A stretch of 64,000 nt of DNA from an uncultured Chloroflexia bacterium. GTDB lineage: Bacteria; Chloroflexota; Chloroflexia; Thermomicrobiales; UBA6265. The notes under the pieces were generated by a model. The model was not told where the DNA came from and searched no databases. It saw only the letters and a list, made by a program, of their open reading frames with translations. Numbering within the stretch: the stretch's first letter is position 1; every line of letters begins with the position of its first letter. The DNA lies in NCBI GenBank assembly GCA_963741965.1, contig CAVUKC010000001.1, forward strand, positions 179,008 through 243,007, written 5' to 3'. The position numbers and the translations under genes were made by a program. Shown here piece by piece: positions 1 to 64,000 of this stretch.

Positions 1-1661
<1,661 letters not shown>

Positions 1662-1708
1662 TGGAGCACGTATCGGTATGCGTGGTCCACCCATGCCGAC
1701 CCAACCCC

Positions 1709-1738
1709 GGTAGGTCCGGGCCTCCGTGCCCGGGCGGG
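1709..1738. repeat. Intergenic GC-rich repeat family B, copy 1
   Basis: ggtaggtccgggcctccgtgcccgggcggg. Near-identical cores occur at 12046-12072 and 21266-21292. Confidence 0.8.
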
Positions 1739-1820
1739 TTCGAACTCACCGACCGGGAGAGACTGTTCGATTCACGGATGACCCTCGGCCCGGATCGGCC
1801 CCCTCGGCGGGGATGAGCAG

Positions 1821-1846
1821 CCCGCCCACGGAGGGGCGGGCCCACC
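1821..1846. repeat. Intergenic hairpin repeat family A, copy 1
   Basis: cccgcccacggaggggcgggcccacc (stem CCCGCC/GGCGGG), preceded by gcggggatga as in copy 2. Other copies at 12141-12166 and 52096-52122. Confidence 0.85.
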
Positions 1847-1882
1847 TGACTGAGCGGCTGTCCATTTGGATGTGGAGGCGCC

Positions 1883-3622
1883 TCAGCCGCGCTTGTAGAC
1901 GCGGGTTTCCCACGGGCGCAGGGTGATGCCGTCCTCGGCGTCGGGCGGTGGGTAGTTGCCGATCAACAGCTCCCCGCGCGCCCATTCAGCGGCGTCCGGC
2001 AGCTCCACCTGCGCCTCATCGCCGGAGAAGTTGCCGAGCACGAGCAGCGTGACCTCGTCCAGCGAGCGGGTGAAGGCGTACACCTTCGGGTCCTCCGGCA
2101 GCAGCATCTGGAAGTCGCCGAGCGCGATGACCGGGTGCTCGTGGCGGAGCTGGATCAGCTTGCGGTAGTGGTGGAAGACGGAATCCTCGTCCGCGCGGGC
2201 GGCGTCGGCGTTGATCTCGCTCGCGTTCGGGTTCACCGGGAACCACGGCACGCCGGTGGTGAAGCCGCCGCCGGCGTCGCCGGTCCACTGCATCGGGCTG
2301 CGGGCGTTGTCGCGACTGTGCATCCGCATCGCCGCGAGCAGCTCCTCCTCGTCGCGTCCGAGCGCGACCGCCGCCGCGGCGAAGTTGATTGCCTCGACAT
2401 CGAGGAAGTCCTTCAGCGAGGTGAAGGGCACGTTGGTCATGCCGATCTCCTCGCCCTGATAGACGTAGGGTGTGCCACGGTGCATGTGCAGCACCGTGCC
2501 GAGCATCTTCGCCGACTGCACGCGGTACTCGCCGTCGTCGCCGAAACGGGAGACGACACGCGGCTGGTCGTGGTTGTTCCAGTAGAGGCTGTTCCAGCCG
2601 ATGTCCTCCAGCCCCTCCTGCCAGCGGCCGAGCGAGGCCTTGAGATCGGTGAGCTTGAGCGGCAGCGGCTCGTACTTGTTGCCGCCGCGGTCGAGCTGGA
2701 CGTGCTCGAACTGGAAGACCATGTCGACCTCGTGCCGGCTGGGGTCGGTGTAGAGGCGCGCCTGGTCGATGGTGACGCCCGGCATCTCCCCGACGGTGAG
2801 CATCTTGTCGCGTCCCTCGAAGACCTCGCGGTGCATCTCCTGCAGGAACTCGTGGATGCGCGGGCCCGAGAAGTAGTAGGGAGAGCCGTCGCCGAGGGTG
2901 CCGTGACCGGTGGGAGCGCCGTCCGGCAGGCTGGTGTCCTTGGAGATCAGGTTGATGACGTCCATGCGGAAGCCATCGACGCCGCGGTCGAGCCACCAGT
3001 TCATCATGTCGTAGATGGCGTGTCGGACGTCCGGGTTCTCCCAGTTGAGGTCCGGCTGCTTGCGGTCGAAGAGGTGCAGGTAGTACTCGCCGGTCGCCTC
3101 GTCGTAGTCCCACGTCGGGCCGGAGAAGAACGACTGCCAGTTGGTCGGCTCGGCGCCCGGCGTGTTGGGCTCGAAGCCGTCGCGCGCCGGACGCCACCAG
3201 TACCAGTCGCGCTTCGGGTTGTCCTTGCTGGAGCGCGACTCGATGAACCACGGGTGCTCGTCGGAGGTGTGGTTGACGACGAGGTCCATCACGAGCTTGA
3301 TGTCGCGCTTTCGCGTCTCCTCGAGGAGCTCGTCGAAGTCGGCGAGGGTGCCGAAGGCGGGGTCGATGCCCTGGTAGTCGCTGATGTCGTAGCCCATGTC
3401 GGCCTGCGGCGAGGTGTAGATGGGCGAGAGCCAGATCACGTCGACGCCGAGCTCGGCGAGGTAATCCAACTTGCCGATGATGCCCTGCAGGTCGCCGATG
3501 CCGTCGCCGTTGGAGTCGGCGAAGGAGCGGGGATAGATCTGGTAGACGACGGCGTGCTTCCACCAGGCGTCCTGTTCCTCGGTATGGCTGTGGCGGCTGG
3601 CCGGTGCGTCGCTGGCGGTCAT
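1883..3622 (-). CDS. GH13 alpha-glucosidase / oligo-1,6-glucosidase family
   Basis: 579-aa ORF with QIYPRSF N-terminus and GH13 conserved regions DLVVNHTS, GFRMDVINLI, VGEMPG, YWNNHDQPR. Confidence 0.9.
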   Translation of the reverse strand: MTASDAPASRHSHTEEQDAWWKHAVVYQIYPRSFADSNGDGIGDLQGIIGKLDYLAELGVDVIWLSPIYTSPQADMGYDISDYQGIDPAFGTLADFDELLEETRKRDIKLVMDLVVNHTSDEHPWFIESRSSKDNPKRDWYWWRPARDGFEPNTPGAEPTNWQSFFSGPTWDYDEATGEYYLHLFDRKQPDLNWENPDVRHAIYDMMNWWLDRGVDGFRMDVINLISKDTSLPDGAPTGHGTLGDGSPYYFSGPRIHEFLQEMHREVFEGRDKMLTVGEMPGVTIDQARLYTDPSRHEVDMVFQFEHVQLDRGGNKYEPLPLKLTDLKASLGRWQEGLEDIGWNSLYWNNHDQPRVVSRFGDDGEYRVQSAKMLGTVLHMHRGTPYVYQGEEIGMTNVPFTSLKDFLDVEAINFAAAAVALGRDEEELLAAMRMHSRDNARSPMQWTGDAGGGFTTGVPWFPVNPNASEINADAARADEDSVFHHYRKLIQLRHEHPVIALGDFQMLLPEDPKVYAFTRSLDEVTLLVLGNFSGDEAQVELPDAAEWARGELLIGNYPPPDAEDGITLRPWETRVYKRG

Positions 3623-3706
3623 CGGGTGTCATCCTCCCTCGGTTGGTGCGCGTTCTGCTGCAAGCGTACCGGAAGAGCCGTGCCACGGGTCAGGCCCACC
3701 AGATCC

Positions 3707-3906
3707 CTGTCATCCTGAGCCGGCCAGGAGCCGCAGGCGACGCCGCACGTGTCGAAGGATCCCCCGGCGAAGCCGGTCCGTACCCTCTGGTTCCGAAGGC
3801 TCTCAGTGTCATCTTGTGTGAACCGAACATGTGAACGTCCGCCCTGCGGGCGGGGGATCCCTCGACACGCTCGGCGCTTCGCGCCTCACGGCTCGGGATG
3901 ACAGGG
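3707..3906. repeat. MITE-like foldback repeat family D, copy 1 (about 200 bp)
   Basis: Termini ctgtcatcctgagccgg ... cggctcgggatgacagg are inverted. Internal gtgtcgaaggatccc / ggatccctcgacac arms. Related copies at 35313-35511 and 44000-44233. Confidence 0.8.
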
Positions 3907-3963
3907 GTGGGGGCAACGCTTCCCGCAGCGATCGGAACGCGCATCACGCGTGCAAGGTCGGTA

Positions 3964-5416
3964 CTATGGGGCTTCCATGATCTCCGGGCGGCGCTGCCAG
4001 GCGGGGTTGGCGTGCTCGAAGGCGAGCGACGCGCGCAGCAGCTCGACCTCGCCGAGCGGCCGGCCGACGAGCTGGATGCCGACTGGCAGGCCGTCCTCCG
4101 TGAAGCCGCACGGCAGGGAGATCGCGGGCAGGCCGGTCGCCGAGATGTACCAGCAGGAGCGCATCCAGCCGAGGTAGTCGTCCTGCTCCTCACCAGCGAC
4201 CTCCCGGGGCCACGTCCACTCGGCCGGGAACGGCGGAAGCTGCACGGTCGGTGTCGGCAAGGACGTCGATGCCGTCGAAGAGTTCGACCATGCGCTGATA
4301 GAGCCGGGTACGCGCGGTGAACGCCTCGTGGATGTCCGTGGCGGTGAGCTCGAGACCGGCTTCGACGTCTGTGCGGATGTTGTCGCTGAGCGAGTCGGGC
4401 TGTGTCCGGTAGAGCTCGCCGTAGCGCTGCGAGGCGCCCCAGAAGCGGAGCGTCCGAAATGCGAAGGCCGCGTCTTCGAAGTCCGGCTCGATGTCGCGGA
4501 CCTCGGCTCCCAATTCCTCGAGCGCCGGGCGGCCATCCCGCTCCAGCACCTCCGTCACCGCCGGGTCGACCGGCAGACCACCGAGCGTGCGGGACCAGCC
4601 GACCCGCACGCCGCGCAGACTCGTGGGTGGCGCGCTCTCGGCGATGGTGGCGAACGGGCTGCCGTCGCCGGGGAGGGAGTCCGGGTCACGCGGGTCGAAC
4701 CCGGCGAGGACCGACTGCAGCAGGGCGGTGTCGGCGACGGTGCGGCCCATCGCGCCGACGACCGAGTAGCCGACCCAGCCGGTCGCCACCGGCGCGCTCG
4801 AGTTGCGGCCGATGGCGGCGCGGAGGCCGACCACGTTGCAGAACGATGCCGGGTTGCGCAGCGACCCACCGGTGTCGCTGCCGTCGGCAAGGCTGAGCAT
4901 GCCGCTCGCAAGCGCGGCGGCCGCGCCACCGGAGGAGCCACCCGCGCTCCGGTCGGTGCCGTAGGGATTTCGGGTGACGCCGAAGAGCGGGTTGAAGGTG
5001 TGGGAGCCGGCGCCCATCTCCGGCACGTTGGTCTTGCCGAGGCGGATCGCGCCGGCCTCGACCATGCGCGCCACGGTCGCCACATCTTCGTCCGGAACAT
5101 TGTCCTTGTAGATGGGGCTGCCGTAGGTGGTGCGCATGCCCTTGGTCGCGCGGAGGTCCTTGTGGGCGACGACGAGGCCGTGCAGCGGGCCGAGCGACTC
5201 GCCCCGGGCGAGCGCGTCATCGGCGGCCTGCGCCTGTGCCATCGCGCCCTCAGCGTCCATCGTCACGATCGCGTTGACGACCGGGTTGACCTCGGCGATG
5301 CGGGCGAGATACGCCTGCAGGAGCTCGCGCGCGGAGATCGCGCGGCGTCGCAGGAGGTCGCGCTGCTCGATCGCGGGAAGGTAGCAGAGGTCCGTTGCGG
5401 TGGTGGGGATGGCCAC
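3964..5416 (-). pseudogene. Amidase (amidase-signature family), interrupted by a +1 frameshift near 4261
   Basis: ORF 4190..5416 carries GGSSGGAAAALA and ends in junk after FDGIDV. ORF 3964..4536 continues LPTPTVQLPPFP...ISLPCGF...VGIQLVG in the next frame. The span is 1453 nt (1 mod 3). Confidence 0.8.
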
Positions 5417-5511
5417 AGGGTGGTGCCGCCTTGTCGTGTGATGCGCCGGCCGGCGCGTCGGGTGGTGTACGCCGGCATTGTACCCGTGCGCCGCCTGCGC
5501 TCAACCTGCGG

Positions 5512-6747
5512 TCAGACGGCTCTCATGGCGACACAGGCGTTGATGCCGCCGAACCCGAAGGCGTTGCTGAGCAGATGCGTCACCTGCTGGTCGCGGCCGC
5601 CCGGCGGGATGACGTCGAGGTCGCACGCCGGGTCCTTGTCGATCAGGTTCGCATTGCCGGGCAGGTGCCCCCGCTGCATGGCGATCGCGCAGATCGCGAC
5701 CTCCATCGCGCCGGTCGCGCCGAGCGCGTGGCCATGGAGCCCCTTTGTGCCGCTCACCGGCACCTCGTCGGCGTGGTCGCCGAGCGCGATGCGGATCGCC
5801 TTGCACTCGGTCGGCTCGTTGAGCACGGTCGATGAGCCGTGGGCGTTAACGTACTCGATCTGGTCCGGTGCGAGGTTGGCGGCGCAGAGGGCGTCCTGCA
5901 TCGCCTTCGCGGCGCGGCTGCCGTCGGGGTGCGGCCGGGTCATGTGGTGACCGTCGCTGCTGGTGCCGTAGCCGGCGAGCTCGGCATAGATGCGGGCACC
6001 ACGCGACTGCGCGTGCTCGAACGACTCGAGAACCAGCACCGTGCCACCCTCGGCGATCACGAAGCCGTCACGCCCGGCATCGAAGGGGCGGCTGGCGGTT
6101 CCTGGATCATCGTTGCGGGTACTCAGCACGCGGATCATGGCGAAGGCGCCGAAGGTGAGCGGCGCGAGCGGCGCCTCCGCTCCGCCGGCGAGCATCACCG
6201 GCACGCGACCGTCCTCGATCAGGCGGGCGGCCTCCCCGATGGCGATCATGCCAGCGGCGCAGGAGTTGCCGTTGGCGATCGAGGGGCCGTTGAGGCCCAT
6301 CTCGATGGTGATGTTGGAGGACGCCGCGCCACCGAAGACGGAGAGCGCCAGCATCGGGTTGACCTTGCCGACGCCGCCGGTGACGTAGGCGTGGTGCTGT
6401 TCCTCGGCGAATGCGACGCCGCCCAGCGCGGAGCCCATGTAGACCCCGGCGCCGGCGCGGGCGGCGTCCTCAGGGGAGAGCGCCGCGTCTTCCAGCGCCA
6501 TTTGCGCTGAAACGAGGGCAAACTGCGAGAAGCGGTCAAGCCGGCGGGCACGCTTCGGCGCCATGTAATCGACGGGGTCGAAGTCGACCTCGGCGGCGAC
6601 CTGGCTGGGGAAGTCGGACGGGTCGAAGCGGGAGATGCGGCGCACGGCGGACTCGCCGCGGCGCACGCCGTCCCACAATCCCTCCACGCCGGTCCCGATC
6701 GGGGTGATGGTGCCGATGCCGGTGATGGCGACGCGTTGCTTGTTCAT
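5512..6747 (-). CDS. Beta-ketoacyl-ACP synthase II-like (KAS I/II family)
   Basis: Start MNKQRVAITGIGTITPIG at 6747. Active-site context NSCAAG, VNAHGSST, GLHGHALGATGA (Cys-His-His). The longer 510-aa ORF is an unsupported N-terminal extension. Confidence 0.85.
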   Translation of the reverse strand: MNKQRVAITGIGTITPIGTGVEGLWDGVRRGESAVRRISRFDPSDFPSQVAAEVDFDPVDYMAPKRARRLDRFSQFALVSAQMALEDAALSPEDAARAGAGVYMGSALGGVAFAEEQHHAYVTGGVGKVNPMLALSVFGGAASSNITIEMGLNGPSIANGNSCAAGMIAIGEAARLIEDGRVPVMLAGGAEAPLAPLTFGAFAMIRVLSTRNDDPGTASRPFDAGRDGFVIAEGGTVLVLESFEHAQSRGARIYAELAGYGTSSDGHHMTRPHPDGSRAAKAMQDALCAANLAPDQIEYVNAHGSSTVLNEPTECKAIRIALGDHADEVPVSGTKGLHGHALGATGAMEVAICAIAMQRGHLPGNANLIDKDPACDLDVIPPGGRDQQVTHLLSNAFGFGGINACVAMRAV

Positions 6748-7223
6748 CGTGGAATCCCGTCTGGTTGGAATCGCTGATCGCGATCCTCGACGATGCCCTT
6801 GATCGTGGTGAGTGTTCTGGTTGCGATCGCCTCGACGAACTGCGGTCCGATGATGCGGTCGGCGACGAAGCCGCCCACCACCGGCCAGGGCGGGTCGAAG
6901 TCGTGGTCGATGGTGACGTAGACGCCATCGGAGGTGGGATTGAACGTCCAGGCAACGTCCATCCCTTTCGTCACGCCGCCGATGTGGTGGAAGCGGATGA
7001 TCGGTGTCGGGCCGTCGCGTTCGACGTCCTGCCGTGCACGCCATTTGACCGGGATGACGTCACGCCGGGCGGCCATCTCGACCGCCTTGTGGTCACCGCC
7101 GCCCTCGAGCACGGTGACCCATCGGTAGTGGGGCAGGATCTCCGGCCATCGCTCTGTGGCGACGGCCAGCTCGACGATGTGCTCGAGCTCACCCTGCATC
7201 AGCACGGTGTTCGCCGTTTTCAT
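6744..7223 (-). CDS. SRPBCC (polyketide cyclase/dehydrase-like) family protein
   Basis: 159-aa ORF with an SRPBCC-like sequence pattern (WPEILPHYRWV...). Its stop overlaps the KAS start by 4 nt (ATGA). Confidence 0.6.
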   Translation of the reverse strand: MKTANTVLMQGELEHIVELAVATERWPEILPHYRWVTVLEGGGDHKAVEMAARRDVIPVKWRARQDVERDGPTPIIRFHHIGGVTKGMDVAWTFNPTSDGVYVTIDHDFDPPWPVVGGFVADRIIGPQFVEAIATRTLTTIKGIVEDRDQRFQPDGIPR

Positions 7224-7241
7224 GCTTCCTCCTTCTCGCCG

Positions 7242-8450
7242 TCAGGGACGCAGTAACCCGGCCAGGTAGATCGGCGATAGGGTCTGTGTGGCCGGTCGAA
7301 GGTTGCCGAGGACACCCGCGAGGGTGAGTCCGAGGTCGTCGCGCGCGGCGAGTCGATCGGTGACGTAGTTCATCAGCGGCGGGTGGTTGACGAACCCCTG
7401 CACGACCCAGCTCACCGCCCGCTTGGTCGTGAACTCACGTCGCCGAGCTCGCCGGTAGCCATCGAGGTCGCTCGCCGAAGTGTCGCCTGAGCGCAGGGCG
7501 GCGGAGACGACCGGGGCGGCGAGGAAGCCGCTGCGCAACGCCTGGTAGACCCCCTCGCCGACGAACGGGTCGAGGAACGATGCAGCGTCGCCGAGCAGCA
7601 GCCAGCCGTCGCCGGTGACCCGGCGGGCGCGACGGCCCATCGGCCCGACTCCGCGGATGCTGCCGACACGGTCGGCGCCGTCGAGCCGGCTGGCGATGCC
7701 GGGGAGTGAATCGACCGTGGCGGCGAAGTAGTTCTCCAGGGAGCCGGTCTTTGCTTTCACGGCATCTGTCGGGACGACGACGGTGAGATTGACGAGGCCC
7801 TGCTCGAGGATCGCGAGCCCGGCGTAGGCGCCGCGGCCGACGTGCATCTCGCCGGACCCGTCGAGACCGGTGACGCCACGGTAGTGGGCGGCGAGGCCGG
7901 TCTTGCGCGGCCATCGCCAGTTGAGATCGAGGCCGAGGGAGCGGGCGACTGCGGAGTCGTGGCCGTCCGCGCCGATCACGATCGGGGCGCGGAGGCTCTC
8001 GCGGCTGCCGTCGATGGTCGCCTCGATCCCGCTGACGCGGTCACCATCGCGGATGACGTCGCGCACATGCGCTCGCTCACATACCGTCGCGCCTGCTTGC
8101 CGGGCGCGGTCGAGGAGGATGTGGTCGAGCCGGTAGCGGGAGAGACCGATCGCCGCCGCGTCCGGCTCGACGCGCGCGAAGGCGGCGGTGAAGCGGCTTC
8201 CGTTCGGCGCCTGGACGACCATCGCGGGCATGCGCGACGCGCCAGCGGCCATCACGGCATCCAGTACGCCAAGCCGCTCGAGCAGGCGCTCGCTGGCGGG
8301 GCTGGCGTAGTCCGAGCAGGGCTTGTGTCGCGGGAAGCTGGCCTTGTCGAGCAGCAGCACGCTGTGCCCGGCGTCGGCGAGCAGCGTCGCCACGGTGCTG
8401 CCGGCTGGGCCGGCTCCGACGACAATCACGTCGGCGTCGCGCTCAGGCAT
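7242..8450 (-). CDS. FAD-dependent oxidoreductase, geranylgeranyl-reductase family
   Basis: N-terminal DVIVVGAGPAGSTVATLLADAGHSVLLLDK dinucleotide fold. Later GDAASFLDPFVGEGV motif typical of GGR-like flavoproteins. Confidence 0.75.
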   Translation of the reverse strand: MPERDADVIVVGAGPAGSTVATLLADAGHSVLLLDKASFPRHKPCSDYASPASERLLERLGVLDAVMAAGASRMPAMVVQAPNGSRFTAAFARVEPDAAAIGLSRYRLDHILLDRARQAGATVCERAHVRDVIRDGDRVSGIEATIDGSRESLRAPIVIGADGHDSAVARSLGLDLNWRWPRKTGLAAHYRGVTGLDGSGEMHVGRGAYAGLAILEQGLVNLTVVVPTDAVKAKTGSLENYFAATVDSLPGIASRLDGADRVGSIRGVGPMGRRARRVTGDGWLLLGDAASFLDPFVGEGVYQALRSGFLAAPVVSAALRSGDTSASDLDGYRRARRREFTTKRAVSWVVQGFVNHPPLMNYVTDRLAARDDLGLTLAGVLGNLRPATQTLSPIYLAGLLRP

Positions 8451-9207
8451 CGGCAGCTCCGCGAACCTTCACGGCGGCCATCCGAAACCACGGATGCGTG
8501 GAGATGCGGGCGCCGTCGATACCGGCGTGGCGCAGCAGCCGGTGGAGCTCGTCCGGCGTGTAGGCGCGCAGCACCGAGAGTGGCGCGTCGTTGCGGGTGA
8601 GCCGGTTGCGGGTGGTGAGGCGGGCAGCACCCCACGCGGCGGCGTAGCCGAGGTATCCACGGCGCAGGTCGTTGAGGATGAAGCCGTGGCGACCGAGACG
8701 GTCCATCTCACGCAGCACCCGCACGGCGTCGTCCGGATCAAAGTGGTGGAGCGAGAGCGCGCAGTGGACGATGTCGACGCTTCCGTCAGGCAAGGGCACA
8801 TTCCGCGCGTCATACTGCGCGAAGGTGATCTCCGGGTGGCCGTTGGTGTGGCGCCGTGCGAGGTCGAGGATGCCGGCATCGACGTCGCTGGCGATGATCT
8901 CGACCGATCGCCCGCGCCGTTGCGCCCAGTGCAGGGTCGCGAGCGGGATGTCGCCCGAGCCGGTGGCGAGGTCGAGGATTGTCACTGGCTGGCCAGGGGG
9001 AACGCTGTCCACCAGTGCGGGAAGGTGCCGGATCGTGGTGGAGACGCCGCCGAGGAGCCGGTTGACCCGGCGGATGTCCCGGAAGTTGGACGCCAGCTCT
9101 GCGGGATCGTCGATGGAACCGTCGAGCAGCTCCCGCTCCACCCGCCGGGGCGGTGGATGGAGGAACCGGGCTGGGAGTCTGGGGGCTGGCGCTCCAGTTC
9201 GAAACAT
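8443..9207 (-). CDS. Class I SAM-dependent methyltransferase
   Basis: Motif I ILDLATGSGD, then IASDVD and VHCALSLHHF. The stop overlaps the reductase start by 8 nt. Confidence 0.75.
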   Translation of the reverse strand: MFRTGAPAPRLPARFLHPPPRRVERELLDGSIDDPAELASNFRDIRRVNRLLGGVSTTIRHLPALVDSVPPGQPVTILDLATGSGDIPLATLHWAQRRGRSVEIIASDVDAGILDLARRHTNGHPEITFAQYDARNVPLPDGSVDIVHCALSLHHFDPDDAVRVLREMDRLGRHGFILNDLRRGYLGYAAAWGAARLTTRNRLTRNDAPLSVLRAYTPDELHRLLRHAGIDGARISTHPWFRMAAVKVRGAADA

Positions 9208-9297
9208 CTGGGCGGTTCCTGGCCGTGCTGCGCGGGTGTCGATCTTTGGTCCACCGCACGTTGCGTACCCCGGCGTCCCCTTTCGCTGCGTGACCCG

Positions 9298-10167
9298 TCA
9301 GCTCCCGACGACCGCGATGGCCCAACCGATGCCGAGGGCAACCGTCGCGACGGCGGTGCAGGGGAAGGTGGCCATCACGCCTGTCCGAGCCTCGCGCCGC
9401 CAGAGCGCAATGTTGAGCGCGACCAGCGCCAGCACCGCGAGCGCGGCGAGGCGGAGGAGCGCCGGGTTGTCACCCAGCCACGGCGCGGCGATCGTGGCCG
9501 CCAGCGCGATGGTCGCCATGGAACCCCAGCAGGCCCACAGGGCGCGACGCTCGCCCAGAGCGACGGCCAGCGTATTCACACCGGCCGCACGGTCGCTGGC
9601 GACGTCCGGCAGACTCTGTGCGATTTGCAGCGCGATCACCGCGCCAGCCCCCAACGGGTAGACGCTGAACAGGGCGAGGTCGATGTCGTCGAGTGCGGCC
9701 CAGACCCATATCGGCAGGAGCGGGATGGCGACGAGGTAGGGTAGCCATGACAGAACCGTCCGCTTGAACCAGAGGCTGTAGGCGATGCCGGTGAGCGTGC
9801 CGAGCGTGCAGAGGAGCAAGGAGATGACGCCGAAGGTGGCGCTGAGGAGCACCATCACCGCCAGGCCCGTCGCGGTCATGGTCCACGCCCCGCGCTCGGT
9901 GACGAGTCCGGCCGGGATCGGCTTGTCGGGTCGGGCGGTCCGGTCGAGATCGACGTCGACCAGCTCGTTGATGGCGCCGATGGCCACCTGCCCGCCCAGC
10001 ATCGCGCCGAGCAGGAGCACCATCGCCCCCGTGCCCGGCCAGCCGCCGGCGGCAACCAGCGCGAAGGCCGCCGTGGCGGTGATGACGACGATGATCGGTA
10101 CCGCGTGGGGCAGGAGGACGTAGCCGCGCAGCACCTGGCCGATGGATGGTTGGTCTGCCTGAGACAT
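9298..10167 (-). CDS. UbiA-family prenyltransferase (polytopic membrane protein)
   Basis: NELVDVDLDRTARPDKPIPAG Asp-rich motif and multiple hydrophobic helices. The start is taken at the internal MSQADQ; the ORF extends to 10257. Confidence 0.75.
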   Translation of the reverse strand: MSQADQPSIGQVLRGYVLLPHAVPIIVVITATAAFALVAAGGWPGTGAMVLLLGAMLGGQVAIGAINELVDVDLDRTARPDKPIPAGLVTERGAWTMTATGLAVMVLLSATFGVISLLLCTLGTLTGIAYSLWFKRTVLSWLPYLVAIPLLPIWVWAALDDIDLALFSVYPLGAGAVIALQIAQSLPDVASDRAAGVNTLAVALGERRALWACWGSMATIALAATIAAPWLGDNPALLRLAALAVLALVALNIALWRREARTGVMATFPCTAVATVALGIGWAIAVVGS

Positions 10168-10271
10168 GCGCGGAGTATCCGCGATCGGGCCGTGCGCGGC
10201 AACGTGACGGCGGCATGGTTCCTGCTTTTTCTCGGCGCAATGATACGTCGCAGTCACAGGAGGAACGCACC

Positions 10272-10481
10272 ATGACCGACCGTGATGTCGAGCGAGAGAT
10301 CGAGGCGAACGAGCAGCGCGCGAATGATGATGCGCGGGACGACGATGACGGGATTCTCGACACGGCCGAGGACGCGATCAGCCCGATAACGGAGGCGATC
10401 GGCCGCGCGGATGACGATGACGAGGACGCCGCGGCGTCGCAACGCAGGCTCAACGACGAGGAGCAGCGTCGCGGCGAGTGA
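10272..10481 (+). CDS. Small acidic hypothetical protein (69 aa)
   Basis: ATG at 10272 is preceded by aggagga. The sequence is highly D/E rich. It lies divergent to the UbiA operon. Confidence 0.4.
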   Translation: MTDRDVEREIEANEQRANDDARDDDDGILDTAEDAISPITEAIGRADDDDEDAAASQRRLNDEEQRRGE

Positions 10482-10616
10482 CGGGCGCCGTCATCCATGT
10501 GCGCGGTGCGAGCGAGGGGCGATTCCGAACGGGGTCGCCTCTCGTCGTGTTGCCCGGTGCGTCCGCCACTGGTGTAATGCCGCTATCGACCTGCCGACCA
10601 TGCCGGAGCGCCATCC

Positions 10617-12020
10617 ATGCCAGAGACCAGCCACCGTCCGAAGATCGCGATGATCGGCGCGGGCGGAACGAACTTTCCCCTGCGCCTGATGGGTGATCTG
10701 CTCAGCTTCCCCGCGCTGCAGAACGCCGAGTACGCGCTGATGGACATCGACCTCGACCGTGCCGAGGCGACCGCCGCCGCCGCGCGGGACGTCGCCGCCC
10801 ACCACGGGCTGGCACCGACGATCGCCGCGACGACAGACCGGCGGGCCGCGCTGGACGGTGCCGACTACGTGATCATCACCTTCCAGGTCGGTGGGCTGGA
10901 GGCGTACCGGCACGACGTCGAGATCCCGAGGAAGTATGGACTCGATCAGACCGTCGGAGACACGCTCGGGCCGGGCGGCGTCTTCCGGTTCCTGCGCTCG
11001 GTGCCTGCGTACGATGCCATCGCGGCGGACATGCACGAGGTCTGCCCCGACGCGCTGCTGATCAACTACGCCAACCCGATGGCGATGGCCTGCTGGTACC
11101 TCGCCGCGAAGGGCATCACCGTCGTCGGGCTCTGCCACAGCGTGCAGGGCACGTCGCGCATGCTGGCGCGCTCCCTCGACGTGCCGTACGAGGAGGTGGC
11201 CTTCACCTGCGCCGGCATCAACCATCAGGCGTGGTTTCTCACCTTCCGGCGCGGTGAGGAAGATCTCTACCCGCGGCTGCGAGAGGTGATGGTCGCGCGC
11301 CATCTGCGCCGCCCGGACCGAGATGGCGACTTTGAGCGGGACACCGGCGACCACAGCGGCGCCGGGCGCGGCGACTCCGACTACGAGGGTGGGGCCGAGC
11401 GGGTGCGCACGGCGATCATGGACACGTTCGGCTACTTCCACACCGAGTCGAGCCATCACGCCAGCGAGTACACGCCGTGGTTTCGGAAGACGCCGGAGCA
11501 CGTCTCGCGCTTCATCGAGAATCGATGGGACTATTACCAGATATGCCTCGCGCGGGATTTCGCGACGCAGACGGCGCAGGTCCGCGAGCGCCTGATGGAG
11601 CGGCTCGAGCGGTCGGTGGAGTACGGCGCGCTGATCGTCAACGCGATGGAGACGGGCGAGCCGGTGGTGATCCACGGCAACGTCGTCAATGAGGGGCTGA
11701 TCGACAACCTGCCGGAAGGGTGCTGCGTCGAGGTCGCCTGCCTCGTCGATGACAACGGCGTCCAGCCGACCCATGTCGGGGCGCTGCCGCCGCAGTGCGC
11801 GGCGCTGAACCGGACGAACGTCAACGTGCAGGAGCTGGCGGTATCGGCGGCGCTGGAGGGGAATCGGGAGCGGGTGTACCAGGCGATCGCGCTCGACCCG
11901 CTCACCGGGGCGGTGCTGACGCTGGACGAGATCCGGGCGATGACGGACGAGCTCTTCGTCGCGGAGGCGGAATGGCTGCCGGAGGCGCTCAGGCCGAGAA
12001 TGTCAGGGATCGCCTCATAG
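10617..12020 (+). CDS. GH4 alpha-galactosidase/alpha-glucosidase (NAD/Mn dependent)
   Basis: KIAMIGAGGTNFP Rossmann start, INYANPMA and GLCHSVQG motifs typical of GH4 (MelA/AglA type). Confidence 0.85.
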   Translation: MPETSHRPKIAMIGAGGTNFPLRLMGDLLSFPALQNAEYALMDIDLDRAEATAAAARDVAAHHGLAPTIAATTDRRAALDGADYVIITFQVGGLEAYRHDVEIPRKYGLDQTVGDTLGPGGVFRFLRSVPAYDAIAADMHEVCPDALLINYANPMAMACWYLAAKGITVVGLCHSVQGTSRMLARSLDVPYEEVAFTCAGINHQAWFLTFRRGEEDLYPRLREVMVARHLRRPDRDGDFERDTGDHSGAGRGDSDYEGGAERVRTAIMDTFGYFHTESSHHASEYTPWFRKTPEHVSRFIENRWDYYQICLARDFATQTAQVRERLMERLERSVEYGALIVNAMETGEPVVIHGNVVNEGLIDNLPEGCCVEVACLVDDNGVQPTHVGALPPQCAALNRTNVNVQELAVSAALEGNRERVYQAIALDPLTGAVLTLDEIRAMTDELFVAEAEWLPEALRPRMSGIAS

Positions 12021-12045
12021 TCCCGCCGACCGCCCCACGACAGTC

Positions 12046-12072
12046 AGGTGGGCCCGGGTCTCCGTGCCCGAG
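12046..12072. repeat. Repeat family B, copy 2 (diverged)
   Basis: aggtgggcccgggtctccgtgcccgagc. Confidence 0.6.
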
Positions 12073-12140
12073 CATTTCGGTTGCCCCACGAAGCGGTCAG
12101 CGGCAACTGTCACGGATCGATTGCTGGCGGGGATGACGCG

Positions 12141-12166
12141 CCCGCCCACGGAGGGGCGGGCCCACC
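12141..12166. repeat. Repeat family A, copy 2
   Basis: Identical 26-mer cccgcccacggaggggcgggcccacc. Confidence 0.85.
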
Positions 12167-12168
12167 GG

Positions 12169-12237
12169 TTGTTGCGAGCAGTAGCGTAGGGGCTGGGCTC
12201 TGTCCCAGCCCGGTGGGCGCGTAGCGACCACAATCTC
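12169..12237. repeat. Repeat family C, copy 1 (about 70 bp)
   Basis: Contains gtaggggctgggctctgtcccagcccggtgg. Its reverse complement recurs at 54004-54074 with a 31-nt identical core. Confidence 0.8.
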
Positions 12238-12378
12238 CGGGATATGCATCGATTGTACGGAGACGTGCGCCCACCGGATGTCGGTGGATCGGGAGGTCGT
12301 AGATGTGTCATTGCTCGGGTTGGGCACACCGGGGCATCGCTGGCAGCCGAGGGACATGGCGGAGATAGGTGCTTCGTC

Positions 12379-13821
12379 TCAGGTACCGGACCATTCCTGG
12401 CGGAGGACGTCCAGCTTGTCGTCGCTGAGATAGCCGTACCGCTGGATCCAGACACCTTCCTGGGAGTAGGGGCGCACGGCGTCGAGGACCATTGCGAGGT
12501 CGTCCGCCGACCGGTAGGCGTGAACGACCGGCATGATCGGCGCCTGGTTGTCGCGCCGGGACAGTGCATTGACCAGCCGGTGCGTGTAGGAACCCGGGAT
12601 CAGGTTGTGCGACGTGTCCGGCAGCGGCATCCCGAAAACCCCTGGCGTGAGGTCGATGGGCGCTTCCTCCAGCTCGAGATCGAAGAATCTCAGGAAGCCC
12701 TGGGTGAGCGCTTCGGGCTGGACGTCCGAGCCGCGGTTCCACGAGAGTATCGTCTCGGTCCACCAGCGGACCATCATCAGCCAGTGGAAGCTGTAGAGCT
12801 TGACCCGCTGCGCATCGACCGCACCATCCGCGCGGGCGTGCGCCGCGCCGCTCATCCGTCCCCATGGCAGCGCGAAGCCGCCGGCGGCGATGGTCATGTT
12901 GGACGCGCCGGCGTCGTCCATGGTGGCGCGGAGATCGGCGATCGCGAGCTCGACCGAGTCCGACTTGAACTCCAGCCAGTCGATCAGGCCCTGCTGCATG
13001 CTGGCCGGGTCCGCCACGAGATCGCCCCAGTCACCCGACGCGGTCATCGCGACGACAGCGTCGTTGGTCAGCGTGTGGAGCGAGTCCCACAGCACGCGGA
13101 CCGCGCCGGTGATCTGCTGCCAGTCGTAGCCGAGGTCGGTGGCCTGCCGCTGGCAGTGCTCGCAAAAACAGGTGAACAGCTTGTCGATGAAGTAGACGGG
13201 ATACTCGACCCAGTCGAGCTCGACGCCGTCGGCGTCACCGTAATGGCGGAGCAGCTCGCGCATGCGGGTACGTCCGAGGCGGCGCACGACCGGGTTGTTG
13301 AGGCAGCCGGTGAAGGCGATGGCATCGGGGTGGCTGCCTCCGATGAACCGCCGTGGGCGGTACTCGTCTCGCAGCTCGGTCGAGAAGGTGGTGGCGTCCT
13401 GGCCACCAGTTCCGCCGGGAAGCACATACGGGGTGAGATGGACGTAGGTGCGGAGTCCGCGCTCGCGGGCGCCGTCGAGCGCCTGTCGCGCGTAGTCGAC
13501 GCGCATGGCTTCCGGCGCTACTGGCGGTGGGTCCCACGGCAGGTCTTGCCAGAGCGATGGGTCCGCTGCGTGGGCGCTGTAGCGATGAAGGTTGACGACG
13601 CGCTTGCCCCACAGCGGCCGGTCGAGGATGCGCGCCTGCCCCGCGATGTCGAGCGGTGGCTCGCGCAAACCCTCGCCTGACGGCGCCTCGACGGTGACGT
13701 TCGTCGAGGTGGTCAGCGCGTTGGCGCCTGCGCGTGTGAGGTTGTCCAGGACCGTGTCGACACCCTCACTGGCGAGCTCGCCCGTGGTGATGGTGATACC
13801 GCGTTCCGCGTTGGTCGGCAT
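12379..13821 (-). CDS. Hypothetical protein, possible glycoside-hydrolase-like TIM barrel (GHL10-like)
   Basis: 480-aa ORF. VELDWVEYPVYF...FTCFCEHCQRQ resembles the DY.RYP...C.C..C signature of GHL10/YddW-type proteins. It sits in a carbohydrate context. No search was run. Confidence 0.4.
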   Translation of the reverse strand: MPTNAERGITITTGELASEGVDTVLDNLTRAGANALTTSTNVTVEAPSGEGLREPPLDIAGQARILDRPLWGKRVVNLHRYSAHAADPSLWQDLPWDPPPVAPEAMRVDYARQALDGARERGLRTYVHLTPYVLPGGTGGQDATTFSTELRDEYRPRRFIGGSHPDAIAFTGCLNNPVVRRLGRTRMRELLRHYGDADGVELDWVEYPVYFIDKLFTCFCEHCQRQATDLGYDWQQITGAVRVLWDSLHTLTNDAVVAMTASGDWGDLVADPASMQQGLIDWLEFKSDSVELAIADLRATMDDAGASNMTIAAGGFALPWGRMSGAAHARADGAVDAQRVKLYSFHWLMMVRWWTETILSWNRGSDVQPEALTQGFLRFFDLELEEAPIDLTPGVFGMPLPDTSHNLIPGSYTHRLVNALSRRDNQAPIMPVVHAYRSADDLAMVLDAVRPYSQEGVWIQRYGYLSDDKLDVLRQEWSGT

Positions 13822-14013
13822 GCGAACCTCCGTGGAAGGGACCGTCTCGTTGCCCGGCGCGTCCGGATCGGAGCGCCGGGCGGTGCGAATGTGATACGTG
13901 TTCAGCGTGCGTGGGCCCCACTATTCAGCATGGTACACCCTCGCAGGTGGCTTGCCATGCCTGTCAACAGGGACGGCTCGAATGAGCCTGTTCACGACAC
14001 TGGGCAAACGGAG

Positions 14014-14057
14014 AGCCGGGCTGGATTCGCCCCTCATCACGCGAATCCAGCCCGGCT
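14014..14057 (-). terminator. Strong hairpin downstream of the XRE gene
   Basis: Perfect 17-bp stem agccgggctggattcgc / gcgaatccagcccggct with a 10-nt loop, 50 nt past the XRE stop. Confidence 0.5.
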
Positions 14058-14106
14058 GCACGTCTTGACCGGCGGTGGTGGGGAGGCACCGCCAGCGGTG
14101 TTCAGG

Positions 14107-14400
14107 CTATTCGACAGGCGCACCGTCCGTGTCGCCCTGGGCCTCTTCCACGGCGAAGATCGTCGGCTGGGGCAGCGCCATCATCCTGGCGGCCTCGGCG
14201 AACTCGACGATTTCGGACGGCTGCATCTCCAGCGCCTCAGCCAGGCGCCTGGCAACATGCGGGCGTGGGCCGGACTTGCCCAGCTCGATTTGTGAGACGG
14301 TCACCCGTGCCACGCCGGCACGATCTGCCAAAGCCTGTTGCGACAGATGCCGCTCTTGCCGCGCCTCCCGGAGCGTCAGCATCGTACTTCTCTCCCTCAT
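14107..14400 (-). CDS. XRE-family helix-turn-helix transcriptional regulator
   Basis: LTLREARQERHLSQQALADRAGVARVTVSQIELGK is a classic HTH_3 pattern. An alternative start at 14382 has better RBS spacing. Confidence 0.8.
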   Translation of the reverse strand: MRERSTMLTLREARQERHLSQQALADRAGVARVTVSQIELGKSGPRPHVARRLAEALEMQPSEIVEFAEAARMMALPQPTIFAVEEAQGDTDGAPVE

Positions 14401-14555
14401 CCCTCCCAAGGTGTCCGCCGACCTGCGGGGTACACGGGGTGTCGGCGGACCGAGTCTGCGGTCGACTCGCCCCGCTACTGAATGTATGGAACCGGAGCGG
14501 GGTTGCACAGGTGACCGTACGGCTTTTTCTGAAGCGAGGATGAAATTGGCCGATC

Positions 14556-14568
14556 GTACAGTCTGTAC
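14556..14568. promoter_or_regulatory. Candidate operator palindrome in the XRE / aminopeptidase divergent intergenic region
   Basis: GTACAG-T-CTGTAC is a perfect palindrome in the 326-bp divergent region. Confidence 0.25.
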
Positions 14569-14726
14569 AACCATCCTGGGCGATTCCGGCGGCCAAATGT
14601 TGTCGCACGCGGCGATCCGGACGCGGAGCGGTCAGCGACGCAACTGGTACCATCCCCACCAGCGATGACGCCGACGTGCCTGCTGGCGTGCCAGCGAGGC
14701 AAGTACTTTGGAAGGAAGGCAAACGC

Positions 14727-15830
14727 ATGGCCGATCCACGCATGGAGCGGTGGGCGCAGGCGCTCACGGGTTACTCGGTTGAGGTGCAGCCGGGACAGGT
14801 GGTGGCGATCAGCGGCGGCAGCGCCGCCGAGCCTCTGCTGACGGAGATCTACCGGGAGGTGGTCGAGCGGGGCGGTCACCCGGTGCTGGTGCCGTCGATG
14901 CGCGGTGCGGTGCCGACGCTGCTTCAGCTTGGCACGGACGCGCAGCTGCAGTACATCACACCGATCGAGCGCTTCGTCCGCGAGCAGGCGGACATCGTTA
15001 TCAACGTGATGGCGGAAACGAACACGCGCGGCATGGCGAACGTCGAGCCGGCGCGCCAGTCGCTTTACCAGAAGGCGCGGAGGCCGCTGTTCGAGCGGTT
15101 CATGGAGCGCGCCGGCAGCGGTGAGATGGACTGGACGCTGACGCTGTATCCGACCGACGCCTACGCTCAGGACGCCGACATGGACACGGCGTCCTACACC
15201 GACTTCGTGCTCGCGGCGTGCAAGCTCGATCGGGATGACCCGGTGCAGGCGTGGCTCGATCTCAAGGCGGAGCAGCAGCGGCTGATCGACTGGCTCGATG
15301 GCAGGAAGCAGGTCCACCTGACCGGCCCGGACATCGACCTGACGCTGTCGATCGAAGGGCGCACCTGGGTCAACAGCGACGGCAAGCGCAACTTCCCCTC
15401 CGGCGAGATCTTCACCGGACCGGTGGAGGACTCGGTCAACGGCACCATCCGGTTCAGCTTCCCGGTGGTGACGAGTGGCCGCGAGATCGACGACATCCGG
15501 CTGCGGTTCGAGAACGGCAAGGTGGTCGCGGCCTCGGCGACGAAGAACGAGGACTACCTCCTGGAGCAGCTCGACAGCGACGAGGGCGCGCGCTATCTCG
15601 GCGAATTCGCCTTCGGCACGAACTTCGATATCCAGCAGTTCACGCGCAACATCCTGTTCGACGAGAAGATCGGCGGCACGGTGCACATGGCGCTCGGGCT
15701 CGGCTACCCGGAGACGGGCAGCACGAACAAGAGCGCGATCCACTGGGACATGATCGCGGACCTCCGCCAGGGCGGGCAGGTGGACGTCGACGGCGAGCCC
15801 TTCATGCGCGACGGCCGCTTCGTCGTGTAG
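14727..15830 (+). CDS. M29 family aminopeptidase (AmpS/PepS, aminopeptidase T type)
   Basis: MADPRMERWAQALTGYSVEVQPGQ start preceded by ggaagg. EIFTGP, FAFGTN and HMALG motifs of thermophilic metalloprotease M29. Confidence 0.85.
   Translation: MADPRMERWAQALTGYSVEVQPGQVVAISGGSAAEPLLTEIYREVVERGGHPVLVPSMRGAVPTLLQLGTDAQLQYITPIERFVREQADIVINVMAETNTRGMANVEPARQSLYQKARRPLFERFMERAGSGEMDWTLTLYPTDAYAQDADMDTASYTDFVLAACKLDRDDPVQAWLDLKAEQQRLIDWLDGRKQVHLTGPDIDLTLSIEGRTWVNSDGKRNFPSGEIFTGPVEDSVNGTIRFSFPVVTSGREIDDIRLRFENGKVVAASATKNEDYLLEQLDSDEGARYLGEFAFGTNFDIQQFTRNILFDEKIGGTVHMALGLGYPETGSTNKSAIHWDMIADLRQGGQVDVDGEPFMRDGRFVV
15766..15830 (+). repeat. Direct repeat, left copy (last 21 codons plus stop of the aminopeptidase)
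   Basis: The 65 nt recur at 16659-16723 with 2 mismatches, at an offset of 893 bp. Confidence 0.9.
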
Positions 15831-15912
15831 ATCCTGGTGTGATGAATGGCTGCATAATGGAGACGAATCTTCTCGTCTGACTGTCGTCACTTCACCGCCG
15901 GAGCGCAGGACC

Positions 15913-16266
15913 GTGGTACACGCATCGCATCAGCTGGAGTTGCCGGAGATCCCGACTGCCATCCGCGACCGGATCGTTCCATACCACCGTGGGTTCGATA
16001 TCCTGGAGCATCTGCGAGCGCTCGAAGTGGACCATCGGGGTTTGCTCGACGCCATCGTGCAAACCATTGACATGCTGGAGTCGTACCCAGGCGTTGAGTC
16101 CACAACCGTCGACTACGATGAAGACGACGTGGTGTATCCGGTGACTGTATGGGTGCGAACGGTGTATGCGGGTGAGGAGCGGTTTCGGCACATCCTCATC
16201 CTCGAGAACAAGGCGGAAGAGATGCTTCGGAACTACCCGGAGCTCGTGCTGGTGGCCATTCTGTGA
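15913..16266 (+). CDS. Hypothetical protein, upstream partner of the HEPN gene (candidate antitoxin)
   Basis: 117-aa ORF ending 6 nt before the HEPN ORF. GC is lower than the flanks. No canonical MNT GS...DxD motif is visible. Confidence 0.5.
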   Translation: MVHASHQLELPEIPTAIRDRIVPYHRGFDILEHLRALEVDHRGLLDAIVQTIDMLESYPGVESTTVDYDEDDVVYPVTVWVRTVYAGEERFRHILILENKAEEMLRNYPELVLVAIL

Positions 16267-16272
16267 GTCGCC

Positions 16273-16647
16273 ATGTTTGACCCGAGGCGGTATCTTTCGC
16301 TGGCGGAACATGTGCTTGCCGCGAGTGAAGACGAGGCCGCTTGGCGATCGGCACTGAGTCGTGCCTACTATGCCGCGTTCCTTGTCGCTCGCGAGTATGT
16401 CGATGGGCGAGGAATCAAAGGGCGCGCCCGATCAGGACGACGCCTGGGCTCTCACGAGCGCGTAATCTTCTCTGTAGGCGCGATTCCTGACGAAATGTCG
16501 AGCACGATGCGGAATACGCTTTTCAGGTTGAAGCGGCTACGCACGAATGCCGATTATGACCTCGACTATGTCGACGCGCAGGAACATATCGGCGAGGCGC
16601 TGGAGGACGCCGAGCGAGTGATCGCCTGGATCGACGGTCTTGTGTAA
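16273..16647 (+). CDS. HEPN-domain protein (UPF0332-like), candidate toxin
   Basis: 124 aa. AYYAAFLVAREYV helix, RRLGSH (Rx4H) and C-terminal RLRTNADYD, as in UPF0332/HEPN proteins. Confidence 0.6.
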   Translation: MFDPRRYLSLAEHVLAASEDEAAWRSALSRAYYAAFLVAREYVDGRGIKGRARSGRRLGSHERVIFSVGAIPDEMSSTMRNTLFRLKRLRTNADYDLDYVDAQEHIGEALEDAERVIAWIDGLV

Positions 16648-16658
16648 CGTCGTCCTGC

Positions 16659-16723
16659 GCCGGGGCGGGCAGGTCGACGTCGACGGCGAGCCCTTCATGC
16701 GCGACGGCCGCTTCGTCGTGTAG
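16659..16723 (+). repeat. Direct repeat, right copy (orphan copy of the aminopeptidase 3' end)
   Basis: ggcgggcaggtCgacgtcgacggcgagcccttcatgcgcgacggccgcttcgtcgtgtag. It would encode ...VDVDGEPFMRDGRFVV-stop. Confidence 0.9.
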
Positions 16724-16750
16724 CGACGGTCACCACGTGGGGGTGTGGCC

Positions 16751-18104
16751 TCAGGCGCTGGTCGGTGGTTGAAGCGTGCCGACCTCGTCGGCGAGCCATG
16801 GCTCGTCGGTGGCCGAGCGGGAACCCGCGGCGTTGATCCTCGCGCCCGGCGGCGGCAGGACCTCGCCGCGCAGCAACGGATCGTCCGTCTCCTCCATCCA
16901 TCGCAACAGCCGCGCGAGCAGGTCGTCGCGGATGTCGCGGTAATCCGCACGGTCGGCGACGTTCACGCGCTCGTGCGGGTCGTACACGGTGTCGTGGAGT
17001 GCGATTTCGGGGAGCTCGATGTCCTCGAGCCCTGCCTCCAGCAGCACGTCCCGGCTCGGGCTGTCGTCGATGTTGGCCAGCACCGGCGTGCGGCGATCGC
17101 CAAAGCGGCGGATCAGCGCGTACCTCTCCGTGCGGATCAGCCGCTGCGGCTCGTAGGCGGCGTGGTAGGTGACCTCCGCGAAAACCTCGTCGCGGGTCGA
17201 CGCGACCTCTCCGCTGATGAGTGGCAGCAGCGAATGACCTTGCAGCCAGGCCGGCCGCTCGATGCCGGCGAGCTCGCAGATGGTGGGGTAGAGGTCGAGC
17301 TGCGCGACCAGCGCGTCGCTGACCACGCCGCCCTCGAACCCGCCCGGTCCGCGCATGATCAGCAGCACGCCGACGCCGTGGTCGGTGAGGTTGCTCTTCA
17401 TCATCGGGAAGGCGATGCCGTGGTCGGTGGTGGCGATCACGAGCGTGTTGTCGGCAAGTCCCGAATCGTCGAGCGCGGCGAGGATCTCGCCGTAGGCGTC
17501 GTCGAGATCGGTCAGCATCTGCTGGTAGCCGGCCATATCCTGTCGAATACGCGGCGTGTCGGGCAGCGGCGCGGGCGGAGCGAGGTAGCGGCCGGCGTCG
17601 CCCAGGTGCTTCAGGGAAGGGCCGGTGCGTCTCGAAGAAGCCGGCGTCGAGGAAGAACGGCTGGCCCGGCTGTGACGCCGCCTCGCGAATCGTCGCGACC
17701 GATGCCTCGACTGTCTTCGGCGTCTTCTCGTACGCCTCGTCATGTACCTCGGTGTAACCCACCTCATGGGAGTCGCCGTCGGTTACGTGCTGCGCACCGG
17801 CAAGCACGGTGCGGTACCCGGCGTCGCGCAGGGTGGTGGCGAGGTGTTGGGAGGGATCGCGAAGGCGGAAGCCACGGTGGGCGAGACCCATCATGCCGCT
17901 CTGATGCGCCGACTGGCCGGTGAGCATGCTGGCGCGACTGGGCGAGCAGGTCGGCGCGCCGGAGTACGCGCGGCGGAAGAGGACGCCCTGCTCGGCCAGC
18001 CGCTGCAGGTTCGGGGAGTGCAGGCCGTGACCGTACGGCTGGATGTATCGCCCGGTGTCGTGCGAATGCAGGTAGAGGATGTTCGGTCGGGCGGTGTCGG
18101 GCAT
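16751..18104 (-). pseudogene. Sulfatase (formylglycine type), interrupted by a +1 frameshift near 17615
   Basis: N-terminal frame has NILYLHSHD and CSPSRASMLTG up to ETHRPF. The C-terminal frame continues LKHLGDAGRYLAPPAPLPDTP...TTDHG. The span is 1354 nt (1 mod 3). Confidence 0.8.
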
Positions 18105-18191
18105 CGGCTGTGGCTCCATTCCGGGTGATCTGATCGCTCGTCCCATCCTCGTTCGCAGGGTGTGTGCTCGTCAACGGTCGGCGGGCAACGA

Positions 18192-19448
18192 TCAGGCGCC
18201 GGTGGGTGTGGAACGTGCCGGCATGCTGACGGACCGGGTCGCGTCCATTTCGCGCAGTGCGGGGGTGAAGGTCATGGCGACGACGGCCGTGAGGTAGATG
18301 GTGCCGACTACAAGGATGAATGGCTGGATGCCCATCCACTCGACAAGGTAGCCGCCGGCGAGCTGCCCGAGCGGGATCGCGACGAACGCGATCGCCGTGG
18401 TGGTGCCGAAGACCCGCGCGCGATACTGCACCGGTACCAGCTCCTGCCGGATCGACATCAGGATCGGGTTGACCGGCCCGCTCGCGAGCCCCATCACCAG
18501 CATCGCCGTGAGAGCGAGCGGCCACGACGGCGCTGCCGAGAGTGCGACGTAGCCGAGCCCCATGATGAAGAACCCGGTGATGAACGTCGGTCGCCGGGGC
18601 AGGCGTCCCGCGACGATGCTGAACAGAATCGTGCCCACCACCGCGCCCGCGCCGAAGGTGCTGAACAGGATGCCGAGCCGCTCGGCGCCGCCATAGTGCT
18701 CGTTGACCAGCGCTGGCATCTCGACGGTCGCGAACGGCGCGTCGAGCAGGTTCATCAGGGCGACGATGCAGGCAAGCCAGAGCATGATCGGTCGCTGGCG
18801 GATGAAGCGGAAGCCGAAGAGTACGTTCTGCCGGAACGACTGCGGTCCGTGCTCGGCGTCGGACGGGGCGGTGACGGCAGGGATGAAGGCGACGGTGAGC
18901 AGCGCCGAGAGGCCGAAGACGACGGCGTTGACCCAGAGGACGTCGCTGGTGCCGACCAGCGCGATGAGGAAACCGGCGGCGACCGGACCGATGAACATCG
19001 AGAGCCGGCGCGCACCCTGGAAGAAGGCGTTGACGCGGTCGAGCCCGATGCCGGCGGCCTCGGCGAGCTCGGGTACCATCGCGTCCTTGGCGGTGGCGCC
19101 GGGGCCGTCGAAGAACGCGCCGAGGATCACCAGCACGATCAGCCAGCCGAAGGTGAGGTGGCCGCTCGCATAGAGCAGCGGGATGCCCATCACGGAGATA
19201 CCGCTGAGCAGATCGGAGGTGACGCTGGCGCTGCGGAAGCCGATGCGGTCCACCACCTGCCCGCCGAGGAAGGTCGCGACGACGCGCGGCAGAAAGGTGA
19301 AGAAGCCAATGAGACCCATGCGGGCGTAGCTGCCGGTCAGCTCCAGCACGAACCAGGGGATGGCGACCATCGCGACCGCCTCGGCGATGTACGAGAGGGC
19401 GTTGGCGGCGAGGAGCGCGTAGATCGGCAGGCGCGTTCGGGCAGGCAT
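18192..19448 (-). CDS. MFS transporter
   Basis: 418 aa from MPARTRLPIYALL with about 12 hydrophobic segments. The start overlaps the ArsR stop (ATGA). Confidence 0.8.
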   Translation of the reverse strand: MPARTRLPIYALLAANALSYIAEAVAMVAIPWFVLELTGSYARMGLIGFFTFLPRVVATFLGGQVVDRIGFRSASVTSDLLSGISVMGIPLLYASGHLTFGWLIVLVILGAFFDGPGATAKDAMVPELAEAAGIGLDRVNAFFQGARRLSMFIGPVAAGFLIALVGTSDVLWVNAVVFGLSALLTVAFIPAVTAPSDAEHGPQSFRQNVLFGFRFIRQRPIMLWLACIVALMNLLDAPFATVEMPALVNEHYGGAERLGILFSTFGAGAVVGTILFSIVAGRLPRRPTFITGFFIMGLGYVALSAAPSWPLALTAMLVMGLASGPVNPILMSIRQELVPVQYRARVFGTTTAIAFVAIPLGQLAGGYLVEWMGIQPFILVVGTIYLTAVVAMTFTPALREMDATRSVSMPARSTPTGA

Positions 19449-20017
19449 CAGCGCTCTCCGGGGAAGCGGTAGGTGGCGGCGATGAACGCCGTCGTCGGGG
19501 CGTCGGGATCGCCCTCCAGGGGGGCCTCCGGCGAGCCCCAGTACTCCGCGATAAGCGCCTGAAGCTTCGCGTCGAACTCGGCCAGTCGTTCGGGGGAGAG
19601 CCTGGCGCGGCGACCTTCCCAGCTCGGGCCGGGCTCGGGCCAGAGGGTCGCGCTGGCGGAGATTTCCTGCGTGTACGAGGCGAATATCGCGCCGGCGAGC
19701 GGGGCGATGCTCGCCTCGCCCGGACCCGGCCGGAAGCCGTAGAGGCGGGCGGTGGCGCGGTAGTACTTCTCGACGTTGCCGCCACGGATACGCTGCTCGA
19801 CGAGGCGGATCAGCCCGGCGTCGAGCAGCGTGCGGACATGGTGCAGCACCTTGGCCTGTGGCTCGCCGATGGTCTCGGCCAGTTGCTGGTTCGTCGCCTC
19901 GCGGTCGGCGAGGATGCGCAGGATGCGGCTCCGGAGCGGATCGCTGAACGCCTTGAGCTGCTTCTGGTCGGTGATGACGATGAAAGGTTCCGGCGTGAAG
20001 GGCGTGGGATCGGACAT
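19448..20017 (-). CDS. ArsR-family winged-helix transcriptional regulator
   Basis: LKAFSDPLRSRILRILADREATNQQLAETIGEPQAKVLHHVRTLLDAGLI is an ArsR HTH pattern. It is translationally coupled to the MFS gene. Confidence 0.8.
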   Translation of the reverse strand: MSDPTPFTPEPFIVITDQKQLKAFSDPLRSRILRILADREATNQQLAETIGEPQAKVLHHVRTLLDAGLIRLVEQRIRGGNVEKYYRATARLYGFRPGPGEASIAPLAGAIFASYTQEISASATLWPEPGPSWEGRRARLSPERLAEFDAKLQALIAEYWGSPEAPLEGDPDAPTTAFIAATYRFPGER

Positions 20018-20044
20018 CAGAGACGCTCCTGGGAAGTGCCATTC

Positions 20045-20056
20045 GATATGCATATC
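20045..20056. promoter_or_regulatory. Candidate ArsR operator
   Basis: Perfect 12-bp palindrome GATATGCATATC in an AT-richer patch about 30 nt upstream of the MSDPT start. Confidence 0.3.
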
Positions 20057-20158
20057 CTATGCGATTGGGAAATACTAATCAACCCCACGTCAATGGCCGC
20101 GTAGTCGCCATCGGGTACCATCGATCATTGATCATGTTCGCCGCCGACTGGAGCACCG

Positions 20159-21445
20159 ATGCCGCCTGAATCCCTCAGTCCCGCCGGAGACCTGCTCGCC
20201 GATTTCGCCACCGACCTGGACGAGGTGCGGTCGATTCTGGTGCCGGGCGGGAGCGCGGCGCTGCTCGACGAGCTGGCGATGCTTCATCCGGAGGCGACGA
20301 TTCACTGGTTGCCGGTTGACGCGCGCGAGCTGCCCGGCCCGACTGGCAACGTCGTGCTGCACGATGATCCGGCTCTGCCCGGTGTCAAGGCTGGCTCGGT
20401 TGACCTCGTGGCCATCGAGGTGACCGGTGACCGCGATCTCGCCCGAAGGTGGATCGCACTGGCGCGGGAGACGGTGCGGCCGGGTGGGGTGGTGCTGATT
20501 GCGGGGGCGAACGACGCCGGCATCCGTAGCGCAATCGGTGATGCGCGTGACGCGATCGGGCTCTCGGTCGTCGAGGACTTCCGCCGGCGGAGCCGGGTGG
20601 CGCACATCGCGATGCCTCCGGTGCTGCCCGCGCCGCCGGCGTGGGCGATGGAGCCCGGCATCGCCCCGGGCACGTGGGGCCATCTCACGGTGGCGGAGGC
20701 GGGCGCGGAGGACATCGTCTTCTCGACCGTGCCCGGTGTCTTCTCGGCAGACCGGCTGGATGACGGCACCGCGCTGCTGCTGGACCATCTCGACGTCCCG
20801 GACGGCGCCTCCGTGCTCGACGTCGGCTGTGGCGCCGGGGTGATAGGCGTCATCGCGGCCGTGCGGGGGGCCGGGTCGGTGACGATGACCGACGTCAGCC
20901 TGCTCGCGGTCGCGGCGGCGCGGCGAAATGCGTCGCTGGCCGACGCTCCGGTGGAGGTGCTTGCCGGGGATGTCTACGGCGCGGTGGAGGGGCGCCGGTT
21001 CGATCTGATCGTCAGCAACCCGCCGTTCCACCAGGGCAAGGTGGTGGACTACGACATGCCGCAGCGGCTCATCGCCGAGGCGGCGGAGCACCTGAACCCG
21101 GGCGGGCGGCTGGTGATCGTCGCCAATGCGTTCCTGCCGTACGACCGGCTGATGCGCGAGCACCTCGGCGAGGTCGATGTGGTCGCCAGGAACGCGGCAG
21201 TACCGCGTGCTGGCCGCGACGAGATGACCCCGGGGGTGATTGCGATTGCCGAAGGTCGCGATGCCGGTAGGCCCGGGCCTCCGTGCCCGGGCGCGACATC
21301 CTCGACAGTGAGTGATTCATTGCATCATCACTGCCTGCCATTTCGAGCCCCCCACCTATTCAACTCCGACCCTTCGGGCCGTCGCCCAGGGCGGGCTCGG
21401 GCAGGCCCGCCGGGCGGGCGGCGGACGATTGCGCCGGACATGTGA
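20159..21445 (+). CDS. rsmC: RsmC-like 16S rRNA (guanine-N2) methyltransferase; the C-terminus is probably frameshifted near 21197 (true stop likely 21227)
   Basis: VLDVGCGAGV and LIVSNPPFHQG motifs. After VVARNA the +1 frame reads QYRVLAATR-stop, matching E. coli ENGRFKVYRA. The annotated frame instead runs through repeat B. Confidence 0.7.
   Translation: MPPESLSPAGDLLADFATDLDEVRSILVPGGSAALLDELAMLHPEATIHWLPVDARELPGPTGNVVLHDDPALPGVKAGSVDLVAIEVTGDRDLARRWIALARETVRPGGVVLIAGANDAGIRSAIGDARDAIGLSVVEDFRRRSRVAHIAMPPVLPAPPAWAMEPGIAPGTWGHLTVAEAGAEDIVFSTVPGVFSADRLDDGTALLLDHLDVPDGASVLDVGCGAGVIGVIAAVRGAGSVTMTDVSLLAVAAARRNASLADAPVEVLAGDVYGAVEGRRFDLIVSNPPFHQGKVVDYDMPQRLIAEAAEHLNPGGRLVIVANAFLPYDRLMREHLGEVDVVARNAAVPRAGRDEMTPGVIAIAEGRDAGRPGPPCPGATSSTVSDSLHHHCLPFRAPHLFNSDPSGRRPGRARAGPPGGRRTIAPDM
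21266..21292. repeat. Repeat family B, copy 3
   Basis: ggtaggcccgggcctccgtgcccgggcg. Confidence 0.8.
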
Positions 21446-21530
21446 GACCGCGTGGTGCTAGGATGATTTTCGAGGGCAACCTCGCGGATTCCCTGCAACT
21501 CACTCGCCGTGACGACCCGGAACGACTCGC

Positions 21531-22178
21531 ATGCCGACGACCGCGACCCTGATCGCTTTCGCCGCCGCCGCGCTGGCGCTGGTGGTGATCCCCGGACCGA
21601 ACCTGATCTACATCATCACCCGGGGCATCCAGCAGGGTCGCCGGGCCGCGATTGTGTCGTCGTTGGGCGTGCAGGCCGGCATGGTGGTGCACACCATCCT
21701 CGCCGCGCTCGGGCTCAGCGCGCTGGTGGCGTCGTCGCCGGTGCTCTATGACGTGCTGAAGTACGCAGGTGCGGCCTACCTGCTGTGGATGGGCGTCTCG
21801 CTGCTGCGCAGGCGGCAGGCAACGGTCGATCCCTCGGTGCAGATGCGGCCGGCGTCGATGCGACGCCTGTTCATCAACGGCATGGTGACCAACCTGCTCA
21901 ATCCCAAGGTGATCCTCTTCGTGCTGGCGCTGCTGCCGCAGTTCGTCGATCCGGCGCGTGGCTCAACGGCGCTGCAGATGCTGGTGCTCGGCGGCGTGCT
22001 GATCCTGGTGGCGGTGGTGAGCGACGGTGCCTACGCGCTGGCGAGCGGCTCGATCGGGGTATGGCTGCAGCGGCATCCGGGCTCGGACGCGCACCGCGAG
22101 CGGGCATCGGGGCTGGTCTACCTGCTGCTGGGGCTGGTGGTGGCGCTGACGGGATCGAGCTCGGCGAAGGCCGCGTAG
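21531..22178 (+). CDS. LysE/RhtB-family amino-acid exporter
   Basis: 215 aa. N-terminal VIPGPN motif and 5-6 hydrophobic helices typical of LysE translocators. Confidence 0.8.
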   Translation: MPTTATLIAFAAAALALVVIPGPNLIYIITRGIQQGRRAAIVSSLGVQAGMVVHTILAALGLSALVASSPVLYDVLKYAGAAYLLWMGVSLLRRRQATVDPSVQMRPASMRRLFINGMVTNLLNPKVILFVLALLPQFVDPARGSTALQMLVLGGVLILVAVVSDGAYALASGSIGVWLQRHPGSDAHRERASGLVYLLLGLVVALTGSSSAKAA

Positions 22179-22212
22179 GGCATCTCCGGCGATCGCATCG
22201 CGGCGTGGACGT

Positions 22213-22254
22213 CGTAACGCCGCCCAGAGGAGGCGGCGTTACGACCGTGTTTTG
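22213..22254 (+). terminator. Rho-independent-type terminator after the LysE gene (between convergent genes)
   Basis: 12-bp perfect stem cgtaacgccgcc / ggcggcgttacg with a 7-nt loop, followed by accgtgtttt. Confidence 0.6.
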
Positions 22255-22288
22255 ACACCAGCGCCCGTGCCCGACGTCTTCGTGCCAG

Positions 22289-23632
22289 CTACCGCACGGT
22301 GTCGGGGAGCGCCGGCAGGCGCCAAACGTTGCCCGAACCGGCCTCGGCGACGACGGCGACGCCGCTCGACCGGCCCTCCATCTCGAACTTTCCGAAGTCC
22401 ACGACCCACAGCGAGCCGTCCTGCGGGTTGAAGCGCACGTCGATCGGCCGGTGGAGCTGCTCCGTGGTCAGCACCCGTTGGGTCCAGTCGCTGGTGTTCA
22501 CCACGACCAGCGCGCGGCCGACGGTCGGGTGGCCCGGCGCGGCGGTCATCGGGGTCTCGTCGCCGAACAGCGCGGCGACCAGGCGACCGCCGTCCGAAGC
22601 GGGATCGACATCGAACTTGGTCGAGGCTGTGTGCGAGGTGAACTCGACCAGCGGCACCTCCGGCTCCGGCAGCTCGTCGTGATTGGCGAGGATGAAGGTC
22701 GGCGGGTCTCCCGTCTCGGGGATGAAACGCGCGTCGGTGATGGGAATGCCGCCCATGAAATCCGGCCATCCGTACCACGCGCCCGGCTTGATCTCCCAGA
22801 GATAGTCCGGCACGTTGGCGACCGGTCGGCTGCCGCGGTCATCGGCACCCTGGTCCATCGCCAGCAGGCGGCCGTCCGGCAGGAAGCGCAGACCAAAGGC
22901 GTTGCGCACGCCCCAGGCGACCATCTCCATCTCCGAGCCGTCCGGGTTCGCCCGCATGATTGCCGACGTGGCTGGCGCCTGACCCGGGATGCGCCTGCCC
23001 TGCTCAACCGTCTCGCCGAACTGGGAGTAGGGGCCGGTGGTGAGCGTCGCGTCGGGGTCGTCCGAGAACGGGTCCCTCGTGGTCACGCGGACGTCGTTCA
23101 GCGCGATGTCGTAGCCGGGGATGTCGACGCTGTGGGGCAGCTTCCTGAGCCAGCCCATGGCGAGCGCATCGAGACCGACGAGACCGGTGTTGGTCATCGC
23201 GCCCTGGCCCCAGTACATCTTGCCGTCCGGCCCGAAGGCGACCTCGCCGGTGTGGTAGTTGCCACCGCCGGGGAGGTTATCCAGCACGGAGCTGACCTCA
23301 CCGGTCGCTGGGTCGAGCCGGTCGATGCGACCGGGGTTGCTGCCCTGCGAGACCCATAGCGCGCTGTCGTGCCAGGTGAGACCGGTGAGCGGGAAGCCGA
23401 GGTTCCCGGCGACGAGGGAGCGCTCGCCGTCCGGTGTCAGCTTCCAGATCGACGCGCCGGGCTTGCTGCCGCCAAAGGGCAGGCCGGTCTCGCCGACATA
23501 GGCGTTGCCGGCATCGTCGAAGGCGAGGCTGCTCGGGAAGGCGAACCCTCCCGCGACCTGCTCAAGGTTGTCGATCGTTCCGGCGGTGGAGAGGTCCTGG
23601 GTCCAGGTCACGATTGAAACTCCGTGGTGCAT
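22289..23632 (-). CDS. Beta-propeller protein, PQQ-dependent sugar (glucose/sorbosone) dehydrogenase-like
   Basis: Repeated blade-like segments, GWPDFMGG and FGPDGKMYWGQG motifs. The start is taken at the internal MHHGVS. Confidence 0.55.
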   Translation of the reverse strand: MHHGVSIVTWTQDLSTAGTIDNLEQVAGGFAFPSSLAFDDAGNAYVGETGLPFGGSKPGASIWKLTPDGERSLVAGNLGFPLTGLTWHDSALWVSQGSNPGRIDRLDPATGEVSSVLDNLPGGGNYHTGEVAFGPDGKMYWGQGAMTNTGLVGLDALAMGWLRKLPHSVDIPGYDIALNDVRVTTRDPFSDDPDATLTTGPYSQFGETVEQGRRIPGQAPATSAIMRANPDGSEMEMVAWGVRNAFGLRFLPDGRLLAMDQGADDRGSRPVANVPDYLWEIKPGAWYGWPDFMGGIPITDARFIPETGDPPTFILANHDELPEPEVPLVEFTSHTASTKFDVDPASDGGRLVAALFGDETPMTAAPGHPTVGRALVVVNTSDWTQRVLTTEQLHRPIDVRFNPQDGSLWVVDFGKFEMEGRSSGVAVVAEAGSGNVWRLPALPDTVR

Positions 23633-23700
23633 GGTGCGAGTCCCTGCATGCGTGGTGCACGCGGGCACATCCTACACCGTTCTCACGACGTTTCTCTACA

Positions 23701-24363
23701 TCATGTCGAGGAAGTGGTGGGTTCGTCGGCGGTGCCGGCGAAGCGGGACTCCAGCCTGCGCGCCACCAGCCAGGTCAGCCCGGCAAGCAGGATAACGCCC
23801 GCCAGCACGAGGAACCCGCTGCCGAGGTCGGTGGTGAAGGCGCCCGTGATCGCGTAGACGATCGCCGCCGGCAGCACGCCGATGAACGAGCCGGCAAGCG
23901 CCCGCTGCCAGCTGATCGCGGTGGTGCCGACCATGACGGAGACGGTCTCGGCGAGGATCGGCATCGGGCGGCTGACGATGATGGCGAGGACGCCCCAGCG
24001 GGCGAGGAGCGCGTCCGCCTGTCGCTGCTCCGCCGGGGAGATGAAGCGCCGGATCAGGCCGGCGCCCCGGCGGCCGACGAGGAAGCCGATCATGGCGCCG
24101 CCGACCGCGCCGACGAGCGTGGCGGCGGTGCCACCGACGACGCCGAACATGGCGCCGTTGGCGATCATGATCACGCTCGACGGCACGGGGATGAAGACGT
24201 CCGCCCAGAGCAGCGCCACGCCGATGACGCCGCCGAGAAGACCGGCGCGCTCCAGCTGTTCGGAGGGGTCGACGAGCAGCGGCACGTCGAGTGCCTCCAC
24301 GACGACGAAGCTGACGAGGATCAGCAGCGCGAGGCCGATCGCGAATGTGAAATAGGTGCGCAT
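23701..24363 (-). CDS. DedA/VTT (SNARE-associated) family membrane protein
   Basis: 220 aa from MRTYFTF. FIPVPSSVIMIANGAMFG and SRPMPILAE motifs. Confidence 0.7.
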   Translation of the reverse strand: MRTYFTFAIGLALLILVSFVVVEALDVPLLVDPSEQLERAGLLGGVIGVALLWADVFIPVPSSVIMIANGAMFGVVGGTAATLVGAVGGAMIGFLVGRRGAGLIRRFISPAEQRQADALLARWGVLAIIVSRPMPILAETVSVMVGTTAISWQRALAGSFIGVLPAAIVYAITGAFTTDLGSGFLVLAGVILLAGLTWLVARRLESRFAGTADEPTTSST

Positions 24364-24389
24364 CGGGAATCCTGGCGTGTTGCGGGCAG

Positions 24390-24977
24390 TCAGGTGGTAG
24401 GGGTGGCCGGGCTCGTCCACTTCGCGGCGGCGGTCGGGCGCCACCCCGCCATGCGGTCGAGCAGGTCCCCCGGTGACTCGGACTCGATGATCTGGCTGCG
24501 GTGCTCGGCGCGAACGAAGCCGGCCTCGACGCTGTGGTCGAAGAAGCTGCGGAGCGCGTCGAAGTAGCCGTTCGCATCGAGCATGCCGACGGGCTTGGCG
24601 TGGTAGCCGAGCTGCGCCCACGTGACGATCTCGCAGAACTCATCGAGCGTGCCGAATCCCCCCGGAAGCGCGATGAATCCCTCCGAGAGCCGCTCCATCT
24701 CCGCCTTGCGCTCGTGCATCGAGCCGGTGATGTGAAGCTCGGTCAGCCCGGCGTGCGCGATCTCGCGGTCGACCAGCGCGCGTGGCATCACGCCGAGGAC
24801 CTCCCCGCCGGCGGCCAGCGCGGTATCGGCGATCACGCTCATCAGGCCGACCTGGCCGCCGCCGTAGACGAGCGTGATGCCGCGACGGGCGATCTCGGTG
24901 GCGAGGCGGGCGGCGACGTCGGCATAGGCGGGATCGTTGCCCATGCTGGACGCGCAGAAGACGCAGACGGATTTCAC
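24390..24977 (-). CDS. LOG-family (TIGR00730) nucleotide 5'-monophosphate nucleosidase
   Basis: [10 protein letters not shown] and PGGFGTLDE signature motifs. GTG start with ggagaa RBS 5 nt upstream. Confidence 0.85.
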
Positions 24978-25113
24978 GACGTTTCTCCAGATCGATAGGG
25001 CGATGGCCGTTCCGGCTCCCAGTGTCGCCGTTCGCGGGTGCCGGTGCCAGTGGCGCGACGGCGCGGGATGTATGATACGGCTCCAACCGTGCCGACCGGG
25101 GAGTGAGCCCGCC

Positions 25114-25795
25114 ATGGCGTCATGGCTCCGAGGACATGCCCGACACCAGCGCTTCCGGGACCGGATCGACGCCGGCGAGCAGCTCGCCGCCAGGCTGGTG
25201 CCGCGCGCGGACGGCACCGCGCTGGTGCTGGGACTGCCGCGCGGCGGCGTGCCGGTGGCGGCGGAGGTCGCGCGGGCCCTCAACGCCGAGCTGGACGTGC
25301 TGGTTGCGCGGAAGGTCGGCGCGCCGCGGACAGCCGGAGCTGGCGGTGGGCGCCGTCACCGCGGATGGTGGTGTCTACCTCGACACGCGGCTCATCGAGC
25401 AGCTCGGCATCTCGCCTGAGGTGCTGGAGGAACGGATTTCCCGGGAGCGGCAGGTCGCCGAGCAGCGCGAGCGGCGATTCCGCGGGGAGCGGCCATATCC
25501 GAAGCTCGAGCGGCGCACCGTGATCCTCGTTGACGACGGGCTCGCGACGGGCGCGACGATGCAGGCCGCCGTGCACGCGGTGCGCAAGCGCCATCCTCAC
25601 CGGCTGGTGGTGGCCGTGCCGGTCGGGTCGCGCTCAGCCGTCGATGCGATCGGGCGTGAGGTGGACGAGGTTATCTGCCTGGAGGTGCGCACTCGATTTC
25701 AGGCAGTTGGGCTGTACTACGAGGACTTCCGCCCCACCCCGGACGCCGAGGTGGAGGCGCTGCTGCGCCAGTTCCGGGGCTATTCGCCAGCCTGA
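25114..25795 (+). pseudogene. Phosphoribosyltransferase-domain protein, +1 frameshift near 25327
   Basis: Frame 1: [12 protein letters not shown]...[14 protein letters not shown]...VARKVGAP. Frame 2 continues [11 protein letters not shown]...VILVDDGLATGATM. The span is 682 nt (1 mod 3). Confidence 0.8.
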
Positions 25796-26295
25796 CGCCA
25801 CGCGAGCGGCGGGCCACCCTCACCGGTGACCGGGTTGGTGTGCGGCAGTGGGACCGCGGCGATGCGCTCGTCCGCGCCCGGCCGATCGGCGGCGTCGCCG
25901 CGGAGGATGTCCGGCTGCTGGCCCGGTGGGTACGCGCCGATCACCAGCAGATCCCTGGATTGTCCCTGGTTGCAGTGCGAGGTGCCCGCCGGCAGCAGCA
26001 CGATGTCGCCGGCGTAGAGCTCGACGGAGGTTCCCTTCGGACCGCCGAGCAGGACATCGACGCTGCCCCGGGCGACGCCGAGCACCTCGTGGGCGGTGGA
26101 GTGGAAGTGGTTGAAGGTGAAGATGCCGTTTCGCCACACGCTGGTCCAGCCATTGGCTCGGAAGCAGAGCTCGATCGCGGTGTCGAAGTCGTCGTCGGTG
26201 AGCACCGCGCCCCGCCATAGCAGCACCGGGAGGCGGCTGTTCGGGAAGGTGCCGTCGTCTTCGAGATGGATCAGCGCAGGCGAGATGTCGGACAT
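25780..26295 (-). CDS. Cupin-domain protein (YjlB-like)
   Basis: 171 aa from MSDISPAL. FHSTAHEVLGVARG ... GDIVLLPAGTSH is a cupin motif pair. Confidence 0.65.
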   Translation of the reverse strand: MSDISPALIHLEDDGTFPNSRLPVLLWRGAVLTDDDFDTAIELCFRANGWTSVWRNGIFTFNHFHSTAHEVLGVARGSVDVLLGGPKGTSVELYAGDIVLLPAGTSHCNQGQSRDLLVIGAYPPGQQPDILRGDAADRPGADERIAAVPLPHTNPVTGEGGPPLAWRQAGE

Positions 26296-26518
26296 GGCCC
26301 TGCCTTCGTCACGGCAAGAGGTCGATAGGTGAGAGACAGTCGCAAACCGCCTGCCACGATTGATGCTGCCGGCGACCCACCTGGCCGACTGGAGCCGTCG
26401 CACGTGGCGGGCCCGCGCCCTCACCGGCTGAGGGAGACAGCACGTATTGGCGTAGGTCCGGGTTCGATGTGAAGAGCTCGCCCACGGAGAGGTGACCCAG
26501 CTCAAGATAGTGTGCGTG

Positions 26519-27478
26519 TCAGGCGAACGCCGTGTTCTCCCGGCCCTTGAGCTGGAGCATCTCCCGCGCCTCGTCCGGCGTGGCGACGTCCAGCGAGAGC
26601 TCGGCGAGGATGCGCCGGATCTTGGCGACCTGATCGGCGTTGGACTCCGCCAGCTTCCCCTTCTCGAGATAGATGTTGTCCTCCAGCCCGACGCGGGTGT
26701 TGCCGCCCATGATCGCGCCCATCGTGACGAGGTTGGTCTGATGCCGCCCGGCGCCGAGGATCGACCAGATGTAGTTCTCGCGCCCGACGAGCCGGTCCAG
26801 CGTGCGACGCATGTGGAGCAGGTCTTCCGGGTCGGTGCCGATGCCGCCGAGGATGCCGAAGATCGACTGCACGAAGATGGGCGGCTTGATCATCCCGCGT
26901 TCGAGGAAGTGGGCGAGGTTGTAGACATGCCCAATGTCGTAGCACTCGAACTCGAAGCGCGTGCCGTGTGCCTCGCCGAGCTCGGTGAGGAACCGCTCGA
27001 TGTCCTCAAAGGTGTTCTTGAAGATGCCGCCACGCGTGCCTTCGAGGTAGGGCTCCTCCCAGTCGTAGGTGTACTCGGTGATGCGGTTCTTCATCGGGAA
27101 GAGCCCGAAGTTGATTGAGCCCATGTTGAGCGAGCACATCTCCGGCTGGAATCGCTTCGGCCCGCGCAGGCGGTCGTCGACCGACATCGTCAGCCCGCCG
27201 CCGGTGGTCATGTTGATGACCGCGTCGGTGCCGGCGTGGATCTTCGGAAGGAACTGCCCCCACACATCCGGCTCGGGCGTCGGCTCGCCGGTCGCCGGGT
27301 TGCGGGCGTGGAGATGCAGGATGGCCGCGCCGGCCTCGGCCGCGCCGATCGCGGACGCGGCGATCTGGTCTGGCGTGATCGGCAGGTGGGGCGTCTGCGA
27401 CGGGACGTGGATCCCGCCGGTGATGGCACAGGAGATGATGACCTTGCGGTTGGGCGACGGCATCGGGCGCTCCTTCAT
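26519..27478 (-). CDS. 3-keto-5-aminohexanoate cleavage enzyme family (BKACE/DUF849)
   Basis: VIISCAITGGIH, ILHLHARNP and NMTTGGG motifs characteristic of BKACE. Confidence 0.8.
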   Translation of the reverse strand: MKERPMPSPNRKVIISCAITGGIHVPSQTPHLPITPDQIAASAIGAAEAGAAILHLHARNPATGEPTPEPDVWGQFLPKIHAGTDAVINMTTGGGLTMSVDDRLRGPKRFQPEMCSLNMGSINFGLFPMKNRITEYTYDWEEPYLEGTRGGIFKNTFEDIERFLTELGEAHGTRFEFECYDIGHVYNLAHFLERGMIKPPIFVQSIFGILGGIGTDPEDLLHMRRTLDRLVGRENYIWSILGAGRHQTNLVTMGAIMGGNTRVGLEDNIYLEKGKLAESNADQVAKIRRILAELSLDVATPDEAREMLQLKGRENTAFA

Positions 27479-27548
27479 GGGCGATCAGGCTGCGTTGGTG
27501 CCCAGATGGTAGCCGATGCCGTCGGTCCGGGCGAGGGCATGCGCTGGC

Positions 27549-28406
27549 TCATGCCCGCCTGACGGTGGCATGCCACAGCCCGTGGGCGCGAATCGCCTGG
27601 TCGAGCACATCGCATAGGTCATCGATGACGGGGAGCACCTCGCCGGATTTGAGGTCACCAGCCGCGCGCAGCAACGACCGCACCAGCGGCTCGAACCCTT
27701 CGGGTGCCGCGTCGCCGAGCCGGGCGACATGGCCCAGCAGGCGCTTCTCGCCGGGATGCAGTGACCGGGCGAGTGCGAAGACGATGTCGAACGCGCTTGC
27801 GAGCAGCGACGAGACGCGATGGTTGACGCTGACCGGATCGTCCCGCATCAGTGCGAGCTCGATCTGATGCCGGTAGGAGGAGCGCGCCGTGCGGAGGACA
27901 GGGTGGTTCCACGCGACGATGTTTCGCCGGAGCTGCTCCGGGTACGGGGTGTCGGCGAGGGCGCGCATGGACGCCAGCCAGCCGTCACGGTCGTACGCCG
28001 GATGCGCGTGCCGGAGCGTATGCCAAAAGGCGGTGGAGTAGCCGAGCGACGGGCGATGGCGCTCGATGACGTCGCGAATCGTCGTCTCGAACCATGCACG
28101 GTCGAAGTACGCGATGTCGACCGTGACGCCGCTCGTCGCGTCGGCCCACTCGTCGGCGAGTCCGAACCACGGGTTGCCGATCTCCGGGTTCGGGTCGAAC
28201 CGGGTCGCCAGCGAGCGGCGCAGCTCGCTCGGTACCTCACCGTCGATGAACACCTCGAGGTCGACATCGGAAGCGTGGTCGTCGCTCGCCGACGCCCGCG
28301 ATCCACCGAGCGTGATTGCGACCACGGTGGGATGCCGGGCGAGGGTATCGATGGCGACCCTCACGGCGGCCGGCATGGCAGCGTCATTTTCCATCACCGG
28401 TCCCAT
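27549..28406 (-). CDS. Nucleotidyltransferase-domain protein with a helical C-terminal domain (DUF4037-like)
   Basis: LGGSRASASDDHASDVDLEVF matches the pol-beta NTase GS...DxD motif. Confidence 0.65.
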   Translation of the reverse strand: MGPVMENDAAMPAAVRVAIDTLARHPTVVAITLGGSRASASDDHASDVDLEVFIDGEVPSELRRSLATRFDPNPEIGNPWFGLADEWADATSGVTVDIAYFDRAWFETTIRDVIERHRPSLGYSTAFWHTLRHAHPAYDRDGWLASMRALADTPYPEQLRRNIVAWNHPVLRTARSSYRHQIELALMRDDPVSVNHRVSSLLASAFDIVFALARSLHPGEKRLLGHVARLGDAAPEGFEPLVRSLLRAAGDLKSGEVLPVIDDLCDVLDQAIRAHGLWHATVRRA

Positions 28407-28587
28407 CTCTCGCCTCCCTCGAACCCCAGGTTCAACGTCTTTCCGTGTTGGCTGCCGGCAGGCGGGGGTTCAGCAGTACCGCATCCACTGATACGGCCTC
28501 GCGCCAGGTTGTTGTGCCAGAAGAACACATGTTCTATGATCGGTGGACGGAGACATGGCAGACATCATACGAAGCGGGGAGGATGCT

Positions 28588-29769
28588 ATGCAACGGGTCT
28601 TTCGCGTGGTGGACACGAGGGAATTGTCACCCAAGGGGGTGAAGACGACGGGCCGATTCAATCGAAGTATCGGGCGCTTCGGCGTGCTCAATCCCGTCCT
28701 GCTTGCGGAGGTACCTGATGAGGACGGGGTGATCCAGCTTCATATTCTCGACGGCAACCGTCGAGTTCGGGCGGCTCGGGCCTCGCGGCTTTCGAAGGTA
28801 CCCGCCGTGGTGTTGAAGGAGACTACGCTGCTCGATCGCGCGCGCTTGACCCTGATCTGCAACTTCATGCGGTCGAGCAACTTCCATACAGAGTCTCTGG
28901 CGATCACCATGCTCGGGGGATCTGAGGAGGCGATCGGGCAGGCAGCCGGGGAGATTGGTCTCGGGCCCATGAAGATGCAGCAGCTGTATCGGAAAATCAC
29001 CTCCATGCCCGAAGCGGTGCGACAGGCGATGTACGAGCATCGCATCCCTGTGACCGGGGCCACCTGGGTCGGAGGCTGGCCCGATGATCTGCAGGCAGAG
29101 GTGGTGGAGACGCTCGCACGGCGCAGGCACCTCAACACCCCCGCGCTCAAGGCGATGAAGGCGTCATATGACGCGCGATTTCCCGGTTCGGCCGCACCAG
29201 TGGAGGACGGAGCCGGCAATCAGCGCGTGGATGGATGGCTCGAGGACGACGCTGTCGGTCTCGAGGTCGAGATTCCTCTTCCCGCCCCGACCTTCGTGGA
29301 TCCATCCCGCGCAGCCGTCAGCTCCGTCGAGCCGGAGCCGGGCACGACCGCCCCTGCGACGGTCGTCGCGGGTTCGCTCACATCGGATCCGGGAACGATC
29401 GTCAGACCATTTCCGGCCCCGATGAGCCGGCCCGCTGGGTCTGAGACGGCGGCAGCGACGCCGCCCACGGTTGTGCCGGTAGGGGCCGTGGAGCCGGTGC
29501 CTGTTCCGCCCGAAGAACTGCCCGCGGAAGCGCGGCGGCCGAGTGACGAGCCTCCGCAGCAGCCGGTGGTACGAGAGCATGCGGCGGGGATGATACCTGC
29601 TCGGGCAGCCGGCGATGCCTTCCTGGCTCGGCTCGACGCTGAGCTGCTGCGGCTGGCGCAGGAGACGATCGTTCAGGAGCTTCCGCGTGCGGTCTGGATT
29701 GATCGCGCCATGCGCGCCTGGAATCGCGCGGAGAACACGGGCGACTTCCACCTGTCCGCCACTCGCTGA
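28588..29769 (+). CDS. ParB/Srx N-terminal-domain protein, paralog 1, with a long Pro/Thr/Ala-rich insert
   Basis: MQRVFRVVDT..., SIGRFGVLNPVLL, ILDGNRRVRAA and KVPAVVL match the ParB N-domain pattern. Start at 28588 with ggggagga RBS. Paralog at 39302-40075. Confidence 0.7.
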   Translation: MQRVFRVVDTRELSPKGVKTTGRFNRSIGRFGVLNPVLLAEVPDEDGVIQLHILDGNRRVRAARASRLSKVPAVVLKETTLLDRARLTLICNFMRSSNFHTESLAITMLGGSEEAIGQAAGEIGLGPMKMQQLYRKITSMPEAVRQAMYEHRIPVTGATWVGGWPDDLQAEVVETLARRRHLNTPALKAMKASYDARFPGSAAPVEDGAGNQRVDGWLEDDAVGLEVEIPLPAPTFVDPSRAAVSSVEPEPGTTAPATVVAGSLTSDPGTIVRPFPAPMSRPAGSETAAATPPTVVPVGAVEPVPVPPEELPAEARRPSDEPPQQPVVREHAAGMIPARAAGDAFLARLDAELLRLAQETIVQELPRAVWIDRAMRAWNRAENTGDFHLSATR

Positions 29770-30003
29770 TACCGGGGCGCGCAGGGCGGACGGCCGACGT
29801 GTCAACCCCTTGAGGGGCCAGGAACGGCGTGTCGAATCGGGGCGATCTCGCTTGCGGTGTCGGGATCGTGTGGTAGGTTCGGGGGCGAACCACGACGATT
29901 TCGATCCCTGGCTCGCCTGGCTGGGCAATCCGATTGCCAGTGGGGCCGTGCGCGGCGGGATTCCGCGCGCATGTGCCAGGGACATGTGAGGGAGAACACC
30001 ATC

Positions 30004-30861
30004 GTGGCTACCAGCACCCAGCACGAGTACGACGACACCGGCAAGGTCGTGTTCAATGACTACTACAACCAGCCCGACCCCAGGGCGTACTTCACCGCCC
30101 TGCGGGAGCTGGACTACCGCATTGCCGGTGAGACCCAGCCGGTCATTCGGAATGTGCTGGACGTCCTCCGACCGTGCCGGGACCTCGAGTCCGTCAAGGT
30201 CGTCGACCTCGGCGCCTCCTACGGCGTCAACGCGGCCCTGCTGAAGTGCGATCTCTCGCTGGGCGATCTCTACGACCACTACAGCGATCCAGGCATCGCC
30301 GACGTCTCCCGCGACGAGCTCCTGGAGTGGGACCGTCGCTACTACGCCGAGCACGAGCGCGATGCCGGCCTGGAGACCGTGGGCATCGATCCCGCCAGCA
30401 ACGCGGTCGACTACGGCGTCGAGGTCGAGCTGCTCGATCACGGCATCACGACCAATCTCGAGGAGACGGCGCCAGTGCGTGACGACGTCGCCGCCCTCCG
30501 GGGGGCTGACCTGGTGATGTCGACCGGCTGTATCGGGTACGTGACCGAGACGAGCATCCAGCACCTGCTGGATACCACCGCGGACAACCGGCCCTGGATG
30601 ACGCACTCCGTGCTGCGCATGTTCTCGTTCGCGCCCTACGAGGAGCTGCTGGGCGAGCGCGGGTATGTGACCGAGCGCATGGACGGCACGCTGCTGCAGC
30701 GGCGGTTCGCCAACGAAGAGGAACAGGCTCACGTCATCGAGAACCTGCAGGAAATGGGGATCGACCCTGCCGGCAAGGAGGACGAGGGGTGGTACCACGC
30801 CAACGTGTACATCTCCCGTCCGGTCGAGGATGCAGGTGTGCCGGTGACGCTTACGGCGTGA
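30004..30861 (+). CDS. Putative class I SAM-dependent methyltransferase-like protein
   Basis: VVDLGASYG (motif I-like), VGIDPASNAV, and N-terminal YYNQPDPRAYF reminiscent of NNMT/PNMT-type proteins. GTG start after gagggag; an alternative ATG lies at 29971. Confidence 0.45.
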   Translation: MATSTQHEYDDTGKVVFNDYYNQPDPRAYFTALRELDYRIAGETQPVIRNVLDVLRPCRDLESVKVVDLGASYGVNAALLKCDLSLGDLYDHYSDPGIADVSRDELLEWDRRYYAEHERDAGLETVGIDPASNAVDYGVEVELLDHGITTNLEETAPVRDDVAALRGADLVMSTGCIGYVTETSIQHLLDTTADNRPWMTHSVLRMFSFAPYEELLGERGYVTERMDGTLLQRRFANEEEQAHVIENLQEMGIDPAGKEDEGWYHANVYISRPVEDAGVPVTLTA

Positions 30862-31056
30862 TCCGATACTCGCTGCCCGCGCGGCGGTGAGCGGCGACGG
30901 TCATCATGCAGGAGCCATGACGCGCCCTGCGTGATGACCGTTATGGTAAGATGTCGGCGGAATCCCAATCAATCGGTCTTGCCTCGGTCGACGAGGCGAC
31001 CTGCCATATCCCGCATCGCGGATCGGTCATCCCGTCCCCCTCCAAAGGAGGCGTCC

Positions 31057-31503
31057 ATGCCCACTCCGACCGTGATTTCCGCCTGTCGTGTGATGCCTGC
31101 GCTCACGTCGTTGCGGTCCCTGATTGTCCGATGGATGGCCGTCGCCATCACCGTTGCTTCCATTGCCGGGGCCATCGGGCCACAGGCGGCGCGCGCCGCG
31201 CCGGTGAGCGAGGTCGAATGCGGCATCCTCCTGCCCGGTATCCTGCCCGACGGTCAGGTCATCTCGACCACCGGCAAGCTGGTCATCACGCCGTCCGGCA
31301 CGGCGACGCTGACATGTCGCGGCACGCTTGATCCGTCGCTTGCGCCCGATCGGACCGTGCTCATCACCAACGTGCCATGCGCGCTCGGTGAGGGCGGGAC
31401 GGTCGGCGAGTCGCACACCCAGGTGACACCGAGCGGCGAGGTGCTGCTGGTCTGCCACAACAACCCGGGAACCGAGCCGCTGCCGCCACCGGACGGTGAC
31501 TGA
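31057..31503 (+). CDS. Secreted hypothetical protein (148 aa, 6 Cys)
   Basis: aaggagg RBS. N-terminal signal-like segment ending AARAAP. No recognisable domain. Confidence 0.5.
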   Translation: MPTPTVISACRVMPALTSLRSLIVRWMAVAITVASIAGAIGPQAARAAPVSEVECGILLPGILPDGQVISTTGKLVITPSGTATLTCRGTLDPSLAPDRTVLITNVPCALGEGGTVGESHTQVTPSGEVLLVCHNNPGTEPLPPPDGD

Positions 31504-31544
31504 CGAAATGGCAGCGACGTCAGTCCATCGCTGCCAGGCCCAGC

Positions 31545-31658
31545 CTGTCATTCCGGCTGGAGCACGCGCAGCGTGCGGAATGGAGAAATCGCGAGATTGG
31601 CTGCAACGACGCGATTTCTCCACTTCGCGCCCAGCCGGGCGCTGCGGTCGAAATGACA
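31545..31658. repeat. Foldback repeat family E, copy 1
   Basis: ctgtcattccgg ... gagaaatcgcg ... cgcgatttctccac ... ggtcgaaatgaca. Related copies at 38108-38172 and 39070-39240. Confidence 0.8.
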
Positions 31659-31680
31659 TCTTGCGTTGGCGGGCGCGGGA

Positions 31681-33507
31681 TCAGTCCTGCAGCTCGGTCC
31701 ACCACCACGGCATGCTCCACAGCAGGCTGTACCCACTCGGCAGGAAGTTGTGTAGCGTGCGGCGCGAGCCGACGATCGACTTCCGGAACAGCAGCACGCC
31801 CGCGGCGACCTCGTCGTTGACGATGTTCGACTGCTCGATGAGGAGCTCGATGCGCTTCGCGACGTTGAGCTCCCGCTTCTGCTGCTCGTCAAGCTCGTCG
31901 TAGCGCTCGTTGCAGTAGTGCATCGCGTTGAACCCGGCGAGCGGCACGGCGTCGCAGCGGAACATGTCACCCTGCTCGCCGTCGACGGTCCATGAGAACC
32001 CGTAGATGCGAGCCTCGTAGTCGCCGGTGTCGCTCGCATCGGCGAGCGTCTGCAACGGCACCTCGCGCGGCGTCATTTCCAGCCCGACCTCCCGCCACGC
32101 CTGCTGCATGTACGGGATTTGCTGCTCGTAGCTCGGGACGCCAGACGGGTACATGCACTCGAAGCTGAACCGCGTGCCGTCCCGCTCCCGCACGTCGCCA
32201 TCGCCGGCAAGCCAGCCGGCGTCGTCGAGCAACTGGCGGGCGTGGTCCGGGTCATGGTCATAGATGGTGGTGACGCGGTCCGGGGCGTAGGCGATCGAGA
32301 GCGGCGGCTGGGTGCCGTCCGCCTTCATGGCGTACCCGAGGAAGATCTCCTCGGCCATCAGCTGCCGGTCGAGGGCGTACATCATCGCCTGCCGCACGCG
32401 CACGTCGAGGAAGAGCTCGGTCCGGTCCGGGTCCTGGTTCATGTCGCAGAGGTTGAAGTCGACGGTGTCGAACGCGTGGATCTCGAGGTCCGGGCTCTCC
32501 CCGAGCGATCCGGCCTCGGCGAACGGCACGGTCGCGATGTCGACCTCGCCGGTGCTGAGTGCCGCGGTCGCGGAGGACGCCTCCGGCACGACGCGGTAGA
32601 CGAACTCGTCGATCACCGGCGTTCCAGCCGGGTCCCAGTAGTCGTCGTTCCGCGCGAGCCGGACGTGGTCGCTCTGCAGCCACTCGACGAAGCGGAACGG
32701 ACCCGAGCCGATCACCCGGCTGGCATCGGCGCCGGTCGCGCCGGGATCGGATCCCCACTCGCCCGGCGGGATGTCCCCCCAGATGTGCCTCGGCACGATC
32801 GCGACGAGCACGGCGGTGTTCTCGATGAAGACGGCGAGGCGGTCGCGGGCGATCAGCTCGACGGTGTGGTCGTCGACGGCGCGGTAGCTCGCCAGCGCGA
32901 GATCGACGCTCGAGGCGACGACGCTGAGGCTGCCTGGATCGAGGGTGGCGTCGAAGGAGAAGACGACATCGTCGGCGGTGACCGGTTCGCCGTCGTGCCA
33001 GCGTGCGTTCGGGTTCAGGTGGAAGGTGTAGGTGACGCCATCCTCGGCCAGCTCCCAGTAGTCCGCGAGACCGGGAGCCGGGACGCCGTTCACGGGATTG
33101 GTGCTGGCGAGGTACTCGAAGACGAAGCCGGCGACGTACCCGGTGTAGGCATCGACATAGAGCTGCGGGTTGAGCGTGTCGATGTCGCTCGTCTCGCCGT
33201 AGATCACCTGGCCGCCGGTGACCTCGGGGGTACCGAGATCGTAGGTGTCGCGTATCAGCTGGTTGAGCTCCTCGCGGTTGATCGAGCGCCCGCCCGGCTC
33301 GGCGGCGCCGGTGCGGGATGCCCCGGTGGCCGGTGTCGCGGTCTGGGCGCCGGCTTGCCAGGCAAGGCGCTCGGCGGCCCCGAGCGAGATACCGGCGGCC
33401 GTGGCGAGGCGAATGAGCTCCCGGCGGGATATCGCGCCGCAACGGAGCTGCTCCGCGAGCGCGGTCCATTCAGGTGCAGGCATGGTGACCTCCAGCTGCG
33501 CTGCCAA
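31681..33507 (-). CDS. ABC transporter substrate-binding protein, family 5 (peptide/nickel type), Tat signal
   Basis: SRRELIRLATAAGISLGA twin-arginine leader and a 600-aa SBP_bac_5-like body. No permease or ATPase genes are adjacent. Confidence 0.8.
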   Translation of the reverse strand: MAAQLEVTMPAPEWTALAEQLRCGAISRRELIRLATAAGISLGAAERLAWQAGAQTATPATGASRTGAAEPGGRSINREELNQLIRDTYDLGTPEVTGGQVIYGETSDIDTLNPQLYVDAYTGYVAGFVFEYLASTNPVNGVPAPGLADYWELAEDGVTYTFHLNPNARWHDGEPVTADDVVFSFDATLDPGSLSVVASSVDLALASYRAVDDHTVELIARDRLAVFIENTAVLVAIVPRHIWGDIPPGEWGSDPGATGADASRVIGSGPFRFVEWLQSDHVRLARNDDYWDPAGTPVIDEFVYRVVPEASSATAALSTGEVDIATVPFAEAGSLGESPDLEIHAFDTVDFNLCDMNQDPDRTELFLDVRVRQAMMYALDRQLMAEEIFLGYAMKADGTQPPLSIAYAPDRVTTIYDHDPDHARQLLDDAGWLAGDGDVRERDGTRFSFECMYPSGVPSYEQQIPYMQQAWREVGLEMTPREVPLQTLADASDTGDYEARIYGFSWTVDGEQGDMFRCDAVPLAGFNAMHYCNERYDELDEQQKRELNVAKRIELLIEQSNIVNDEVAAGVLLFRKSIVGSRRTLHNFLPSGYSLLWSMPWWWTELQD

Positions 33508-33649
33508 GGGATGGATGCACGGTCCCGGGTGCGACTGATGTCGCTGTCATGCAGATGGTCGACATGGGTCCCAGAGGTCAGCATACACCCGAGGTCGTGC
33601 GTGCCCGCAATGCGCGCACCGAGGAGATCACGTGGAGGCGTGCCGACAC

Positions 33650-35204
33650 CTATGCGGTGCGGAGATCCCCGACGGCCTTGGCGCGGATGCGGGTGGCGTT
33701 GCCGGGCAGGTAGGCGAGGGGGATATCCTCGACGTCGACGATCTCGACCGTCTCCGGGTCGGCGCCGGCGGTGATAGCCCGCTCGGTCGCCTCGGCCTTC
33801 GCCTGCGCCACCGCCTCGTCGCGCGTCATCTCCGCCATCGAGAAGACGCGGTCGACCTCGCCGCTGATCTGCGCGATCGCCGCGCCGACGGCGTTGGCAG
33901 CCGCGTAGTGGTCCGGCTTGACCAGCTCACCGACGCCATCCACTTCGGTCACGAGGATCGAGCCACCGCCGACGACGATCAGGTCGACATCGCCGGCCTG
34001 CGTCTTCATGCGGTCGACCCCGGCCGAGATCATCTCCCGGATGCGCGTCGCGGCGGCGTCGACGGTCTCCGGGTCGAAGCGCGACACGCGGCACTGCTCG
34101 CCGATGTCGGCCCAGCCGGCGGCTCACGGCAATGTCCGTCGCGGTGAGCGTGTCCCCGCCGAACACCCATGCCTCCCGCGTGATCCGGTGCCCGACGCTT
34201 TGCGGCCCGACGAGCACGGCGTCGTCATCGTCGACCGTCACGATCGAGCCGCCGCCGAGGCCGAAGGAGTAGACATCCGGCATGCGGAAGTTGGTGCGCA
34301 CGCCGCCGATGTCCACCGCCAGCGAGGAGCGGCGGGGGAAGCCGTCGACGAGCACGCCGAGGTCGCTGGTGGTGCCGCCGACGTCGAGCACGAGCGCGTT
34401 CTGACGACCGGAGAGGAAGGCGGCGCCGCGCACGGAGTTGGACGGACCAGAGGCGAAGGTGAGCACCGGGAAGTGCTCGGCGAAGTCCGCGGTCATGAGC
34501 GTGCCGTCGTTCTGCGTCAGGTAGAGCGGGGCCTCGATACCCATGCCGGCGATCGCGTCCCTGAACGCGGCGACGGTCTTTCGGGCGAGCGGGCGCAGCG
34601 CGGCGTTGAGGATGGCGGCGTTCTCCCGCTCCAGCAGGCCGAGCTGACCGACCTCGTGCGAGCGGGTGATCGACGCGCCAGGCAGCAGGTCGGCAAGAAT
34701 GTTCGCGGCGCGGTCCTCCATCGCCGGATTCACCGGCGCGAAGGCCGCAGAGATGGCGACGTCGGCGATGCCCGCCGCCCGGATCGCCTCGGCGACGTTC
34801 TTCAATTCCTCCGGAACGAGGGGATGGATCTCGCGGCCGTCGAACTCGTTGCCGCCGTGGACCATGAACGTGTGGTTGCCGACGGCGTCGCGGATGTCGG
34901 CGGGCCAATCCATCATCGGCGGGATCGACTCCGACGCGGGCAGCGCGAGACGGACGATCGCCGTCTGTGCGAGGTGGCGGCGCTCGATCACGGCGTTGGT
35001 GAAGTGCGTGGTGCCGATCATCACGCCGGCGATGTCGGCAGGCGTGACGCCGCCGGTCTCGAGGATGGTCGAGACGGCGGTGACGATGCCAGTGGTGACA
35101 TCGTCGGTCGTCGGGGTCTTGCAGGTGGCGTGCACGGTGCGCCCGTGCATGAGGGCGGCGTCCGTGTTGGTCCCGCCGACGTCGATTCCGATCCGCATCG
35201 TCAC
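33650..35204 (-). pseudogene. Hydantoinase/oxoprolinase (HyuA-type) family protein, +1 frameshift near 34121-34124
   Basis: MRIGIDVGGTNTD and LDVGGTTSD ATPase motifs run up to TATDIAV. The next frame continues AGWADIGEQCRVSRFDPETV...VVGGGS. The span is 1555 nt (1 mod 3). Confidence 0.8.
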
Positions 35205-35312
35205 GCTGGTCGCTCCAGGGGTGGTGGCCGTCGTTCACTGGTGATGATTATGGGGCGGAGAGCGGGGAGGTCAACCGAGCAGAGAGTGGTTGCACGACTC
35301 TATCATCCCCAA

Positions 35313-35511
35313 CCTGTCATCCCGAGCCGGTGAGGGCCGCAGGCCCGAGACGTGTCGAGGGATCTCCCGCTCCGCAGGAGCGGTCCCGTCTTCTCCGGCG
35401 CTCAATCAAGCGGAGGTCACCTCTATCGGCGCCAGAGCAAGGACCGGCTTCGCCGGGAGATCCCTCGACACGCCATCGGCGCTTCAGCGCCTCGTCGGCT
35501 CGGGATGACAG
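35313..35511. repeat. MITE-like foldback repeat family D, copy 2
   Basis: cctgtcatcccgagccgg ... cggctcgggatgacag, with internal gtgtcgagggatctcc / ggagatccctcgacac. Confidence 0.8.
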
Positions 35512-35526
35512 CAGTTCGGCCGGCCT

Positions 35527-36342
35527 TCAGCACGGATCAAGGTCGGCATTCAGGAGCGGAACCATCGTCTCGATGAAGCGAACGGTCTCCGCGAAGGTGT
35601 CGACCGGGCCGTTGGCGTCTGGTGAGACGCGCCGCTCGAGCGCCATCTCGATCAGCGACGTCCACTCCGGGTAGCGAGACTGTACCCAGCGCGCGGCCCT
35701 GACCTTCGAAACGAGATCCCCGGTGTAGTGGGTGTAGAGCGCGCGGCAGAGGGTGAGGATCGCGTACGACTCCCCGCGCTGGTCGCCGACGGTGTGGATG
35801 CGAGTGAGCCAGTCCCGCCCGAGCTCCCGCGCGGCGTCGATGAAGACTACCTTCGGGATCGGCGCGATCAGCGTTTCCGGCGGCGGACCGAAGAGCGTGA
35901 CGCCGTGGTCGAGCACGAAGAACCAGTTGATGCGCCAGTCGTCGCCGGCGTCGATGAGGTGGATCGGCTCGCCGGGGCTGATGATGCCCATCGGGCTGCG
36001 CTCGGTGCGCCACGTCCGCAGGCCGTGCGTCGACTGATAGGCGACCTCGATGCGGTCGACCCATTCCGGGTGACGCGCGACGATCTGCCGGTGCATCTCG
36101 CGCAGCCGGTCGATGTCGTCCTCAGTCATGAACCGGCTGGTGACGGCGACGAGGTCGATGTCGCTCACACCGGGCGTGAAGTCTCCGTAGACCAGCGAGC
36201 CGAAGAGGTAGAGCCCGGCGAAGTCGGCGCCGAGCGTGGCGGCGATGCCCTCGCGCAGCTCGCCGAGCAGGGCAGCGACGTCTGAAGGTGGCTCGAAGAC
36301 ACGCGCGTCGATCGACACCGGCCGGTCATCCTGCTCTTGCAT
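35527..36342 (-). CDS. Aminoglycoside/streptomycin adenylyltransferase-like nucleotidyltransferase (ANT(3'')/DUF4111 type)
   Basis: LYLFGSLVYGDFTPGVSDIDLVAV NTase motif plus a C-terminal helical domain. Resistance function is not shown. Confidence 0.65.
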   Translation of the reverse strand: MQEQDDRPVSIDARVFEPPSDVAALLGELREGIAATLGADFAGLYLFGSLVYGDFTPGVSDIDLVAVTSRFMTEDDIDRLREMHRQIVARHPEWVDRIEVAYQSTHGLRTWRTERSPMGIISPGEPIHLIDAGDDWRINWFFVLDHGVTLFGPPPETLIAPIPKVVFIDAARELGRDWLTRIHTVGDQRGESYAILTLCRALYTHYTGDLVSKVRAARWVQSRYPEWTSLIEMALERRVSPDANGPVDTFAETVRFIETMVPLLNADLDPC

Positions 36343-36610
36343 GCATGTTTGCTGATGCCTGAAGATACCGAAGCTGATCCTGCTTATCGAAGAGTGCATG
36401 CAGGCGGGAGCGTGATTCGGACTCGGACAGATCGCCGCGGGTGAATTCGGCCATCACCAGTTCTGCGGTGTCGAAGATGTCCTGCTCCTCGTCCGCAAGC
36501 ACGCGTTCGAGCTGATCGGCATGCTCGGACAGGAAGTTCCAAAGCTGACTGGCGGTGATGATGCCTGCGTCGAAGCGATTCAGATGTGAGAAGAGGTCTC
36601 GGGCATCCAT
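36326..36610 (-). CDS. Hypothetical protein (94 aa), low GC
   Basis: GGAG RBS 7 nt upstream of the ATG. The 3' end overlaps the ANT-like gene start by 17 nt. No recognisable domain. Confidence 0.4.
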   Translation of the reverse strand: MDARDLFSHLNRFDAGIITASQLWNFLSEHADQLERVLADEEQDIFDTAELVMAEFTRGDLSESESRSRLHALFDKQDQLRYLQASANMHARAG

Positions 36611-36623
36611 TGCACATCTCCGT

Positions 36624-36923
36624 ATGGAACGCGTGACTACCGAGGAGATTCGCGATCTCTTCGAGCGACGAGACTATCTCCGGCGCTGGCGGAACGGCGA
36701 GTTCCTCTCCTGTCTCAAGAAGGAGGTCGCCGCCGGGCCGCACCAGCCCCCGGGAACACGAAGTCTCATGGTGGGATTCGTCAACCGGGACGGCGTCCGC
36801 GAGTGCCTCGTGCATTTCTATTATCTCCCTGACGGCAATATCGGCGCGAGCGGCAGGCCGGATCCGAAGGAGATCGTCGACAATCAGGCAATCTATCGCC
36901 TGTTCTTGAAGCACCATGATTGA
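36624..36923 (+). CDS. Hypothetical protein (99 aa) with PPGTRS...H.YYLPDG..GASGRPDPK motif
   Basis: ATG lies 13 nt from the divergent 94-aa gene start. No obvious RBS. The motif looks conserved, but I cannot name the family. Confidence 0.4.
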   Translation: MERVTTEEIRDLFERRDYLRRWRNGEFLSCLKKEVAAGPHQPPGTRSLMVGFVNRDGVRECLVHFYYLPDGNIGASGRPDPKEIVDNQAIYRLFLKHHD

Positions 36924-36941
36924 TCGTGACGCGCCGACCAG

Positions 36942-38093
36942 TTGCATGCCGCATTGTGCAAGGATGAACGCTACGTGTCCTGGATTGTAACGCCTGACCA
37001 CCTTGACGCTCTTGAGATCGGTGCCGGCATCCTCGGCACCGGCGGGGGCGGGAACCCGTATCTCGGCAAGCTCATCGCCCGCAAGTTCGTCGAGGAGGGC
37101 GCTCGGATCGAGATCGTCGACCCCGCCGAGGTACCGGATGACGCCGTGGTGGCATCTGTCGGCGGCATGGGCTCGCCGACGGTCAGCATCGAGCGGCTGC
37201 GGCGGGCGGACGAGTCGGTGAAGGCGCTGCGGGCGCTTGAGGCCCACACCGGCAGGAGGGTGACGCACCTGGTGCCGAGCGAGATCGGTGGCAGCAACTC
37301 GACCACGCCGATGGTCGTCGCCGCGCAGGTCGGGCTGCCGGTGATCGACGGCGACGGCATGGGGCGAGCGTTCCCCGAGCTGCAGATGGAGACCTTCGCG
37401 ATGTACGGCGTCACGCCGACGCCGGCCGCGCTCTGCAACCACCACGGGCACATCGCCATCTTCGACCGCATCGACGACGCGACCACGCTGGAGCGGTACG
37501 CCCGCGCGGTGACGATCCAGATGGGCGGCTCGGCGGGCTACGCCTTCCCGGTGATGACCGGCACGCAGCTGAGGGAGACGGTGATCCCTGGCACGCTCTC
37601 GCTGGCGATCCGGCTCGGCGAGGCGGTGATGGCAGCGCGGCGAGAGAAGTCGGACCCAATCGCGGCGGTCTGTGCGGTCACCGGCTGGCAGCGGCTGTTC
37701 GCGGGCAAGGTGCTGGACGTCGAGCGGCGCATGACCGGCGGCTTCGCGCGCGGCGTCGTGGTGCTGGATGGGTTCGGCGACTTCGCCGGGCGGACGCTGC
37801 GGGTCGACTTCCAGAACGAGAACCTGATCGCGCGGGAGGATGGTGGCGCGGTGCTGGCGGTGGTGCCGGACCTGATCTGCCTGATCGACAGCGATACCGG
37901 CGCGCCGCTGACGACGGAGGTGTTGCGCTACGGGCTGCGGGCGACGGCGATCGGCATCCCTGCGCCGGAGCAGCTGCGAACCGAGGTCGGGCTGCGCTTC
38001 GTCGGGCCGGCGGCGTTCGGGTACGACGATGTGGAGTACCGCCCTCTGCCGGGCACCTACGCGAGCCGCACAGGGACGGCTAGTTTGCCGTAG
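36942..38093 (+). CDS. DUF917-family protein (hydantoinase-associated)
   Basis: IGAGILGTGGGGNPYLG, SEIGGSNS and IDGDGMGRAFPELQM motifs typical of DUF917. The start may be the GTG at 36975. Confidence 0.75.
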   Translation: MHAALCKDERYVSWIVTPDHLDALEIGAGILGTGGGGNPYLGKLIARKFVEEGARIEIVDPAEVPDDAVVASVGGMGSPTVSIERLRRADESVKALRALEAHTGRRVTHLVPSEIGGSNSTTPMVVAAQVGLPVIDGDGMGRAFPELQMETFAMYGVTPTPAALCNHHGHIAIFDRIDDATTLERYARAVTIQMGGSAGYAFPVMTGTQLRETVIPGTLSLAIRLGEAVMAARREKSDPIAAVCAVTGWQRLFAGKVLDVERRMTGGFARGVVVLDGFGDFAGRTLRVDFQNENLIAREDGGAVLAVVPDLICLIDSDTGAPLTTEVLRYGLRATAIGIPAPEQLRTEVGLRFVGPAAFGYDDVEYRPLPGTYASRTGTASLP

Positions 38094-38107
38094 GCGCCGC
38101 GGACCCG

Positions 38108-38172
38108 ACATGTCATAGCGAACGGTGAGGTTTCTCCGCTGCGCCCCCACGGGCGCTCCGGTCGAAATGACA
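38108..38172. repeat. Foldback repeat family E, partial copy 2
   Basis: catgtcatagcga...tttctccgc...ggtcgaaatgacacc. Confidence 0.6.
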
Positions 38173-38200
38173 CCTGCTCATCTGAGGTCGGACGTGAAAC

Positions 38201-39040
38201 ATGAATGACGACATCGAGGTTCGACGGCTCTCCGCGAGCGAGGTGCATCTCGCGATCGACTGGGCTCGGGAAGAGGGGTGGAACCCGGGGCTGTTCGATG
38301 CGGCCTGCTTCCACGCCGCCGACCCGGACGGGTTCTTCGTTGCGCTTCACGACGGGGAGCCAGCCGCCGTGGTCAGCGTGGTGCGGTATGGCTCGAGCTA
38401 CGCCTTCCTGGGTCTTTACATCTGCCGGCCCGACCTGCGGGGCAGGGGGTACGGCATACGCGTTTGGAACGCGGGGATCGCGTACGCCGGCGGGCGCACG
38501 ATCGGGCTGGACGGCGTGCCGGCGCAGCAGCACAACTACGCAAAGTCCGGCTTCACGCTCGCCTGGAACAACGTGCGCTACCAGGGCCAGGGTGGTGGCC
38601 AGCCGGTCGCGGGGCTCGTGGACCTCGACAGTGTCCCGTTCGAGCAGATCGCTGCCTATGACGGTGCGGTGTTCGAGGCGGACCGGCGGCGCTTCCTTCG
38701 CACCTGGGTCGCCCAGCCGGATGCGGTTCGTCTCGGTGTGGTGCGCGATGGCAGGCTGGCGGGGTGGGGGTTGATGCGTCGCTGTGCCGAGGGACACAAG
38801 ATCGGGCCGTTGTTCGCGGACGACCAGGCGACGGCCGAGCGGCTGCTGGATGGACTCATGGCGTCGGTGCCGGGCGACGTCGTGTATCTGGATGTTCCCG
38901 AGCCGAACGGGCTCGCTGTTGCTGCGGCGAAGGCGAGGGGCATGACGCCCGTGTTCGAGACGGCGCGGATGTATGCCGGCGAACGCCCCGAAATCGATAT
39001 CGCAAGGATTTGGGGGATCACCAGCTTTGAGCTCGGGTAG
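38201..39040 (+). CDS. GNAT-family N-acetyltransferase (two-domain, YitH-like)
   Basis: YICRPDLRGRGYGIRVW is an acetyl-CoA binding motif (R/Q-x-x-G-x-G/A). 279 aa. Confidence 0.75.
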   Translation: MNDDIEVRRLSASEVHLAIDWAREEGWNPGLFDAACFHAADPDGFFVALHDGEPAAVVSVVRYGSSYAFLGLYICRPDLRGRGYGIRVWNAGIAYAGGRTIGLDGVPAQQHNYAKSGFTLAWNNVRYQGQGGGQPVAGLVDLDSVPFEQIAAYDGAVFEADRRRFLRTWVAQPDAVRLGVVRDGRLAGWGLMRRCAEGHKIGPLFADDQATAERLLDGLMASVPGDVVYLDVPEPNGLAVAAAKARGMTPVFETARMYAGERPEIDIARIWGITSFELG

Positions 39041-39069
39041 GTTGTGCCACTCGTTCCTGCGTCCGGTTT

Positions 39070-39240
39070 GACGTCTCATCCCCGCAGGGGAACGGAGTGG
39101 AGAGATCGCGAACCTGACGGCAACGACGCGATTTCTCCACGCCCGCCCGCGGCGCCTGGTCGAAACGACAAGGTTGGGTTGCGCACGGCGACGCGAGCCT
39201 GCCGCTTCTGGGCTATCGCCGCTCCGGTCGAGATGACATC
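39070..39240. repeat. Foldback repeat family E, copy 3 plus an adjacent half copy
   Basis: gtctcatccccgcagg...gagagatcgcg...cgcgatttctccac...ggtcgaaacgaca, then ...ggtcgagatgaca. Confidence 0.7.
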
Positions 39241-39301
39241 CTCGGTTGAGCGTCGCGTGCGACCATAGGTGTTGATCGAACCCTCGAACAGGGAGCATCC
39301 C

Positions 39302-40075
39302 ATGCAACGTGTCTTTCGCATCGTCGACACCGCCGATCTCACGCCGATGGACCTGAAGCCGTCCGCCCGGATGGTGCAGAGCGTGCGTGACTACGGCATT
39401 CTCACGCCGATCCTGCTGCAGGAGCGCGTCGATGAGGACGGCGTGATCGCCCTGGAGATCGTCGACGGCAACCGGCGCGTGAACGCCGCGCTGGAGGCCG
39501 GGCTGCCAAAGGTGCCGGCGGTCGTCTACCAGGGTGTCGAGGGCGACCTCGCCCCCGCGATCACGGTCATCTCCAACACGCTGCGCTCCCGCAACGCCGT
39601 CACCGAATGGCGCGCGGTCGAGCAGCTTGGCGACTTCGGACACGACGCCGATGGGATCATGCGCCTCACCGGGTTGACGAAGGCGAGCCTCGAAACGCGT
39701 CTGCGGCCATCGGCGATGCACCCGGACCTGCGCCGGGCAATGCTCGAGGGGCGGCTCAATGTCACCGTATGGGAGCGGGCAGGCAAGCTGCCGCCGGAGT
39801 CGCAGCAGCGCCTCGCGGACGAGCTGGAGCGCACTGGCGGTCTGAAGCTCGCCGACGTCGACGCCGAGCGCAAGCGCGTCGAAGCGACGCAGGAGGTGCG
39901 CGACGACGTCGATGTGCCGGCATCGCAAGGAGCGCCGGGCACGCGGGAGCAGCTCGAGGAGCGGCTGGTGGAGCTGGCGTCGTTCGCTCGGTCCGTCGGC
40001 ATGAGCGAGTACGAGTGGAGCCGGCTGGCGACGAACGCCTGGCGGCGAAGCGAGCAGGACGCTGACGACGAATAG
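39302..40075 (+). CDS. ParB/Srx N-terminal-domain protein, paralog 2
   Basis: MQRVFRIVDT..., VRDYGILTPILL, IVDGNRRVNAA and KVPAVVY. The shared C-terminal W(N/R)R(A/S)E tail matches paralog 1. RBS gggag. Confidence 0.7.
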   Translation: MQRVFRIVDTADLTPMDLKPSARMVQSVRDYGILTPILLQERVDEDGVIALEIVDGNRRVNAALEAGLPKVPAVVYQGVEGDLAPAITVISNTLRSRNAVTEWRAVEQLGDFGHDADGIMRLTGLTKASLETRLRPSAMHPDLRRAMLEGRLNVTVWERAGKLPPESQQRLADELERTGGLKLADVDAERKRVEATQEVRDDVDVPASQGAPGTREQLEERLVELASFARSVGMSEYEWSRLATNAWRRSEQDADDE

Positions 40076-40692
40076 GCATTGTCGCTGGAAGGGGCGGCTG
40101 CGAATGGACGGCCATGCCGGTTGGCGGATCGCACGCCGGTGCGCGCGGTGCTGCTGGCAAATCGTGGTTCGGGGGCGTGCCAACCCCAGCCACGACGGCC
40201 GTTGCGAGCGTCGTCACCACGCGTCAGGCGCGGGAACATTGGCGCGACGATGTCCCGTACCAACTGGATACCCTTTGCTGCGGGGATCAGCAAGAGCAGC
40301 CCGGCTAGCCCAATATCCAGATACGAGATCGAGCCGTCTGGCGACAACCCGATCAGCAGTAGCACCAAGGGACCAAGAACCGTGCCAAGAACGGGGTGAT
40401 TGACCAGGAAATTGCCCCACCCCTCCCACGTCATTGATTCGGAGGAGGTGTCTCGAAGCCAGTTCCAGCCATCGTTGGCAGCACCCCACACGGCGCCAGG
40501 CGCTTGTTGGGCGGTATCCCAGACAGCGCCAGGCGCTTGCTGGGCGGTATCCCAGACAGCATCTGCCGCATTTACTGTCGTGTCCTTGGTGCCTCCGATG
40601 ACATCAACGCCGGTATCGACTACGGTATCGAACCAGCCCCCGGAATCATCTTCTTGGGGATCGTCCTCTTCCGATTCGTTGCCTGACTGCAC
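39526..40692 (-). CDS. Hypothetical membrane protein with an acidic N-terminus and AVWDTAQQAPG tandem repeat; the 3' limit is doubtful
   Basis: Two clear TM helices (VLGTVLGPLVLLLIGL, LDIGLAGLLLLIPAA) lie in 40250-40400. The GTG start has no RBS. The last 180 codons or so are low-complexity S/A/R antisense to ParB paralog 2, so the real stop is probably missing or hidden by an indel. Confidence 0.35.
   Translation of the reverse strand: MQSGNESEEDDPQEDDSGGWFDTVVDTGVDVIGGTKDTTVNAADAVWDTAQQAPGAVWDTAQQAPGAVWGAANDGWNWLRDTSSESMTWEGWGNFLVNHPVLGTVLGPLVLLLIGLSPDGSISYLDIGLAGLLLLIPAAKGIQLVRDIVAPMFPRLTRGDDARNGRRGWGWHAPEPRFASSTARTGVRSANRHGRPFAAAPSSDNAYSSSASCSLRRQAFVASRLHSYSLMPTDRANDASSTSRSSSCSRVPGAPCDAGTSTSSRTSCVASTRLRSASTSASFRPPVRSSSSARRCCDSGGSLPARSHTVTLSRPSSIARRRSGCIADGRRRVSRLAFVNPVRRMIPSASCPKSPSCSTARHSVTALRERSVLEMTVIAGARSPSTPW
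40495..40560. repeat. Tandem 33-bp repeat x2 (plus a partial third unit), coding
   Basis: Encodes AVWDTAQQAPG twice, then AVWG. Confidence 0.8.
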
Positions 40693-40858
40693 CTCGGCAG
40701 TCGGGACAGCTGCTTCGTTTCCCGCAGAACCTGGTTCCGGAAACCCTGTGGAAAAACCTGACAGGGAAAACCCGCGTATAGACGAGTGTTGCCTGGCGGA
40801 TGTCGCGGTTTCGCGTCCCGCCAGTGTTCATGTCTGCGTGTCAATCAAGGAGTGGCTG

Positions 40859-41845
40859 GTGCGGGTTCTCGGTCTGTGGTCGATGCTGAAACCGATGGCG
40901 ATGGTGATGCTGCTGGGCGTGTATGCTCTCGCGCCTGAGCTGGCACTCGCCGACGACGGCGATCAGCCGACGTATCACGCCTACGTCTTCGAGGGGGCGT
41001 GCGACGGGGCGATCATGAGCCAGCCGGTCGAGGATCTCGGCGAGCTGGTCCAGGATCACGATGGCGCGGCGGAGCTGGCGGCGGACGTGGAGCCAGAGCC
41101 TGCGCATGTTCAGGGAGTGGATGGTCACCTCAAGGCGTCGCTCGGCGACCTCACGACCGGCAAGCACGTCGTCGCGGTGCGCCAGATGCAGCAGGAGGGG
41201 GTAAGCCCAGTCGTTGCCTGCGGCGAGATCCCTGAGGATGCCGGTGATGAGTTCGATGTCGAGCTCGCGCCGTTTGGCGACACCGGTGTCGAGGGCAAGG
41301 CGCGGATCGAGACGATCACGCGCGTCGAGGCGACGACCACCTACGCCGTCGGGCTGTGGGACTCCCCTCCCGACGACAGCGCCGCGAGCGACCGGGACAT
41401 GCCAGAGGCGCCGGATTTCGAGCTGAAGCTGTTCGATGGAAAGACCGTCCACCTGTCGGACTATCGCGGCAAGACGGTGCTGATGGTGATGTGGGCCTCG
41501 TGGTGCCCGTACTGCAACAAAGAGTTCCCGATGTTCGAGGACATCTGGCAGACGTACAAGGACAAGGACGTTGTCGTCCTCGGAGTTGGGCTCAAGAACG
41601 ACGACCAGGGCGACGCCGAGGACTTCGTCGAGAAGCATGGCGCCACCTTCCCGATCGGCCGGGACACGGAAGGCGGTGATGGCGTCCGGGGGGAGATCGA
41701 GTCCACCCTCGGCGTGCCCGGGACGCCGGCGATGTTCATCATCACGCCAGACGGTCATGTGTACGGAGCGCAGTACGGCGTGGTGGAGCAGGGGCAGATC
41801 GAGGACGCGATCAAGGATGCCTCGACGTACGACTCTGAATCGTAG
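40859..41845 (+). CDS. Secreted TlpA/redoxin-like thiol-disulfide oxidoreductase with an extra N-terminal domain
   Basis: WASWCPYCNKEFP CxxC motif and GVPGTPAMFII. Signal-like MLKPMAMVMLLGVYALAPELALA. GTG start 6 nt after aaggag. Confidence 0.75.
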   Translation: MRVLGLWSMLKPMAMVMLLGVYALAPELALADDGDQPTYHAYVFEGACDGAIMSQPVEDLGELVQDHDGAAELAADVEPEPAHVQGVDGHLKASLGDLTTGKHVVAVRQMQQEGVSPVVACGEIPEDAGDEFDVELAPFGDTGVEGKARIETITRVEATTTYAVGLWDSPPDDSAASDRDMPEAPDFELKLFDGKTVHLSDYRGKTVLMVMWASWCPYCNKEFPMFEDIWQTYKDKDVVVLGVGLKNDDQGDAEDFVEKHGATFPIGRDTEGGDGVRGEIESTLGVPGTPAMFIITPDGHVYGAQYGVVEQGQIEDAIKDASTYDSES

Positions 41846-41893
41846 TCCCGCGCCGGCGAGGGTGCGGAGCGGGTCCTGCTTCGTGGGCTGGGG

Positions 41894-42466
41894 TTACCCG
41901 GCCGGGGTGGCTGGGCCCTCGGGCGACACCAGGCCGACAAGCCATGCGTGCGTCTCCGCCATCGCCGCGCAGGAGCGATCCCGCACGGCATCCTGATCTT
42001 CCTCCATGGAGGTTGGCTCCGCCTGCCCGATCAGCAGAACCGGCCCGTCCGTCGCGATGCAGACCCACTTGCCACGGTCCGCGACCCGGTACGCCTCGAG
42101 CCCGGCCACATCGACCGCGGCGGTGTCCACCGCGAAGTCGCCCAGGCCCGCCTGCGCGTTCTCCGGCGTCTGGAACACGATCACGGACGCGATCGGGAAC
42201 TGCGTGGAGCCGGTGAGCACCCACGCGCCCTCGGTGTTTGGCAGCGCCTGGCCGTAGTGCTCCTCCCAGGTGTGGAGCTCGATCGCGTCATTCGTGTTGC
42301 CGGGCAGCGTCGCGGGCGGCTCGGCCTCCTCGATTGCCGTGGCGATGGCTGCCGGGTCGGCGAGCGCGCCGCCGACGGCAGGGGTGGCGGTGCTGTCCCG
42401 CGCGGTGGCGGTCAGCGGCGTGAGCAGGGTGATGACGACGATCAGGGTGGTGAGGGCGCGGGTCAT
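41894..42466 (-). CDS. Secreted hypothetical protein (190 aa)
   Basis: GGAGG RBS. Signal-like MTRALTTLIVVITLLTPLTATA. No recognisable domain. Confidence 0.5.
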   Translation of the reverse strand: MTRALTTLIVVITLLTPLTATARDSTATPAVGGALADPAAIATAIEEAEPPATLPGNTNDAIELHTWEEHYGQALPNTEGAWVLTGSTQFPIASVIVFQTPENAQAGLGDFAVDTAAVDVAGLEAYRVADRGKWVCIATDGPVLLIGQAEPTSMEEDQDAVRDRSCAAMAETHAWLVGLVSPEGPATPAG

Positions 42467-42592
42467 GGAACCTCCGGCATCGATGCTGCGTGGTGTTTCG
42501 GCACAGTGTAGCGGAGCCGGCTGGTCCGCTCGCCGTATCATTGGAAGCAGTGTGCATTCGTTCCTGATCACGAGAGGATTGTTCAAGGCATC

Positions 42593-42865
42593 ATGACGAC
42601 GACATCGACATCTGGACCGAACCCGCCGTGCGAAGTCGGACGCCGCCACCCGCGTGACCGGCACCGGATGCGACCCGTGGAGGGACACGAGCATCTCTGG
42701 TACTGCAGCAAGCACGGCATGTACGGCGTGCTGGTCGACAAGGACGATGCCGACAGGGCGGAGCGCGGTGCCGAGCAGGAGCTCCCCAACGGAGTCACCG
42801 GTGTGGTGATGGGCAAGGGCGACGAGCGCCAGGGCGGTGTCCTGCTCTACCTGCGGGAGCTCTGA
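42593..42865 (+). CDS. Small hypothetical protein (90 aa), possible Cys/His metal site
   Basis: Its stop TGA overlaps the ATG of the downstream LLM gene. Contains CEVGRRH ... WYCSKH. Confidence 0.35.
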   Translation: MTTTSTSGPNPPCEVGRRHPRDRHRMRPVEGHEHLWYCSKHGMYGVLVDKDDADRAERGAEQELPNGVTGVVMGKGDERQGGVLLYLREL

Positions 42866-43971
42866 TGCCGGTCGAGCGGCTGCGGTTCGCGGTGGACAGC
42901 ACCCACCAGCGGATCGCCAATGCGCAGAAGACCGGTGCTGACGTTCAGGCCGCCATCGACGACCTCGTCCGCTTCGCGAAGGCCGCGGATCAGGGCGGGG
43001 TCGACTCGTTCTGGCTGAACGAGGACCCGGAGGGGTGGGACGCCGCCGCCGTGCTGAGCGTGGTTGCTCGCGAGACGGAGCGGATCCGTCTCGGGCCCGG
43101 TGTGATGAACCCCTACTACCGGCATCCGGCGCTGATCGCGGCGTCACTGTCGACGTTGGACGTGCTCAGCGACGGCCGCGCCTTCCTCGGGTTCGGCCGC
43201 GGTCAGGCCGAGTGGTACCGCGAGGCGCTCGGCATCGACGTCGGCTCCCCGCTGCGGGCGCTGGAGGAGTCCTTCCAGCTCCTGCGGCAGTGGTTCTCGC
43301 GGCCGTGGCACGCGGACGCCGCTGAGGGCGCCACCGAGTTCAAGGTGACGCACTGGGAGCGGGTGATCGGGCCGGTGCAGGAGCACCTCCCCGTCTACCT
43401 CGCGGCGGTTGGTCCCAAGGCGCTCTCCATCGCCGCGCGGCACGCCGACGGCGTCATCTTCAACGAGCTCTCCTCCGTGACCTTCATCGAGCGGACGATC
43501 CGGGATGTGCGCGACGAGGCCGCGCGGCACGGTCGCGACGCCGACGCGATGCGGTTCTTCGCCCGCGCTGCCGTCACCGTCACCGACGACCCGGAGCCGG
43601 TCTGGGAGCGGCGAAAGGACACCGTCTCGCTGATCCACGCGCTGCCGGGCATGGAGCGGCTGCTGGAATCGCCGAACTTCGATACTGACGAGATCATCGC
43701 GCGGGTGCGTGAGGAGATGAAGACGCTGGAGGTGCTGGAGCGCGGCGGCAACTTCCCCGAGCTGAAGCGGGAGGGGGATTTCCGCGCGGCACGGAAGCAC
43801 ATCCCGACCGAGCTGATGCAGGAGCTGGTTGTTGCGGGACCGGTCGAGGACGTGCGGGGCCGCCTGCGACGTCTCCGCGAGATCGGCGTCACCGATGTGT
43901 TCCTGTCGCGCCCGAAGGATGCATCGTCCGAGCACATCGGCGAGATCGTCTCCGCCCTCGCGGATGCGTGA
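42865..43971 (+). CDS. LLM-class (luciferase-like) flavin/F420-dependent oxidoreductase
   Basis: VDSFWLNEDP, IRLGPGVMNPYYRHPA and LDVLSDGRAFLGFGRG are typical of the LLM family. Confidence 0.8.
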   Translation: MPVERLRFAVDSTHQRIANAQKTGADVQAAIDDLVRFAKAADQGGVDSFWLNEDPEGWDAAAVLSVVARETERIRLGPGVMNPYYRHPALIAASLSTLDVLSDGRAFLGFGRGQAEWYREALGIDVGSPLRALEESFQLLRQWFSRPWHADAAEGATEFKVTHWERVIGPVQEHLPVYLAAVGPKALSIAARHADGVIFNELSSVTFIERTIRDVRDEAARHGRDADAMRFFARAAVTVTDDPEPVWERRKDTVSLIHALPGMERLLESPNFDTDEIIARVREEMKTLEVLERGGNFPELKREGDFRAARKHIPTELMQELVVAGPVEDVRGRLRRLREIGVTDVFLSRPKDASSEHIGEIVSALADA

Positions 43972-43999
43972 CCGAGCTGTTCATCATCTTGGAAATATC

Positions 44000-44233
44000 T
44001 TCATCCTGAGCCGGCAAGGTGCCGCAGGCATCGCCTCCGTGTCGAAGCGCCTGTCGTGAGCGAGCGCCAAAGGCGCGAGTCGAATGGAGTCCCCCGGCGG
44101 AGCCGCTGCCCGTAGGGCAGAACTGAACGATGCGCCAGGTTTCGTTGATGCGGCAGCGTGCGCTGCCGGCGCTTCGCGCGGGGATCCTTCGACACGTCTC
44201 GGGACTCCGTCCCTTGCCGGCTCAGGATGACAT
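44000..44233. repeat. MITE-like foldback repeat family D, copy 3
   Basis: ttcatcctgagccgg ... ccggctcaggatgacat, with internal ggatccttcgacac. Confidence 0.75.
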
Positions 44234-44433
44234 GGGGGTAGCCGAAATGAGATCCCATGGGTTCGGGCATCGTGCGAAACCACCGCCGACCCTGGTGCGT
44301 CTTCAGGCATAGAGACGCGCGCAACGCTCTCCCTGACTCCCTTCTCCATTGATCTGCGCGTCTCCCGATTTGACCGGGTGGTGTCGCGGCGCCGTTCTCC
44401 CGGATGGCCCGCCCATCACCCGGCTCGGATTGG

Positions 44434-44461
44434 TTGACTCGGCGATACCGCGTGCTACCGT
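44434..44461 (+). promoter_or_regulatory. Candidate sigma-70-type promoter for the giant gene
   Basis: TTGACT, a 16-nt spacer, then TACCGT (TAnnnT), about 140 nt upstream of the start. Confidence 0.2.
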
Positions 44462-44602
44462 GGAGTCACACAGTCGTCGCCCATGCCGTCAGACCCGCAC
44501 GCGCCTCGCCGCGCTGCCGGTCGACTCGGCGCCTTGGCAAGCATGCACGCACTTCGACCGAATATCGACGTTCGAGACGACGCAGGGACGCGGAGGACTA
44601 CC

Positions 44603-47600
44603 ATGCTATCGCTGCCAGCACGTTCGACCCTTTCAATTGGAGGCCGGCATCACGCGCGGGGTGTGTCGGGAGCCGGCTGGTGGATCCACCTGCTCGGAGC
44701 GATCGCCCTGGTGATGGGCCTGTTGTTGCCGCTGACGGACGCCGGGCAGACGCTCGCGGCCCCGATGGGGCCAGGGACGGACGCGCCCCGGTACCAGTCC
44801 GCCAGCGACACCGTGCCGGCGGCACCGGTACAGGTGGCGGCGGTCGGCGACTTTCAGGAGGCGCTCGGCTGCGCCGCGTTCGACCCTTCCTGCCAGACGA
44901 CCCAGCTGACCAACAACGGCGGCATCTGGACCGGCGTGTTCGCGATTCCTGCGGGAACCTACCAGTGGCAGATTCAGGCGGTCGCGCCGGACGGCACCGT
45001 CTCCACCTACGGCCAGGGCGGCCTCGGTGGCGGCGCGCAGCAGCTGAGTGTCGGCGATGGCGATGCCGGTGCGTTCTTCTCCCTCGACACCCATACCAAC
45101 GACGCCGCCGCGCAGGCGGTCCCCGCGCTGTACTCGGTGAACGTCGATGGCGCCGCCGCGGCGCTCCAGCCGGAGGGCGGCCAGTACACCGCGCTCATCA
45201 CCTCTCAGGGCGGGCAGGCGAGTGCGCAGGTCTATGCCGGCGCTGACCCGGTCGGTGGCCCGCAGCCGGTGCAGCTGAACCCGGGCGCGAACCGGCTCAC
45301 CTTCGATGCGAACGGCCAGCTGGTCAACGTGGAGCCGCTGGCGAGCGGATCGCTCACGGTGGAGCGCCTTGATGCGAGCGGTGCGCCGCTCTCCGGTGGC
45401 TGCTATCAAATCCGCAGCGGCAACAGCATCGTCAATCAGGGCTGTGACGCCGATGACGGCGCCGACGGCTACACCAGCATGAGCTTCCCCGAGGGGATGC
45501 CGAGCGGCAGCGTCACGGTGGTCGAGGTCACGCCGCCCTCCGGTGCTGAGCCGGTCGAGAGCCAGGATGCCCAGCTGCAGGCGGGCGACAACGTCGTGAC
45601 GCTTCAGCCGGCAGCGGCCGAGGCCACGGAGACGCCCGCGGGTGGGCAGGTGATCGAGGGCGGTGGCGAGACGCCTGCCGCGACCGAAACCGCGGCCACC
45701 CAGAGCGAGCCAGGCGATCTGCTCGTCTATCTTGTGGACCAGAATGGCGCGCCGGTCGGCCGGAGCCTGCTTCGCGCTCCTGCGCGACGGCAACCTCGCC
45801 GAGGAGAGCTGCGACACCGAGCAGTACGACTCGGCGGAGTTCGCCAACAACGGCACCACCGGCTTCTTCGGCGTGCCGAGCGGGACGTACACGCTGCGCC
45901 TGACGCAAGCGCCGGGCGGCGGATCGGCCGACGACCGCCAGGTCGAGGTGCTTGCCGGTCAGCAGGTCGACGAGACCGTGACCATTCAGGTCGCCGCGCC
46001 GACGGAAGCTGCGACCGAGACGCCGGTGCCAACGGAGGCGCCGACGCAGACGCCCGAGCCGCAACCGGCCAACCTCACGGTGCAGACGCTCGACCAGAAC
46101 GCTCAGCCAGTACCGGGGGCCTGCTACCAGCTCATCCAGGACGGCACGACCGTCGCGGAGAGCTGTGACACGGAGAACTACGAGTCGGCGGACTTCGCGA
46201 ACAACGGCAACACCGGATTCTTCGGCGTGCCGAGCGGCACCTACACCCTGCGCATGACCGACGGCCCGGACAATGTCACCCTGGCGAGTGACCAACAGGT
46301 CGACATCGCGCCGGGCAGCGACGACACCGTGACGGTCAATGTTCAGGCCGCCCAGCCGACCGAGACTCCGGTGCCGACGCAGGCGCCGACGGAGACGCCG
46401 GTTCCCACCGAGACCCCCGTCCCAACTGAAACCGCTGTTCCCACGGAGACGCCAGCGCCGCCGGGCACGCTGACCATCCAGCTGCTCGATCAGGGTGGCA
46501 ACCCGATCGGCGGCGCCTGCTGGCAGTTGCTTGACGCCAACGGCGCGGTGGTGCAGGAGAGCTGTGACACCACGGATCAGGAGTCGGCCGAGTTCGCCAA
46601 CAACGGCAACACGGGCTTCTTCGATGTCCCCGCCGGGTCCTACACGCTCCATCTCGTCTCCGCGCCGCAGGGCGCGACCGCAGAGGATCGCAGCGTCGAT
46701 GTCACTCCTGGTGGCGACGACACCGTGCAGGTTTCGGTGACCGTTGCCCAGCCGACGGAAACGCCGGCCCCGACGCAGGCACCCACCGAGACCCCCGTGC
46801 CGACTGAAACGGCCGTTCCGACCGGGACGGCGGCTCCAACCGAGACCCCGACCGAGGAAGCCGCCCCCGGCGACCTCACGGTCGAGCTGCTCGACGCCAG
46901 CCAGCAGCGGGTCGGCGGCGCATGCTTCGTCCTGCTGCAGGACGGCAACCAGGTCGCGGAGAGCTGCGACGACGCGCCGTATGACACCGGCGAGTTTGTG
47001 AAGAACGGGCTCACCGGGTTCTTCGGGGTGCCGTCTGGCACCTACACGCTGCGCCTGACGTCCGCGCCGAACGGCCTGACCGCCGATGACCAGCAGGTCG
47101 AGGTCGTCGCTGGCACCGACACGCCGGTGACGGTCAACGCGACCGGTGGGGTGACGCCCACGGCGACGGCGACCACCGCGCCGACCGAAGCCCCGACGGT
47201 CACAGCCACAACCGAGCCGACGAGCGCGCCGACCGATGAGGCGCAGGGGCCGCAACCGGGTCCTGAGGCCAACCTGATCGTCACACTGCAGGACGCCAAC
47301 GGCAGCCCGATCGGTGGCGCCTGCTTCCAGATCGAGATGAAGGGCCAGCCGCCCATCGAGCGGTGCGATGCCGACGACCCGCTGCCCGGCAACGGCAACT
47401 CCGGCTTCTTCAACGTGCCGAGCGGGCAGTACACCCTCACCGAGACGACGGTGCCCGCGGGCACCAACCCGATCGAGCCGCGGGAGATCACGATCCAGCC
47501 AGGCGACAACCCGAACCTCGTCGTGAACCCGGCGCAGCAGGGGCTTGCTCCGAGTGGAACCCAGACGCCCACGAGCGGCGCGGGCAATGTCCTGATCGAC

Positions 47601-50600
47601 ACCACCGCGATCGGCGAGGGGCTCTGTGTCGAGCTCAACACCACCGGTGCGATCGCCTTCGTGGAGCCGCCGGCGGCCTGTGACAACGGTGACGGCGACC
47701 TCAACGACCAGCCTGGCCTGATCGAGATCGCCAACGTGCCGCCCGGCGACTACACCCTCACCGTTACCAGCGGTGCCGAGGGGATCCCGGACGTGACTGT
47801 GACCGTGTCGGAGACCGGCCAGGTGACGGTGCAGCTGGGCGAGGCCGCCACGGCGACCGCAGCGCCCACGGAGACGCCGGTTCCGACAGAGACGCCCACT
47901 GCGACCGCGACCGCCACGCTGGCACCGACGGAGACGCCGGTTCCCACCGAAACGCCGGTGCCGACCAACACGCCAGAGCCGACGGCGACGTCGACACCCG
48001 CGCCGACCACCGGCACCATCACGGTCACCGTGGTGGACAGCGAAGGCGCGCTCGGCGGTGCCTGCGTCGACATCACCAACCCGTCCGGCGGGCCGTACAC
48101 CTTCTGCGACGATGACGGTGACGGCACGATCGAGGTTCCGGACGCCGTGTTCGGCACCCAGACGATCAGCATGTCCACGGTTCCGGAGGGCTACGCCACC
48201 CCGGCCGATCAGCAGGTGGAGCTCTCGACCGACCAGCAGAGCGTGAGCGTCGAGTTCCAGCTCTCACTCGCCAACGGCACGATCCGCGTCGTCAGCGAGA
48301 CCGCCGACGGCACCGATCTGCCCGGCGCCTGCGTCGCGGTCGATGACGGCGACCCGGTGTGTGACACCGACGGTGACGGCGTGCTGATCTTCGAGCAGGT
48401 CCCGGCTGGCGACCACACCGTCGCGCAGACCACGCCGCCCGAGGGGTACCAGCCGGTCGACCCGCAGACGGCGACCGTCGTTGCCGGTGAGACCGTCGAG
48501 GTGCGGTTCACGAACGCGCCGGCGACCGGCTCCCTGGTCGCGACGGTGCTAAACGCGGACGGCGATCCGGTCGAGGGCATCTGCGTCGACATCAGCGCCG
48601 AGGGAGGCGAGCCGCAGACGCTCTGCGAGCAGGGTGACGGCGGCACCTTCAGCTTCGACAATGTCGCGCCGGGGACGTACAGCGTCTCGGTGAGCCAGGT
48701 GCCGCAGGCGTACGTCACGCCGGATCCCGTCAGTGTCGACGTCACCGCCGGCCAGGAGGCCACGGTCCAGATCGAGCTGGCCGCGGCCCCGCCGCAGACG
48801 GGCAGCGCGCTGCTGACGTTGCTCAGCGAAGACGGCCAGGCGGCCGCCGGAGTCTGCATCGGCCTGGTGAATCAGGACAGCGGCGAACAGCTCGGCCCGT
48901 TCTGCGACAACGGCGAGGGCGACAACGACGCCACTGAGGGCGTGCTGCTGGTGCAGGACATCCCGGTCGGCACCTACGAGGTCGTCTTCCCGGACGCGAA
49001 CAGCTTCACGACGACCGGCGCGGCGCTGCTGCGGATGCAGGACACCGCCGAGCCGATCATCATCGAGATCACGGCGGGAGAGACGACCGAGATGGACGTC
49101 GTCGTGCCTGGCCTGCTGGTGCTCGGCGGTATCGAGATGACCACTGTCGACGCCGCGACCGGCGACCCCGTGGCGGGCGCCTGCTACACGATCAGCACCT
49201 CCGAGCCGACCGTCGTCTGCGACGGCGGTGACGGCGACGAGTCCGCCGACGACGGCACCGTGCTGGTGACCGGGCTCGCGCAGGGCGATTACACCGTCAG
49301 CATGAGCACGCCGCCCGATGGCTACACCGCCGCAGCCGACCAGACCGCGACCGTGACCGGCGGTGGCACGGCGTCGCTCCGGTACGAGGTCACGGCAGAG
49401 GTCACGACCGGCACGCTGACCGTCACAAAGGTCGACGGCGCAGGCGATGCCCTGTCGGGTACCTGCTTCCGCCTCGAGAACGGCGGCGGCTCGGTTGCCC
49501 AGGTCTGCGACGATGATGACGGCGCCGACGACGGCACGCTCGTGTTCAGCGACGTCCCGGCGGGCACCTACACGCTCGTCGAAACGCGGACGCCGGGCAG
49601 CCAGTACCAGGCCGCGCCGAACCGCACGGTCGAGATCGGCGCTGGCGAGGACGTCGCCATCGAGGTGACCAACACCGCCGCGCCGGGCCGGCTCTACGTG
49701 GTGAAGGTCGACAGCGCCGACCCATCGACGCGACTCGAGGACGCCTGCTTCCGCCTCGACGGGAGCGCGACCTACGGTCCGTTCTGCGACGGCGACGACC
49801 TCAACGTTGACGGCCGCACGGTGTTCAGCAACGTCGCGCCGGGCACCTACACGCTGGTGGAGACCCAGGCGCCGGCCGGCTACGATGCCGCCGATGACCG
49901 CGAGGTCACCATCAACCCCGGCGTCACCCTGCAGATCACGGTGCAGGACGAAAAGACCCCGCCGCCGCCGGAGGCCGGCACGCTGGTGGTGCACAAGCTG
50001 GACGAGAACAACGAGGCGCTCGCCGGCGGCTGCTTCCGCCTGTTCGACGGCGACACGCCGGTAAGCGGCCAGGTGTGCGACATCACCGACGGCACCAACG
50101 ACGCGACGATCACGTTCGAGAACGTCCCGGTCGGCACGTGGACCCTGCGCGAGACGCTGGCGCCGTCGCCGAGCTACCAGCTCGCGCCGGACCAGAATGT
50201 GACGATCGAGAACGGCAAGACGACCGAGGTCAACGTCACCGACCAGCTCAAGCGAGGTCGCATTCTCGTCAAGAAGGTGACGCCGCAGGGCAAGGCGGTC
50301 ACGGGCGCCTGCTTCGAGCTCTCGCCGGACCAGGGTGACCCGCTCTGCTCCGACGCCAACGGGCAGATTCTGTTCGAGGACGTGCCGGTCGGCAGCTACA
50401 CGCTCACCGAGACGACCGTGCCGTACGGATACAAGAAGGCGGACCCGGTCGAGGACATCACCGTCAACCCGGGCCAGACCACCGTGGTGACGGTGGAGAA
50501 CGAAAGCCAGCCGCCACCCAACACCGGCTCGGTGCAGGTGCTCAAGTTCGTCTGCCCGGTCAGCACGGCCGATGAGGAGCACACGAGCTTCCTCGGCGGC

Positions 50601-51818
50601 GCGGCGGGCAACGCCGAGCTGTCGCAGACCAAGGGCTGCGCGCCGGCGAACGCCGAGTTCACGCTCGTCGGGCAGGACGGCGCGGACGGACCGGGCGCGT
50701 TCAGCACCGGCAACGACGGCCAGTACCAGGTGACGCTGCCGGCGAAGGTCTACCGGCTCGACGAGACCGATCCGGACCTGCCGGGCAACTCGGCGGCACT
50801 GCTGCGCGTCGAGGTCGGCAAGCTGACGACGGTGGTGGTGATCAACTACGTGGCGCCGCCGGCACCGGAACCGGTCAACATCCACGTCGCCAAGTACACC
50901 TGCCAGGCGGGGTTCAACGGCACGACATACGAGGACTTCGCGGCGAGCTGCATGAGCGACTCGCAGCTGACCAACAACATCACCGTGCGAGCCGAGGGTC
51001 CGGTTGACCTCAAGGCCATCACCGGTGACGGTGGCAAGACCGGCCGCACGGTCTTCGCCAACCAGCCCGCGGGCACGTACACGATCTACGAGGAGCGGCC
51101 GTACAACATCCCGACGAACTACGGGTTCTGTGGGTGGAACGGCAACTGGCCGGCGGACTTCAAGACCGTGAACGGCGCGATCACCGCCAAGCTCGGTCAG
51201 GGAGACGACTTCAGCTGCGTCTTCTTCAACATCCCCGAGCCGGTGACCGACTCGACCGGCGTGATCCTGGTGCGGAAGTACGTCTGCGACGTCGACGCGC
51301 CGCCGAAGGGGTACAAGTTCGCCGACGAGTGCAGGCTCAGCGACCAGAACGCGTCGTTCGACCTGAAGCAGTTCAACGAGGAGCTGCAGAACTACCCGGA
51401 GCAGGGCACGCGGCAAACGGCGAACCCGGATGGCTTCGTGCGATTCATCAACCTGCGGCCTGGCAGCTACCAGCTACGGGAGGTGGACGCGAACTGGTGC
51501 TACGCCAACTCCAACAGCGTCAACACCAAGGGCGACGTGGTCGTGAAGGCTGGACAGGTCTCGCTGGTGTCCATCTACAACTGCGTCGGCACGTCGCAGC
51601 CGCCCAACACCGGCAGCGGTGACGCGGCTGGGCTGCTCAACCCGTCAGAGCCGGCAGCGCCGGCTCCTGGGGCGGGCAACGGCGCAATCGGCGTGACGCC
51701 GGGCATCGCCTGGCCGCTGGCCATCATCGGCGCGGTGCTGCTCGCGTTGCGATCGCGGAAGGTACTGGCGCCGGGGTACGACTGGTCGAAGGCGGAGGAC
51801 GACCGGGACGCCGCCTGA
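44603..51818 (+). pseudogene. Giant cell-surface protein (about 2400 aa) with about 19 tandem prealbumin/SpaA(Cna-B)-like domains; split by a +1 frameshift near 45761
   Basis: ggagga RBS and signal/TM segment WWIHLLGAIALVMGLLLPL. Pullulanase-associated-like AAVGDFQEALGCAAFDPSCQ module. Repeating G.L.V..LD....P..GACF.L......C......F..VP.G.YTL.E units. C-terminal TM plus RSRK. ORFs 44483..46168 and 45663..51818 join as QNGAPVG|GACFALL. The span is 7216 nt (1 mod 3). Confidence 0.8.
45993..48014 (+). repeat. Five Thr/Pro-rich linker-coding tracts inside the giant gene (PTETPV, about 18-nt periodicity)
   Basis: Linkers at about 45993-46070, 46347-46463, 46746-46868, 47145-47270 and 47841-48014. 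Domains 2-6 between them are near-duplicates (FANNGNTGFFGVPSGTYTLR). Confidence 0.8.
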
Positions 51819-51842
51819 CAGCAGGGAACAGCCGAATACGAG

Positions 51843-51874
51843 ACAGTGGGGACGTCAACCGACGTCCCCACTGT
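51843..51874 (+). terminator. Rho-independent-type terminator of the giant gene
   Basis: 14-bp perfect stem acagtggggacgtc / gacgtccccactgt with loop aacc, 25 nt after the stop, followed by cgtctt. Confidence 0.65.
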
Positions 51875-52095
51875 CGTCTTGCTGTCACCTGAGGCGAGAC
51901 AAGACACCAACATGTAGAACGCGGGCCGCGGTGCCCGGGTTCGTCGTCCTTACCAGCGAGCGATTCCGGGAACAAAGACACACCGGTAGACCTGTCCCGC
52001 TGTGGACGGGCCTGTCGAGACTGCAATCGTTTGATCCACAAGAGTCATCGGCACAACAGTTTGCCCCACCGCTGCGAGCCGGCGTGAAGCGCGAG

Positions 52096-52122
52096 CCCGC
52101 CCACGGAGGGGACGGGCCCACC
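52096..52122. repeat. Repeat family A, copy 3
   Basis: cccgcccacggaggggacgggcccacc (one extra base). Confidence 0.75.
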
Positions 52123-52245
52123 GGGGGGCGGCTGAAACCGGCCCTCGGTAGACAGCGGAACGCCGCCCACAGAAGGCGGCGCTGCAACGATGAGTTCCTG
52201 TAGCGTTGGGTCCTGTGCCCGACGTCTGGACCATCGCGGCGACCC

Positions 52246-53250
52246 TCACTCCTCGTCGTGGACGACGTCCTCGCCCGAGAGGATGGTGGCGAGGGTCTCG
52301 AGCGCGATGTTGCGGCCGGAGATGATGGCGACGACGTCGCCGTCTCGGTACTCGTCCGGCAGCATCCCCGCCAGCAGCGCGGCGACCGGCACCGCCCCGG
52401 CCCCCTCGGCGACGAGACCGTGCCGCCTCACCAGCCAGCGGATCGCCTCGGCGATCTCGTCCTCCGTCACCTGTACCAGCTCGCTGACATGTCGCTTGAT
52501 CAGCTCGACGGTGATCGAGCCCGGCTCGAGATTGCCGGCGAGCCCGTCGGCGAGCGTTGGATCGATCTCGATCGTCTCGGTCCCGCCCGCCTCGATCGCG
52601 CTGGAGATCGCCGGCGATGCCTCGGCCTCGACACCGATGACGCGGATGGGGCGCTCGTCGCTGGTGAGCTGGGTCGCTCTCAGCCCGAGACCGCTCAACA
52701 ACCCGCCCCCGCCCGCGCCGGCGATAATCGTCAACGGTCGGTCGCCGGGGTGTTGCGCCACGATTTCGTCGAGAATCGTCGACTGGCCGGCGATGACGTG
52801 CGGATCGTTGTAGGGCGAGATCAGCTCGACGTCCTTCGCCGGGGCGTCGGCGCGGGACACTGCCCACGCTTCGGCTTCATCGAAGCTCTCGCCGTGGGTA
52901 ACGAGCTGCACCGGAAGGTTGCGCAGCGCCTCGATCTTCGCCGGTGAGGCCGTCTCCGGCACGACGACCATTGCCTTTCGGCCCAGCAGGGACGCCGCGT
53001 GCGCGATGCCGAGCGCGTGGTTGCCAGCCGAGGCGGTGATGATCGGGCGATTAGCGGCCACGGCGGACATCGCCGCGAGCGCGCCGCGGACCTTGAAGGA
53101 TCCGGTTGGCTGGAACGACTCCAGCTTGAGCCAGCCGTTGCGGCGCACCGGCGACGGAATCAGCGGGGTCGGCGTCAGGTGTCGTGCGATCACCTCGCGG
53201 GCGGCGGCAAAGTCCTCGTCGGTGGGCAGGGGAACGGATCGGGTAAACAT
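52246..53250 (-). CDS. PLP-dependent threonine/serine dehydratase-family enzyme
   Basis: SFQPTGSFKVRGA (PLP-lysine motif), ASAGNHA, and a GGGGLLSG glycine loop. Confidence 0.8.
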   Translation of the reverse strand: MFTRSVPLPTDEDFAAAREVIARHLTPTPLIPSPVRRNGWLKLESFQPTGSFKVRGALAAMSAVAANRPIITASAGNHALGIAHAASLLGRKAMVVVPETASPAKIEALRNLPVQLVTHGESFDEAEAWAVSRADAPAKDVELISPYNDPHVIAGQSTILDEIVAQHPGDRPLTIIAGAGGGGLLSGLGLRATQLTSDERPIRVIGVEAEASPAISSAIEAGGTETIEIDPTLADGLAGNLEPGSITVELIKRHVSELVQVTEDEIAEAIRWLVRRHGLVAEGAGAVPVAALLAGMLPDEYRDGDVVAIISGRNIALETLATILSGEDVVHDEE

Positions 53251-53278
53251 GGCGCTCCTGTCGGTGTCGTGCGATGGG

Positions 53279-53626
53279 CTACGTGGCGGTGGAGGAGGAC
53301 GATCGCTGGACGAGCCATGCGCCGACGAGCACGGCGGCCCCGACGCCGATCCAGATCGGCGAGAGCGCTGCTAAGCCGCCGACGAGGAACATCATGCCGA
53401 TCGTCGCGACCAGAAGCGCCAGCAGCAGCTCGTTCGACATCCGCGTGCCGCTGCGCCAGGAGGCGCGGGTGCGAACCACCAGCCAGATCGCCACAGATGC
53501 GATCGCGGCGATGACCAGCGAGAAGCCGATTGCGCGGGTGTCCCCAGTGGCGCCGTAGGCGATGAAGGCGCCGCCGAGCGCGACGGGGAAGGTGGCGAGC
53601 CCGATGAACGGGGTGATCGTCTCCAT
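53279..53626 (-). CDS. Small membrane protein (115 aa, 4 predicted TM)
   Basis: METITPF start with four hydrophobic stretches. No family recognised. Confidence 0.45.
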   Translation of the reverse strand: METITPFIGLATFPVALGGAFIAYGATGDTRAIGFSLVIAAIASVAIWLVVRTRASWRSGTRMSNELLLALLVATIGMMFLVGGLAALSPIWIGVGAAVLVGAWLVQRSSSSTAT

Positions 53627-54003
53627 GCGGAGTCCGCGCGGCTCCTCAGTGGCGGGGAGCGCGTCTCGGGGCGGTCGTGGCTTTTTCGGGAGGCCCTGCT
53701 GTCGGGGTGGTCGGCTGCCCATGGGGGTGTGGTGCTCCAGATGATGCGTCGTTGTCACTGGAGACAAGGATAGCGGAGCGGGGCAGTGCGACGCTGGCGA
53801 GCGGTGCAGTCCCTCACGGTCGGTGGGGAGGACAACCGGCTTTCGTAGCGCCGGGGACCCCTTCGCCTGGAGATCCTCCGGCACATCTCGGGATTGCGCC
53901 CCTCACCGGCTCAGTGACCTGTCACATCGTTGCGGTCACGTAGGGGCGGATCTTGTGTTGCCGGCGGGCGCCGGGCGGCAAGGCGACGCGTCGCTCCTGC
54001 CAC

Positions 54004-54074
54004 CGATTGTGGCCGCTGCGCGACCACCGGGCTGGGACAGAGCCCAGCCCCTACACTCCAGTGGCGCGCAACAA
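54004..54074. repeat. Repeat family C, copy 2 (inverted relative to copy 1)
   Basis: gattgtggccgctgcgcgaccaccgggctgggacagagcccagcccctacac... Confidence 0.8.
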
Positions 54075-54103
54075 GGAGATGTCGCCCTGCGCACCGAGCG
54101 TTG

Positions 54104-54745
54104 CTATCCGTTCTTCGCGGCGAAGGTCATGCCGGAGCCGAGCGGGAGCACGGAGACGGTGAGGCGATCGTCGTCGGCCATGCGGCGGGAGAGCTGGTCC
54201 ATCATCGCCGCGTTCTCATTCTCCTGCTCCAGCACCGACCAGAGCATGTTGTCGAGCAGCATCACGCCGCCGGGTCGCAGCAGCTCCGTCACGCGATCGA
54301 CATAGTGGGGATAGTTGGGCTTGTCCGCGTCGATGAACGCGAAGTCGAAGGTTCCCTGTTTTCCGTCGTGGAGAAGCGCGTCCAGCGACTCCAGCGCCGG
54401 AGCGATGCGGAGGTCGATCCGATCGGCGACGCCGGCTTCCTCCCAGTAGCGCCGGGCGATCTTCGTCACCTCGGGGTCGACGTCGAGCGCGGTCACCTGC
54501 ACCTGCGGAGCGTTCATGGTAACGGTGAGGGAGCTGAAGCCGGTGAACACGCCGATATCGAGCGAGCGCTCCGGGTTGACGGCCCGCGCCAACGTCGCGA
54601 GCAGGGCGCCGCCCTCGGGGTCGAGGATCATGCCGGCGTGGGGGTGGCTCGCGGTCTCGGCGCGCAGCCGCTGGATAATCTGCGGCTCGCGCACGTAGCG
54701 CTCGCGAACGCGCTCGAGGACGGTGTCGTAAGGGATGGAGGTCAT
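54104..54745 (-). CDS. Class I SAM-dependent O-methyltransferase (caffeoyl-CoA OMT-like, family 3)
   Basis: SLDIGVFTGFSS, FDFAFIDADKPNY and LLRPGGVMLLDN motifs. Confidence 0.8.
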   Translation of the reverse strand: MTSIPYDTVLERVRERYVREPQIIQRLRAETASHPHAGMILDPEGGALLATLARAVNPERSLDIGVFTGFSSLTVTMNAPQVQVTALDVDPEVTKIARRYWEEAGVADRIDLRIAPALESLDALLHDGKQGTFDFAFIDADKPNYPHYVDRVTELLRPGGVMLLDNMLWSVLEQENENAAMMDQLSRRMADDDRLTVSVLPLGSGMTFAAKNG

Positions 54746-54930
54746 GAGCTTCTCCCTGTTGTCGGTGGGCCGGGCATCTGTGTCGGCTCGGTGTCCGGCT
54801 GGCGATCGGCCGTGGAGGTGGGGCGGGGAGCACCGGAGAATCGTCTGGCCGACCAGGTGATCAGGTAGTAGAGCACCACAGCGAAGAGCAGGGCGAACAC
54901 GCCCATCGCGAGGTAGAGCAGCAGTTCCAT
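54742..54930 (-). CDS. Small membrane protein (62 aa), translationally coupled to the OMT
   Basis: GGAGAGG RBS. One TM helix (MELLLYLAMGVFALLFAVVLYYLI). ATGA overlap with the OMT start. Confidence 0.4.
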   Translation of the reverse strand: MELLLYLAMGVFALLFAVVLYYLITWSARRFSGAPRPTSTADRQPDTEPTQMPGPPTTGRSS

Positions 54931-55097
54931 CCAGGTCCTCTCCCGTCCGTGCCCATCGTGCCGCACAAGGCAGGGCCAGTGTACCAACCCGGAGGATCAC
55001 TGCTCGCCGCACCTTGCTGTATCCGGTTTCTAAGTAGACGCCGGCACGACCATAGGCCCGTCGGGCTGGGACTGCGCCGCGGCCGAGAACGCTCAGG

Positions 55098-55217
55098 CTA
55101 CGACCGATTCCGCTGGCGGCGGGCGATGAGCCAGAAGACGCCGATCGGCAGCACAACCGCCGCAGCCAGCTGGCCGACACCCTGGACGACGCCCCAGATA
55201 AATTCGAATGGATCCAT
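55098..55217 (-). CDS. Possible 39-aa membrane micro-protein
   Basis: GGAGG lies 4 nt before the ATG. MDPFEFIWGVVQGVGQLAAAVVLPIGVFWLIARRQRNRS (one TM plus a basic tail). Confidence 0.25.
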   Translation of the reverse strand: MDPFEFIWGVVQGVGQLAAAVVLPIGVFWLIARRQRNRS

Positions 55218-55403
55218 GGCGCCTCCGAGTGCGCATCGTATCTGTCGCTCCGCGAATGCTAGCGCATGGCGCGGTCGGGGCCACCGCCCGTGAGTGATGA
55301 ACGCCTCCATCATGTCAGCGGTCACCGCGATTGCCGGTGGCGCGATCACCTGATACCGTGCCCGAAGCAATTCGGTTGAAGGTTGAAGGGACGGGCACCA
55401 CAC

Positions 55404-56843
55404 ATGGCGGAATCGGCAGACCTGGCGTATCAGCGACAGCTCATCGGCGACATCTGGACCACCGACGAGCCCCTGCGCAATCTCGAAACTCTCTGTGACG
55501 TGATCGGCTCGCGCTGGGCCGGGAGCGAGAGCGAACGGCAGGGTGGAGAGTTCATCAAGGCCAGGCTGGAGGCGTACGGCCTCGAGAACGTCCGGCTGGA
55601 ACCGGTGAGGTTCGGCGCCTGGACGCGGGGGCACGCCACGCTGGAGCTGGTCGAGCCGACCGAGCGCGCGTTCTCCTGCATCGCGCTCCCGTACTCGAAG
55701 TCAGGCGACGTCGATGCCGAGCTGATCGACGCCGGCAACGGTGAGGCGGACGACTTCGAGCGGCTCGGTGACGCCGTTCGCGGCAGGATCGTGATCGCCG
55801 CCGCGGAGACCAACGCGGCGGGAACGCGCTCGAAGAAGCTCGCCCACCGCACCGACAAGCTGCGGTTCGCCGTCGACGCCGGTGCGGCCGGCATGATCTT
55901 CGTCAACCAGAACCCCGGCCTGCTGCACATCACCGGCGGCATCGGCGCGCCCGGCGGCGGTCCGGCCGCCATCGTCGCCGTCGGTACCTCGTGGGAGCAC
56001 GGCCAGACGATCCTGCGTCTCGCGCGTCGCGGCGAGGGCGCCGCCCGCGTTCGGTTGTCGGTGGGCGGCACCTTCGAGCCGGACAACACGTCCTACAACG
56101 TCGTCGGCGAGATTCCGGGATCGCGGCAGCCGGACGAGCTGGTGCTGGCCGGCGCCCACTACGACGGCCACGACGTCTCCCAGGCCGCGCTCGATGACGG
56201 CGCCGGTACCATCGTCGCGCTGGAGGCCGCACGGGTGCTGGCCGCGCTGCCGCGCGAGGCGATCGGGCGCACCATCCGCTTCGTGCTCTTCTGCGGGGAG
56301 GAGGTTGGCCTGTTCGGCTCGTGGGCCTACACCGCCGACCACGAGGACGAAGCGGAGCGGACCCGATTCATGCTGAACCTGGACGGCGCGGGGCGCGGCA
56401 AGGGCGGTTCCGAGACGCTCAACATCTCCGGTCGACCCGAGCTGGTTCCATATTTCGAGGGGTTCCGCGAGGCGTCGCACTACGACATGACGATCTCCAA
56501 CGAGCTGAACTCCCACTCCGACCACTTCCCGTGGGCCGTTCGCGGCGTCCCATCGGCGACGCTCAACAGCCCTGACGACTCCACGACGCTTGTCGGCCGC
56601 GGCTGGGGCCACACCGAGGCGGACACCGTCGACAAGGCGACGCTTCGTGGCCTGCAGATGGCCGCGATGCAGACGGCCCGCCTGCTGCTGCAGGTTGCGT
56701 CGGATGAGGCGTTCCCGGGCGAGCGCAAGTCCCGCGAGGCGCTGCAGGAGCAGCTCGAGGAGCTGGAGCTCGACATCGCGCTCAAGCGAAGCGGCCGATG
56801 GGATCTCGTCGGCGGCCCGGCAGGCGCCACGACCCGCGGCTGA
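55404..56843 (+). CDS. M28-family aminopeptidase with PA domain
   Basis: GAHYDGHD, DDGAGT, CGEEVGLFGS and SDHFPW metal-ligand motifs of M28. Confidence 0.8.
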   Translation: MAESADLAYQRQLIGDIWTTDEPLRNLETLCDVIGSRWAGSESERQGGEFIKARLEAYGLENVRLEPVRFGAWTRGHATLELVEPTERAFSCIALPYSKSGDVDAELIDAGNGEADDFERLGDAVRGRIVIAAAETNAAGTRSKKLAHRTDKLRFAVDAGAAGMIFVNQNPGLLHITGGIGAPGGGPAAIVAVGTSWEHGQTILRLARRGEGAARVRLSVGGTFEPDNTSYNVVGEIPGSRQPDELVLAGAHYDGHDVSQAALDDGAGTIVALEAARVLAALPREAIGRTIRFVLFCGEEVGLFGSWAYTADHEDEAERTRFMLNLDGAGRGKGGSETLNISGRPELVPYFEGFREASHYDMTISNELNSHSDHFPWAVRGVPSATLNSPDDSTTLVGRGWGHTEADTVDKATLRGLQMAAMQTARLLLQVASDEAFPGERKSREALQEQLEELELDIALKRSGRWDLVGGPAGATTRG

Positions 56844-56865
56844 TCGCCTTGCAGACCTTCATGCG

Positions 56866-56907
56866 CGACACGGCCTCCCTGCCATCGCTGGCAGGGAGGC
56901 CGTGTCG
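56866..56907. terminator. Bidirectional hairpin between convergent genes
   Basis: 18-bp perfect stem cgacacggcctccctgcc / ggcagggaggccgtgtcg with a 6-nt loop. No U-tract. Confidence 0.45.
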
Positions 56908-56937
56908 GTGGACGCCGTTGTCCGGAGTTTGGTTGCG

Positions 56938-57153
56938 TTAGCCTCGAGTCTGGAGGACAGGTGTCGCGATCGGGCTCTCGCCGGTGATCTCCGGGCGGAG
57001 ATCGCCGATTCGCTCGCCGAGCCGGATGATGAACGCGCCGACTCGTTGCCGGTTGGTGCGCACATCCACCTCGTACGGCACCGGGTGGTAGAGCTTGCGG
57101 AGGTCGTTGCGATGCGCTTCGATGACGACGGGCTGGTAGTCGATGTCGATCAT
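56938..57153 (-). CDS. Hypothetical protein (71 aa)
   Basis: MIDIDYQPVVIEAHRNDLRKLYHPVPYEVDV... Weak RBS. No family recognised. Confidence 0.3.
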   Translation of the reverse strand: MIDIDYQPVVIEAHRNDLRKLYHPVPYEVDVRTNRQRVGAFIIRLGERIGDLRPEITGESPIATPVLQTRG

Positions 57154-57386
57154 GGCGATCTGGTGCTCCTGGGCCGGACATGCATCCATGCCAGATGTGT
57201 CGGGTGGGACGAAAGACTGACGTGCCGGCCGGGCGACCCTGCTGCCGACGCTCGGCTCCCGGGTCTTCCCTTGTTTGAAAGACGCGCGTGTGTGACGCGT
57301 GTGAGATGCGTGATGTGAGAAAGGGGAGACGTTGCGTCCCCCCTTCGAGCCAGTTCGGCCGCGTATGGCGTGCGGCGAATCCGTCG

Positions 57387-58784
57387 TCAGCGCGCCGGGG
57401 CGATGTTCTGGTTCATGTGGAACAGGTTCGTCGGATCCCAACGTGCCTTGATCTCGGTGAGCCGATCGTAGTTGTCGCCGTAGGTGGCGCGGATGCGGTC
57501 CTCGCCCTCGTCCATGAGGAAGTTGACGTAGGACGCCTCCGAGGAGTGCGGGTGCAGGGCGGACCAGTAGTTCCGCACCCAGTCGCGGTGAGCGGGCAGG
57601 TTCTCGCCGTCGCTGTCGATCCCGGCGATGATGTGAACGAACTTCACGTCGCGGTGGCCAAACGCAGTCGCGTCCTCGGCGATGTCATGCACCGCGCCAT
57701 CGAGCGGGTAGAGGTGCATCAGCGACAGGAAGTTAGGCACCTCCGGACCGTGCTGGGCGTGCAGCGCGATCGCTTCGTCGGTCAGCTCCTCCACGAAGTC
57801 CGCCTTCCAGTAATGGTGCAGCCCGTGCGGGAGCAGCGCGTCGAACATGCTGTTGAGTGCCGGGTACGGAACGGGGCCGGCGAGGTCCAGCGCGACCATG
57901 CCCGCCTCGCGGATCGGACGAATCGCCTCCTCGGCGTCCTCCATCGGCCCGGTCCACGCCACCACGATCGCGCAGGCCTTGTGGCCGACCAGCGGCTCCG
58001 GGACGAACGGCGCGGGCGGCGCCTCGTGGAAGGCGAAGAATGCGGCTAGCTCGCGTGGGGCCTGGGCGATGAAGTCGCGAAAGAACCGCAGCACCTTTTC
58101 CGCTTCGGTGGCCGGGTAGAAGATGGGACCGCCGTAGACTGACGGGACATCGTGCAGCTGGATCTCGAAGCGCGTGACCACACCGAAGTTGCCGCCGCCG
58201 CCGCGCAGCGCCCAGAACAGGTCCTCGTTCTCGTCATCGCTGGCGCGCACGAGCCGGCCGTCGGCGGTAACAACATCCATCGCGCGGAAGTTGTCGATGA
58301 CGAGGCCGAACCTCCGTGTCAGGTGGCCGAAGCCGCCGCCAAGCCCGAGCCCGGCGACCCCAGTGGTCGACAGCACGCCGCCGGGGGTGGCGAGACCGAA
58401 CGCCCACGCGGCGTGGTCGACGTCGCCCCAGGTGGCGCCACCACCGACGTATGCACGCTTGCACTCGGGATCGATGTGGACGTTGTTCATCTGCCGCAGG
58501 TCGAGCACGACCCCGCCGTCATTGGTGCCGAAGCCGGCGACGTTGTGGCGGCCGCCACGGATGGAGAGGTCCAGGCGCTGCTCACGGGCGTAGTTCACGC
58601 CGGCAATGACGTCGGCTTCATCCCGGCACATGATGATGAGCGCTGGTGAGCGGTCGATGTTCTGGTTATAGACGCGTCGAGCGTCGTCGTAGGTGGCGTC
58701 GCCGGGCTGGATGATCTCGCCGCGAACCTGCGCGGTGAGCGCCTCGATTGCCTGGGACTGTGTCGAAACGGTATCGGTCGCCAT
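57387..58784 (-). CDS. FAD-linked oxidase (PCMH/VAO fold with BBE-like C-terminus)
   Basis: SIRGGRHNVAG, GGGFGHLTRRFG and ALRGGGGNFGVVT motifs, plus a C-terminal YVNF...NLFHMNQNI BBE-type tail. Confidence 0.85.
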   Translation of the reverse strand: MATDTVSTQSQAIEALTAQVRGEIIQPGDATYDDARRVYNQNIDRSPALIIMCRDEADVIAGVNYAREQRLDLSIRGGRHNVAGFGTNDGGVVLDLRQMNNVHIDPECKRAYVGGGATWGDVDHAAWAFGLATPGGVLSTTGVAGLGLGGGFGHLTRRFGLVIDNFRAMDVVTADGRLVRASDDENEDLFWALRGGGGNFGVVTRFEIQLHDVPSVYGGPIFYPATEAEKVLRFFRDFIAQAPRELAAFFAFHEAPPAPFVPEPLVGHKACAIVVAWTGPMEDAEEAIRPIREAGMVALDLAGPVPYPALNSMFDALLPHGLHHYWKADFVEELTDEAIALHAQHGPEVPNFLSLMHLYPLDGAVHDIAEDATAFGHRDVKFVHIIAGIDSDGENLPAHRDWVRNYWSALHPHSSEASYVNFLMDEGEDRIRATYGDNYDRLTEIKARWDPTNLFHMNQNIAPAR

Positions 58785-58870
58785 GGTGCGGATCTCCTGA
58801 AATGATGTCTGCGAATCGGTGGCCCGACGCTTGAGGCGGGGACCCATCACCGTTGACGGGCCCCTCGCTG

Positions 58871-59410
58871 TCAGGTGCCCGGCGTGGCGCTCGGTTCCGC
58901 ACACGCGGTGAGTGGCTGGCCGGACTCGATGAGACCGGAGAGGAGTACGGTGGTCTGCTCGTCGGCCAGGTTCTGCGCACTGTGGATCATGCCGACCTCG
59001 ACGAAGCCGTCACCCGGCGCGAGCGTGGCTTCCTCGCCGACGGTGAGGGGCTCCTGGCTGGCCTCGGTGTCTGCCGTCGCGGCGCGGGTGATCGACATGT
59101 CGGCGTCCTCGAGCAGGGTGAAGCCGAAGGATCCGGACTCGACGACGGCGACGAGCGTGCCTGGGTGCGTGTGCGCGCCGAGGCTGCCGCCGGGGCCGAA
59201 GATTACACGGGCGAGGACGAGCGTTTGGCTGCCGTCGCCCACCGGGGTCGCGCCGAGGAGCTGCGCGCTCATGTTGGTTGCACAGGGAAGGTCGATGGGG
59301 CTGGGTGGCGGGACGTCCTGCGCTCCCGCGGTCGGGATGGTGGCGACGCTGGCGAGCGCCATGAAGGCAATGACGAAGACGAGACGTATGGCGGTGATTG
59401 TTCGATGCAT
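58871..59410 (-). CDS. Secreted cupin-domain protein
   Basis: Signal-like MHRTITAIRLVFVIAFMALASVATIPTAGA. GGSLGAHTHPG cupin motif. Confidence 0.6.
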   Translation of the reverse strand: MHRTITAIRLVFVIAFMALASVATIPTAGAQDVPPPSPIDLPCATNMSAQLLGATPVGDGSQTLVLARVIFGPGGSLGAHTHPGTLVAVVESGSFGFTLLEDADMSITRAATADTEASQEPLTVGEEATLAPGDGFVEVGMIHSAQNLADEQTTVLLSGLIESGQPLTACAEPSATPGT

Positions 59411-59570
59411 GAGGTGCTCCCAATGGGTGATGGTGTCGGTTGAGCGGTTTCCTGGGACCCGGCCGGCACCATTCACATTAGGAGCGTGCGATGCAACGCA
59501 CATCGCGAGAACTGCGCAATTCGCATTGCGCATGTCGAGACGTGAGGCTGCGTAGAACTGCGTAGCGGGG

Positions 59571-62500
59571 TCAGGCGATGTGGTGCTCGATCGCGAAGCG
59601 GGTCGCCTCGGTGCGGGAGCGGACGTCGAGCTTGTTGTAGATCGATCGCAGGTGCTGCCCGACAGTGCGCGGGCTGATCGAGAGCACGCGGGCGACCTCG
59701 GCGTCGGTCATGCCCTGGGCGACGAGCCGTAGCACCTCCGCCTCGCGCTGGGTGAGTCCCGCGGGCAGCCGATCTTCCGTCGTGGCGTCGCCACCGGGCG
59801 CGACAAGCTCGCTGGCGCGCTCCACCAAACGGGCGGCCCCGAGCGTGGTCGCGATCTCCACCGCCTCCTGCGCCATGGTGCTTGCCATCGCGTGATCGGA
59901 TTCCCTGTAGAGGATCGCCAGCTCAGTGAGCGAGAGCGCTCGCTCGTGCGGGATGGCGCAGGTCGTCGCGAGATCGAGTGCCGCCGCGAGGTCGCGTTTG
60001 GCGCCGGGGAGGTCAGTGCCCTGGTCGCGCAGAAGGGCTCCGCGGAGCCTGAGCGCATCGATCAGCGCGAGTGGCTGCCGTGGGGATGAGGCGAATGTGA
60101 CGGCGGCGCTGGCATGTTCGATCGCATCCTCCACGTGCCCATGGATCGCGAGCAGGCGGGCTTCGGCGAGCGCATGACCGGCGCGGCCGAGCACGCTGCC
60201 ACTCCACTCCAGCCAGCGGGCGCTGCCCGCAAGCCAGCGTTCGGCAGCGTCCAGATCGCCAGCGTCGATGCAGAGGCGGACGGCGAGCTGCTGGAGCATG
60301 AGTCCGTCGAGCAGCACGGCCGCGCCGGGGGCGGCGTCCGGGCCATCCGAGAGCAGGCCGCGGATATGCCGCCACGCCTCGGCGGTGTCCCCGCTGAGGT
60401 ACGCCATCGGCGCGAGCGCGTGCGTGACCTGCCGACGGATCAGATACGCGCCGGGGTCGGTGCAGGCGGCGGCCACCGTTGCGGCCGCCTGCCATGCGCC
60501 GTCGAGGAAATCAACTGTGATCCGGGCGACCTCGGGTACCGCCTGGGTTGTGAGCGCGCCGCGAGCCCGTTCGATCTCGATTCCGGCTGCGTCGGCGATG
60601 GCGCGGCGGGCGGCGGGGTCGTCGGCATGGTACGGCAGCACCACGTCGGTGAGCTCGTCCAGCAGCACGAAGGCGAGACAGGCGTGGTGGTCGATCGCGG
60701 TGTAGGCCTCGCGGGCGGCATGGAACGCCTCCGTGGCGCCATCCGGGTCGCCCTGCGACGCCAGCGCGATGCCGAGGCCGAACCGGGCGTGGCCGGTGTT
60801 GGCGATCGACAACGGGCCGATCTCCGCGCCGGACGTGACTGCCTGGTAGGTCTCGGCCACCGCAACGGCCTCGTCGAGGCGGCCGCTCGCTGCCAGAAAC
60901 CACGCGAGGCTCATGTGCCGGTTCGCATCGATCGCAACGAGTCGCTCTTCAGTGGCTCCCGGGTGGTTCACCGACCACTGCTCGAGCGTCGGCAGGGCAT
61001 CCGCCATCCAGTCGGCCGTGGTCCACGAGATGTACGTCTCGCGGGCGGGCAGCGCGCGCAGGACGTCGACGCCCGCGATAATCATCGGGATGCCGCGGGC
61101 CCAGTCGTCGGCGAAACAGTGCACGAGCCCTTGCGAGTAGCGCGCGTCGGCGGCGAGGACGTGATCCCCAGCCTCCGCCGCGATCTCCGCAGCCGCGCGG
61201 AGGCACCGGAGCGCGTCCGCCGCATCGGTGTAGCGCTGCAGGCGCCCGCATCGGTAGAGGAGACGCGCCCGGGCGATCGCCTGGCCGGGAACGCCGTCGA
61301 GGAGATCCGCGGCGGCGGCGAAAGCGATCCCGCGCCGTGAGCCACGCGTAGGCGCGTTGCGCCCGCTCGCCAGCTCGGACCAGCCAGTCCGGCGCGCGGA
61401 CATCACCGGCCTGCTGGTAGTGCCAGGCGATGATGTCCGGGTCCTGGCGCGGCCCCTGTTCGAGCGCCTCCGCGACGCGGCGGTGCAGCTCCCGACGTCG
61501 GTGGAGCGGGATCGCGGCGTATAGCGCCTCCCTGGTCAGCGCATGCGTGAAATAGATCACCCGGCCGTCCGGTGAGGCGCCGCAGAGGTGCCACTCGATC
61601 GCCTCGTCGATCGCTCGCAGGGTTGCGTCCTCGGTCGTATCGGTGAGTGACGCGAGCAGTGCGATCGGCACTTCATCGCCGATCACGGACGCGACGGTGA
61701 GCGGCTCGCGGACCGCGTCGCCGAGGCGGCTCACGCGGGCGTCGATCACCTGCCGGATCATCGGCGGGACATGCAGACCGTCGATGGAGCCCAGCGACCA
61801 TTCATCGCCGGTGCGGACGAGGCCGTCGTCACCGCGCTCCTCCAGGGCGCGCAGCAGCTCCATGGTGAAGAACGGGTTGCCTTCGGCGTGGAGCGCGAGG
61901 TAGGCGACGAGCCTGTCGCGGTCATCGTCCGGCAGCGCGTAGTGCATGCCTGCCAGTGTCGCGAGGTCGTCGATGCCAAGTCGCCGGAGGTCGAGCCGGA
62001 GCCCCTCGGACTCGCGGACAAGCGCCGGCAGCCGCTGGTAGAAGGGGTTCTGCCGGGTGAGCTCGTCCTCGCGGTAGGTCGCCAGCAGGAGGAGTGGCAG
62101 GTGGTCGATGCGCGTGGCGACATGCCGAAGCAGCTCGAGGCTGGCCGGGTCGGCCCAGTGGACATCCTCCAGCACGATCACCGTCGGGTGAGCGGTGGCG
62201 ATGGCGCGCAGGAACGCCGTCACATCGGCGAAGAAGGCGGACTGGCTGGTGACGGCATCGAGCGTCCGGTTCGCCAGCACGTCGGGCAGCGGCGGGAGAT
62301 CGGCGGCGTCGGGAAGGTAGCGGTAGCGGTCGGCGAGGTCGAGCCAGAGGCCGTACGGCGGCGCGGCGGACATGTCGTAGCAGTGTCCGACCGCGACGAC
62401 GCAGCCCTGCGCACGCGCCTGGCGGGCGAGATCCCGCGCGAGGGTGGTCTTGCCGATGCCGGCTTCCCCGCCAAGGATGATGAGGTTGCCGCGGCCCGCC

Positions 62501-62619
62501 TCCGCCGCACGAAGCTGCTCGCTGAGCAGGACACGCTCCGCCGTCCGTCCGACGATCGGCGGCGGTGAACCCCTGGTGCCAGGAGAAATCCGGATCTGGC
62601 TCGCCATCTGCCTGCCCAT
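59571..62619 (-). pseudogene. LuxR-family large ATP-binding (LAL/MalT-like) transcriptional regulator, +1 frameshift near 61332
   Basis: N-terminal frame has Walker A GGEAGIGKTTL and VLEDVHWAD up to RAYAWLTA. The C-terminal frame continues GIAFAAAADLL through TPR-like repeats to the LuxR HTH LTQREAEVLRLVAQGMTDAEVA. The span is 3049 nt (1 mod 3). Confidence 0.8.
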
Positions 62620-62808
62620 TGCCCTATGACCTGAACAGTCGCTGCTCTCCCAGTATATCGAACCGACCTTCGCCGCAATGCGGTGGGCACACCTCGGAGT
62701 CACCGGCGGTGACGGCGAGCGAGCGTTGTCACACGGCAGCATCCAGCCTCGTCCCATGGTCAGGCGCGGACGTTCCGCGCGTTCCCACCCACGAGAGGAG
62801 GGGCGGCC

Positions 62809-63399
62809 ATGGGCCTGATCGACGATCGATTCGAAAAGACGACGTTCGTGACCTCGCTGGACTTCCTGTTCAACTGGGCGCGACGATCGTCGCTCTGGTG
62901 GCTGCAGTTCGGCCTCGCCTGCTGCGGCATCGAGATGATTTCGGCGCAGATGTCCCGGTTCGACCTCTCCGAGCGGTTCGGCAACCTGCAGCGAGCATCG
63001 CCCAGGCAGGCGGACTTCATGATCGTCGCCGGCACGGTGACGAAGAAGATGGCCCCTGTGGTGCGCCAGCTGTACGACCAGATGCCTGAGCCGAAGTGGG
63101 TCATCTCGATGGGCTCCTGCGCCAGCGTCGGCGGACCGTACGACACCTATGCGGTGGTGCAGGGCGTCGATCAGGTAATTCCGGTGGACGTCTACGTTCC
63201 CGGCTGCCCGCCGACGCCGGAGGCGCTCTACTTCGGCGTGTTGACGCTTCAGAACAAGGTCATCCGGTACGAGACCATGGCCAGGAAGCATGGCGTCGAC
63301 GCCGCCGAGGCGCAGCGACGCGCTGACCGGGAGCAGGAGCAGGGGAGCGTGCGGCGGTTGGAGCCGCGCCGGGAACCGTGGATGGCGGGCACCGCCTGA
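62809..63399 (+). CDS. nuoB: NADH-quinone oxidoreductase subunit B (NuoB/20-kDa) homolog, stand-alone
   Basis: [20 protein letters not shown] and VPGCPPTPE are the N2 cluster cysteine motifs. gaggagggg RBS. No nuoA/C/D adjacent. There is a charged C-terminal extension of about 40 aa. Confidence 0.85.
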
Positions 63400-63495
63400 C
63401 ATCACCGCCGGTGCGATCGGCACCGGAACGCAGCGCCGGCCTCGTGCCGGCACATGACCGGCAGCTCAAGGATGAGCGCCGGAACGGGAGCAACC

Positions 63496-63975
63496 ATGTC
63501 GAAGCGCATTACCGATCGAACCAACGTACAGGGCGCATACTCGCAGCTCGCCGGCATCGAGCGCTACCTGCACCAATCGGGGCTCGATGAGCGCCTGATC
63601 CTGCTGATGAAGATGCGGGTGTCGCAGATCAACGGCTGCGCCTACTGCCTCGCGCTGCATGCCCGGCACCTCCGCGAGCTCGGGGAGCGCGAGGACCGCA
63701 TCCACCTCCTCTCCGCGTGGTGGGAGACGGACTGGTACAGCGACCGCGAGAGAGCGGCGCTGGCGTGGGGCGAGGCGGTCACGAGGCTCGAGCACCAGCA
63801 TGTCCCGGACGAGATCTACGCGCAGGCGCGGGCGCAGTTCAGCGAGAAGGAGCTGGCGGACCTGACCCTCGCGGTGATCGCGATCAACGGATGGAACCGC
63901 GCCAACATCGCCTTGATGCAAACACCACCTGACCACTTCGAGATCACCGAGCGCGAAGAGGCGGCCGCCGACTAG
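63496..63975 (+). CDS. Carboxymuconolactone decarboxylase/AhpD-like family protein
   Basis: VSQINGCAYCLALH CxxC motif of AhpD-like proteins. gggag RBS. Confidence 0.75.
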   Translation: MSKRITDRTNVQGAYSQLAGIERYLHQSGLDERLILLMKMRVSQINGCAYCLALHARHLRELGEREDRIHLLSAWWETDWYSDRERAALAWGEAVTRLEHQHVPDEIYAQARAQFSEKELADLTLAVIAINGWNRANIALMQTPPDHFEITEREEAAAD

Positions 63976-64000
63976 CCGTCACTGATCTGCGGCGGGCGGC

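Follow-up and report, generated by a model that had tools for sequence, protein, structure and literature searches.

A 64,000-nt stretch from the genome of an uncultured Chloroflexia bacterium (contig CAVUKC010000001.1, positions 179,008 to 243,007; hereafter the window) holds seven genes that each read as one recognisable protein only when a single base is skipped. The question is whether these breaks belong to the organism, as mutations or as sites of recoding, or to the assembled sequence. The initial annotation of the window favoured a systematic cause, most likely sequencing or polishing errors biased towards insertions, and it proposed locating the junctions by TBLASTN with intact orthologs and scanning the genome for the ratio of +1 to −1 breaks. 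We performed both analyses.

Seven genes in the window carry one surplus base each

Intact relatives aligned to the window by tblastn placed every junction, 0–15 nt from the positions first annotated. Each gene carries one surplus base, and all seven previously reported start-to-stop spans proved to be 1 mod 3. In the amidase gene (3964..5416, reverse strand; span 1453 nt), the Pfam Amidase profile is matched at positions 1–372 in one frame and 374–445 in the other. Three relatives (L002, L004 and L005) place the surplus base at 4256–4260, where their alignments to the window switch frame, and an insertion-type frameshift call (fs1) of a hidden Markov model (HMM) fell at 4246. The sulfatase gene (16751..18104, reverse strand; span 1354 nt) has its surplus base at 17600–17603; Pfam Sulfatase positions 1–179 are followed across the break by positions 200–301 and SGSH_C. 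Residues 6–167 of a 454-aa relative from the same genus end at 17604 and residues 169–433 start at 17599, and the sulfatase relatives have unbroken frames of 451–473 aa. In the gene for an RsmC-like 16S rRNA methyltransferase (20159..21227, forward strand; span 1069 nt), the surplus base at 21188–21191 lies only ~10 codons ahead of the true stop. The ORF as assembled encodes 428 aa as against 351–356 aa in the relatives, which cover only ~80% of it, and their C-terminal TRQYRVLAA is found by tblastn in the other frame from 21192.

The remaining four junctions were located in the same manner. The phosphoribosyltransferase (PRT) gene (25114..25795, forward strand; span 682 nt; surplus base at 25327–25330) has an unbroken 231-aa ortholog on a syntenic contig (L033), of which residues 1–71 end at 25326 and residues 73–221 start at 25331. 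For the hydantoinase/oxoprolinase gene (33650..35204, reverse strand; span 1555 nt; surplus base at 34121–34124), relatives of 513–517 aa with 85–87% identity align with residues 2–359 ending at 34122 and residues 359–513 starting at 34123. The gene for a giant surface protein of 2384 aa with X25 and 12 SpaA-type Pfam domains (44603..51818, forward strand; span 7216 nt) is interrupted at 45758–45761; residues 1–387 of an unbroken 2373-aa ortholog (L035) end at 45757 and residues 389–2373 start at 45762. The LAL-type regulator gene (59571..62619, reverse strand; span 3049 nt; surplus base at 61320–61323) encodes Pfam AAA_16 in its N-terminal piece and TPR and GerE (LuxR HTH) in its C-terminal piece, and the alignments of five relatives of ~1000 aa change frame at 61321/61322, where the window reads TTTC.

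In the sulfatase, RsmC, PRT and giant protein genes, four bases of the window stand opposite a single codon in the relative, with every residue retained, which identifies these breaks as +1 insertions and not −2 deletions. In the amidase, hydantoinase and LAL genes, the alignments on either side of the break meet end to end or share 2–5 nt, consistent with +1 insertion. Of seven extra HMM calls in the window, five were compared with protein families or aligned to orthologs, and none of these was a real frame break: the calls at 6757 and 8466 mark borders between different neighbouring genes, that at 25823 lies inside an intact cupin gene, and those at 36379 and 54767 stem from spurious N-terminal extensions. 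The calls at 16645 (196 nt) and 29404 (41 nt from a gene end and spanned by one open ParB-like frame) failed the high-confidence filter described below.

The broken halves show no decay

An alternative is that +1 insertions have recently turned some or all of the seven genes into genuine pseudogenes of this strain, on an accessory replicon and against a background of assembly errors elsewhere. Their functions (amidase, sulfatase, hydantoinase, adhesin-like protein and regulator) are accessory, as this reading would have it. However, we found no second lesion and no loss of codon bias in the halves of the seven genes. GC3 stays at 0.86–0.94, and identity to relatives before and after the break is 87/85% for the hydantoinase, 76/76% for the amidase, 75/72% for the PRT and 65/60% for the giant protein. 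Nor is any break shared, since each relative examined is intact at all seven sites, although this is a weak test with the nearest relatives at 61–87% identity; a search of 5.8 billion proteins returned no same-species protein and no match above 87% identity. In the collection searched, this genome appears to stand as the representative of its species. Single-base indels that arise naturally tend to be deletions and to fall in longer runs, a preference that the breaks here do not match.

Frame breaks are genome-wide and biased towards insertions

A Viterbi (HMM) frameshift caller, given no prior sites, was run on the whole 3.38-Mb genome (two contigs) and recovered all seven window breaks unprompted. 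With a high-confidence filter, which had a precision of 5/5 and a recall of 5/7 in the homology-validated window, 206 breaks were obtained on both contigs, comprising 163 of insertion type (fs1) and 43 of deletion type (fs2). Planted indels were detected at similar rates (95.5% of insertions and 90% of deletions), so the insertion bias is not made by the method; after correction for sensitivity it remained significant (binomial p = 1e-11). High-confidence breaks were present in 6.6% of genes of at least 300 nt. As a control, the same caller with iterative retraining was applied to 400 kb of a finished, 99%-complete relative (G027), which gave 1–5 filtered calls per 400 kb as compared with 21–24 here (~4–20 times as many). 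This excess, together with the intact state of the relatives at all seven sites, argues against independent pseudogenisation, as the initial annotation had judged. Its argument from seven breaks of seven in one direction can be refined: the genome-wide bias is ~3–4:1 and not absolute, with about one quarter of breaks of the opposite type, so that seven of seven in one window (chance ~0.13–0.19) is unremarkable.

The breaks cluster locally (variance/mean 1.7–1.8 in 20-kb bins), with 3–4 in some genes, and the smaller replicon is 1.4-fold denser than the rest (6.2 vs 4.3 breaks per 100 kb, p = 0.017), which could be taken to favour real pseudogenes among the accessory genes. Two repeats within the genome were uninformative as controls. 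Between the two rRNA operons there are 4 substitutions and 0 indels over 5.4 kb, a length in which <1 error is expected; a pair of near-identical 1.2-kb repeats, aligned with a 1-nt gap, proved to be two EF-Tu genes, both intact, whose differences lie at the start codon and upstream of it.

Local clustering would also be seen if the surplus bases came from a mixed or mis-binned population, that is, from a chimeric consensus of co-existing strains with indels left by collapsed variants. The genome is probably metagenome-assembled, because its relatives are metagenome-assembled genomes (MAGs), in tens to hundreds of contigs. Yet strain collapse yields mainly substitutions and larger indels instead of single-base insertions at 3:1, and the contamination estimate is just 0.39%. 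We therefore regard a strain mixture as very improbable; it is likewise an artefact and leaves the practical conclusion unchanged.

Sole copies of essential genes are broken

The broken genes include those for ArgS, PNPase, AcnA, SucA, PriA, IspG, biotin carboxylase and HemC-HemD, each of which, read across its break, matches its NCBIfam profile over almost the full length. By tblastn, the genome holds only one copy of each of argS, pnp, acnA, sucA, priA and ispG. The replicon of the window (C1) carries ispG, broken at ~649,498, and the main chromosome (C2) carries the other five, with argS broken at ~15,604. Breakage of such genes on both replicons, ispG on the same one as the window, weighs against the seven window genes being real pseudogenes, a reading that we consider unlikely, although the modestly higher density of the smaller replicon leaves room for a few among accessory genes. 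In bacteria undergoing genome reduction, pseudogenes likewise appear as frameshifted ORFs with homology recognisable on both sides, but their usual bias is deletional, the opposite of that seen here, and the present breaks hit essential single-copy genes, show no further decay and are not shared. That the surplus bases are real, and that a Thermomicrobiales lineage such as this one lives with +1 lesions by the hundred, in argS and ispG as well, is scarcely credible; if true, it would need frame restoration at the RNA or ribosome level that is independent of any motif.

Break sites lack the features of recoding

We examined whether the sequence context explains the breaks. All seven mapped sites lie in runs of 2–3 nt, and six of them are GG, CC or GGG, in line with the short G/C runs noted earlier; the LAL site is TTT. 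For comparison, 54% of 4-mers drawn at random from coding sequence contain a doubled base, and 44% contain GG or CC. Long homopolymers were not enriched, the maximum run length near the 163 insertion-type sites being that of the random background. No k-mer of 3–6 nt was significant within 21 nt of these sites after multiple-test correction, slippery and methylation-type k-mers included, and no motif was common to most of them.

Recoding, by programmed +1 ribosomal frameshifting, transcriptional slippage or quadruplet decoding, would mean that the breaks are real and the full-length protein is still made. All seven window breaks are +1 and read-through restores full-length conserved proteins, as in bacterial prfB-type frameshifting and in the genome-wide frameshifting of Euplotes. 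In contrast to those systems, there is no conserved shift site. The upstream frame meets its stop 54–918 nt past the call at the seven window sites, so the shift is not located at a stop codon; the orthologs are in a single frame at every site, and about a quarter of breaks run the other way. ARAGORN detected 52 tRNAs, all with 3-base anticodons and none with a four-base anticodon. These results bring recoding, which had already been thought unlikely at seven unrelated sites, close to refuted, and we give it almost no credence.

Discussion

Some 200 genes with the same defect, sole copies of essential genes among them, almost certainly reflect consensus error and not biology. As judged from the assembled sequence, the seven breaks in the window are very probably such errors of long-read assembly or polishing, not mutations of the organism. 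The systematic cause proposed by the initial annotation thus gains support from the 163 insertion-type against 43 deletion-type breaks and from the broken single-copy essential genes. Single surplus bases would be left behind by long-read assembly or polishing, and the genome would carry ~170–210 insertion-type and 60–75 deletion-type single-base errors within genes, about 1 per 13 kb. These would fall on both replicons, blind to gene function, with the window merely sampling seven of them, and patches of poor consensus would yield the local clustering. We infer that the surplus bases would find no support in the reads and that sequencing was done on a long-read platform; the relatives are fragmented and this assembly has two contigs, which points to long reads.

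Gene-fragmenting indels are a known signature of long-read assemblies (PMC12007338, PMC9262707). In nanopore and PacBio assemblies of bacteria and MAGs, where such errors are assessed by IDEEL-type tests and removed by polishing, single-base indels likewise split conserved genes into adjacent ORFs (PMC12007338, PMC9262707). Such errors are likewise genome-wide, affect several percent of genes, essential ones included, and combine high contiguity with lowered marker completeness (here, two contigs and 94.1%). One difference should be noted. Among the nanopore assemblies that PMC12007338 tabulates, homopolymer deletions mostly outnumber insertions, whereas here insertions predominate at ~3:1 in runs of 2–3 nt (six of seven G/C). 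This insertion-dominated, non-homopolymer profile is unusual among published nanopore profiles and may help to identify the assembly or polishing pipeline.

The biological value of the breaks, very probably neither pseudogenisation nor recoding, is close to nil. Their value is practical: about 7% of genes are mis-split, which distorts gene calls, pseudogene counts, completeness estimates and pathway reconstructions from this genome, among them the MEP pathway, the TCA cycle and tRNA charging. Further frame-break findings from this genome deserve the same discount.

Frame switches in the seven window genes

The initial annotation had reported that seven genes were each interrupted by one surplus base, with start-to-stop spans of 1 mod 3, and all seven spans were reproduced on recount. 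Using intact orthologs, we located a frame switch at every one of the seven sites, within 15 nt of the break positions originally proposed. The switch lay at 4256-4260 in the amidase (three relatives), at 17600-17603 in the sulfatase (a same-genus relative) and at 61321/61322 in the LAL regulator (five relatives of ~1000 aa). In the hydantoinase, for which the relatives were 513-517 aa long and 85-87% identical, the alignment of residues 2-359 ended at 34122 and that of residues 359-513 began at 34123. A relative contributed one syntenic short-read contig (NODE_229, 78.8 kb; records L029, L033 and L035), which supplied references for the phosphoribosyltransferase (intact at 231 aa; junction 25327-25330) and the giant surface protein (intact at 2373 aa; junction 45758-45761). 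The RsmC-like methyltransferase was a run-on ORF of 428 aa in the window versus 351-356 aa in relatives, and the other frame from 21192 carried their conserved C-terminal TRQYRVLAA. Pfam profiles also bridged the pieces: the two amidase pieces matched consecutive parts of one profile, as did the two sulfatase pieces, and the LAL regulator had AAA_16 in one piece and TPR/GerE in the other. In the sulfatase, RsmC-like, phosphoribosyltransferase and giant-protein genes, four window bases stood in place of one codon in relatives, indicating a +1 insertion. The two alignments abutted or overlapped by 2-5 nt in the amidase, hydantoinase and LAL genes, which would fit a +1 insertion as well.

The giant surface protein (44603-51818; ~2380 aa) comprises an X25 pullulanase-type domain and ~12 SpaA/prealbumin-like domains. 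In a relative that several independent samples have yielded (L035:11902-19023), it is conserved at 60-65% identity and is partly syntenic. The phosphoribosyltransferase gene (ending at 25795, + strand) is convergent with a cupin gene (25789-26295, - strand), and the two overlap by 7 nt (25789-25795).

Frame breaks across the genome

We surveyed the genome (3.38 Mb, 66% GC, two contigs), which the public names of its closest homologs assign to the Thermomicrobiales, with a Viterbi gene and frameshift caller based on codon-usage log-odds, with explicit transitions for insertion-type (skip-1) and deletion-type (skip-2) breaks and ordinary 1- and 4-nt gene overlaps permitted. Without prior sites, it recovered all seven window breaks as skip-1, within ~15 nt. 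A filter set at a minimum of 150 nt of flanking coding sequence on both sides and a distance of 60 nt or more to the stop of the upstream frame reduced the calls from 367 skip-1 and 162 skip-2 to 163 and 43, respectively. In the validated window, the filter had a precision of 5/5 and a recall of 5/7, and it dropped all seven extra calls counted as false positives (five of them checked by homology). Planted insertions and deletions were detected at 95.5% and 90%, and 77.5% and 60% survived the filter. The skip-1 excess remained after sensitivity correction (binomial P = 1e-11). Filtered calls numbered 21-24 per 400 kb in this genome versus 1-5 in a finished relative; with sensitivity and baseline corrected, we estimated ~170-210 insertion-type and 60-75 deletion-type breaks. 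The shared direction of the seven breaks had been taken as an argument for a systematic cause: the insertion bias itself was confirmed genome-wide, but given that insertion share, seven of seven in one window is unremarkable (probability ~0.13-0.19).

Read-through products of the broken genes, among them arginine-tRNA ligase, PNPase, aconitase AcnA, 2-oxoglutarate dehydrogenase E1, PriA, IspG, the biotin carboxylase subunit and HemC-HemD, matched NCBIfam equivalog profiles over almost the whole profile length. By tblastn against the genome, argS, pnp, acnA, sucA, priA and ispG were each a single copy divided between two frames. To our knowledge, a free-living bacterium cannot dispense with ArgS, nor an MEP-pathway organism with IspG. 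Real pseudogenization is contradicted on three counts: essential genes are among the broken ones, the halves are undecayed (similar identity to relatives on both sides of the break, GC3 0.86-0.94), and the indels have the wrong direction and context for natural mutation. It is quite unlikely that some of the seven accessory genes are nevertheless true pseudogenes. High-confidence breaks affected 6.6% of genes of at least 300 nt, matching the 5.9% shortfall in marker completeness (94.1%) of this otherwise closed-looking two-contig assembly; the related genomes in the collection are MAGs broken into tens to hundreds of contigs.

Sequence context and the source of the breaks

All seven mapped sites lay within runs of 2-3 nt, six of G/C, as had been noted for most of them, and one TTT (LAL), so the surplus base looks like a duplication of its neighbor; random coding 4-mers would contain a doubled base in 54% and GG/CC in 44% of cases. 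Long homopolymers were not enriched near the sites. Programmed frameshifting, already considered improbable, is effectively excluded, as is quadruplet decoding, since no 3-6-nt k-mer was significantly enriched within 21 nt of 163 sites after correction, the shifts do not coincide with stop codons, all 52 tRNAs are ordinary, orthologs lack the shift at every site and one break in four goes the opposite way.

The breaks clustered locally (variance/mean 1.7-1.8 in 20-kb bins), with 3-4 in some genes, as patches of poor consensus would give. Three genes with 3-4 mixed-type breaks within 1-3 kb (C2:2422321-2423725 and C2:56713-60193 on the larger contig, C1:477662-482453 on the smaller) probably mark such patches.

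The seven breaks are thus very probably assembly consensus errors and not biology. The systematic, insertion-biased error first proposed over pseudogenization is supported by the genome-wide insertion excess, the broken essential genes and the undecayed halves. Long-read assemblies, and long-read MAGs of low coverage, typically suffer from gene-fragmenting indels (PMC12007338, PMC9262707). However, homopolymer deletions mostly predominate in the nanopore assemblies tabulated in PMC12007338, whereas the genome studied here is insertion-dominated without enrichment at long homopolymers, an atypical profile.

Translation genes and the smaller replicon

A tRNA-SeC gene lies at C2:296015-296112; stop-based scans could misread in-frame TGA codons of selenoprotein genes as breaks. 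Among the tRNA predictions, two with A34 anticodons are unusually long: tRNA-Thr(agt) (94 nt, C2:1267627-1267720) and tRNA-Gly(acc) (89 nt, C2:1740363-1740451). Each may be a false positive, an intron-bearing gene or an indel-damaged gene. Two EF-Tu genes (C2:753943-755146 and C2:454433-455635) are 99.75% identical; the start codon is ATG in one and GTG in the other, and homology stops there.

The window sits in the smaller contig (0.956 Mb). Both contigs are affected, with break density modestly higher in the smaller (6.2 versus 4.3 insertion-type breaks per 100 kb; P = 0.017). Within the window, a beta-ketoacyl synthase (KS N and C domains), a polyketide cyclase/dehydrase (SRPBCC), an FAD-dependent monooxygenase and a SAM methyltransferase lie in a row (5512-9207, - strand) and resemble part of an aromatic (type II-like) polyketide tailoring cluster on this replicon. 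The sole copy of ispG, an essential MEP-pathway gene, is on the same contig (C1:648539-649685), which makes this replicon a second chromosome or chromid and not a dispensable plasmid.

Follow-up and report, generated by a model that had tools for sequence, protein, structure and literature searches.

The two-gene unit that lies between an M29 aminopeptidase gene and a convergent sulfatase gene in an uncultured Chloroflexia bacterium is, on balance, probably a toxin-antitoxin-like occupant of a variable hotspot whose contents are exchanged through recombination that uses the flanking genes as anchors. The 70-nt direct repeat that brackets this 893-bp unit is most likely the scar of a single recombination event, and not the footprint of a self-mobile element. 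One of the two encoded proteins belongs to the AF0298-type HEPN proteins, and the other is a previously undescribed partner family for them. Below, 'the window' is the whole 64,000-nt stretch of DNA that was analysed, and L numbers denote loci of related genomes.

A duplicated 3' end of the M29 gene

The conserved left flank of the unit is an intact gene for an M29 (thermophilic metalloprotease) aminopeptidase of 367 aa (positions 14727-15830, forward strand), which matches the Peptidase_M29 profile end to end (PF02073, 300 bits, profile positions 3-406 of 406) and whose orthologues in syntenic loci share 83-93% amino acid identity. The conserved right flank is a convergent sulfatase gene (16751-18104, reverse strand; Pfam Sulfatase and SGSH_C). 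It is recovered by tblastn as two segments in different frames, with a frameshift near 17600 caused by one extra nucleotide compared with L005, L093 and L003.

The last 70 nt of the M29 gene are present twice, at a start-to-start spacing of 893 and with 67 of 70 positions identical in our repeat search. The left copy (15761-15830, forward strand) is the one that functions as the 3' end of M29, with its TAG stop, while the right copy (16654-16723, forward strand) is an orphan of 22 codons plus TAG that is non-coding at its present position. All three mismatches are confined to the 22 nt at the 5' end; the remaining 48 nt, TAG included, are identical. The 65-nt repeat with two mismatches described in the original prediction is real and corresponds to the inner part of this longer repeat, the third mismatch lying 2 nt further 5'. 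From base composition, the chance of a 67/70 match in a 64-kb window at 68% GC is estimated at <1e-20.

Six nucleotides (16648-16653, forward strand) separate the HEPN stop from the orphan copy, and are presumed to hold an illegitimate joint: the match to the M29 sequence 5' of the left copy ends there (4/10 positions, read from the sequence). The orphan copy is in a different frame from the HEPN ORF and is aligned by tblastn at 95.5% over 22 aa. It stands just before the convergent sulfatase stop, as first noted, ending 27 nt short of it (16751); the 27-nt spacer in between (16724-16750, forward strand) has no match in any fetched relative locus. Each of the three variants of the orphan copy is a state found in functional M29 orthologues, two of them being synonymous third positions, and a comparison of allelic origin with random decay did not discriminate between the two (P = 0.10-0.39). 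Both copies in the window carry the lineage-specific allele GGCCGCTTCGTCGTGTAG, which points to a recent event between close relatives.

The absence of integrase, transposase and terminal inverted repeats, already remarked upon in the original prediction, held in a survey of the surroundings. The ten genes around the cassette have roles in metabolism, transport or regulation, and neither an integrase or transposase gene nor a tRNA or Rfam element was found nearby; ORF1 and the HEPN gene are the whole gene content of the unit. Scans for tRNA, Rfam, promoter and terminator features were all empty. No terminal inverted repeats delimit the unit, the sole bracketing inverted repeat (27 nt, 74% complementarity) being one among 22 comparable pairs in 4.5 kb.

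It is very improbable that the repeat is an assembly artefact, in which a contig assembled from a mixture of genomes carrying and lacking the cassette would have been joined via the common M29 3' end. Many of the relatives are MAGs, and the 1-nt frameshift of the sulfatase could be a sequencing error. However, the two copies differ at three positions, and the junction from HEPN to orphan copy is not common to both haplotypes, so that an assembly graph would require genuine reads to pass through it. Moreover, the source contig is 955,726 bp long, and comparable orphan fragments occur in independent assemblies.

The HEPN protein and its partner

The cassette has the low GC content originally reported (0.575-0.61 over 15800-16600, vs 0.66-0.72 in the flanks), and GC3 is 0.74 in ORF1 and 0.64 in the HEPN gene (ORF2) vs 0.93 in M29. 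The two closely spaced ORFs of 117 and 124 aa with a 6-nt gap were likewise recovered (ORF1, 15913-16266; ORF2, 16273-16647; both forward strand). In all cassettes the gap is 5-6 nt, and the two genes are co-oriented and found on the same contigs. A read-through fusion of ORF1 and HEPN, suggested by the common frame and single TGA of the C-type cassettes described below, was dismissed because A-type cassettes have 5-nt gaps.

The cassette leader (15831-15912, forward strand) contains a conserved motif, GCATAATGG, which is kept upstream of every C-type ORF1 and of the A-type ORF1 of L084, and a GGAG upstream of the GTG start of ORF1. Judging from sequence, the operon is likely to be served by a -10 element of its own, the putative CATAAT of this motif at 15853-15858. 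No full sigma-70 promoter in the leader passed a strict scan, so its promoter function is a prediction.

The original prediction of a two-gene HEPN cassette was right about ORF2, whose HEPN identity is backed by profile, PDB sequence matches and Foldseek. Of the two proteins it alone is a HEPN; ORF1 belongs to an orphan family. ORF2 is an AF0298-like HEPN-T domain protein that matches the Pfam HEPN profile PF05168 (32 bits, cut-off 22) and the PDB sequences 9xbd (E 5e-10), 9xbc and 2hsb (E 8e-4). Its AF2 model has five helices (pLDDT 95), and its top Foldseek match is 2hsb (TM 0.66), followed by HepT, TT1696 and TM0613. Since all Foldseek E-values are >1e-3, the fold backs the sequence evidence and cannot stand alone. 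The close family is clade-specific and comprises about 20 sequence clusters.

The invariant residues of ORF2 are R25, R30, H61, R90, D94 and Y95, the invariance of R90, D94, Y95 and H61 being judged over an alignment of 25 sequences. Its motif is R-T-N-A-D-Y (R90-x3-D94-Y95), and the histidine of the canonical Rx4-6H is absent. In AF0298-like HEPNs, D replaces the H of Rx4-6H and a second invariant His lies N-terminal to the motif (PMC3710099). ORF2 shares this D-for-H replacement, the N-terminal His and the helical-bundle fold with the AF0298-like HEPN-T proteins (PF05168, UPF0332; 2hsb, 9xbd), although it is only about 21% identical to 2hsb. ORF2 is a putative RNase toxin that would act through an alternative R90/D94/H61 site. 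A literature search on UPF0332 and 9XBD returned nothing usable.

ORF1 had no match in Pfam, NCBIfam, PADLOC or PDB sequences, nor in plasmid and phage searches. Twelve homologues were found in 5.8 billion proteins, and eight representative clusters in 1.84 billion. The family is marked by an invariant acidic patch, D-Y-D-E-D-D (residues 67-72), and the confident AF2 model (pLDDT 88.8) has an alpha+beta topology, a-a-b-b-a-b, for which Foldseek returned nothing at E<=1e-3. Searches for a DNA-binding domain found nothing resembling HTH, RHH or AbrB, and the predicted fold is not that of any known antitoxin. The possibility that ORF1 is a divergent MNT was rejected: there is no profile match, no NTP_transf_2 and no G-S...DxD motif, the topology is another one, and the best MNT antitoxin ranks 36th by Foldseek (E 0.07, TM 0.43). 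Nor does ORF1 show significant similarity to the proteins paired with outgroup HEPNs (L175, Gloeothece plasmids), the best hhalign result covering 24 columns at a probability of 1.2%. ORF1 is a putative antitoxin or partner of ORF2.

The arrangement resembles the type VII system HepT/MntA, in which a small HEPN gene likewise directly follows a small partner gene, and the HepT structures 6m6w, 7bxo and 5yep are the next-best structural matches of ORF2. Unlike MntA, ORF1 is not an MNT, and unlike HepT, ORF2 has no canonical histidine; both an adjacent MNT with G-S...DxD and the Rx4-6H motif, which characterise type VII, are therefore missing. The pair has several features of a type II-like system, namely tight spacing in co-orientation, turnover against the host phylogeny and loss of the HEPN first, but not the DNA-binding domain of an antitoxin. 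As a lead only, Y95 beside the ORF2 motif recalls the AMPylated Tyr of HepT, and PDB entries 9xbc and 9xbd differ by a Y-to-F change at the Tyr aligned with Y95. An AF0298-type HEPN with an alternative active site and a new partner family would be a candidate for non-MNT neutralisation of a HEPN toxin.

A variable hotspot between M29 and sulfatase

We compared the locus in about 25 Thermomicrobiales contigs. The convergent M29-sulfatase gap is either empty (L005, L108, L109) or occupied by one or two of three deeply divergent versions of the pair (A, B and C), sometimes with other genes. The content is of C type in L001 and L003, of A type in L093, L096 and L181, and of B type in L177 and L110. 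Composite contents are found in L084 (A, a lone C-type ORF1 and DHDPS), L094 (SDR, A and B) and L089 (A, a methyltransferase and B). L177 and L181 have 94%-identical M29, but only 54% identity in ORF1 and 56% in HEPN, and M29 is 88% identical between the occupied L001 and the empty L005. The pair thus behaves like an accessory two-gene module, in keeping with the original prediction, with empty sites and a content that turns over between close relatives.

Several loci bear marks of recombination and erosion. A- and B-type cassettes have in common the leader and the first ~15 codons of ORF1, and are therefore mosaics. L089 retains an orphan HEPN 3' end, and the sulfatase of L181 is truncated. 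In L094, an orphan 3' fragment of the sulfatase (aa 419-451) lies between two cassettes, a mirror image of the scar in the window. In three arrangements (L084-88; L089-92 and L095; L110) the HEPN gene is deleted or frameshifted beside an intact ORF1, a small sample in which sequencing error could account for the frameshift in L110. The reverse, loss of ORF1 beside an intact HEPN, was not seen among the relatives; in L149 both genes have decayed.

The ORF1/HEPN family is almost confined to this locus and to one clade, and most M29 orthologues have no such neighbour. In another context, a C-type pair adjoins an nSTAND/AAA_16 gene (JGI contig 3300056388), and in other phyla and on plasmids of cyanobacteria there are related HEPNs whose small upstream partners are unrelated. 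That nearly every known member lies directly 3' of M29, within a single clade, and that the HEPN departs from the canonical Rx4-6H, could suggest that the pair is a conserved non-TA accessory of the M29 locus, for instance an RNA-binding regulator with its partner, inherited vertically and evolving fast. We regard this reading as improbable. Presence, absence and type change among genomes with 88-94%-identical M29, cassettes are stacked in tandem, decay is asymmetric with HEPN lost first, and GC3 is low throughout; the HEPN relatives with other partners and the many M29 orthologues lacking the pair also argue against it.

The repeat itself is peculiar to the window. The original prediction placed the module inside the M29 3' end, which is not general: in about 20 related contigs the cassette starts 64-87 nt past an ordinary M29 stop, with no repeat. 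Among 60 loci with an M29 3' end, occupied ones included, no second copy of this end was found elsewhere. Being unique to this genome among these loci, the duplication of the 70-mer is neither an att site of the module nor a target duplication. The exact empty site expected under the original prediction (...GTCGTGTAG joined to CGACGGTCACC...), with the stop running directly into cgacggtcacc..., was looked for with the 27-mer that follows the orphan copy and turned up in none of the fetched loci.

These data bear on the model of the original prediction, a miniature integrative cassette that would target the M29 3' end and carry a replacement copy of it. A recombinase in trans could move such a cassette, or RecA could integrate and excise an 893-bp circle by way of the 70-nt homology. 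Its appeal lies in the repeats bracketing the unit exactly with the M29 frame kept, in a GC3 far under that of the host genes, and in the C-type pair on 3300056388; in addition, 70 nt is longer than the minimum commonly given for recombination that depends on RecA. Nevertheless, we consider it improbable. All other occupied sites are without a repeat, including L001, L002 and L003, where a cassette of this type occupies the same position; cassettes usually begin well past the stop; no recombinase gene, terminal inverted repeat or conserved end motif was found; and the family is nearly limited to this locus. The orphan sulfatase fragment of L094 would also be left unexplained by an element targeting M29, and it points to flank-anchored recombination between genomes instead of a self-mobile miniature element.

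A further possibility is that the cassette was resident and that the last 70 nt of M29 were copied locally into the HEPN-sulfatase spacer, a process that could involve templated repair of a double-strand break, template switching during replication, or a tandem duplication with a later deletion. In L001 and L003 this cassette type is found at the locus with no repeat, making vertical residence plausible; compared with L001, L003 and L005, the spacer in the window has been shortened considerably, which means that some deletion or rearrangement took place there; both copies have the lineage-specific allele; and the test of allele against decay favours neither side. Even so, we find such local duplication rather unlikely. 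An end exactly at the stop would be a coincidence for a local copy, and is expected if genomes diverging after TAG recombined. Tandem duplication and deletion would require two events with a precise boundary, and it may count as a weak argument that all differences between the copies are states of functional orthologues, two of them synonymous.

Probable exchange anchored in the flanking genes

The preferred reading is that the ORF1/HEPN modules do not move by themselves but would be exchanged, stacked in tandem and eroded when related genomes recombine, the conserved ends of M29 and sulfatase and conserved stretches inside the cassettes serving as homology anchors. [quoted passage not shown] In one version, incoming DNA with an M29 3' end and a cassette would have been anchored in M29, with the illegitimate joint 70 nt before the recipient's stop. 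In the other, DNA from an empty-site relative would have been anchored in the sulfatase, with the illegitimate joint just after the stop of the resident HEPN. The two versions are equally possible.

The anatomy fits one homologous junction and one non-homologous joint with a duplicated flank, with L094 as the mirror case. All lineages part in sequence straight after the M29 stop, which accounts for the repeat ending exactly at TAG. No genome >95% identical and displaying either parental state was found, and sliding-window identity to 12 relatives resolved no recombination mosaic in M29, all of them being 76-88% identical at the nucleotide level.

A comparable process is known from the T6SS effector-immunity modules of V. 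cholerae, which undergo sequential displacement, homology-anchored by a conserved flanking gene, and for which Rhs/CDI C-terminal arrays are cited as a parallel (PMC5361080). Orphan protective genes occur in these arrays together with orphaned 3' fragments, and homology-facilitated illegitimate recombination is the proposed route (PMC5361080). The hotspot is alike in its anchored flank, its variable modules of toxin/immunity type and its orphan fragments. In contrast, its anchors are unrelated housekeeping-type genes outside the toxin system, its modules are putative cytoplasmic TA-like pairs, and its scar duplicates the end of a flanking gene, not an immunity gene. Islands that target tRNA or tmRNA genes are similar in that the insert lies between direct repeats of the target's 3' end and leaves the gene whole, but here there is no integrase, the target is protein-coding, the insert is 0.8 kb and the repeat occurs at no other occupied site, empty sites being available only in diverged relatives. 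With a duplication of 70 nt and neither transposase nor terminal inverted repeats, the unit does not resemble a transposon, IS or MITE either.

More speculatively, and with little likelihood in our view, the 893-bp unit could be a recombinase-free 'homing' cassette that leaves as a circle via the 70-nt repeats and re-enters by RecA at related M29 3' ends. If so, the HEPN/ORF1 pair would stabilise the cassette by addiction, the sole mobility determinant of this minimal mobile element would be a borrowed piece of the target gene, and the circle would have the junction HEPN stop-cgtcgt-CCTGCGCC...TAG-atcctggtg. Separately, and equally speculatively, ORF1 could be a new class of HEPN antitoxin whose acidic DYDEDD hairpin blocks the arginine-rich active site.

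Under flank-anchored exchange, the locus would provide a small example of TA-like modules exchanged without a dedicated mobility gene, with flanking-gene ends as anchors and orphan ends as dated scars. For annotation, the case is a caution: finding a cassette bracketed by direct repeats of a gene's 3' end is not enough by itself to call an integrative element.

As a separate observation, the clustering of the three copy differences in the first 22 nt of the repeat has a post hoc P of about 0.03, and is a pattern that the recombination-scar model does not predict.

Anatomy of the cassette and its flanking repeat

The M29 aminopeptidase gene is intact, matching Pfam PF02073 end-to-end, and its genuine 3' end (15761-15830, forward strand) forms the left copy of a 70-nt direct repeat. 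A repeat search placed the right copy at 16654-16723 (spacing 893), identical at 67 of 70 positions; by an estimate from base composition, chance cannot account for such a match in 64 kb. This second copy, an orphan M29 3' end, terminates 27 nt short of the stop of the convergent sulfatase gene, and its left boundary is an abrupt joint lying 6 nt past the HEPN stop. Between the copies lie two co-oriented genes 6 nt apart, ORF1 (15913-16266, forward strand, 117 aa) and ORF2, encoding the HEPN protein (16273-16647, forward strand, 124 aa). GC content is 0.575-0.61 in this cassette versus 0.66-0.72 in the flanks, and GC3 is 0.74 (ORF1) and 0.64 (ORF2) versus 0.93 (M29). The arrangement described in the original prediction (repeat, closely spaced ORFs, lower GC, orphan copy before the sulfatase stop) was therefore confirmed from the sequence. 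One mismatch in the orphan copy creates a perfect 12-nt palindrome (16673-16684, GTCGACGTCGAC), where the functional copy (15780-15791) reads GTGGACGTCGAC.

ORF1 and HEPN share a reading frame (15913-16647), with TGA and two codons between them, as also in L001 and L003, two relatives carrying the same cassette type; a read-through fusion was considered and seems incidental, given gaps of 5 nt in other cassettes (type A below). About 55 nt upstream of ORF1, a motif GCATAATGG(A/G)G (15851-15862; L001 4833-4846; L003 2843-2856; L084 138-177 and 962-1001) is conserved in cassettes of the window's type and in one A-type cassette, TGTATA(A/G)-like elements taking its place in the remaining ones. 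It is likely a -10 box or an operator, but was not recovered by a strict promoter scan.

A hotspot with exchangeable content

The window belongs to a Thermomicrobiales (Chloroflexota) genome, and loci of its relatives were gathered via the M29 protein and by looking up the exact proteins of cassette relatives. These loci reveal the interval from M29 to the convergent sulfatase as a hotspot of variable content. It is empty in L005 (spacer 222 nt), and holds in L001, L002 and L003 the window's type C (71-74% identity to ORF1, 75-79% to HEPN), in L093, L096 and L181 the deeply divergent type A, and in L177 and L110 type B. Composite contents are also found: type A followed by a lone C-type ORF1 and a DHDPS gene (L084-88), an SDR gene followed by A and B (L094), and A, a methyltransferase and B (L089-92, L095). 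L108 and L109 have M29 with neither cassette nor sulfatase nearby. Identity between types is only 36-63%, and cassette genes have low GC3 in every lineage.

Cassette type does not follow M29 relatedness. In M29, L177 and L181 are 94% identical, yet their cassettes are B and A, respectively; L001 and L005 are 88% identical, with the cassette present in one and absent from the other; and the window M29 is 85-88% identical to that of A-carriers versus 83% to that of C-carriers. Divergence among all lineages starts right at the M29 stop, and wherever upstream sequence exists the pair begins 64-87 nt past it, except in the L089 type (225 nt) and L094 (1159 nt, with the SDR gene between). A-type (L093, L096) and B-type (L110) cassettes have a common leader and first ~15 ORF1 codons, although their ORF1 proteins are only 52-54% identical overall; breakpoints therefore also fall inside cassettes, within ORF1. 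In L093, L096, L110 and L149 the sequence is nearly identical over the ~110 nt that follow the M29 stop (leader plus ~15 codons, ATGTCTCACGCATCCGAATACACCGCC…).

Decay is asymmetric. HEPN is deleted beside an intact ORF1 in L084-88 (five samples) and frameshifted beside an intact ORF1 in L089-92, L095 and L110; the reverse, ORF1 lost with HEPN intact, was not seen among the relatives' cassettes, and in L149 both genes are decayed.

The repeat, probably a one-off scar

When the final 90 nt of M29 from 13 loci were searched against 60 loci containing an M29 3' end, the window alone showed an additional copy; L001, L002 and L003, whose cassettes are of the window's type and occupy the same site, have none. 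The 70-mer is thus neither the module's attachment site nor a target duplication. The original reading of an acquired module found partial support: this is an accessory HEPN module for which empty sites exist, yet not a self-inserting element, and its repeat is most likely a one-off scar. No mobility machinery is present: tRNA and Rfam scans of the locus returned nothing, just one inverted repeat brackets the unit (27 nt, 74% complementarity) and is at chance level, and the ten neighbouring genes have ordinary identities (FAD oxidoreductase, methyltransferases, UbiA, GH4, MFS, ArsR, LysE and others), in a synteny common to relatives.

An allele specific to this lineage (…GGCCGCTTCGTCGTGTAG), absent from all relatives, is common to both window copies; the event was therefore recent and involved this genome alone or a very close relative. 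We infer a single recombination that used homology in one flank and joined illegitimately at the opposite end (homology-facilitated illegitimate recombination), between two close relatives differing in hotspot content. Either the cassette would have come in, anchored in M29, or an empty-site flank would have come in, anchored in the sulfatase. Such an event would account for the end of the repeat falling precisely on TAG, where the genomes cease being alike, as well as for the abrupt left joint. It would also explain a mirror-image scar in L094, where an orphan sulfatase 3' fragment (2594-2692, aa 419-451) lies between cassettes A and B, the real sulfatase 3' end being at 3581-3898; this shows import of a segment comprising cassette A and the start of the neighbouring sulfatase from an L093-like genome. 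The process is documented in transformable bacteria (PMC3240628) and has been proposed for T6SS effector-immunity arrays (PMC5361080).

Duplication of the M29 3' end in situ is a live rival, as the three differences between the copies (CTC/CTG, CAG/CGG, GTG/GTC), each state of which occurs in orthologues, leave 'two alleles' and 'decay' statistically indistinguishable. A RecA-driven circle is less likely. The exact empty site was not found among the relatives, nor were a parental state or a breakpoint, since no genome exceeded ~88% nt identity in M29. With flank-anchored recombination as the preferred reading, the locus is a tidy example of cassette exchange.

In L089, the last 34 nt of the A-type HEPN (6342-6375) are repeated 96 nt downstream (6438-6471, 91% identical); this orphan end directly precedes the methyltransferase gene, as in L090-L092 and L095. 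In L181 the sulfatase is reduced to a 67-aa 3' remnant.

A HEPN protein with an orphan partner

ORF2 is a HEPN protein, as originally predicted. It scores above the Pfam HEPN threshold (32 bits vs 22), its family profile (25 relatives) matches the solved UPF0332-type HEPN structures 9xbd, 9xbc and AF0298/2hsb, and its AlphaFold model (pLDDT 95) is nearest to 2hsb, then to HepT toxins. The invariant residues R25, R30, H61, R90, D94 and Y95 follow the variant reported for AF0298-like HEPN-T proteins, in which D replaces the His of the Rx4-6H motif and a second conserved His, N-terminal to it, could build an alternative active site (Anantharaman et al., PMC3710099).

ORF1 is an orphan family: searches of Pfam, NCBIfam, PADLOC and PDB sequences gave no match, nor did plasmid and phage collections, and 5.8 billion proteins contain only 12 homologues (8 representative clusters in 1.84 billion). 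Its model, predicted with confidence (pLDDT 88.8, pTM 0.82), has the topology a-a-b-b-a-b, and Foldseek returned nothing at E<=1e-3, the top matches being generic alpha+beta domains. MNT, the usual HEPN-T partner, was ruled out by the absent profile matches, the topology and the first MNT antitoxin appearing only at Foldseek rank 36. Conservation is highest in an acidic D-Y-D-E-D-D stretch lying between two of the strands, and we speculate that this stretch faces the arginine-rich HEPN site.

Tight gene pairing, hotspot turnover with stacking, and asymmetric decay point to a toxin-antitoxin-like operon, in which HEPN would be an RNase toxin and ORF1 its putative neutraliser. The novelty is modest, ORF1 being a new partner family for AF0298-type HEPN. 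Distant AF0298-like HEPN relatives in other phyla lie on Gloeothece plasmids (36% identical; L183 1142-1869, G. citriformis pP742402; L184 1136-1884) and in L175 (2690-3435), each behind a 103-119-aa unannotated gene that overlaps it. These upstream genes show no recognisable similarity to ORF1 or among themselves, which hints that the AF0298-like subgroup has a broader range of uncharacterised partners other than MNTs.

Additional features of the region

In the window sulfatase (16751-18104, reverse strand), one inserted nucleotide at 17590-17610 relative to L005, L093 and L003 (…GCACCTGGGCG… vs …GCGCC-GGCCG…) breaks the gene into two reading frames; the gene is a recent pseudogene unless the insertion is a sequencing error. 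The sulfatase is likewise frameshifted at ~aa 394 of 451 in L089 (8142-9523) and L095 (9803-11145), in several independent contigs. A 480-aa ORF of high GC3 (12379-13821, reverse strand), without Pfam match, lies beside the HTH-M29 pair; it is a conserved gene, L001 having a 487-aa gene, also without Pfam match, in the matching position. Tandem M29 paralogues occur in the Thermomicrobiales MAG L024 (4001-5101 and 5322-6422; 67% and 61% identical to the window M29). A very long ORF (45663-51818, forward strand, 2051 aa) has a coding-like GC3 of 0.91.

Follow-up and report, generated by a model that had tools for sequence, protein, structure and literature searches.

In the 64-kb stretch of DNA analysed here (the window), two ParB-like genes lie in the same orientation with a run of other genes between them. 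The arrangement raises the question of whether the two copies mark an integrated element or belong to the chromosome and serve it in some role other than partition, both of which had been suggested in a sequence-only reading of this DNA. The explanation that we consider probable is that they form an old orphan ParB-like pair whose long member is under LexA control and whose products act as CTP-locked clamps in chromosome handling. The features of the locus are listed in Table 1.

Table 1. Features of the locus (window coordinates)
Feature	Position	Strand	Remarks
Nucleotidyltransferase	27549-28406		
Putative sigma-70-type promoter, long gene	28512..28540	+	TTGTGC 28512-28517; 17-nt spacer with palindrome; TATGAT 28535-28540
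Perfect palindrome AGAACACATGTTCT	28522..28535	+	Cheo/LexA-type GAAC-N4-GTTC, putative operator; 66 bp 5' of the long gene's ATG
Long ParB-like paralog	28588..29769	+	393 aa; Pfam ParB_N 28.4 bits
Conserved 285-aa protein	30004..30861	+	syntenic beside long paralog
Family-5 solute-binding protein	31681..33507	-	Pfam SBP_bac_5, E=4e-79
Hydantoinase/oxoprolinase A-type gene	33650..35204	-	Pfam Hydant_A_N and Hydantoinase_A
Nucleotidyltransferase NTase2	35527..36399	-	Pfam AadA_C and NTP_transf_2
Two small divergent low-GC ORFs	36326..36923	-/+	94 aa on -, ~98-122 aa on +; conserved
DUF917/S-methyl-thiohydantoin-desulfurase-family gene	36975..38093	+	Pfam S-Me-THD_N/C on orthologs; identity 84-89%
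GNAT acetyltransferase	38201..39040	+	orthologs 71-75% identity
Short ParB-like paralog	39302..40075	+	257 aa; Pfam ParB_N 34.9 bits
Conserved small protein	42593-42865	+	~89 aa, start extended
Luciferase-like monooxygenase (LLM)	42865-43971	+	Pfam Bac_luciferase

The two ParB-like proteins

Both proteins cleared the Pfam ParB_N gathering score of 26.3 bits and aligned with each other at 38% identity across 200 aa (BLASTP, E=2e-30). The conserved MQRVFR N-terminus favoured the ATG codons at 28588 and 39302 over upstream GTGs as starts. The motifs SI/V..G.L.P.LL, DGNRRV.AA and KVPAVV were present in both copies and kept across the family, and the C-terminal tails were similar (AW(N/R)R(A/S)E). 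In these respects, namely coordinates, start, ParB-like assignment, common N-domain motifs and tail, the sequence-only reading was confirmed.

The long protein consists of a ParB N-domain and HTH (residues 1-200), a P/A-rich disordered linker of ~140 residues (~201-337), and a C-terminal helical hairpin (338-383). AF2 modelled the ordered parts with pLDDT values of at least 93 at residues 1-200 and 90-96 at 341-380, and gave the linker mean values of 38-70, with <50 over most of 246-334. The short protein (mean pLDDT 86.6) has the same N-domain, HTH and hairpin but only a short linker. Its top Foldseek matches were Spo0J (1vz0), Noc (7nfu), ParB-CTPgammaS (7bnr) and KorB (8qa9), and the models matched Spo0J, Noc, ParB-CTPgammaS/CDP and KorB at E values of 3e-9 to 1e-7. 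The sequence match to Spo0J 1vz0 spanned residues 23-193. The C-terminal region had no match to the ParB_dimer domain; the hairpin is a family-specific element and not the canonical ParB dimer domain.

Orthologs of the long gene were found at 40-61% identity (L002, L010, L015, L017, L019), and those of the short gene at 50-76%, immediately 3' of DUF917 or GNAT. The two ORFs are best described as an old, lineage-specific orphan pair encoding DNA-binding proteins of the ParB/Noc/KorB type, and so far the pair is known only from Thermomicrobiales-like Chloroflexota.

We then mapped the family motifs onto the mutant classes of Caulobacter ParB, in which S74, G79, R103, R104, N136 and R139 are required for CTP binding and Q58, E102 and E135 for CTP hydrolysis, and in which the clamp of an E102A mutant stays locked (Jalal et al. 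2021, PMC8367383). In the alignment, G56, R58, R59, N92 and R95 were invariant across the family and S27 and G32 conserved, so that these binding residues were kept. The equivalent of R60, another Caulobacter residue required for CTP binding, falls within an 8-residue deletion region and is K or R in only part of the family; CTP binding by the pair is therefore not assured. The canonical QPR motif was gone and replaced by K/R-containing loops, the E of GERR had become N, and the E of ENLxR had become S, T, A or C. With QPR deleted and both glutamates replaced, all three residues needed for hydrolysis were substituted in every family member.

No deviant Walker A motif of ParA (KGGxGK[ST]) occurred in any frame of the window, and the ParA-activating N-terminal peptide LG(K/R)GL was absent from the family, whereas canonical ParBs recovered in the same search did carry it. 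No canonical parS was found in the window at up to 1 mismatch, and matches with 2-3 mismatches were near chance (an equal count in 3 of 100 shuffles); nor did we find a repeated binding site for the ParB-like proteins. This agrees with what the sequence-only reading had said about ParA/Soj and parS-like arrays.

A palindrome in the promoter of the long gene

The promoter of the long gene, read from the sequence and aligned with orthologous promoters, contains a perfect palindrome that was the sole match at up to 1 mismatch in the window. It had escaped the sequence-only reading. The -35 element, TTGTGC, is too weak for a simple promoter scanner. In two relatives, a tool called promoters with the box in the spacer, TTGACC-17-TATATT (L019) and TTGACG-17-TATAGT (L023). 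In L002, L010, L017, L019, L023, L027, L032 and L033, a perfect box lay in the promoter region, ~55-115 bp 5' of the start codon. Altogether, 9 of 11 long-type or mosaic promoters had a perfect AGAAC-N4-GTTCT, versus none of 16 short-type promoters (Fisher p ~1e-5); L032 and L033, both among the nine, were out-of-sample loci predicted prior to retrieval. The intergenic sequence flanking the box was poorly conserved (58% column identity). No box was present upstream of the short gene, where the best match had 2 mismatches and which reads on from DUF917/GNAT.

GAAC-N4-GTTC is also the LexA box of Dehalococcoides, a member of the Chloroflexi. It is the LexA box of Bacillus subtilis, Mycobacterium tuberculosis and Gram-positives generally (PMC3323433; PMC4234289). 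On this motif identity, SOS control through LexA is probably the best reading of the palindrome.

The main rival, which we regard as unlikely, is that the palindrome is an operator or parS-like loading site for the ParB-like proteins themselves, rather than a LexA site. This would make the long gene or, in the ancestor, the long-short operon autoregulated, as with the sites of KorB, P1 ParB and Spo0J near their own genes. The palindrome's length of 14 bp is apt for an HTH dimer, and across ~300 kb of related loci the box was almost confined to the promoter of the ParB-like family. This tight tie to one gene family counts against LexA and would suit a self-operator or loading site too. In L002, a second GAAC-N4-GTTC lies within the coding sequence of the long gene. 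In L015, the box of the long gene has decayed and a perfect box lies 3 kb upstream, a distance within the reach of a sliding clamp. However, that box, the only other one found in a promoter, belongs to an unrelated operon (TcmP/DUF5131) with a near-consensus TTGACA-16-TATACT promoter. The motif is also the very one that LexA is known to bind in the wider Gram-positive/Chloroflexi group. Furthermore, the recognition-helix region of the box-bearing genes diverged widely (e.g. MKMQQLYRKI, AQSVRTRLR, TSTNFRVCDR, TTTAIKSRVR), whereas the GAAC/GTTC arms were invariant around a freely variable central 4 bp. This is the pattern of a LexA box rather than of parS or NBS, and constant arms facing such varied helices argue for a separate trans-acting factor.

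Genes between and around the pair

The sequence-only reading had described the interval as holding nucleotidyltransferases, a foldback-flanked GNAT, low-GC ORFs, a split hydantoinase/DUF917 pair and MITE-like repeats, and this content was as described. The 285-aa protein had no Pfam or NCBIfam match; its L010 ortholog (66% identity) is placed after the long ParB-like gene, and it is present too in L019 and L023. The solute-binding protein, with a 58% identical ortholog adjoining hydantoinase A in L006, is an ordinary chromosomal transport gene. Hydantoinase A changes frame near 34122, its two tblastn segments lying in different frames at 84-87% identity to intact orthologs, and is either a pseudogene or the result of a sequencing error. 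Three genes separate it from DUF917, for which NCBIfam matches were under cutoff. NTase2 has orthologs at 65-71% identity (L001, L015, L019, L023), in the last three immediately 5' of a long or mosaic ParB-like gene. The small ORFs (36326-36610 and 36627-36923; GC 0.57 and 0.60) had no family matches, and 74% and 85% identical orthologs occupy the same position in L001. Foldback-repeat copies flank the GNAT (38141-38175, 39081-39238), whose placement relative to the short paralog varies among relatives.

L027 and L032, both distant relatives, carry the long and short genes as a bicistronic operon in which the two reading frames overlap by 8 bp, and this operon adjoins the small conserved gene and the LLM. 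The order of ParB-like gene(s), small protein and LLM recurred in L018, L024, L026-L029, L032 and L033, and the small protein and LLM of the window are the ancestral downstream neighbour of the pair. The spacing of the copies among relatives ranged from overlapping through 2.2 and 4.3 kb to 9.5 kb, the last being that in the window. In the window's lineage an ancestral long-short operon was pulled apart, native chromosomal genes now lie between its halves, and this split accounts for the apparent bracketing.

Such constant neighbours might suggest that the pair are local KorB- or VirB-like transcription regulators of hydantoinase/DUF917, of the small protein and LLM, or of both, since the order with the latter is kept even at 33-39% ParB identity and DUF917 lies immediately 5' of the short copy in relatives, overlapping it in L013. 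We consider this improbable. The promoters of the neighbouring metabolic genes had no common palindrome or motif beyond -10-like elements, hydantoinase A and DUF917 are not beside the pair in L027, L032 and L033, and the window's hydantoinase A is frameshifted while both ParB-like genes are intact.

It is very improbable that an integrated mobile element, degraded or uncharacterised, spans 28.4-40.1 kb with a paralog at each end, as the sequence-only reading had suggested. ParB-like genes are frequent on mobile elements (PHROG matches), the content between the copies varies by lineage, and the interval contains a frameshifted gene and two small ORFs of low GC as well as repeats of MITE-like and foldback type. 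However, that reading had itself named synteny with relatives as the comparison to make, with conserved positions speaking against an element, and both genes and the interval lay in conserved positions. Save for one small secreted-protein ORF, all genes between and around the paralogs were syntenic in Thermomicrobiales-type relatives, at 55-89% identity, and one MAG (L010+L001) repeats the gene order almost completely. Interval GC3 (0.82-0.93) was native, in line with the flanks. There was no tRNA, no integrase or transposase domain among the interval genes scanned, and no plasmid homolog in PLSDB; the long paralog had no PADLOC defence match, and the short one matched MTase_II only marginally (E=0.0013). 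MITE family B is not interval-specific, as copies also lie outside (3708-3903, 44001-44232), and the pair is an operon in distant relatives. The other half of that reading, a chromosomal non-partition role, is supported by a conserved chromosomal locus with no ParA motif, ParA-activating peptide or canonical C-terminal dimer domain.

Large second replicons are known in Thermomicrobiales-type genomes. Sphaerobacteraceae have multiple chromosomes (PMC3323433). The ParB-type fold and motifs and a source contig of 955,726 bp would also suit centromere-binding proteins of a secondary replicon paired with a distant ParA, but this is scarcely credible for proteins that lack both the ParA-activating peptide and the hydrolysis residues needed for recycling, score far under every NCBIfam partition model cutoff, and sit in 64 kb with no ParA motif or parS cluster.

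In the explanation that we favour, the palindrome would be a LexA (SOS) operator, so that the long protein would be made after DNA damage. Both proteins would bind CTP and their N-domains would close into a clamp on DNA; being predicted to be unable to hydrolyse CTP, they would stay locked there. The two copies may work jointly, perhaps in a heteromer joined by their homologous C-terminal hairpins, in chromosome handling rather than in plasmid or island partition.

Comparison with known systems

The palindrome is identical to the LexA/SOS Cheo box in its consensus arms and resembles it in its variable centre and position in the promoter spacer beside the -10 element, whereas our literature searches returned no ParB-family gene as a LexA regulon member.

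Chromosomal ParB/Spo0J is a CTP-dependent, parS-loaded sliding clamp. The pair shares its N-domain and HTH fold (Foldseek E ~3e-9 to 1vz0, 6sdk (ParB-CDP) and 7bnr), the two arginines of GxRR, and N and R within ENLxR. Unlike it, the pair has the altered hydrolysis residues and C-terminal hairpin described above, comes as a long and a short protein, and has no ParA partner, LG(R/K)GL peptide or detected parS.

Noc, the nucleoid occlusion protein, is a chromosomal orphan paralog of ParB that shares the two-domain core, serves a non-partition role and had a comparable Foldseek score (7nfu, E=3e-9). However, it keeps its CTPase residues, and the pair scored only 24 and 30.5 bits on TIGR04285, whose cutoff is 315. 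The ParB-like protein begins at beta-strand 1, with no N-terminal extension, and so cannot have a Noc-type membrane-targeting helix.

KorB of RK2, a CTP-dependent transcriptional repressor of the ParB family, offers a parallel in gene regulation rather than segregation, and 8qa9 (E ~1e-7) had the top TM-score among the matches (0.40-0.50). KorB is plasmid-borne and accompanied by KorA, IncC (ParA) and multiple OB sites, none of which occur here.

The precedent for a ParB-like protein that binds CTP without hydrolysing it is PadC of Myxococcus, whose ParB/Srx N-domain binds CTP without noticeable hydrolysis (PMC8367383) and which was a weak structural match (6ryk, E=2e-4). PadC lacks an HTH DNA-binding domain and partners bactofilins and ParA, whereas the pair described here keeps its DNA-binding core complete.

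Two ParB-like paralogs without partition features

The two ParB-like ORFs that the sequence-only reading had described stand in direct orientation and are indeed paralogous, with 38% identity over 200 residues (E = 2e-30) and a common AW(N/R)R(A/S)E tail. Both carry the ParB N-domain (Pfam PF02195: 28.4 bits for the long and 34.9 bits for the short copy, gathering score 26.3), and an HTH DNA-binding domain is present, the phmmer alignment to Spo0J (1vz0) covering residues 23-193. Full-length curated partition models were not matched: TIGR00180 gave 37 bits (cutoff 58.45), the PRTRC ParB model 30 and 42 bits (cutoff 278.6), PRK13832 31 bits (cutoff 640) and the Noc equivalog TIGR04285 24 and 30.5 bits (cutoff 315). 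The ParA-activating peptide LG(R/K)GL is absent from the family: its proteins open with MQRVFR at beta-strand 1 itself, and the canonical ParBs aligned with them carry GLGKGLGAL.

The surroundings agreed with the earlier statement that neither ParA nor a parS-like array is nearby. The deviant Walker A motif KGGxGK[ST] was absent from every frame of the 64 kb window, as was canonical parS, a 16-bp palindrome typically clustered close to the gene, at up to one mismatch. At two to three mismatches, parS matches were at about chance level, 3 of 100 shuffles reaching as many; one 2-mismatch sequence is listed in the table. Palindromes of 12-20 bp common to nine loci were, beyond a promoter box treated below, merely GC-rich coding coincidences. 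PADLOC made no defence assignment: the long copy had no match, the short copy a marginal one to MTase_II (E = 0.0013) and the nucleotidyltransferases weak PDC-S09 candidate matches. No plasmid homolog was found in a PLSDB protein search, and look-up of the long copy's exact protein sequence returned no record. Falling outside both partition ParBs and Noc, the ParB-likes are an uncharacterised branch, and "chromosome partitioning protein ParB" is the wrong name for these genes.

A profile search over 1.84 billion representative proteins yielded three layers. The innermost, above 320 bits, is a tight family of some nine clusters at 50% identity; around it, at 140-200 bits, lies an outer shell that shares its start and C-terminal helices, and canonical ParBs follow at about 120 bits. 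Homologs of both copies were confined to metagenomic and MAG sequences, and the few NCBI/GTDB labels that define their taxonomic range name Thermomicrobiales, Chloroflexota or Chloroflexia.

The AlphaFold2 model of the short copy had a mean pLDDT of 86.6, and in Foldseek it matched Spo0J, Noc, CTP/CDP-bound ParB and KorB (E 3e-9 to 1e-7). In the long copy, residues 1-200 were modelled at pLDDT of at least 93 and a C-terminal helical hairpin (338-383) confidently. The linker between them (about 201-337) counts as disordered because its pLDDT is low throughout, with 10-residue block means of 38-70 and values below 50 for most of 246-334. The AlphaFold2 helices at 99-196 superpose on the DNA-binding domains of ParB and Noc.

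We assigned CTP-site residues by mapping the family alignment onto the Caulobacter ParB mutants of Jalal et al. 2021 (PMC8367383). There, S74, G79, R103, R104, N136 and R139, and also R60, belong to the CTP binding class, and Q58, E102 and E135 to the hydrolysis class; an E102A clamp loads and then cannot reopen (PMC8367383). The first six binding residues have conserved or invariant counterparts in S27, G32, R58, R59, N92 and R95, and the counterpart of R60 falls in a deleted and rearranged loop, leaving its assignment uncertain. All three hydrolysis-class residues are substituted in every family member: the QPR motif of Q58 is gone with an 8-residue deletion, GERR (E102) has become GNRR, and ENLxR (E135) has become S/T/A/C-N-x-x-R. 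From this residue pattern, we infer that the ParB-likes would bind CTP and close, without turnover.

Coordinates of the features discussed, in the window unless a relative's locus is named
Feature	Position (strand)	Remarks
Long ParB-like copy	28588-29769 (+)	393 aa
Short ParB-like copy	39302-40075 (+)	257 aa
Promoter box AGAAC-N4-GTTCT	28522-28535	66 bp ahead of the long ATG
Phosphoribosyltransferase	25114-25777	matches in two frames, around 25330
NTase1 (nucleotidyltransferase)	27549-28406
p285	30004-30861
Small secreted-protein ORF	31054-31503
Solute-binding protein	31681-33507
hydA (hydantoinase A)	33650-35204 (-)	frameshifted near 34122
NTase2 (nucleotidyltransferase)	35527-36399
Divergent small ORFs (p94, p122)	36326-36610 (-), 36627-36923 (+)	GC 0.57 and 0.60; no family matches
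DUF917	36975-38093
GNAT	38201-39040
Probable membrane-protein gene	40080-40692 (-)	33-bp tandem repeat (40477-40542); GC3 0.66
Small protein	42593-42865 (+)	~89 aa; invariant W, C and H and GDERQGG motif (alignment A4)
Luciferase-like monooxygenase (LLM)	42865-43971
MITE-like family	3708-3903, 35315-35510, 44001-44232; partial 26417-26440	~200-240 bp; terminal inverted repeats TGTCATCC(C/T)GAGCCGG; foldback very stable, -132 kcal/mol as RNA
Second repeat family	31568-31661, 38141-38175, 39081-39238	12-bp stem hairpin GGAGAAATCGCG...CGCGATTTCTCC and tail CGGTCGAAATGACA
parS-like sequence	57409-57424	TGTTCCACATGAACCA, two mismatches from canonical parS
Mosaic ParB-like gene (P0065)	L023 10001-10921
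TcmP (TIGR04474) + DUF5131 (Gp37/Gp68-type) operon	L015 2397-4345	perfect AGAACGTTTGTTCT box in spacer
XRE-type HTH fused to Peptidase_M78 (ImmA/IrrE-like)	L018 2707-3918 (-)	one-mismatch box GAACGTTCGTTT at 5' end

An ancestral operon split by native chromosomal genes

The genes and repeats between the two copies were as originally listed: two nucleotidyltransferases, a GNAT flanked by foldback repeats, two small low-GC ORFs, MITE-like repeats and a hydantoinase gene that is frameshifted and apart from its usual DUF917 partner. The paralogs had been proposed either to mark a degraded or uncharacterised integrated element or to have a chromosomal non-partition role. To compare gene order, the window's genes were placed on DNA fetched from around the homologs. 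In one MAG (L010 and L001), the order was phosphoribosyltransferase, BKACE, long ParB, p285, hydA, NTase2, p94, p122, DUF917, short ParB, thioredoxin-like, p184, small protein and LLM, which is the window's order minus NTase1, the small secreted protein, the solute-binding protein and the GNAT. Other relatives (L006, L015, L017, L002) have three of these four in synteny, leaving the small secreted-protein ORF as the sole one without an ortholog among the fetched loci. The interval thus occupies conserved syntenic positions across the lineage, the outcome that the sequence-only reading had itself named as speaking against an element.

Composition and gene content gave the same answer. GC3 of the interval genes was 0.82-0.93 and flank-like, the two small ORFs alone being lower. 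The interval genes scanned held no integrase or transposase domain, and the window contained no tRNA and no Rfam family. The MITE-like family is scattered over the window, with copies at 3.7 kb and 44 kb beyond the interval. With genes inside and outside syntenic, native GC3, and neither mobility genes nor tRNA, we rejected an accessory island on these sequence comparisons; the alternative of a chromosomal non-partition role was supported. Paired ParB-like genes alone are no evidence of an island.

Several details of the interval and its edges were recorded. The hydA frameshift either makes this gene a pseudogene or is a sequencing error; in orthologs at 84-87% identity the frame is unbroken. 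The two small ORFs occupy the same place between NTase2 and DUF917 in L001, at 74% and 85% identity. Copies of the second repeat family bound the GNAT, whose place relative to the short copy varies among relatives, and these repeats may have mediated its relocation. The probable membrane-protein gene at 40080-40692, for which no homolog was detected in relatives, sits where they have two genes, one of 187-189 aa and one of 212 aa. The former was considered as a partner and rejected, since the window has no ortholog; in L002 and L006 it comes after the short copy, and its resemblance to the thioredoxin-like protein, in the N-terminal part of the latter, is weak.

The bracketing reflects not an insertion but an ancestral operon, split by ordinary chromosomal genes in the window's lineage, as overlapping pairs, a spacing series and shared downstream genes indicate. 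In two outer-shell loci (L027 and L032), the long (374 or 325 aa) and short (250 aa) frames overlap by 8 bp in identical geometry, and by this gene layout the pair is a translationally coupled operon. The copies are 2.2 kb apart in L018, 4.3 kb in L002 and 9.5 kb in the window. In distant loci, the small conserved protein and then the LLM come after the pair or, where there is one copy, after that copy; in the window these two genes lie 2.5 kb downstream of the short copy. The small protein matches no Pfam family, and gene callers overlook the conserved extension at its N-terminus, SGPNPPCEVGRRHPRDRHR. Its gene was always just upstream of and overlapping that of the LLM, and downstream of the ParB-like gene(s) (window, L018, L024, L026-L029, L032, L033).

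A neighbour-joining tree that included canonical ParBs set the entire ParB-like family apart from them and, in the window's lineage, resolved long from short copies as separate clades. Other lineages also show long/short pairs, which could have arisen by repeated duplication or gene conversion. The sole ParB-like copy of L023, where hydA and DUF917 are absent, is short-type in its N-domain and HTH, long-type in its C-terminal hairpin, and has the box-bearing promoter of the long gene. Because this mosaic joins a short-type N-part to a long-type C-terminus, the paralogs appear to exchange sequence. Simple direct-repeat deletion was rejected as its origin, since it predicts the opposite, a long-type N-terminus with a short-type C-terminus.

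A conserved operator upstream of the long gene

In an alignment of the sequences ahead of the long gene in five loci, conservation was poor (58% column identity), the exception being the palindrome AGAAC-N4-GTTCT, followed directly by a TATGAT-like hexamer. Nothing else in the 64 kb matches the window's box with at most one mismatch. Among all loci fetched, 9 of the 11 long-type or mosaic genes had a perfect GAAC-N4-GTTC in their promoter region, about 55-115 bp upstream, and none of the 16 short-type genes had a perfect box (Fisher's exact p ~1e-5, the loci being related to one another). The two exceptions are L018, whose box has one mismatch, and L015, where the right arm has decayed; two of the nine perfect-box loci (L032 and L033) were fetched only after the prediction. 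In the window and the other perfect-box promoters, the box sits between the -35 and -10 elements; where the -35 element is strong, scanner-called promoters had it in their spacer (TTGACC-17-TATATT in L019 and TTGACG-17-TATAGT in L023).

The sole other box-bearing promoter, the near-consensus TTGACA-16-TATACT, drives the TcmP/DUF5131 operon of L015, 3 kb upstream of that locus's long gene with the decayed box, which makes the operon a possible further member of this regulon. A one-mismatch box also stands at the 5' end of the XRE-HTH/Peptidase_M78 gene of L018, a regulator type connected elsewhere with DNA-damage responses. A common GGTTCTATACT element in the small protein and LLM promoters, tried as a further box, is a -10 region instead. 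The 261-bp gap before the short copy is filled by a foldback repeat and held no promoter- or terminator-like signal.

In B. subtilis, M. tuberculosis and Gram-positives generally, the LexA (Cheo) box has the sequence GAAC-N4-GTTC (PMC3323433, PMC4234289). The arms of the box are invariant and its centre variable, and the recognition helices of the box-bearing proteins are widely divergent. Invariant arms alongside diverging helices favour a separate conserved factor, such as LexA, over a self-operator, and from these sequence features we consider it probable that such a factor acts at the box. That the ParB-likes bind the box themselves seems unlikely on the same grounds. The same LexA box has reportedly been found in the Chloroflexi member Dehalococcoides. 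Our literature search found no paper linking ParB-like genes to LexA.

A possible SOS role for the pair

If LexA is the factor, it would repress the long gene and, ancestrally, the whole pair, and the long protein would accumulate upon DNA damage. In the window's lineage, the short copy is free of the operator and is read with DUF917 and GNAT. Both proteins would bind CTP and clamp DNA without recycling, the long and short forms cooperating through their homologous C-terminal hairpins and N-domains. We propose, as a speculative and rather doubtful model, that a damage-induced, CTP-binding, hydrolysis-dead, "clamp-locked" complex of long and short proteins belongs to the core SOS functions of Thermomicrobiales-type Chloroflexota and, after LexA cleavage, loads and stays on the chromosome. 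Such a complex would keep damaged DNA held, compacted or occluded, for instance by putting off division or segregation until repair is complete.

If true, the complex would represent a new class of SOS effector and put the ParB CTP switch to a new use. Should the SOS link be real, it would also provide a concrete, testable candidate for post-damage chromosome handling in a poorly studied phylum. Orphan ParB-likes are common, and four features make this branch unusual: the hydrolysis residues are all lost while six binding-class residues are kept; the long/short pair is conserved and, in some lineages, translationally coupled; the proteins have their own C-terminal domain; and the promoter operator matches the Gram-positive LexA box exactly, even in very divergent members. 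A specific, testable hypothesis follows from the combination of the hydrolysis-dead signature, the coupled pair and the SOS-type operator.

Compared with canonical ParB, the family is without the canonical C-terminal dimer domain. Unlike Noc, it has no N-terminal extension before beta-strand 1, and so no N-terminal amphipathic membrane helix. CTP switches of the ParB family (ParB, Noc, KorB, PadC) are a young field, and, to our knowledge, each new orphan branch has so far revealed a new use of the same clamp. In its predicted working mode, the ParB-like pair would resemble these ParB-, Noc-, KorB- and PadC-type switches.
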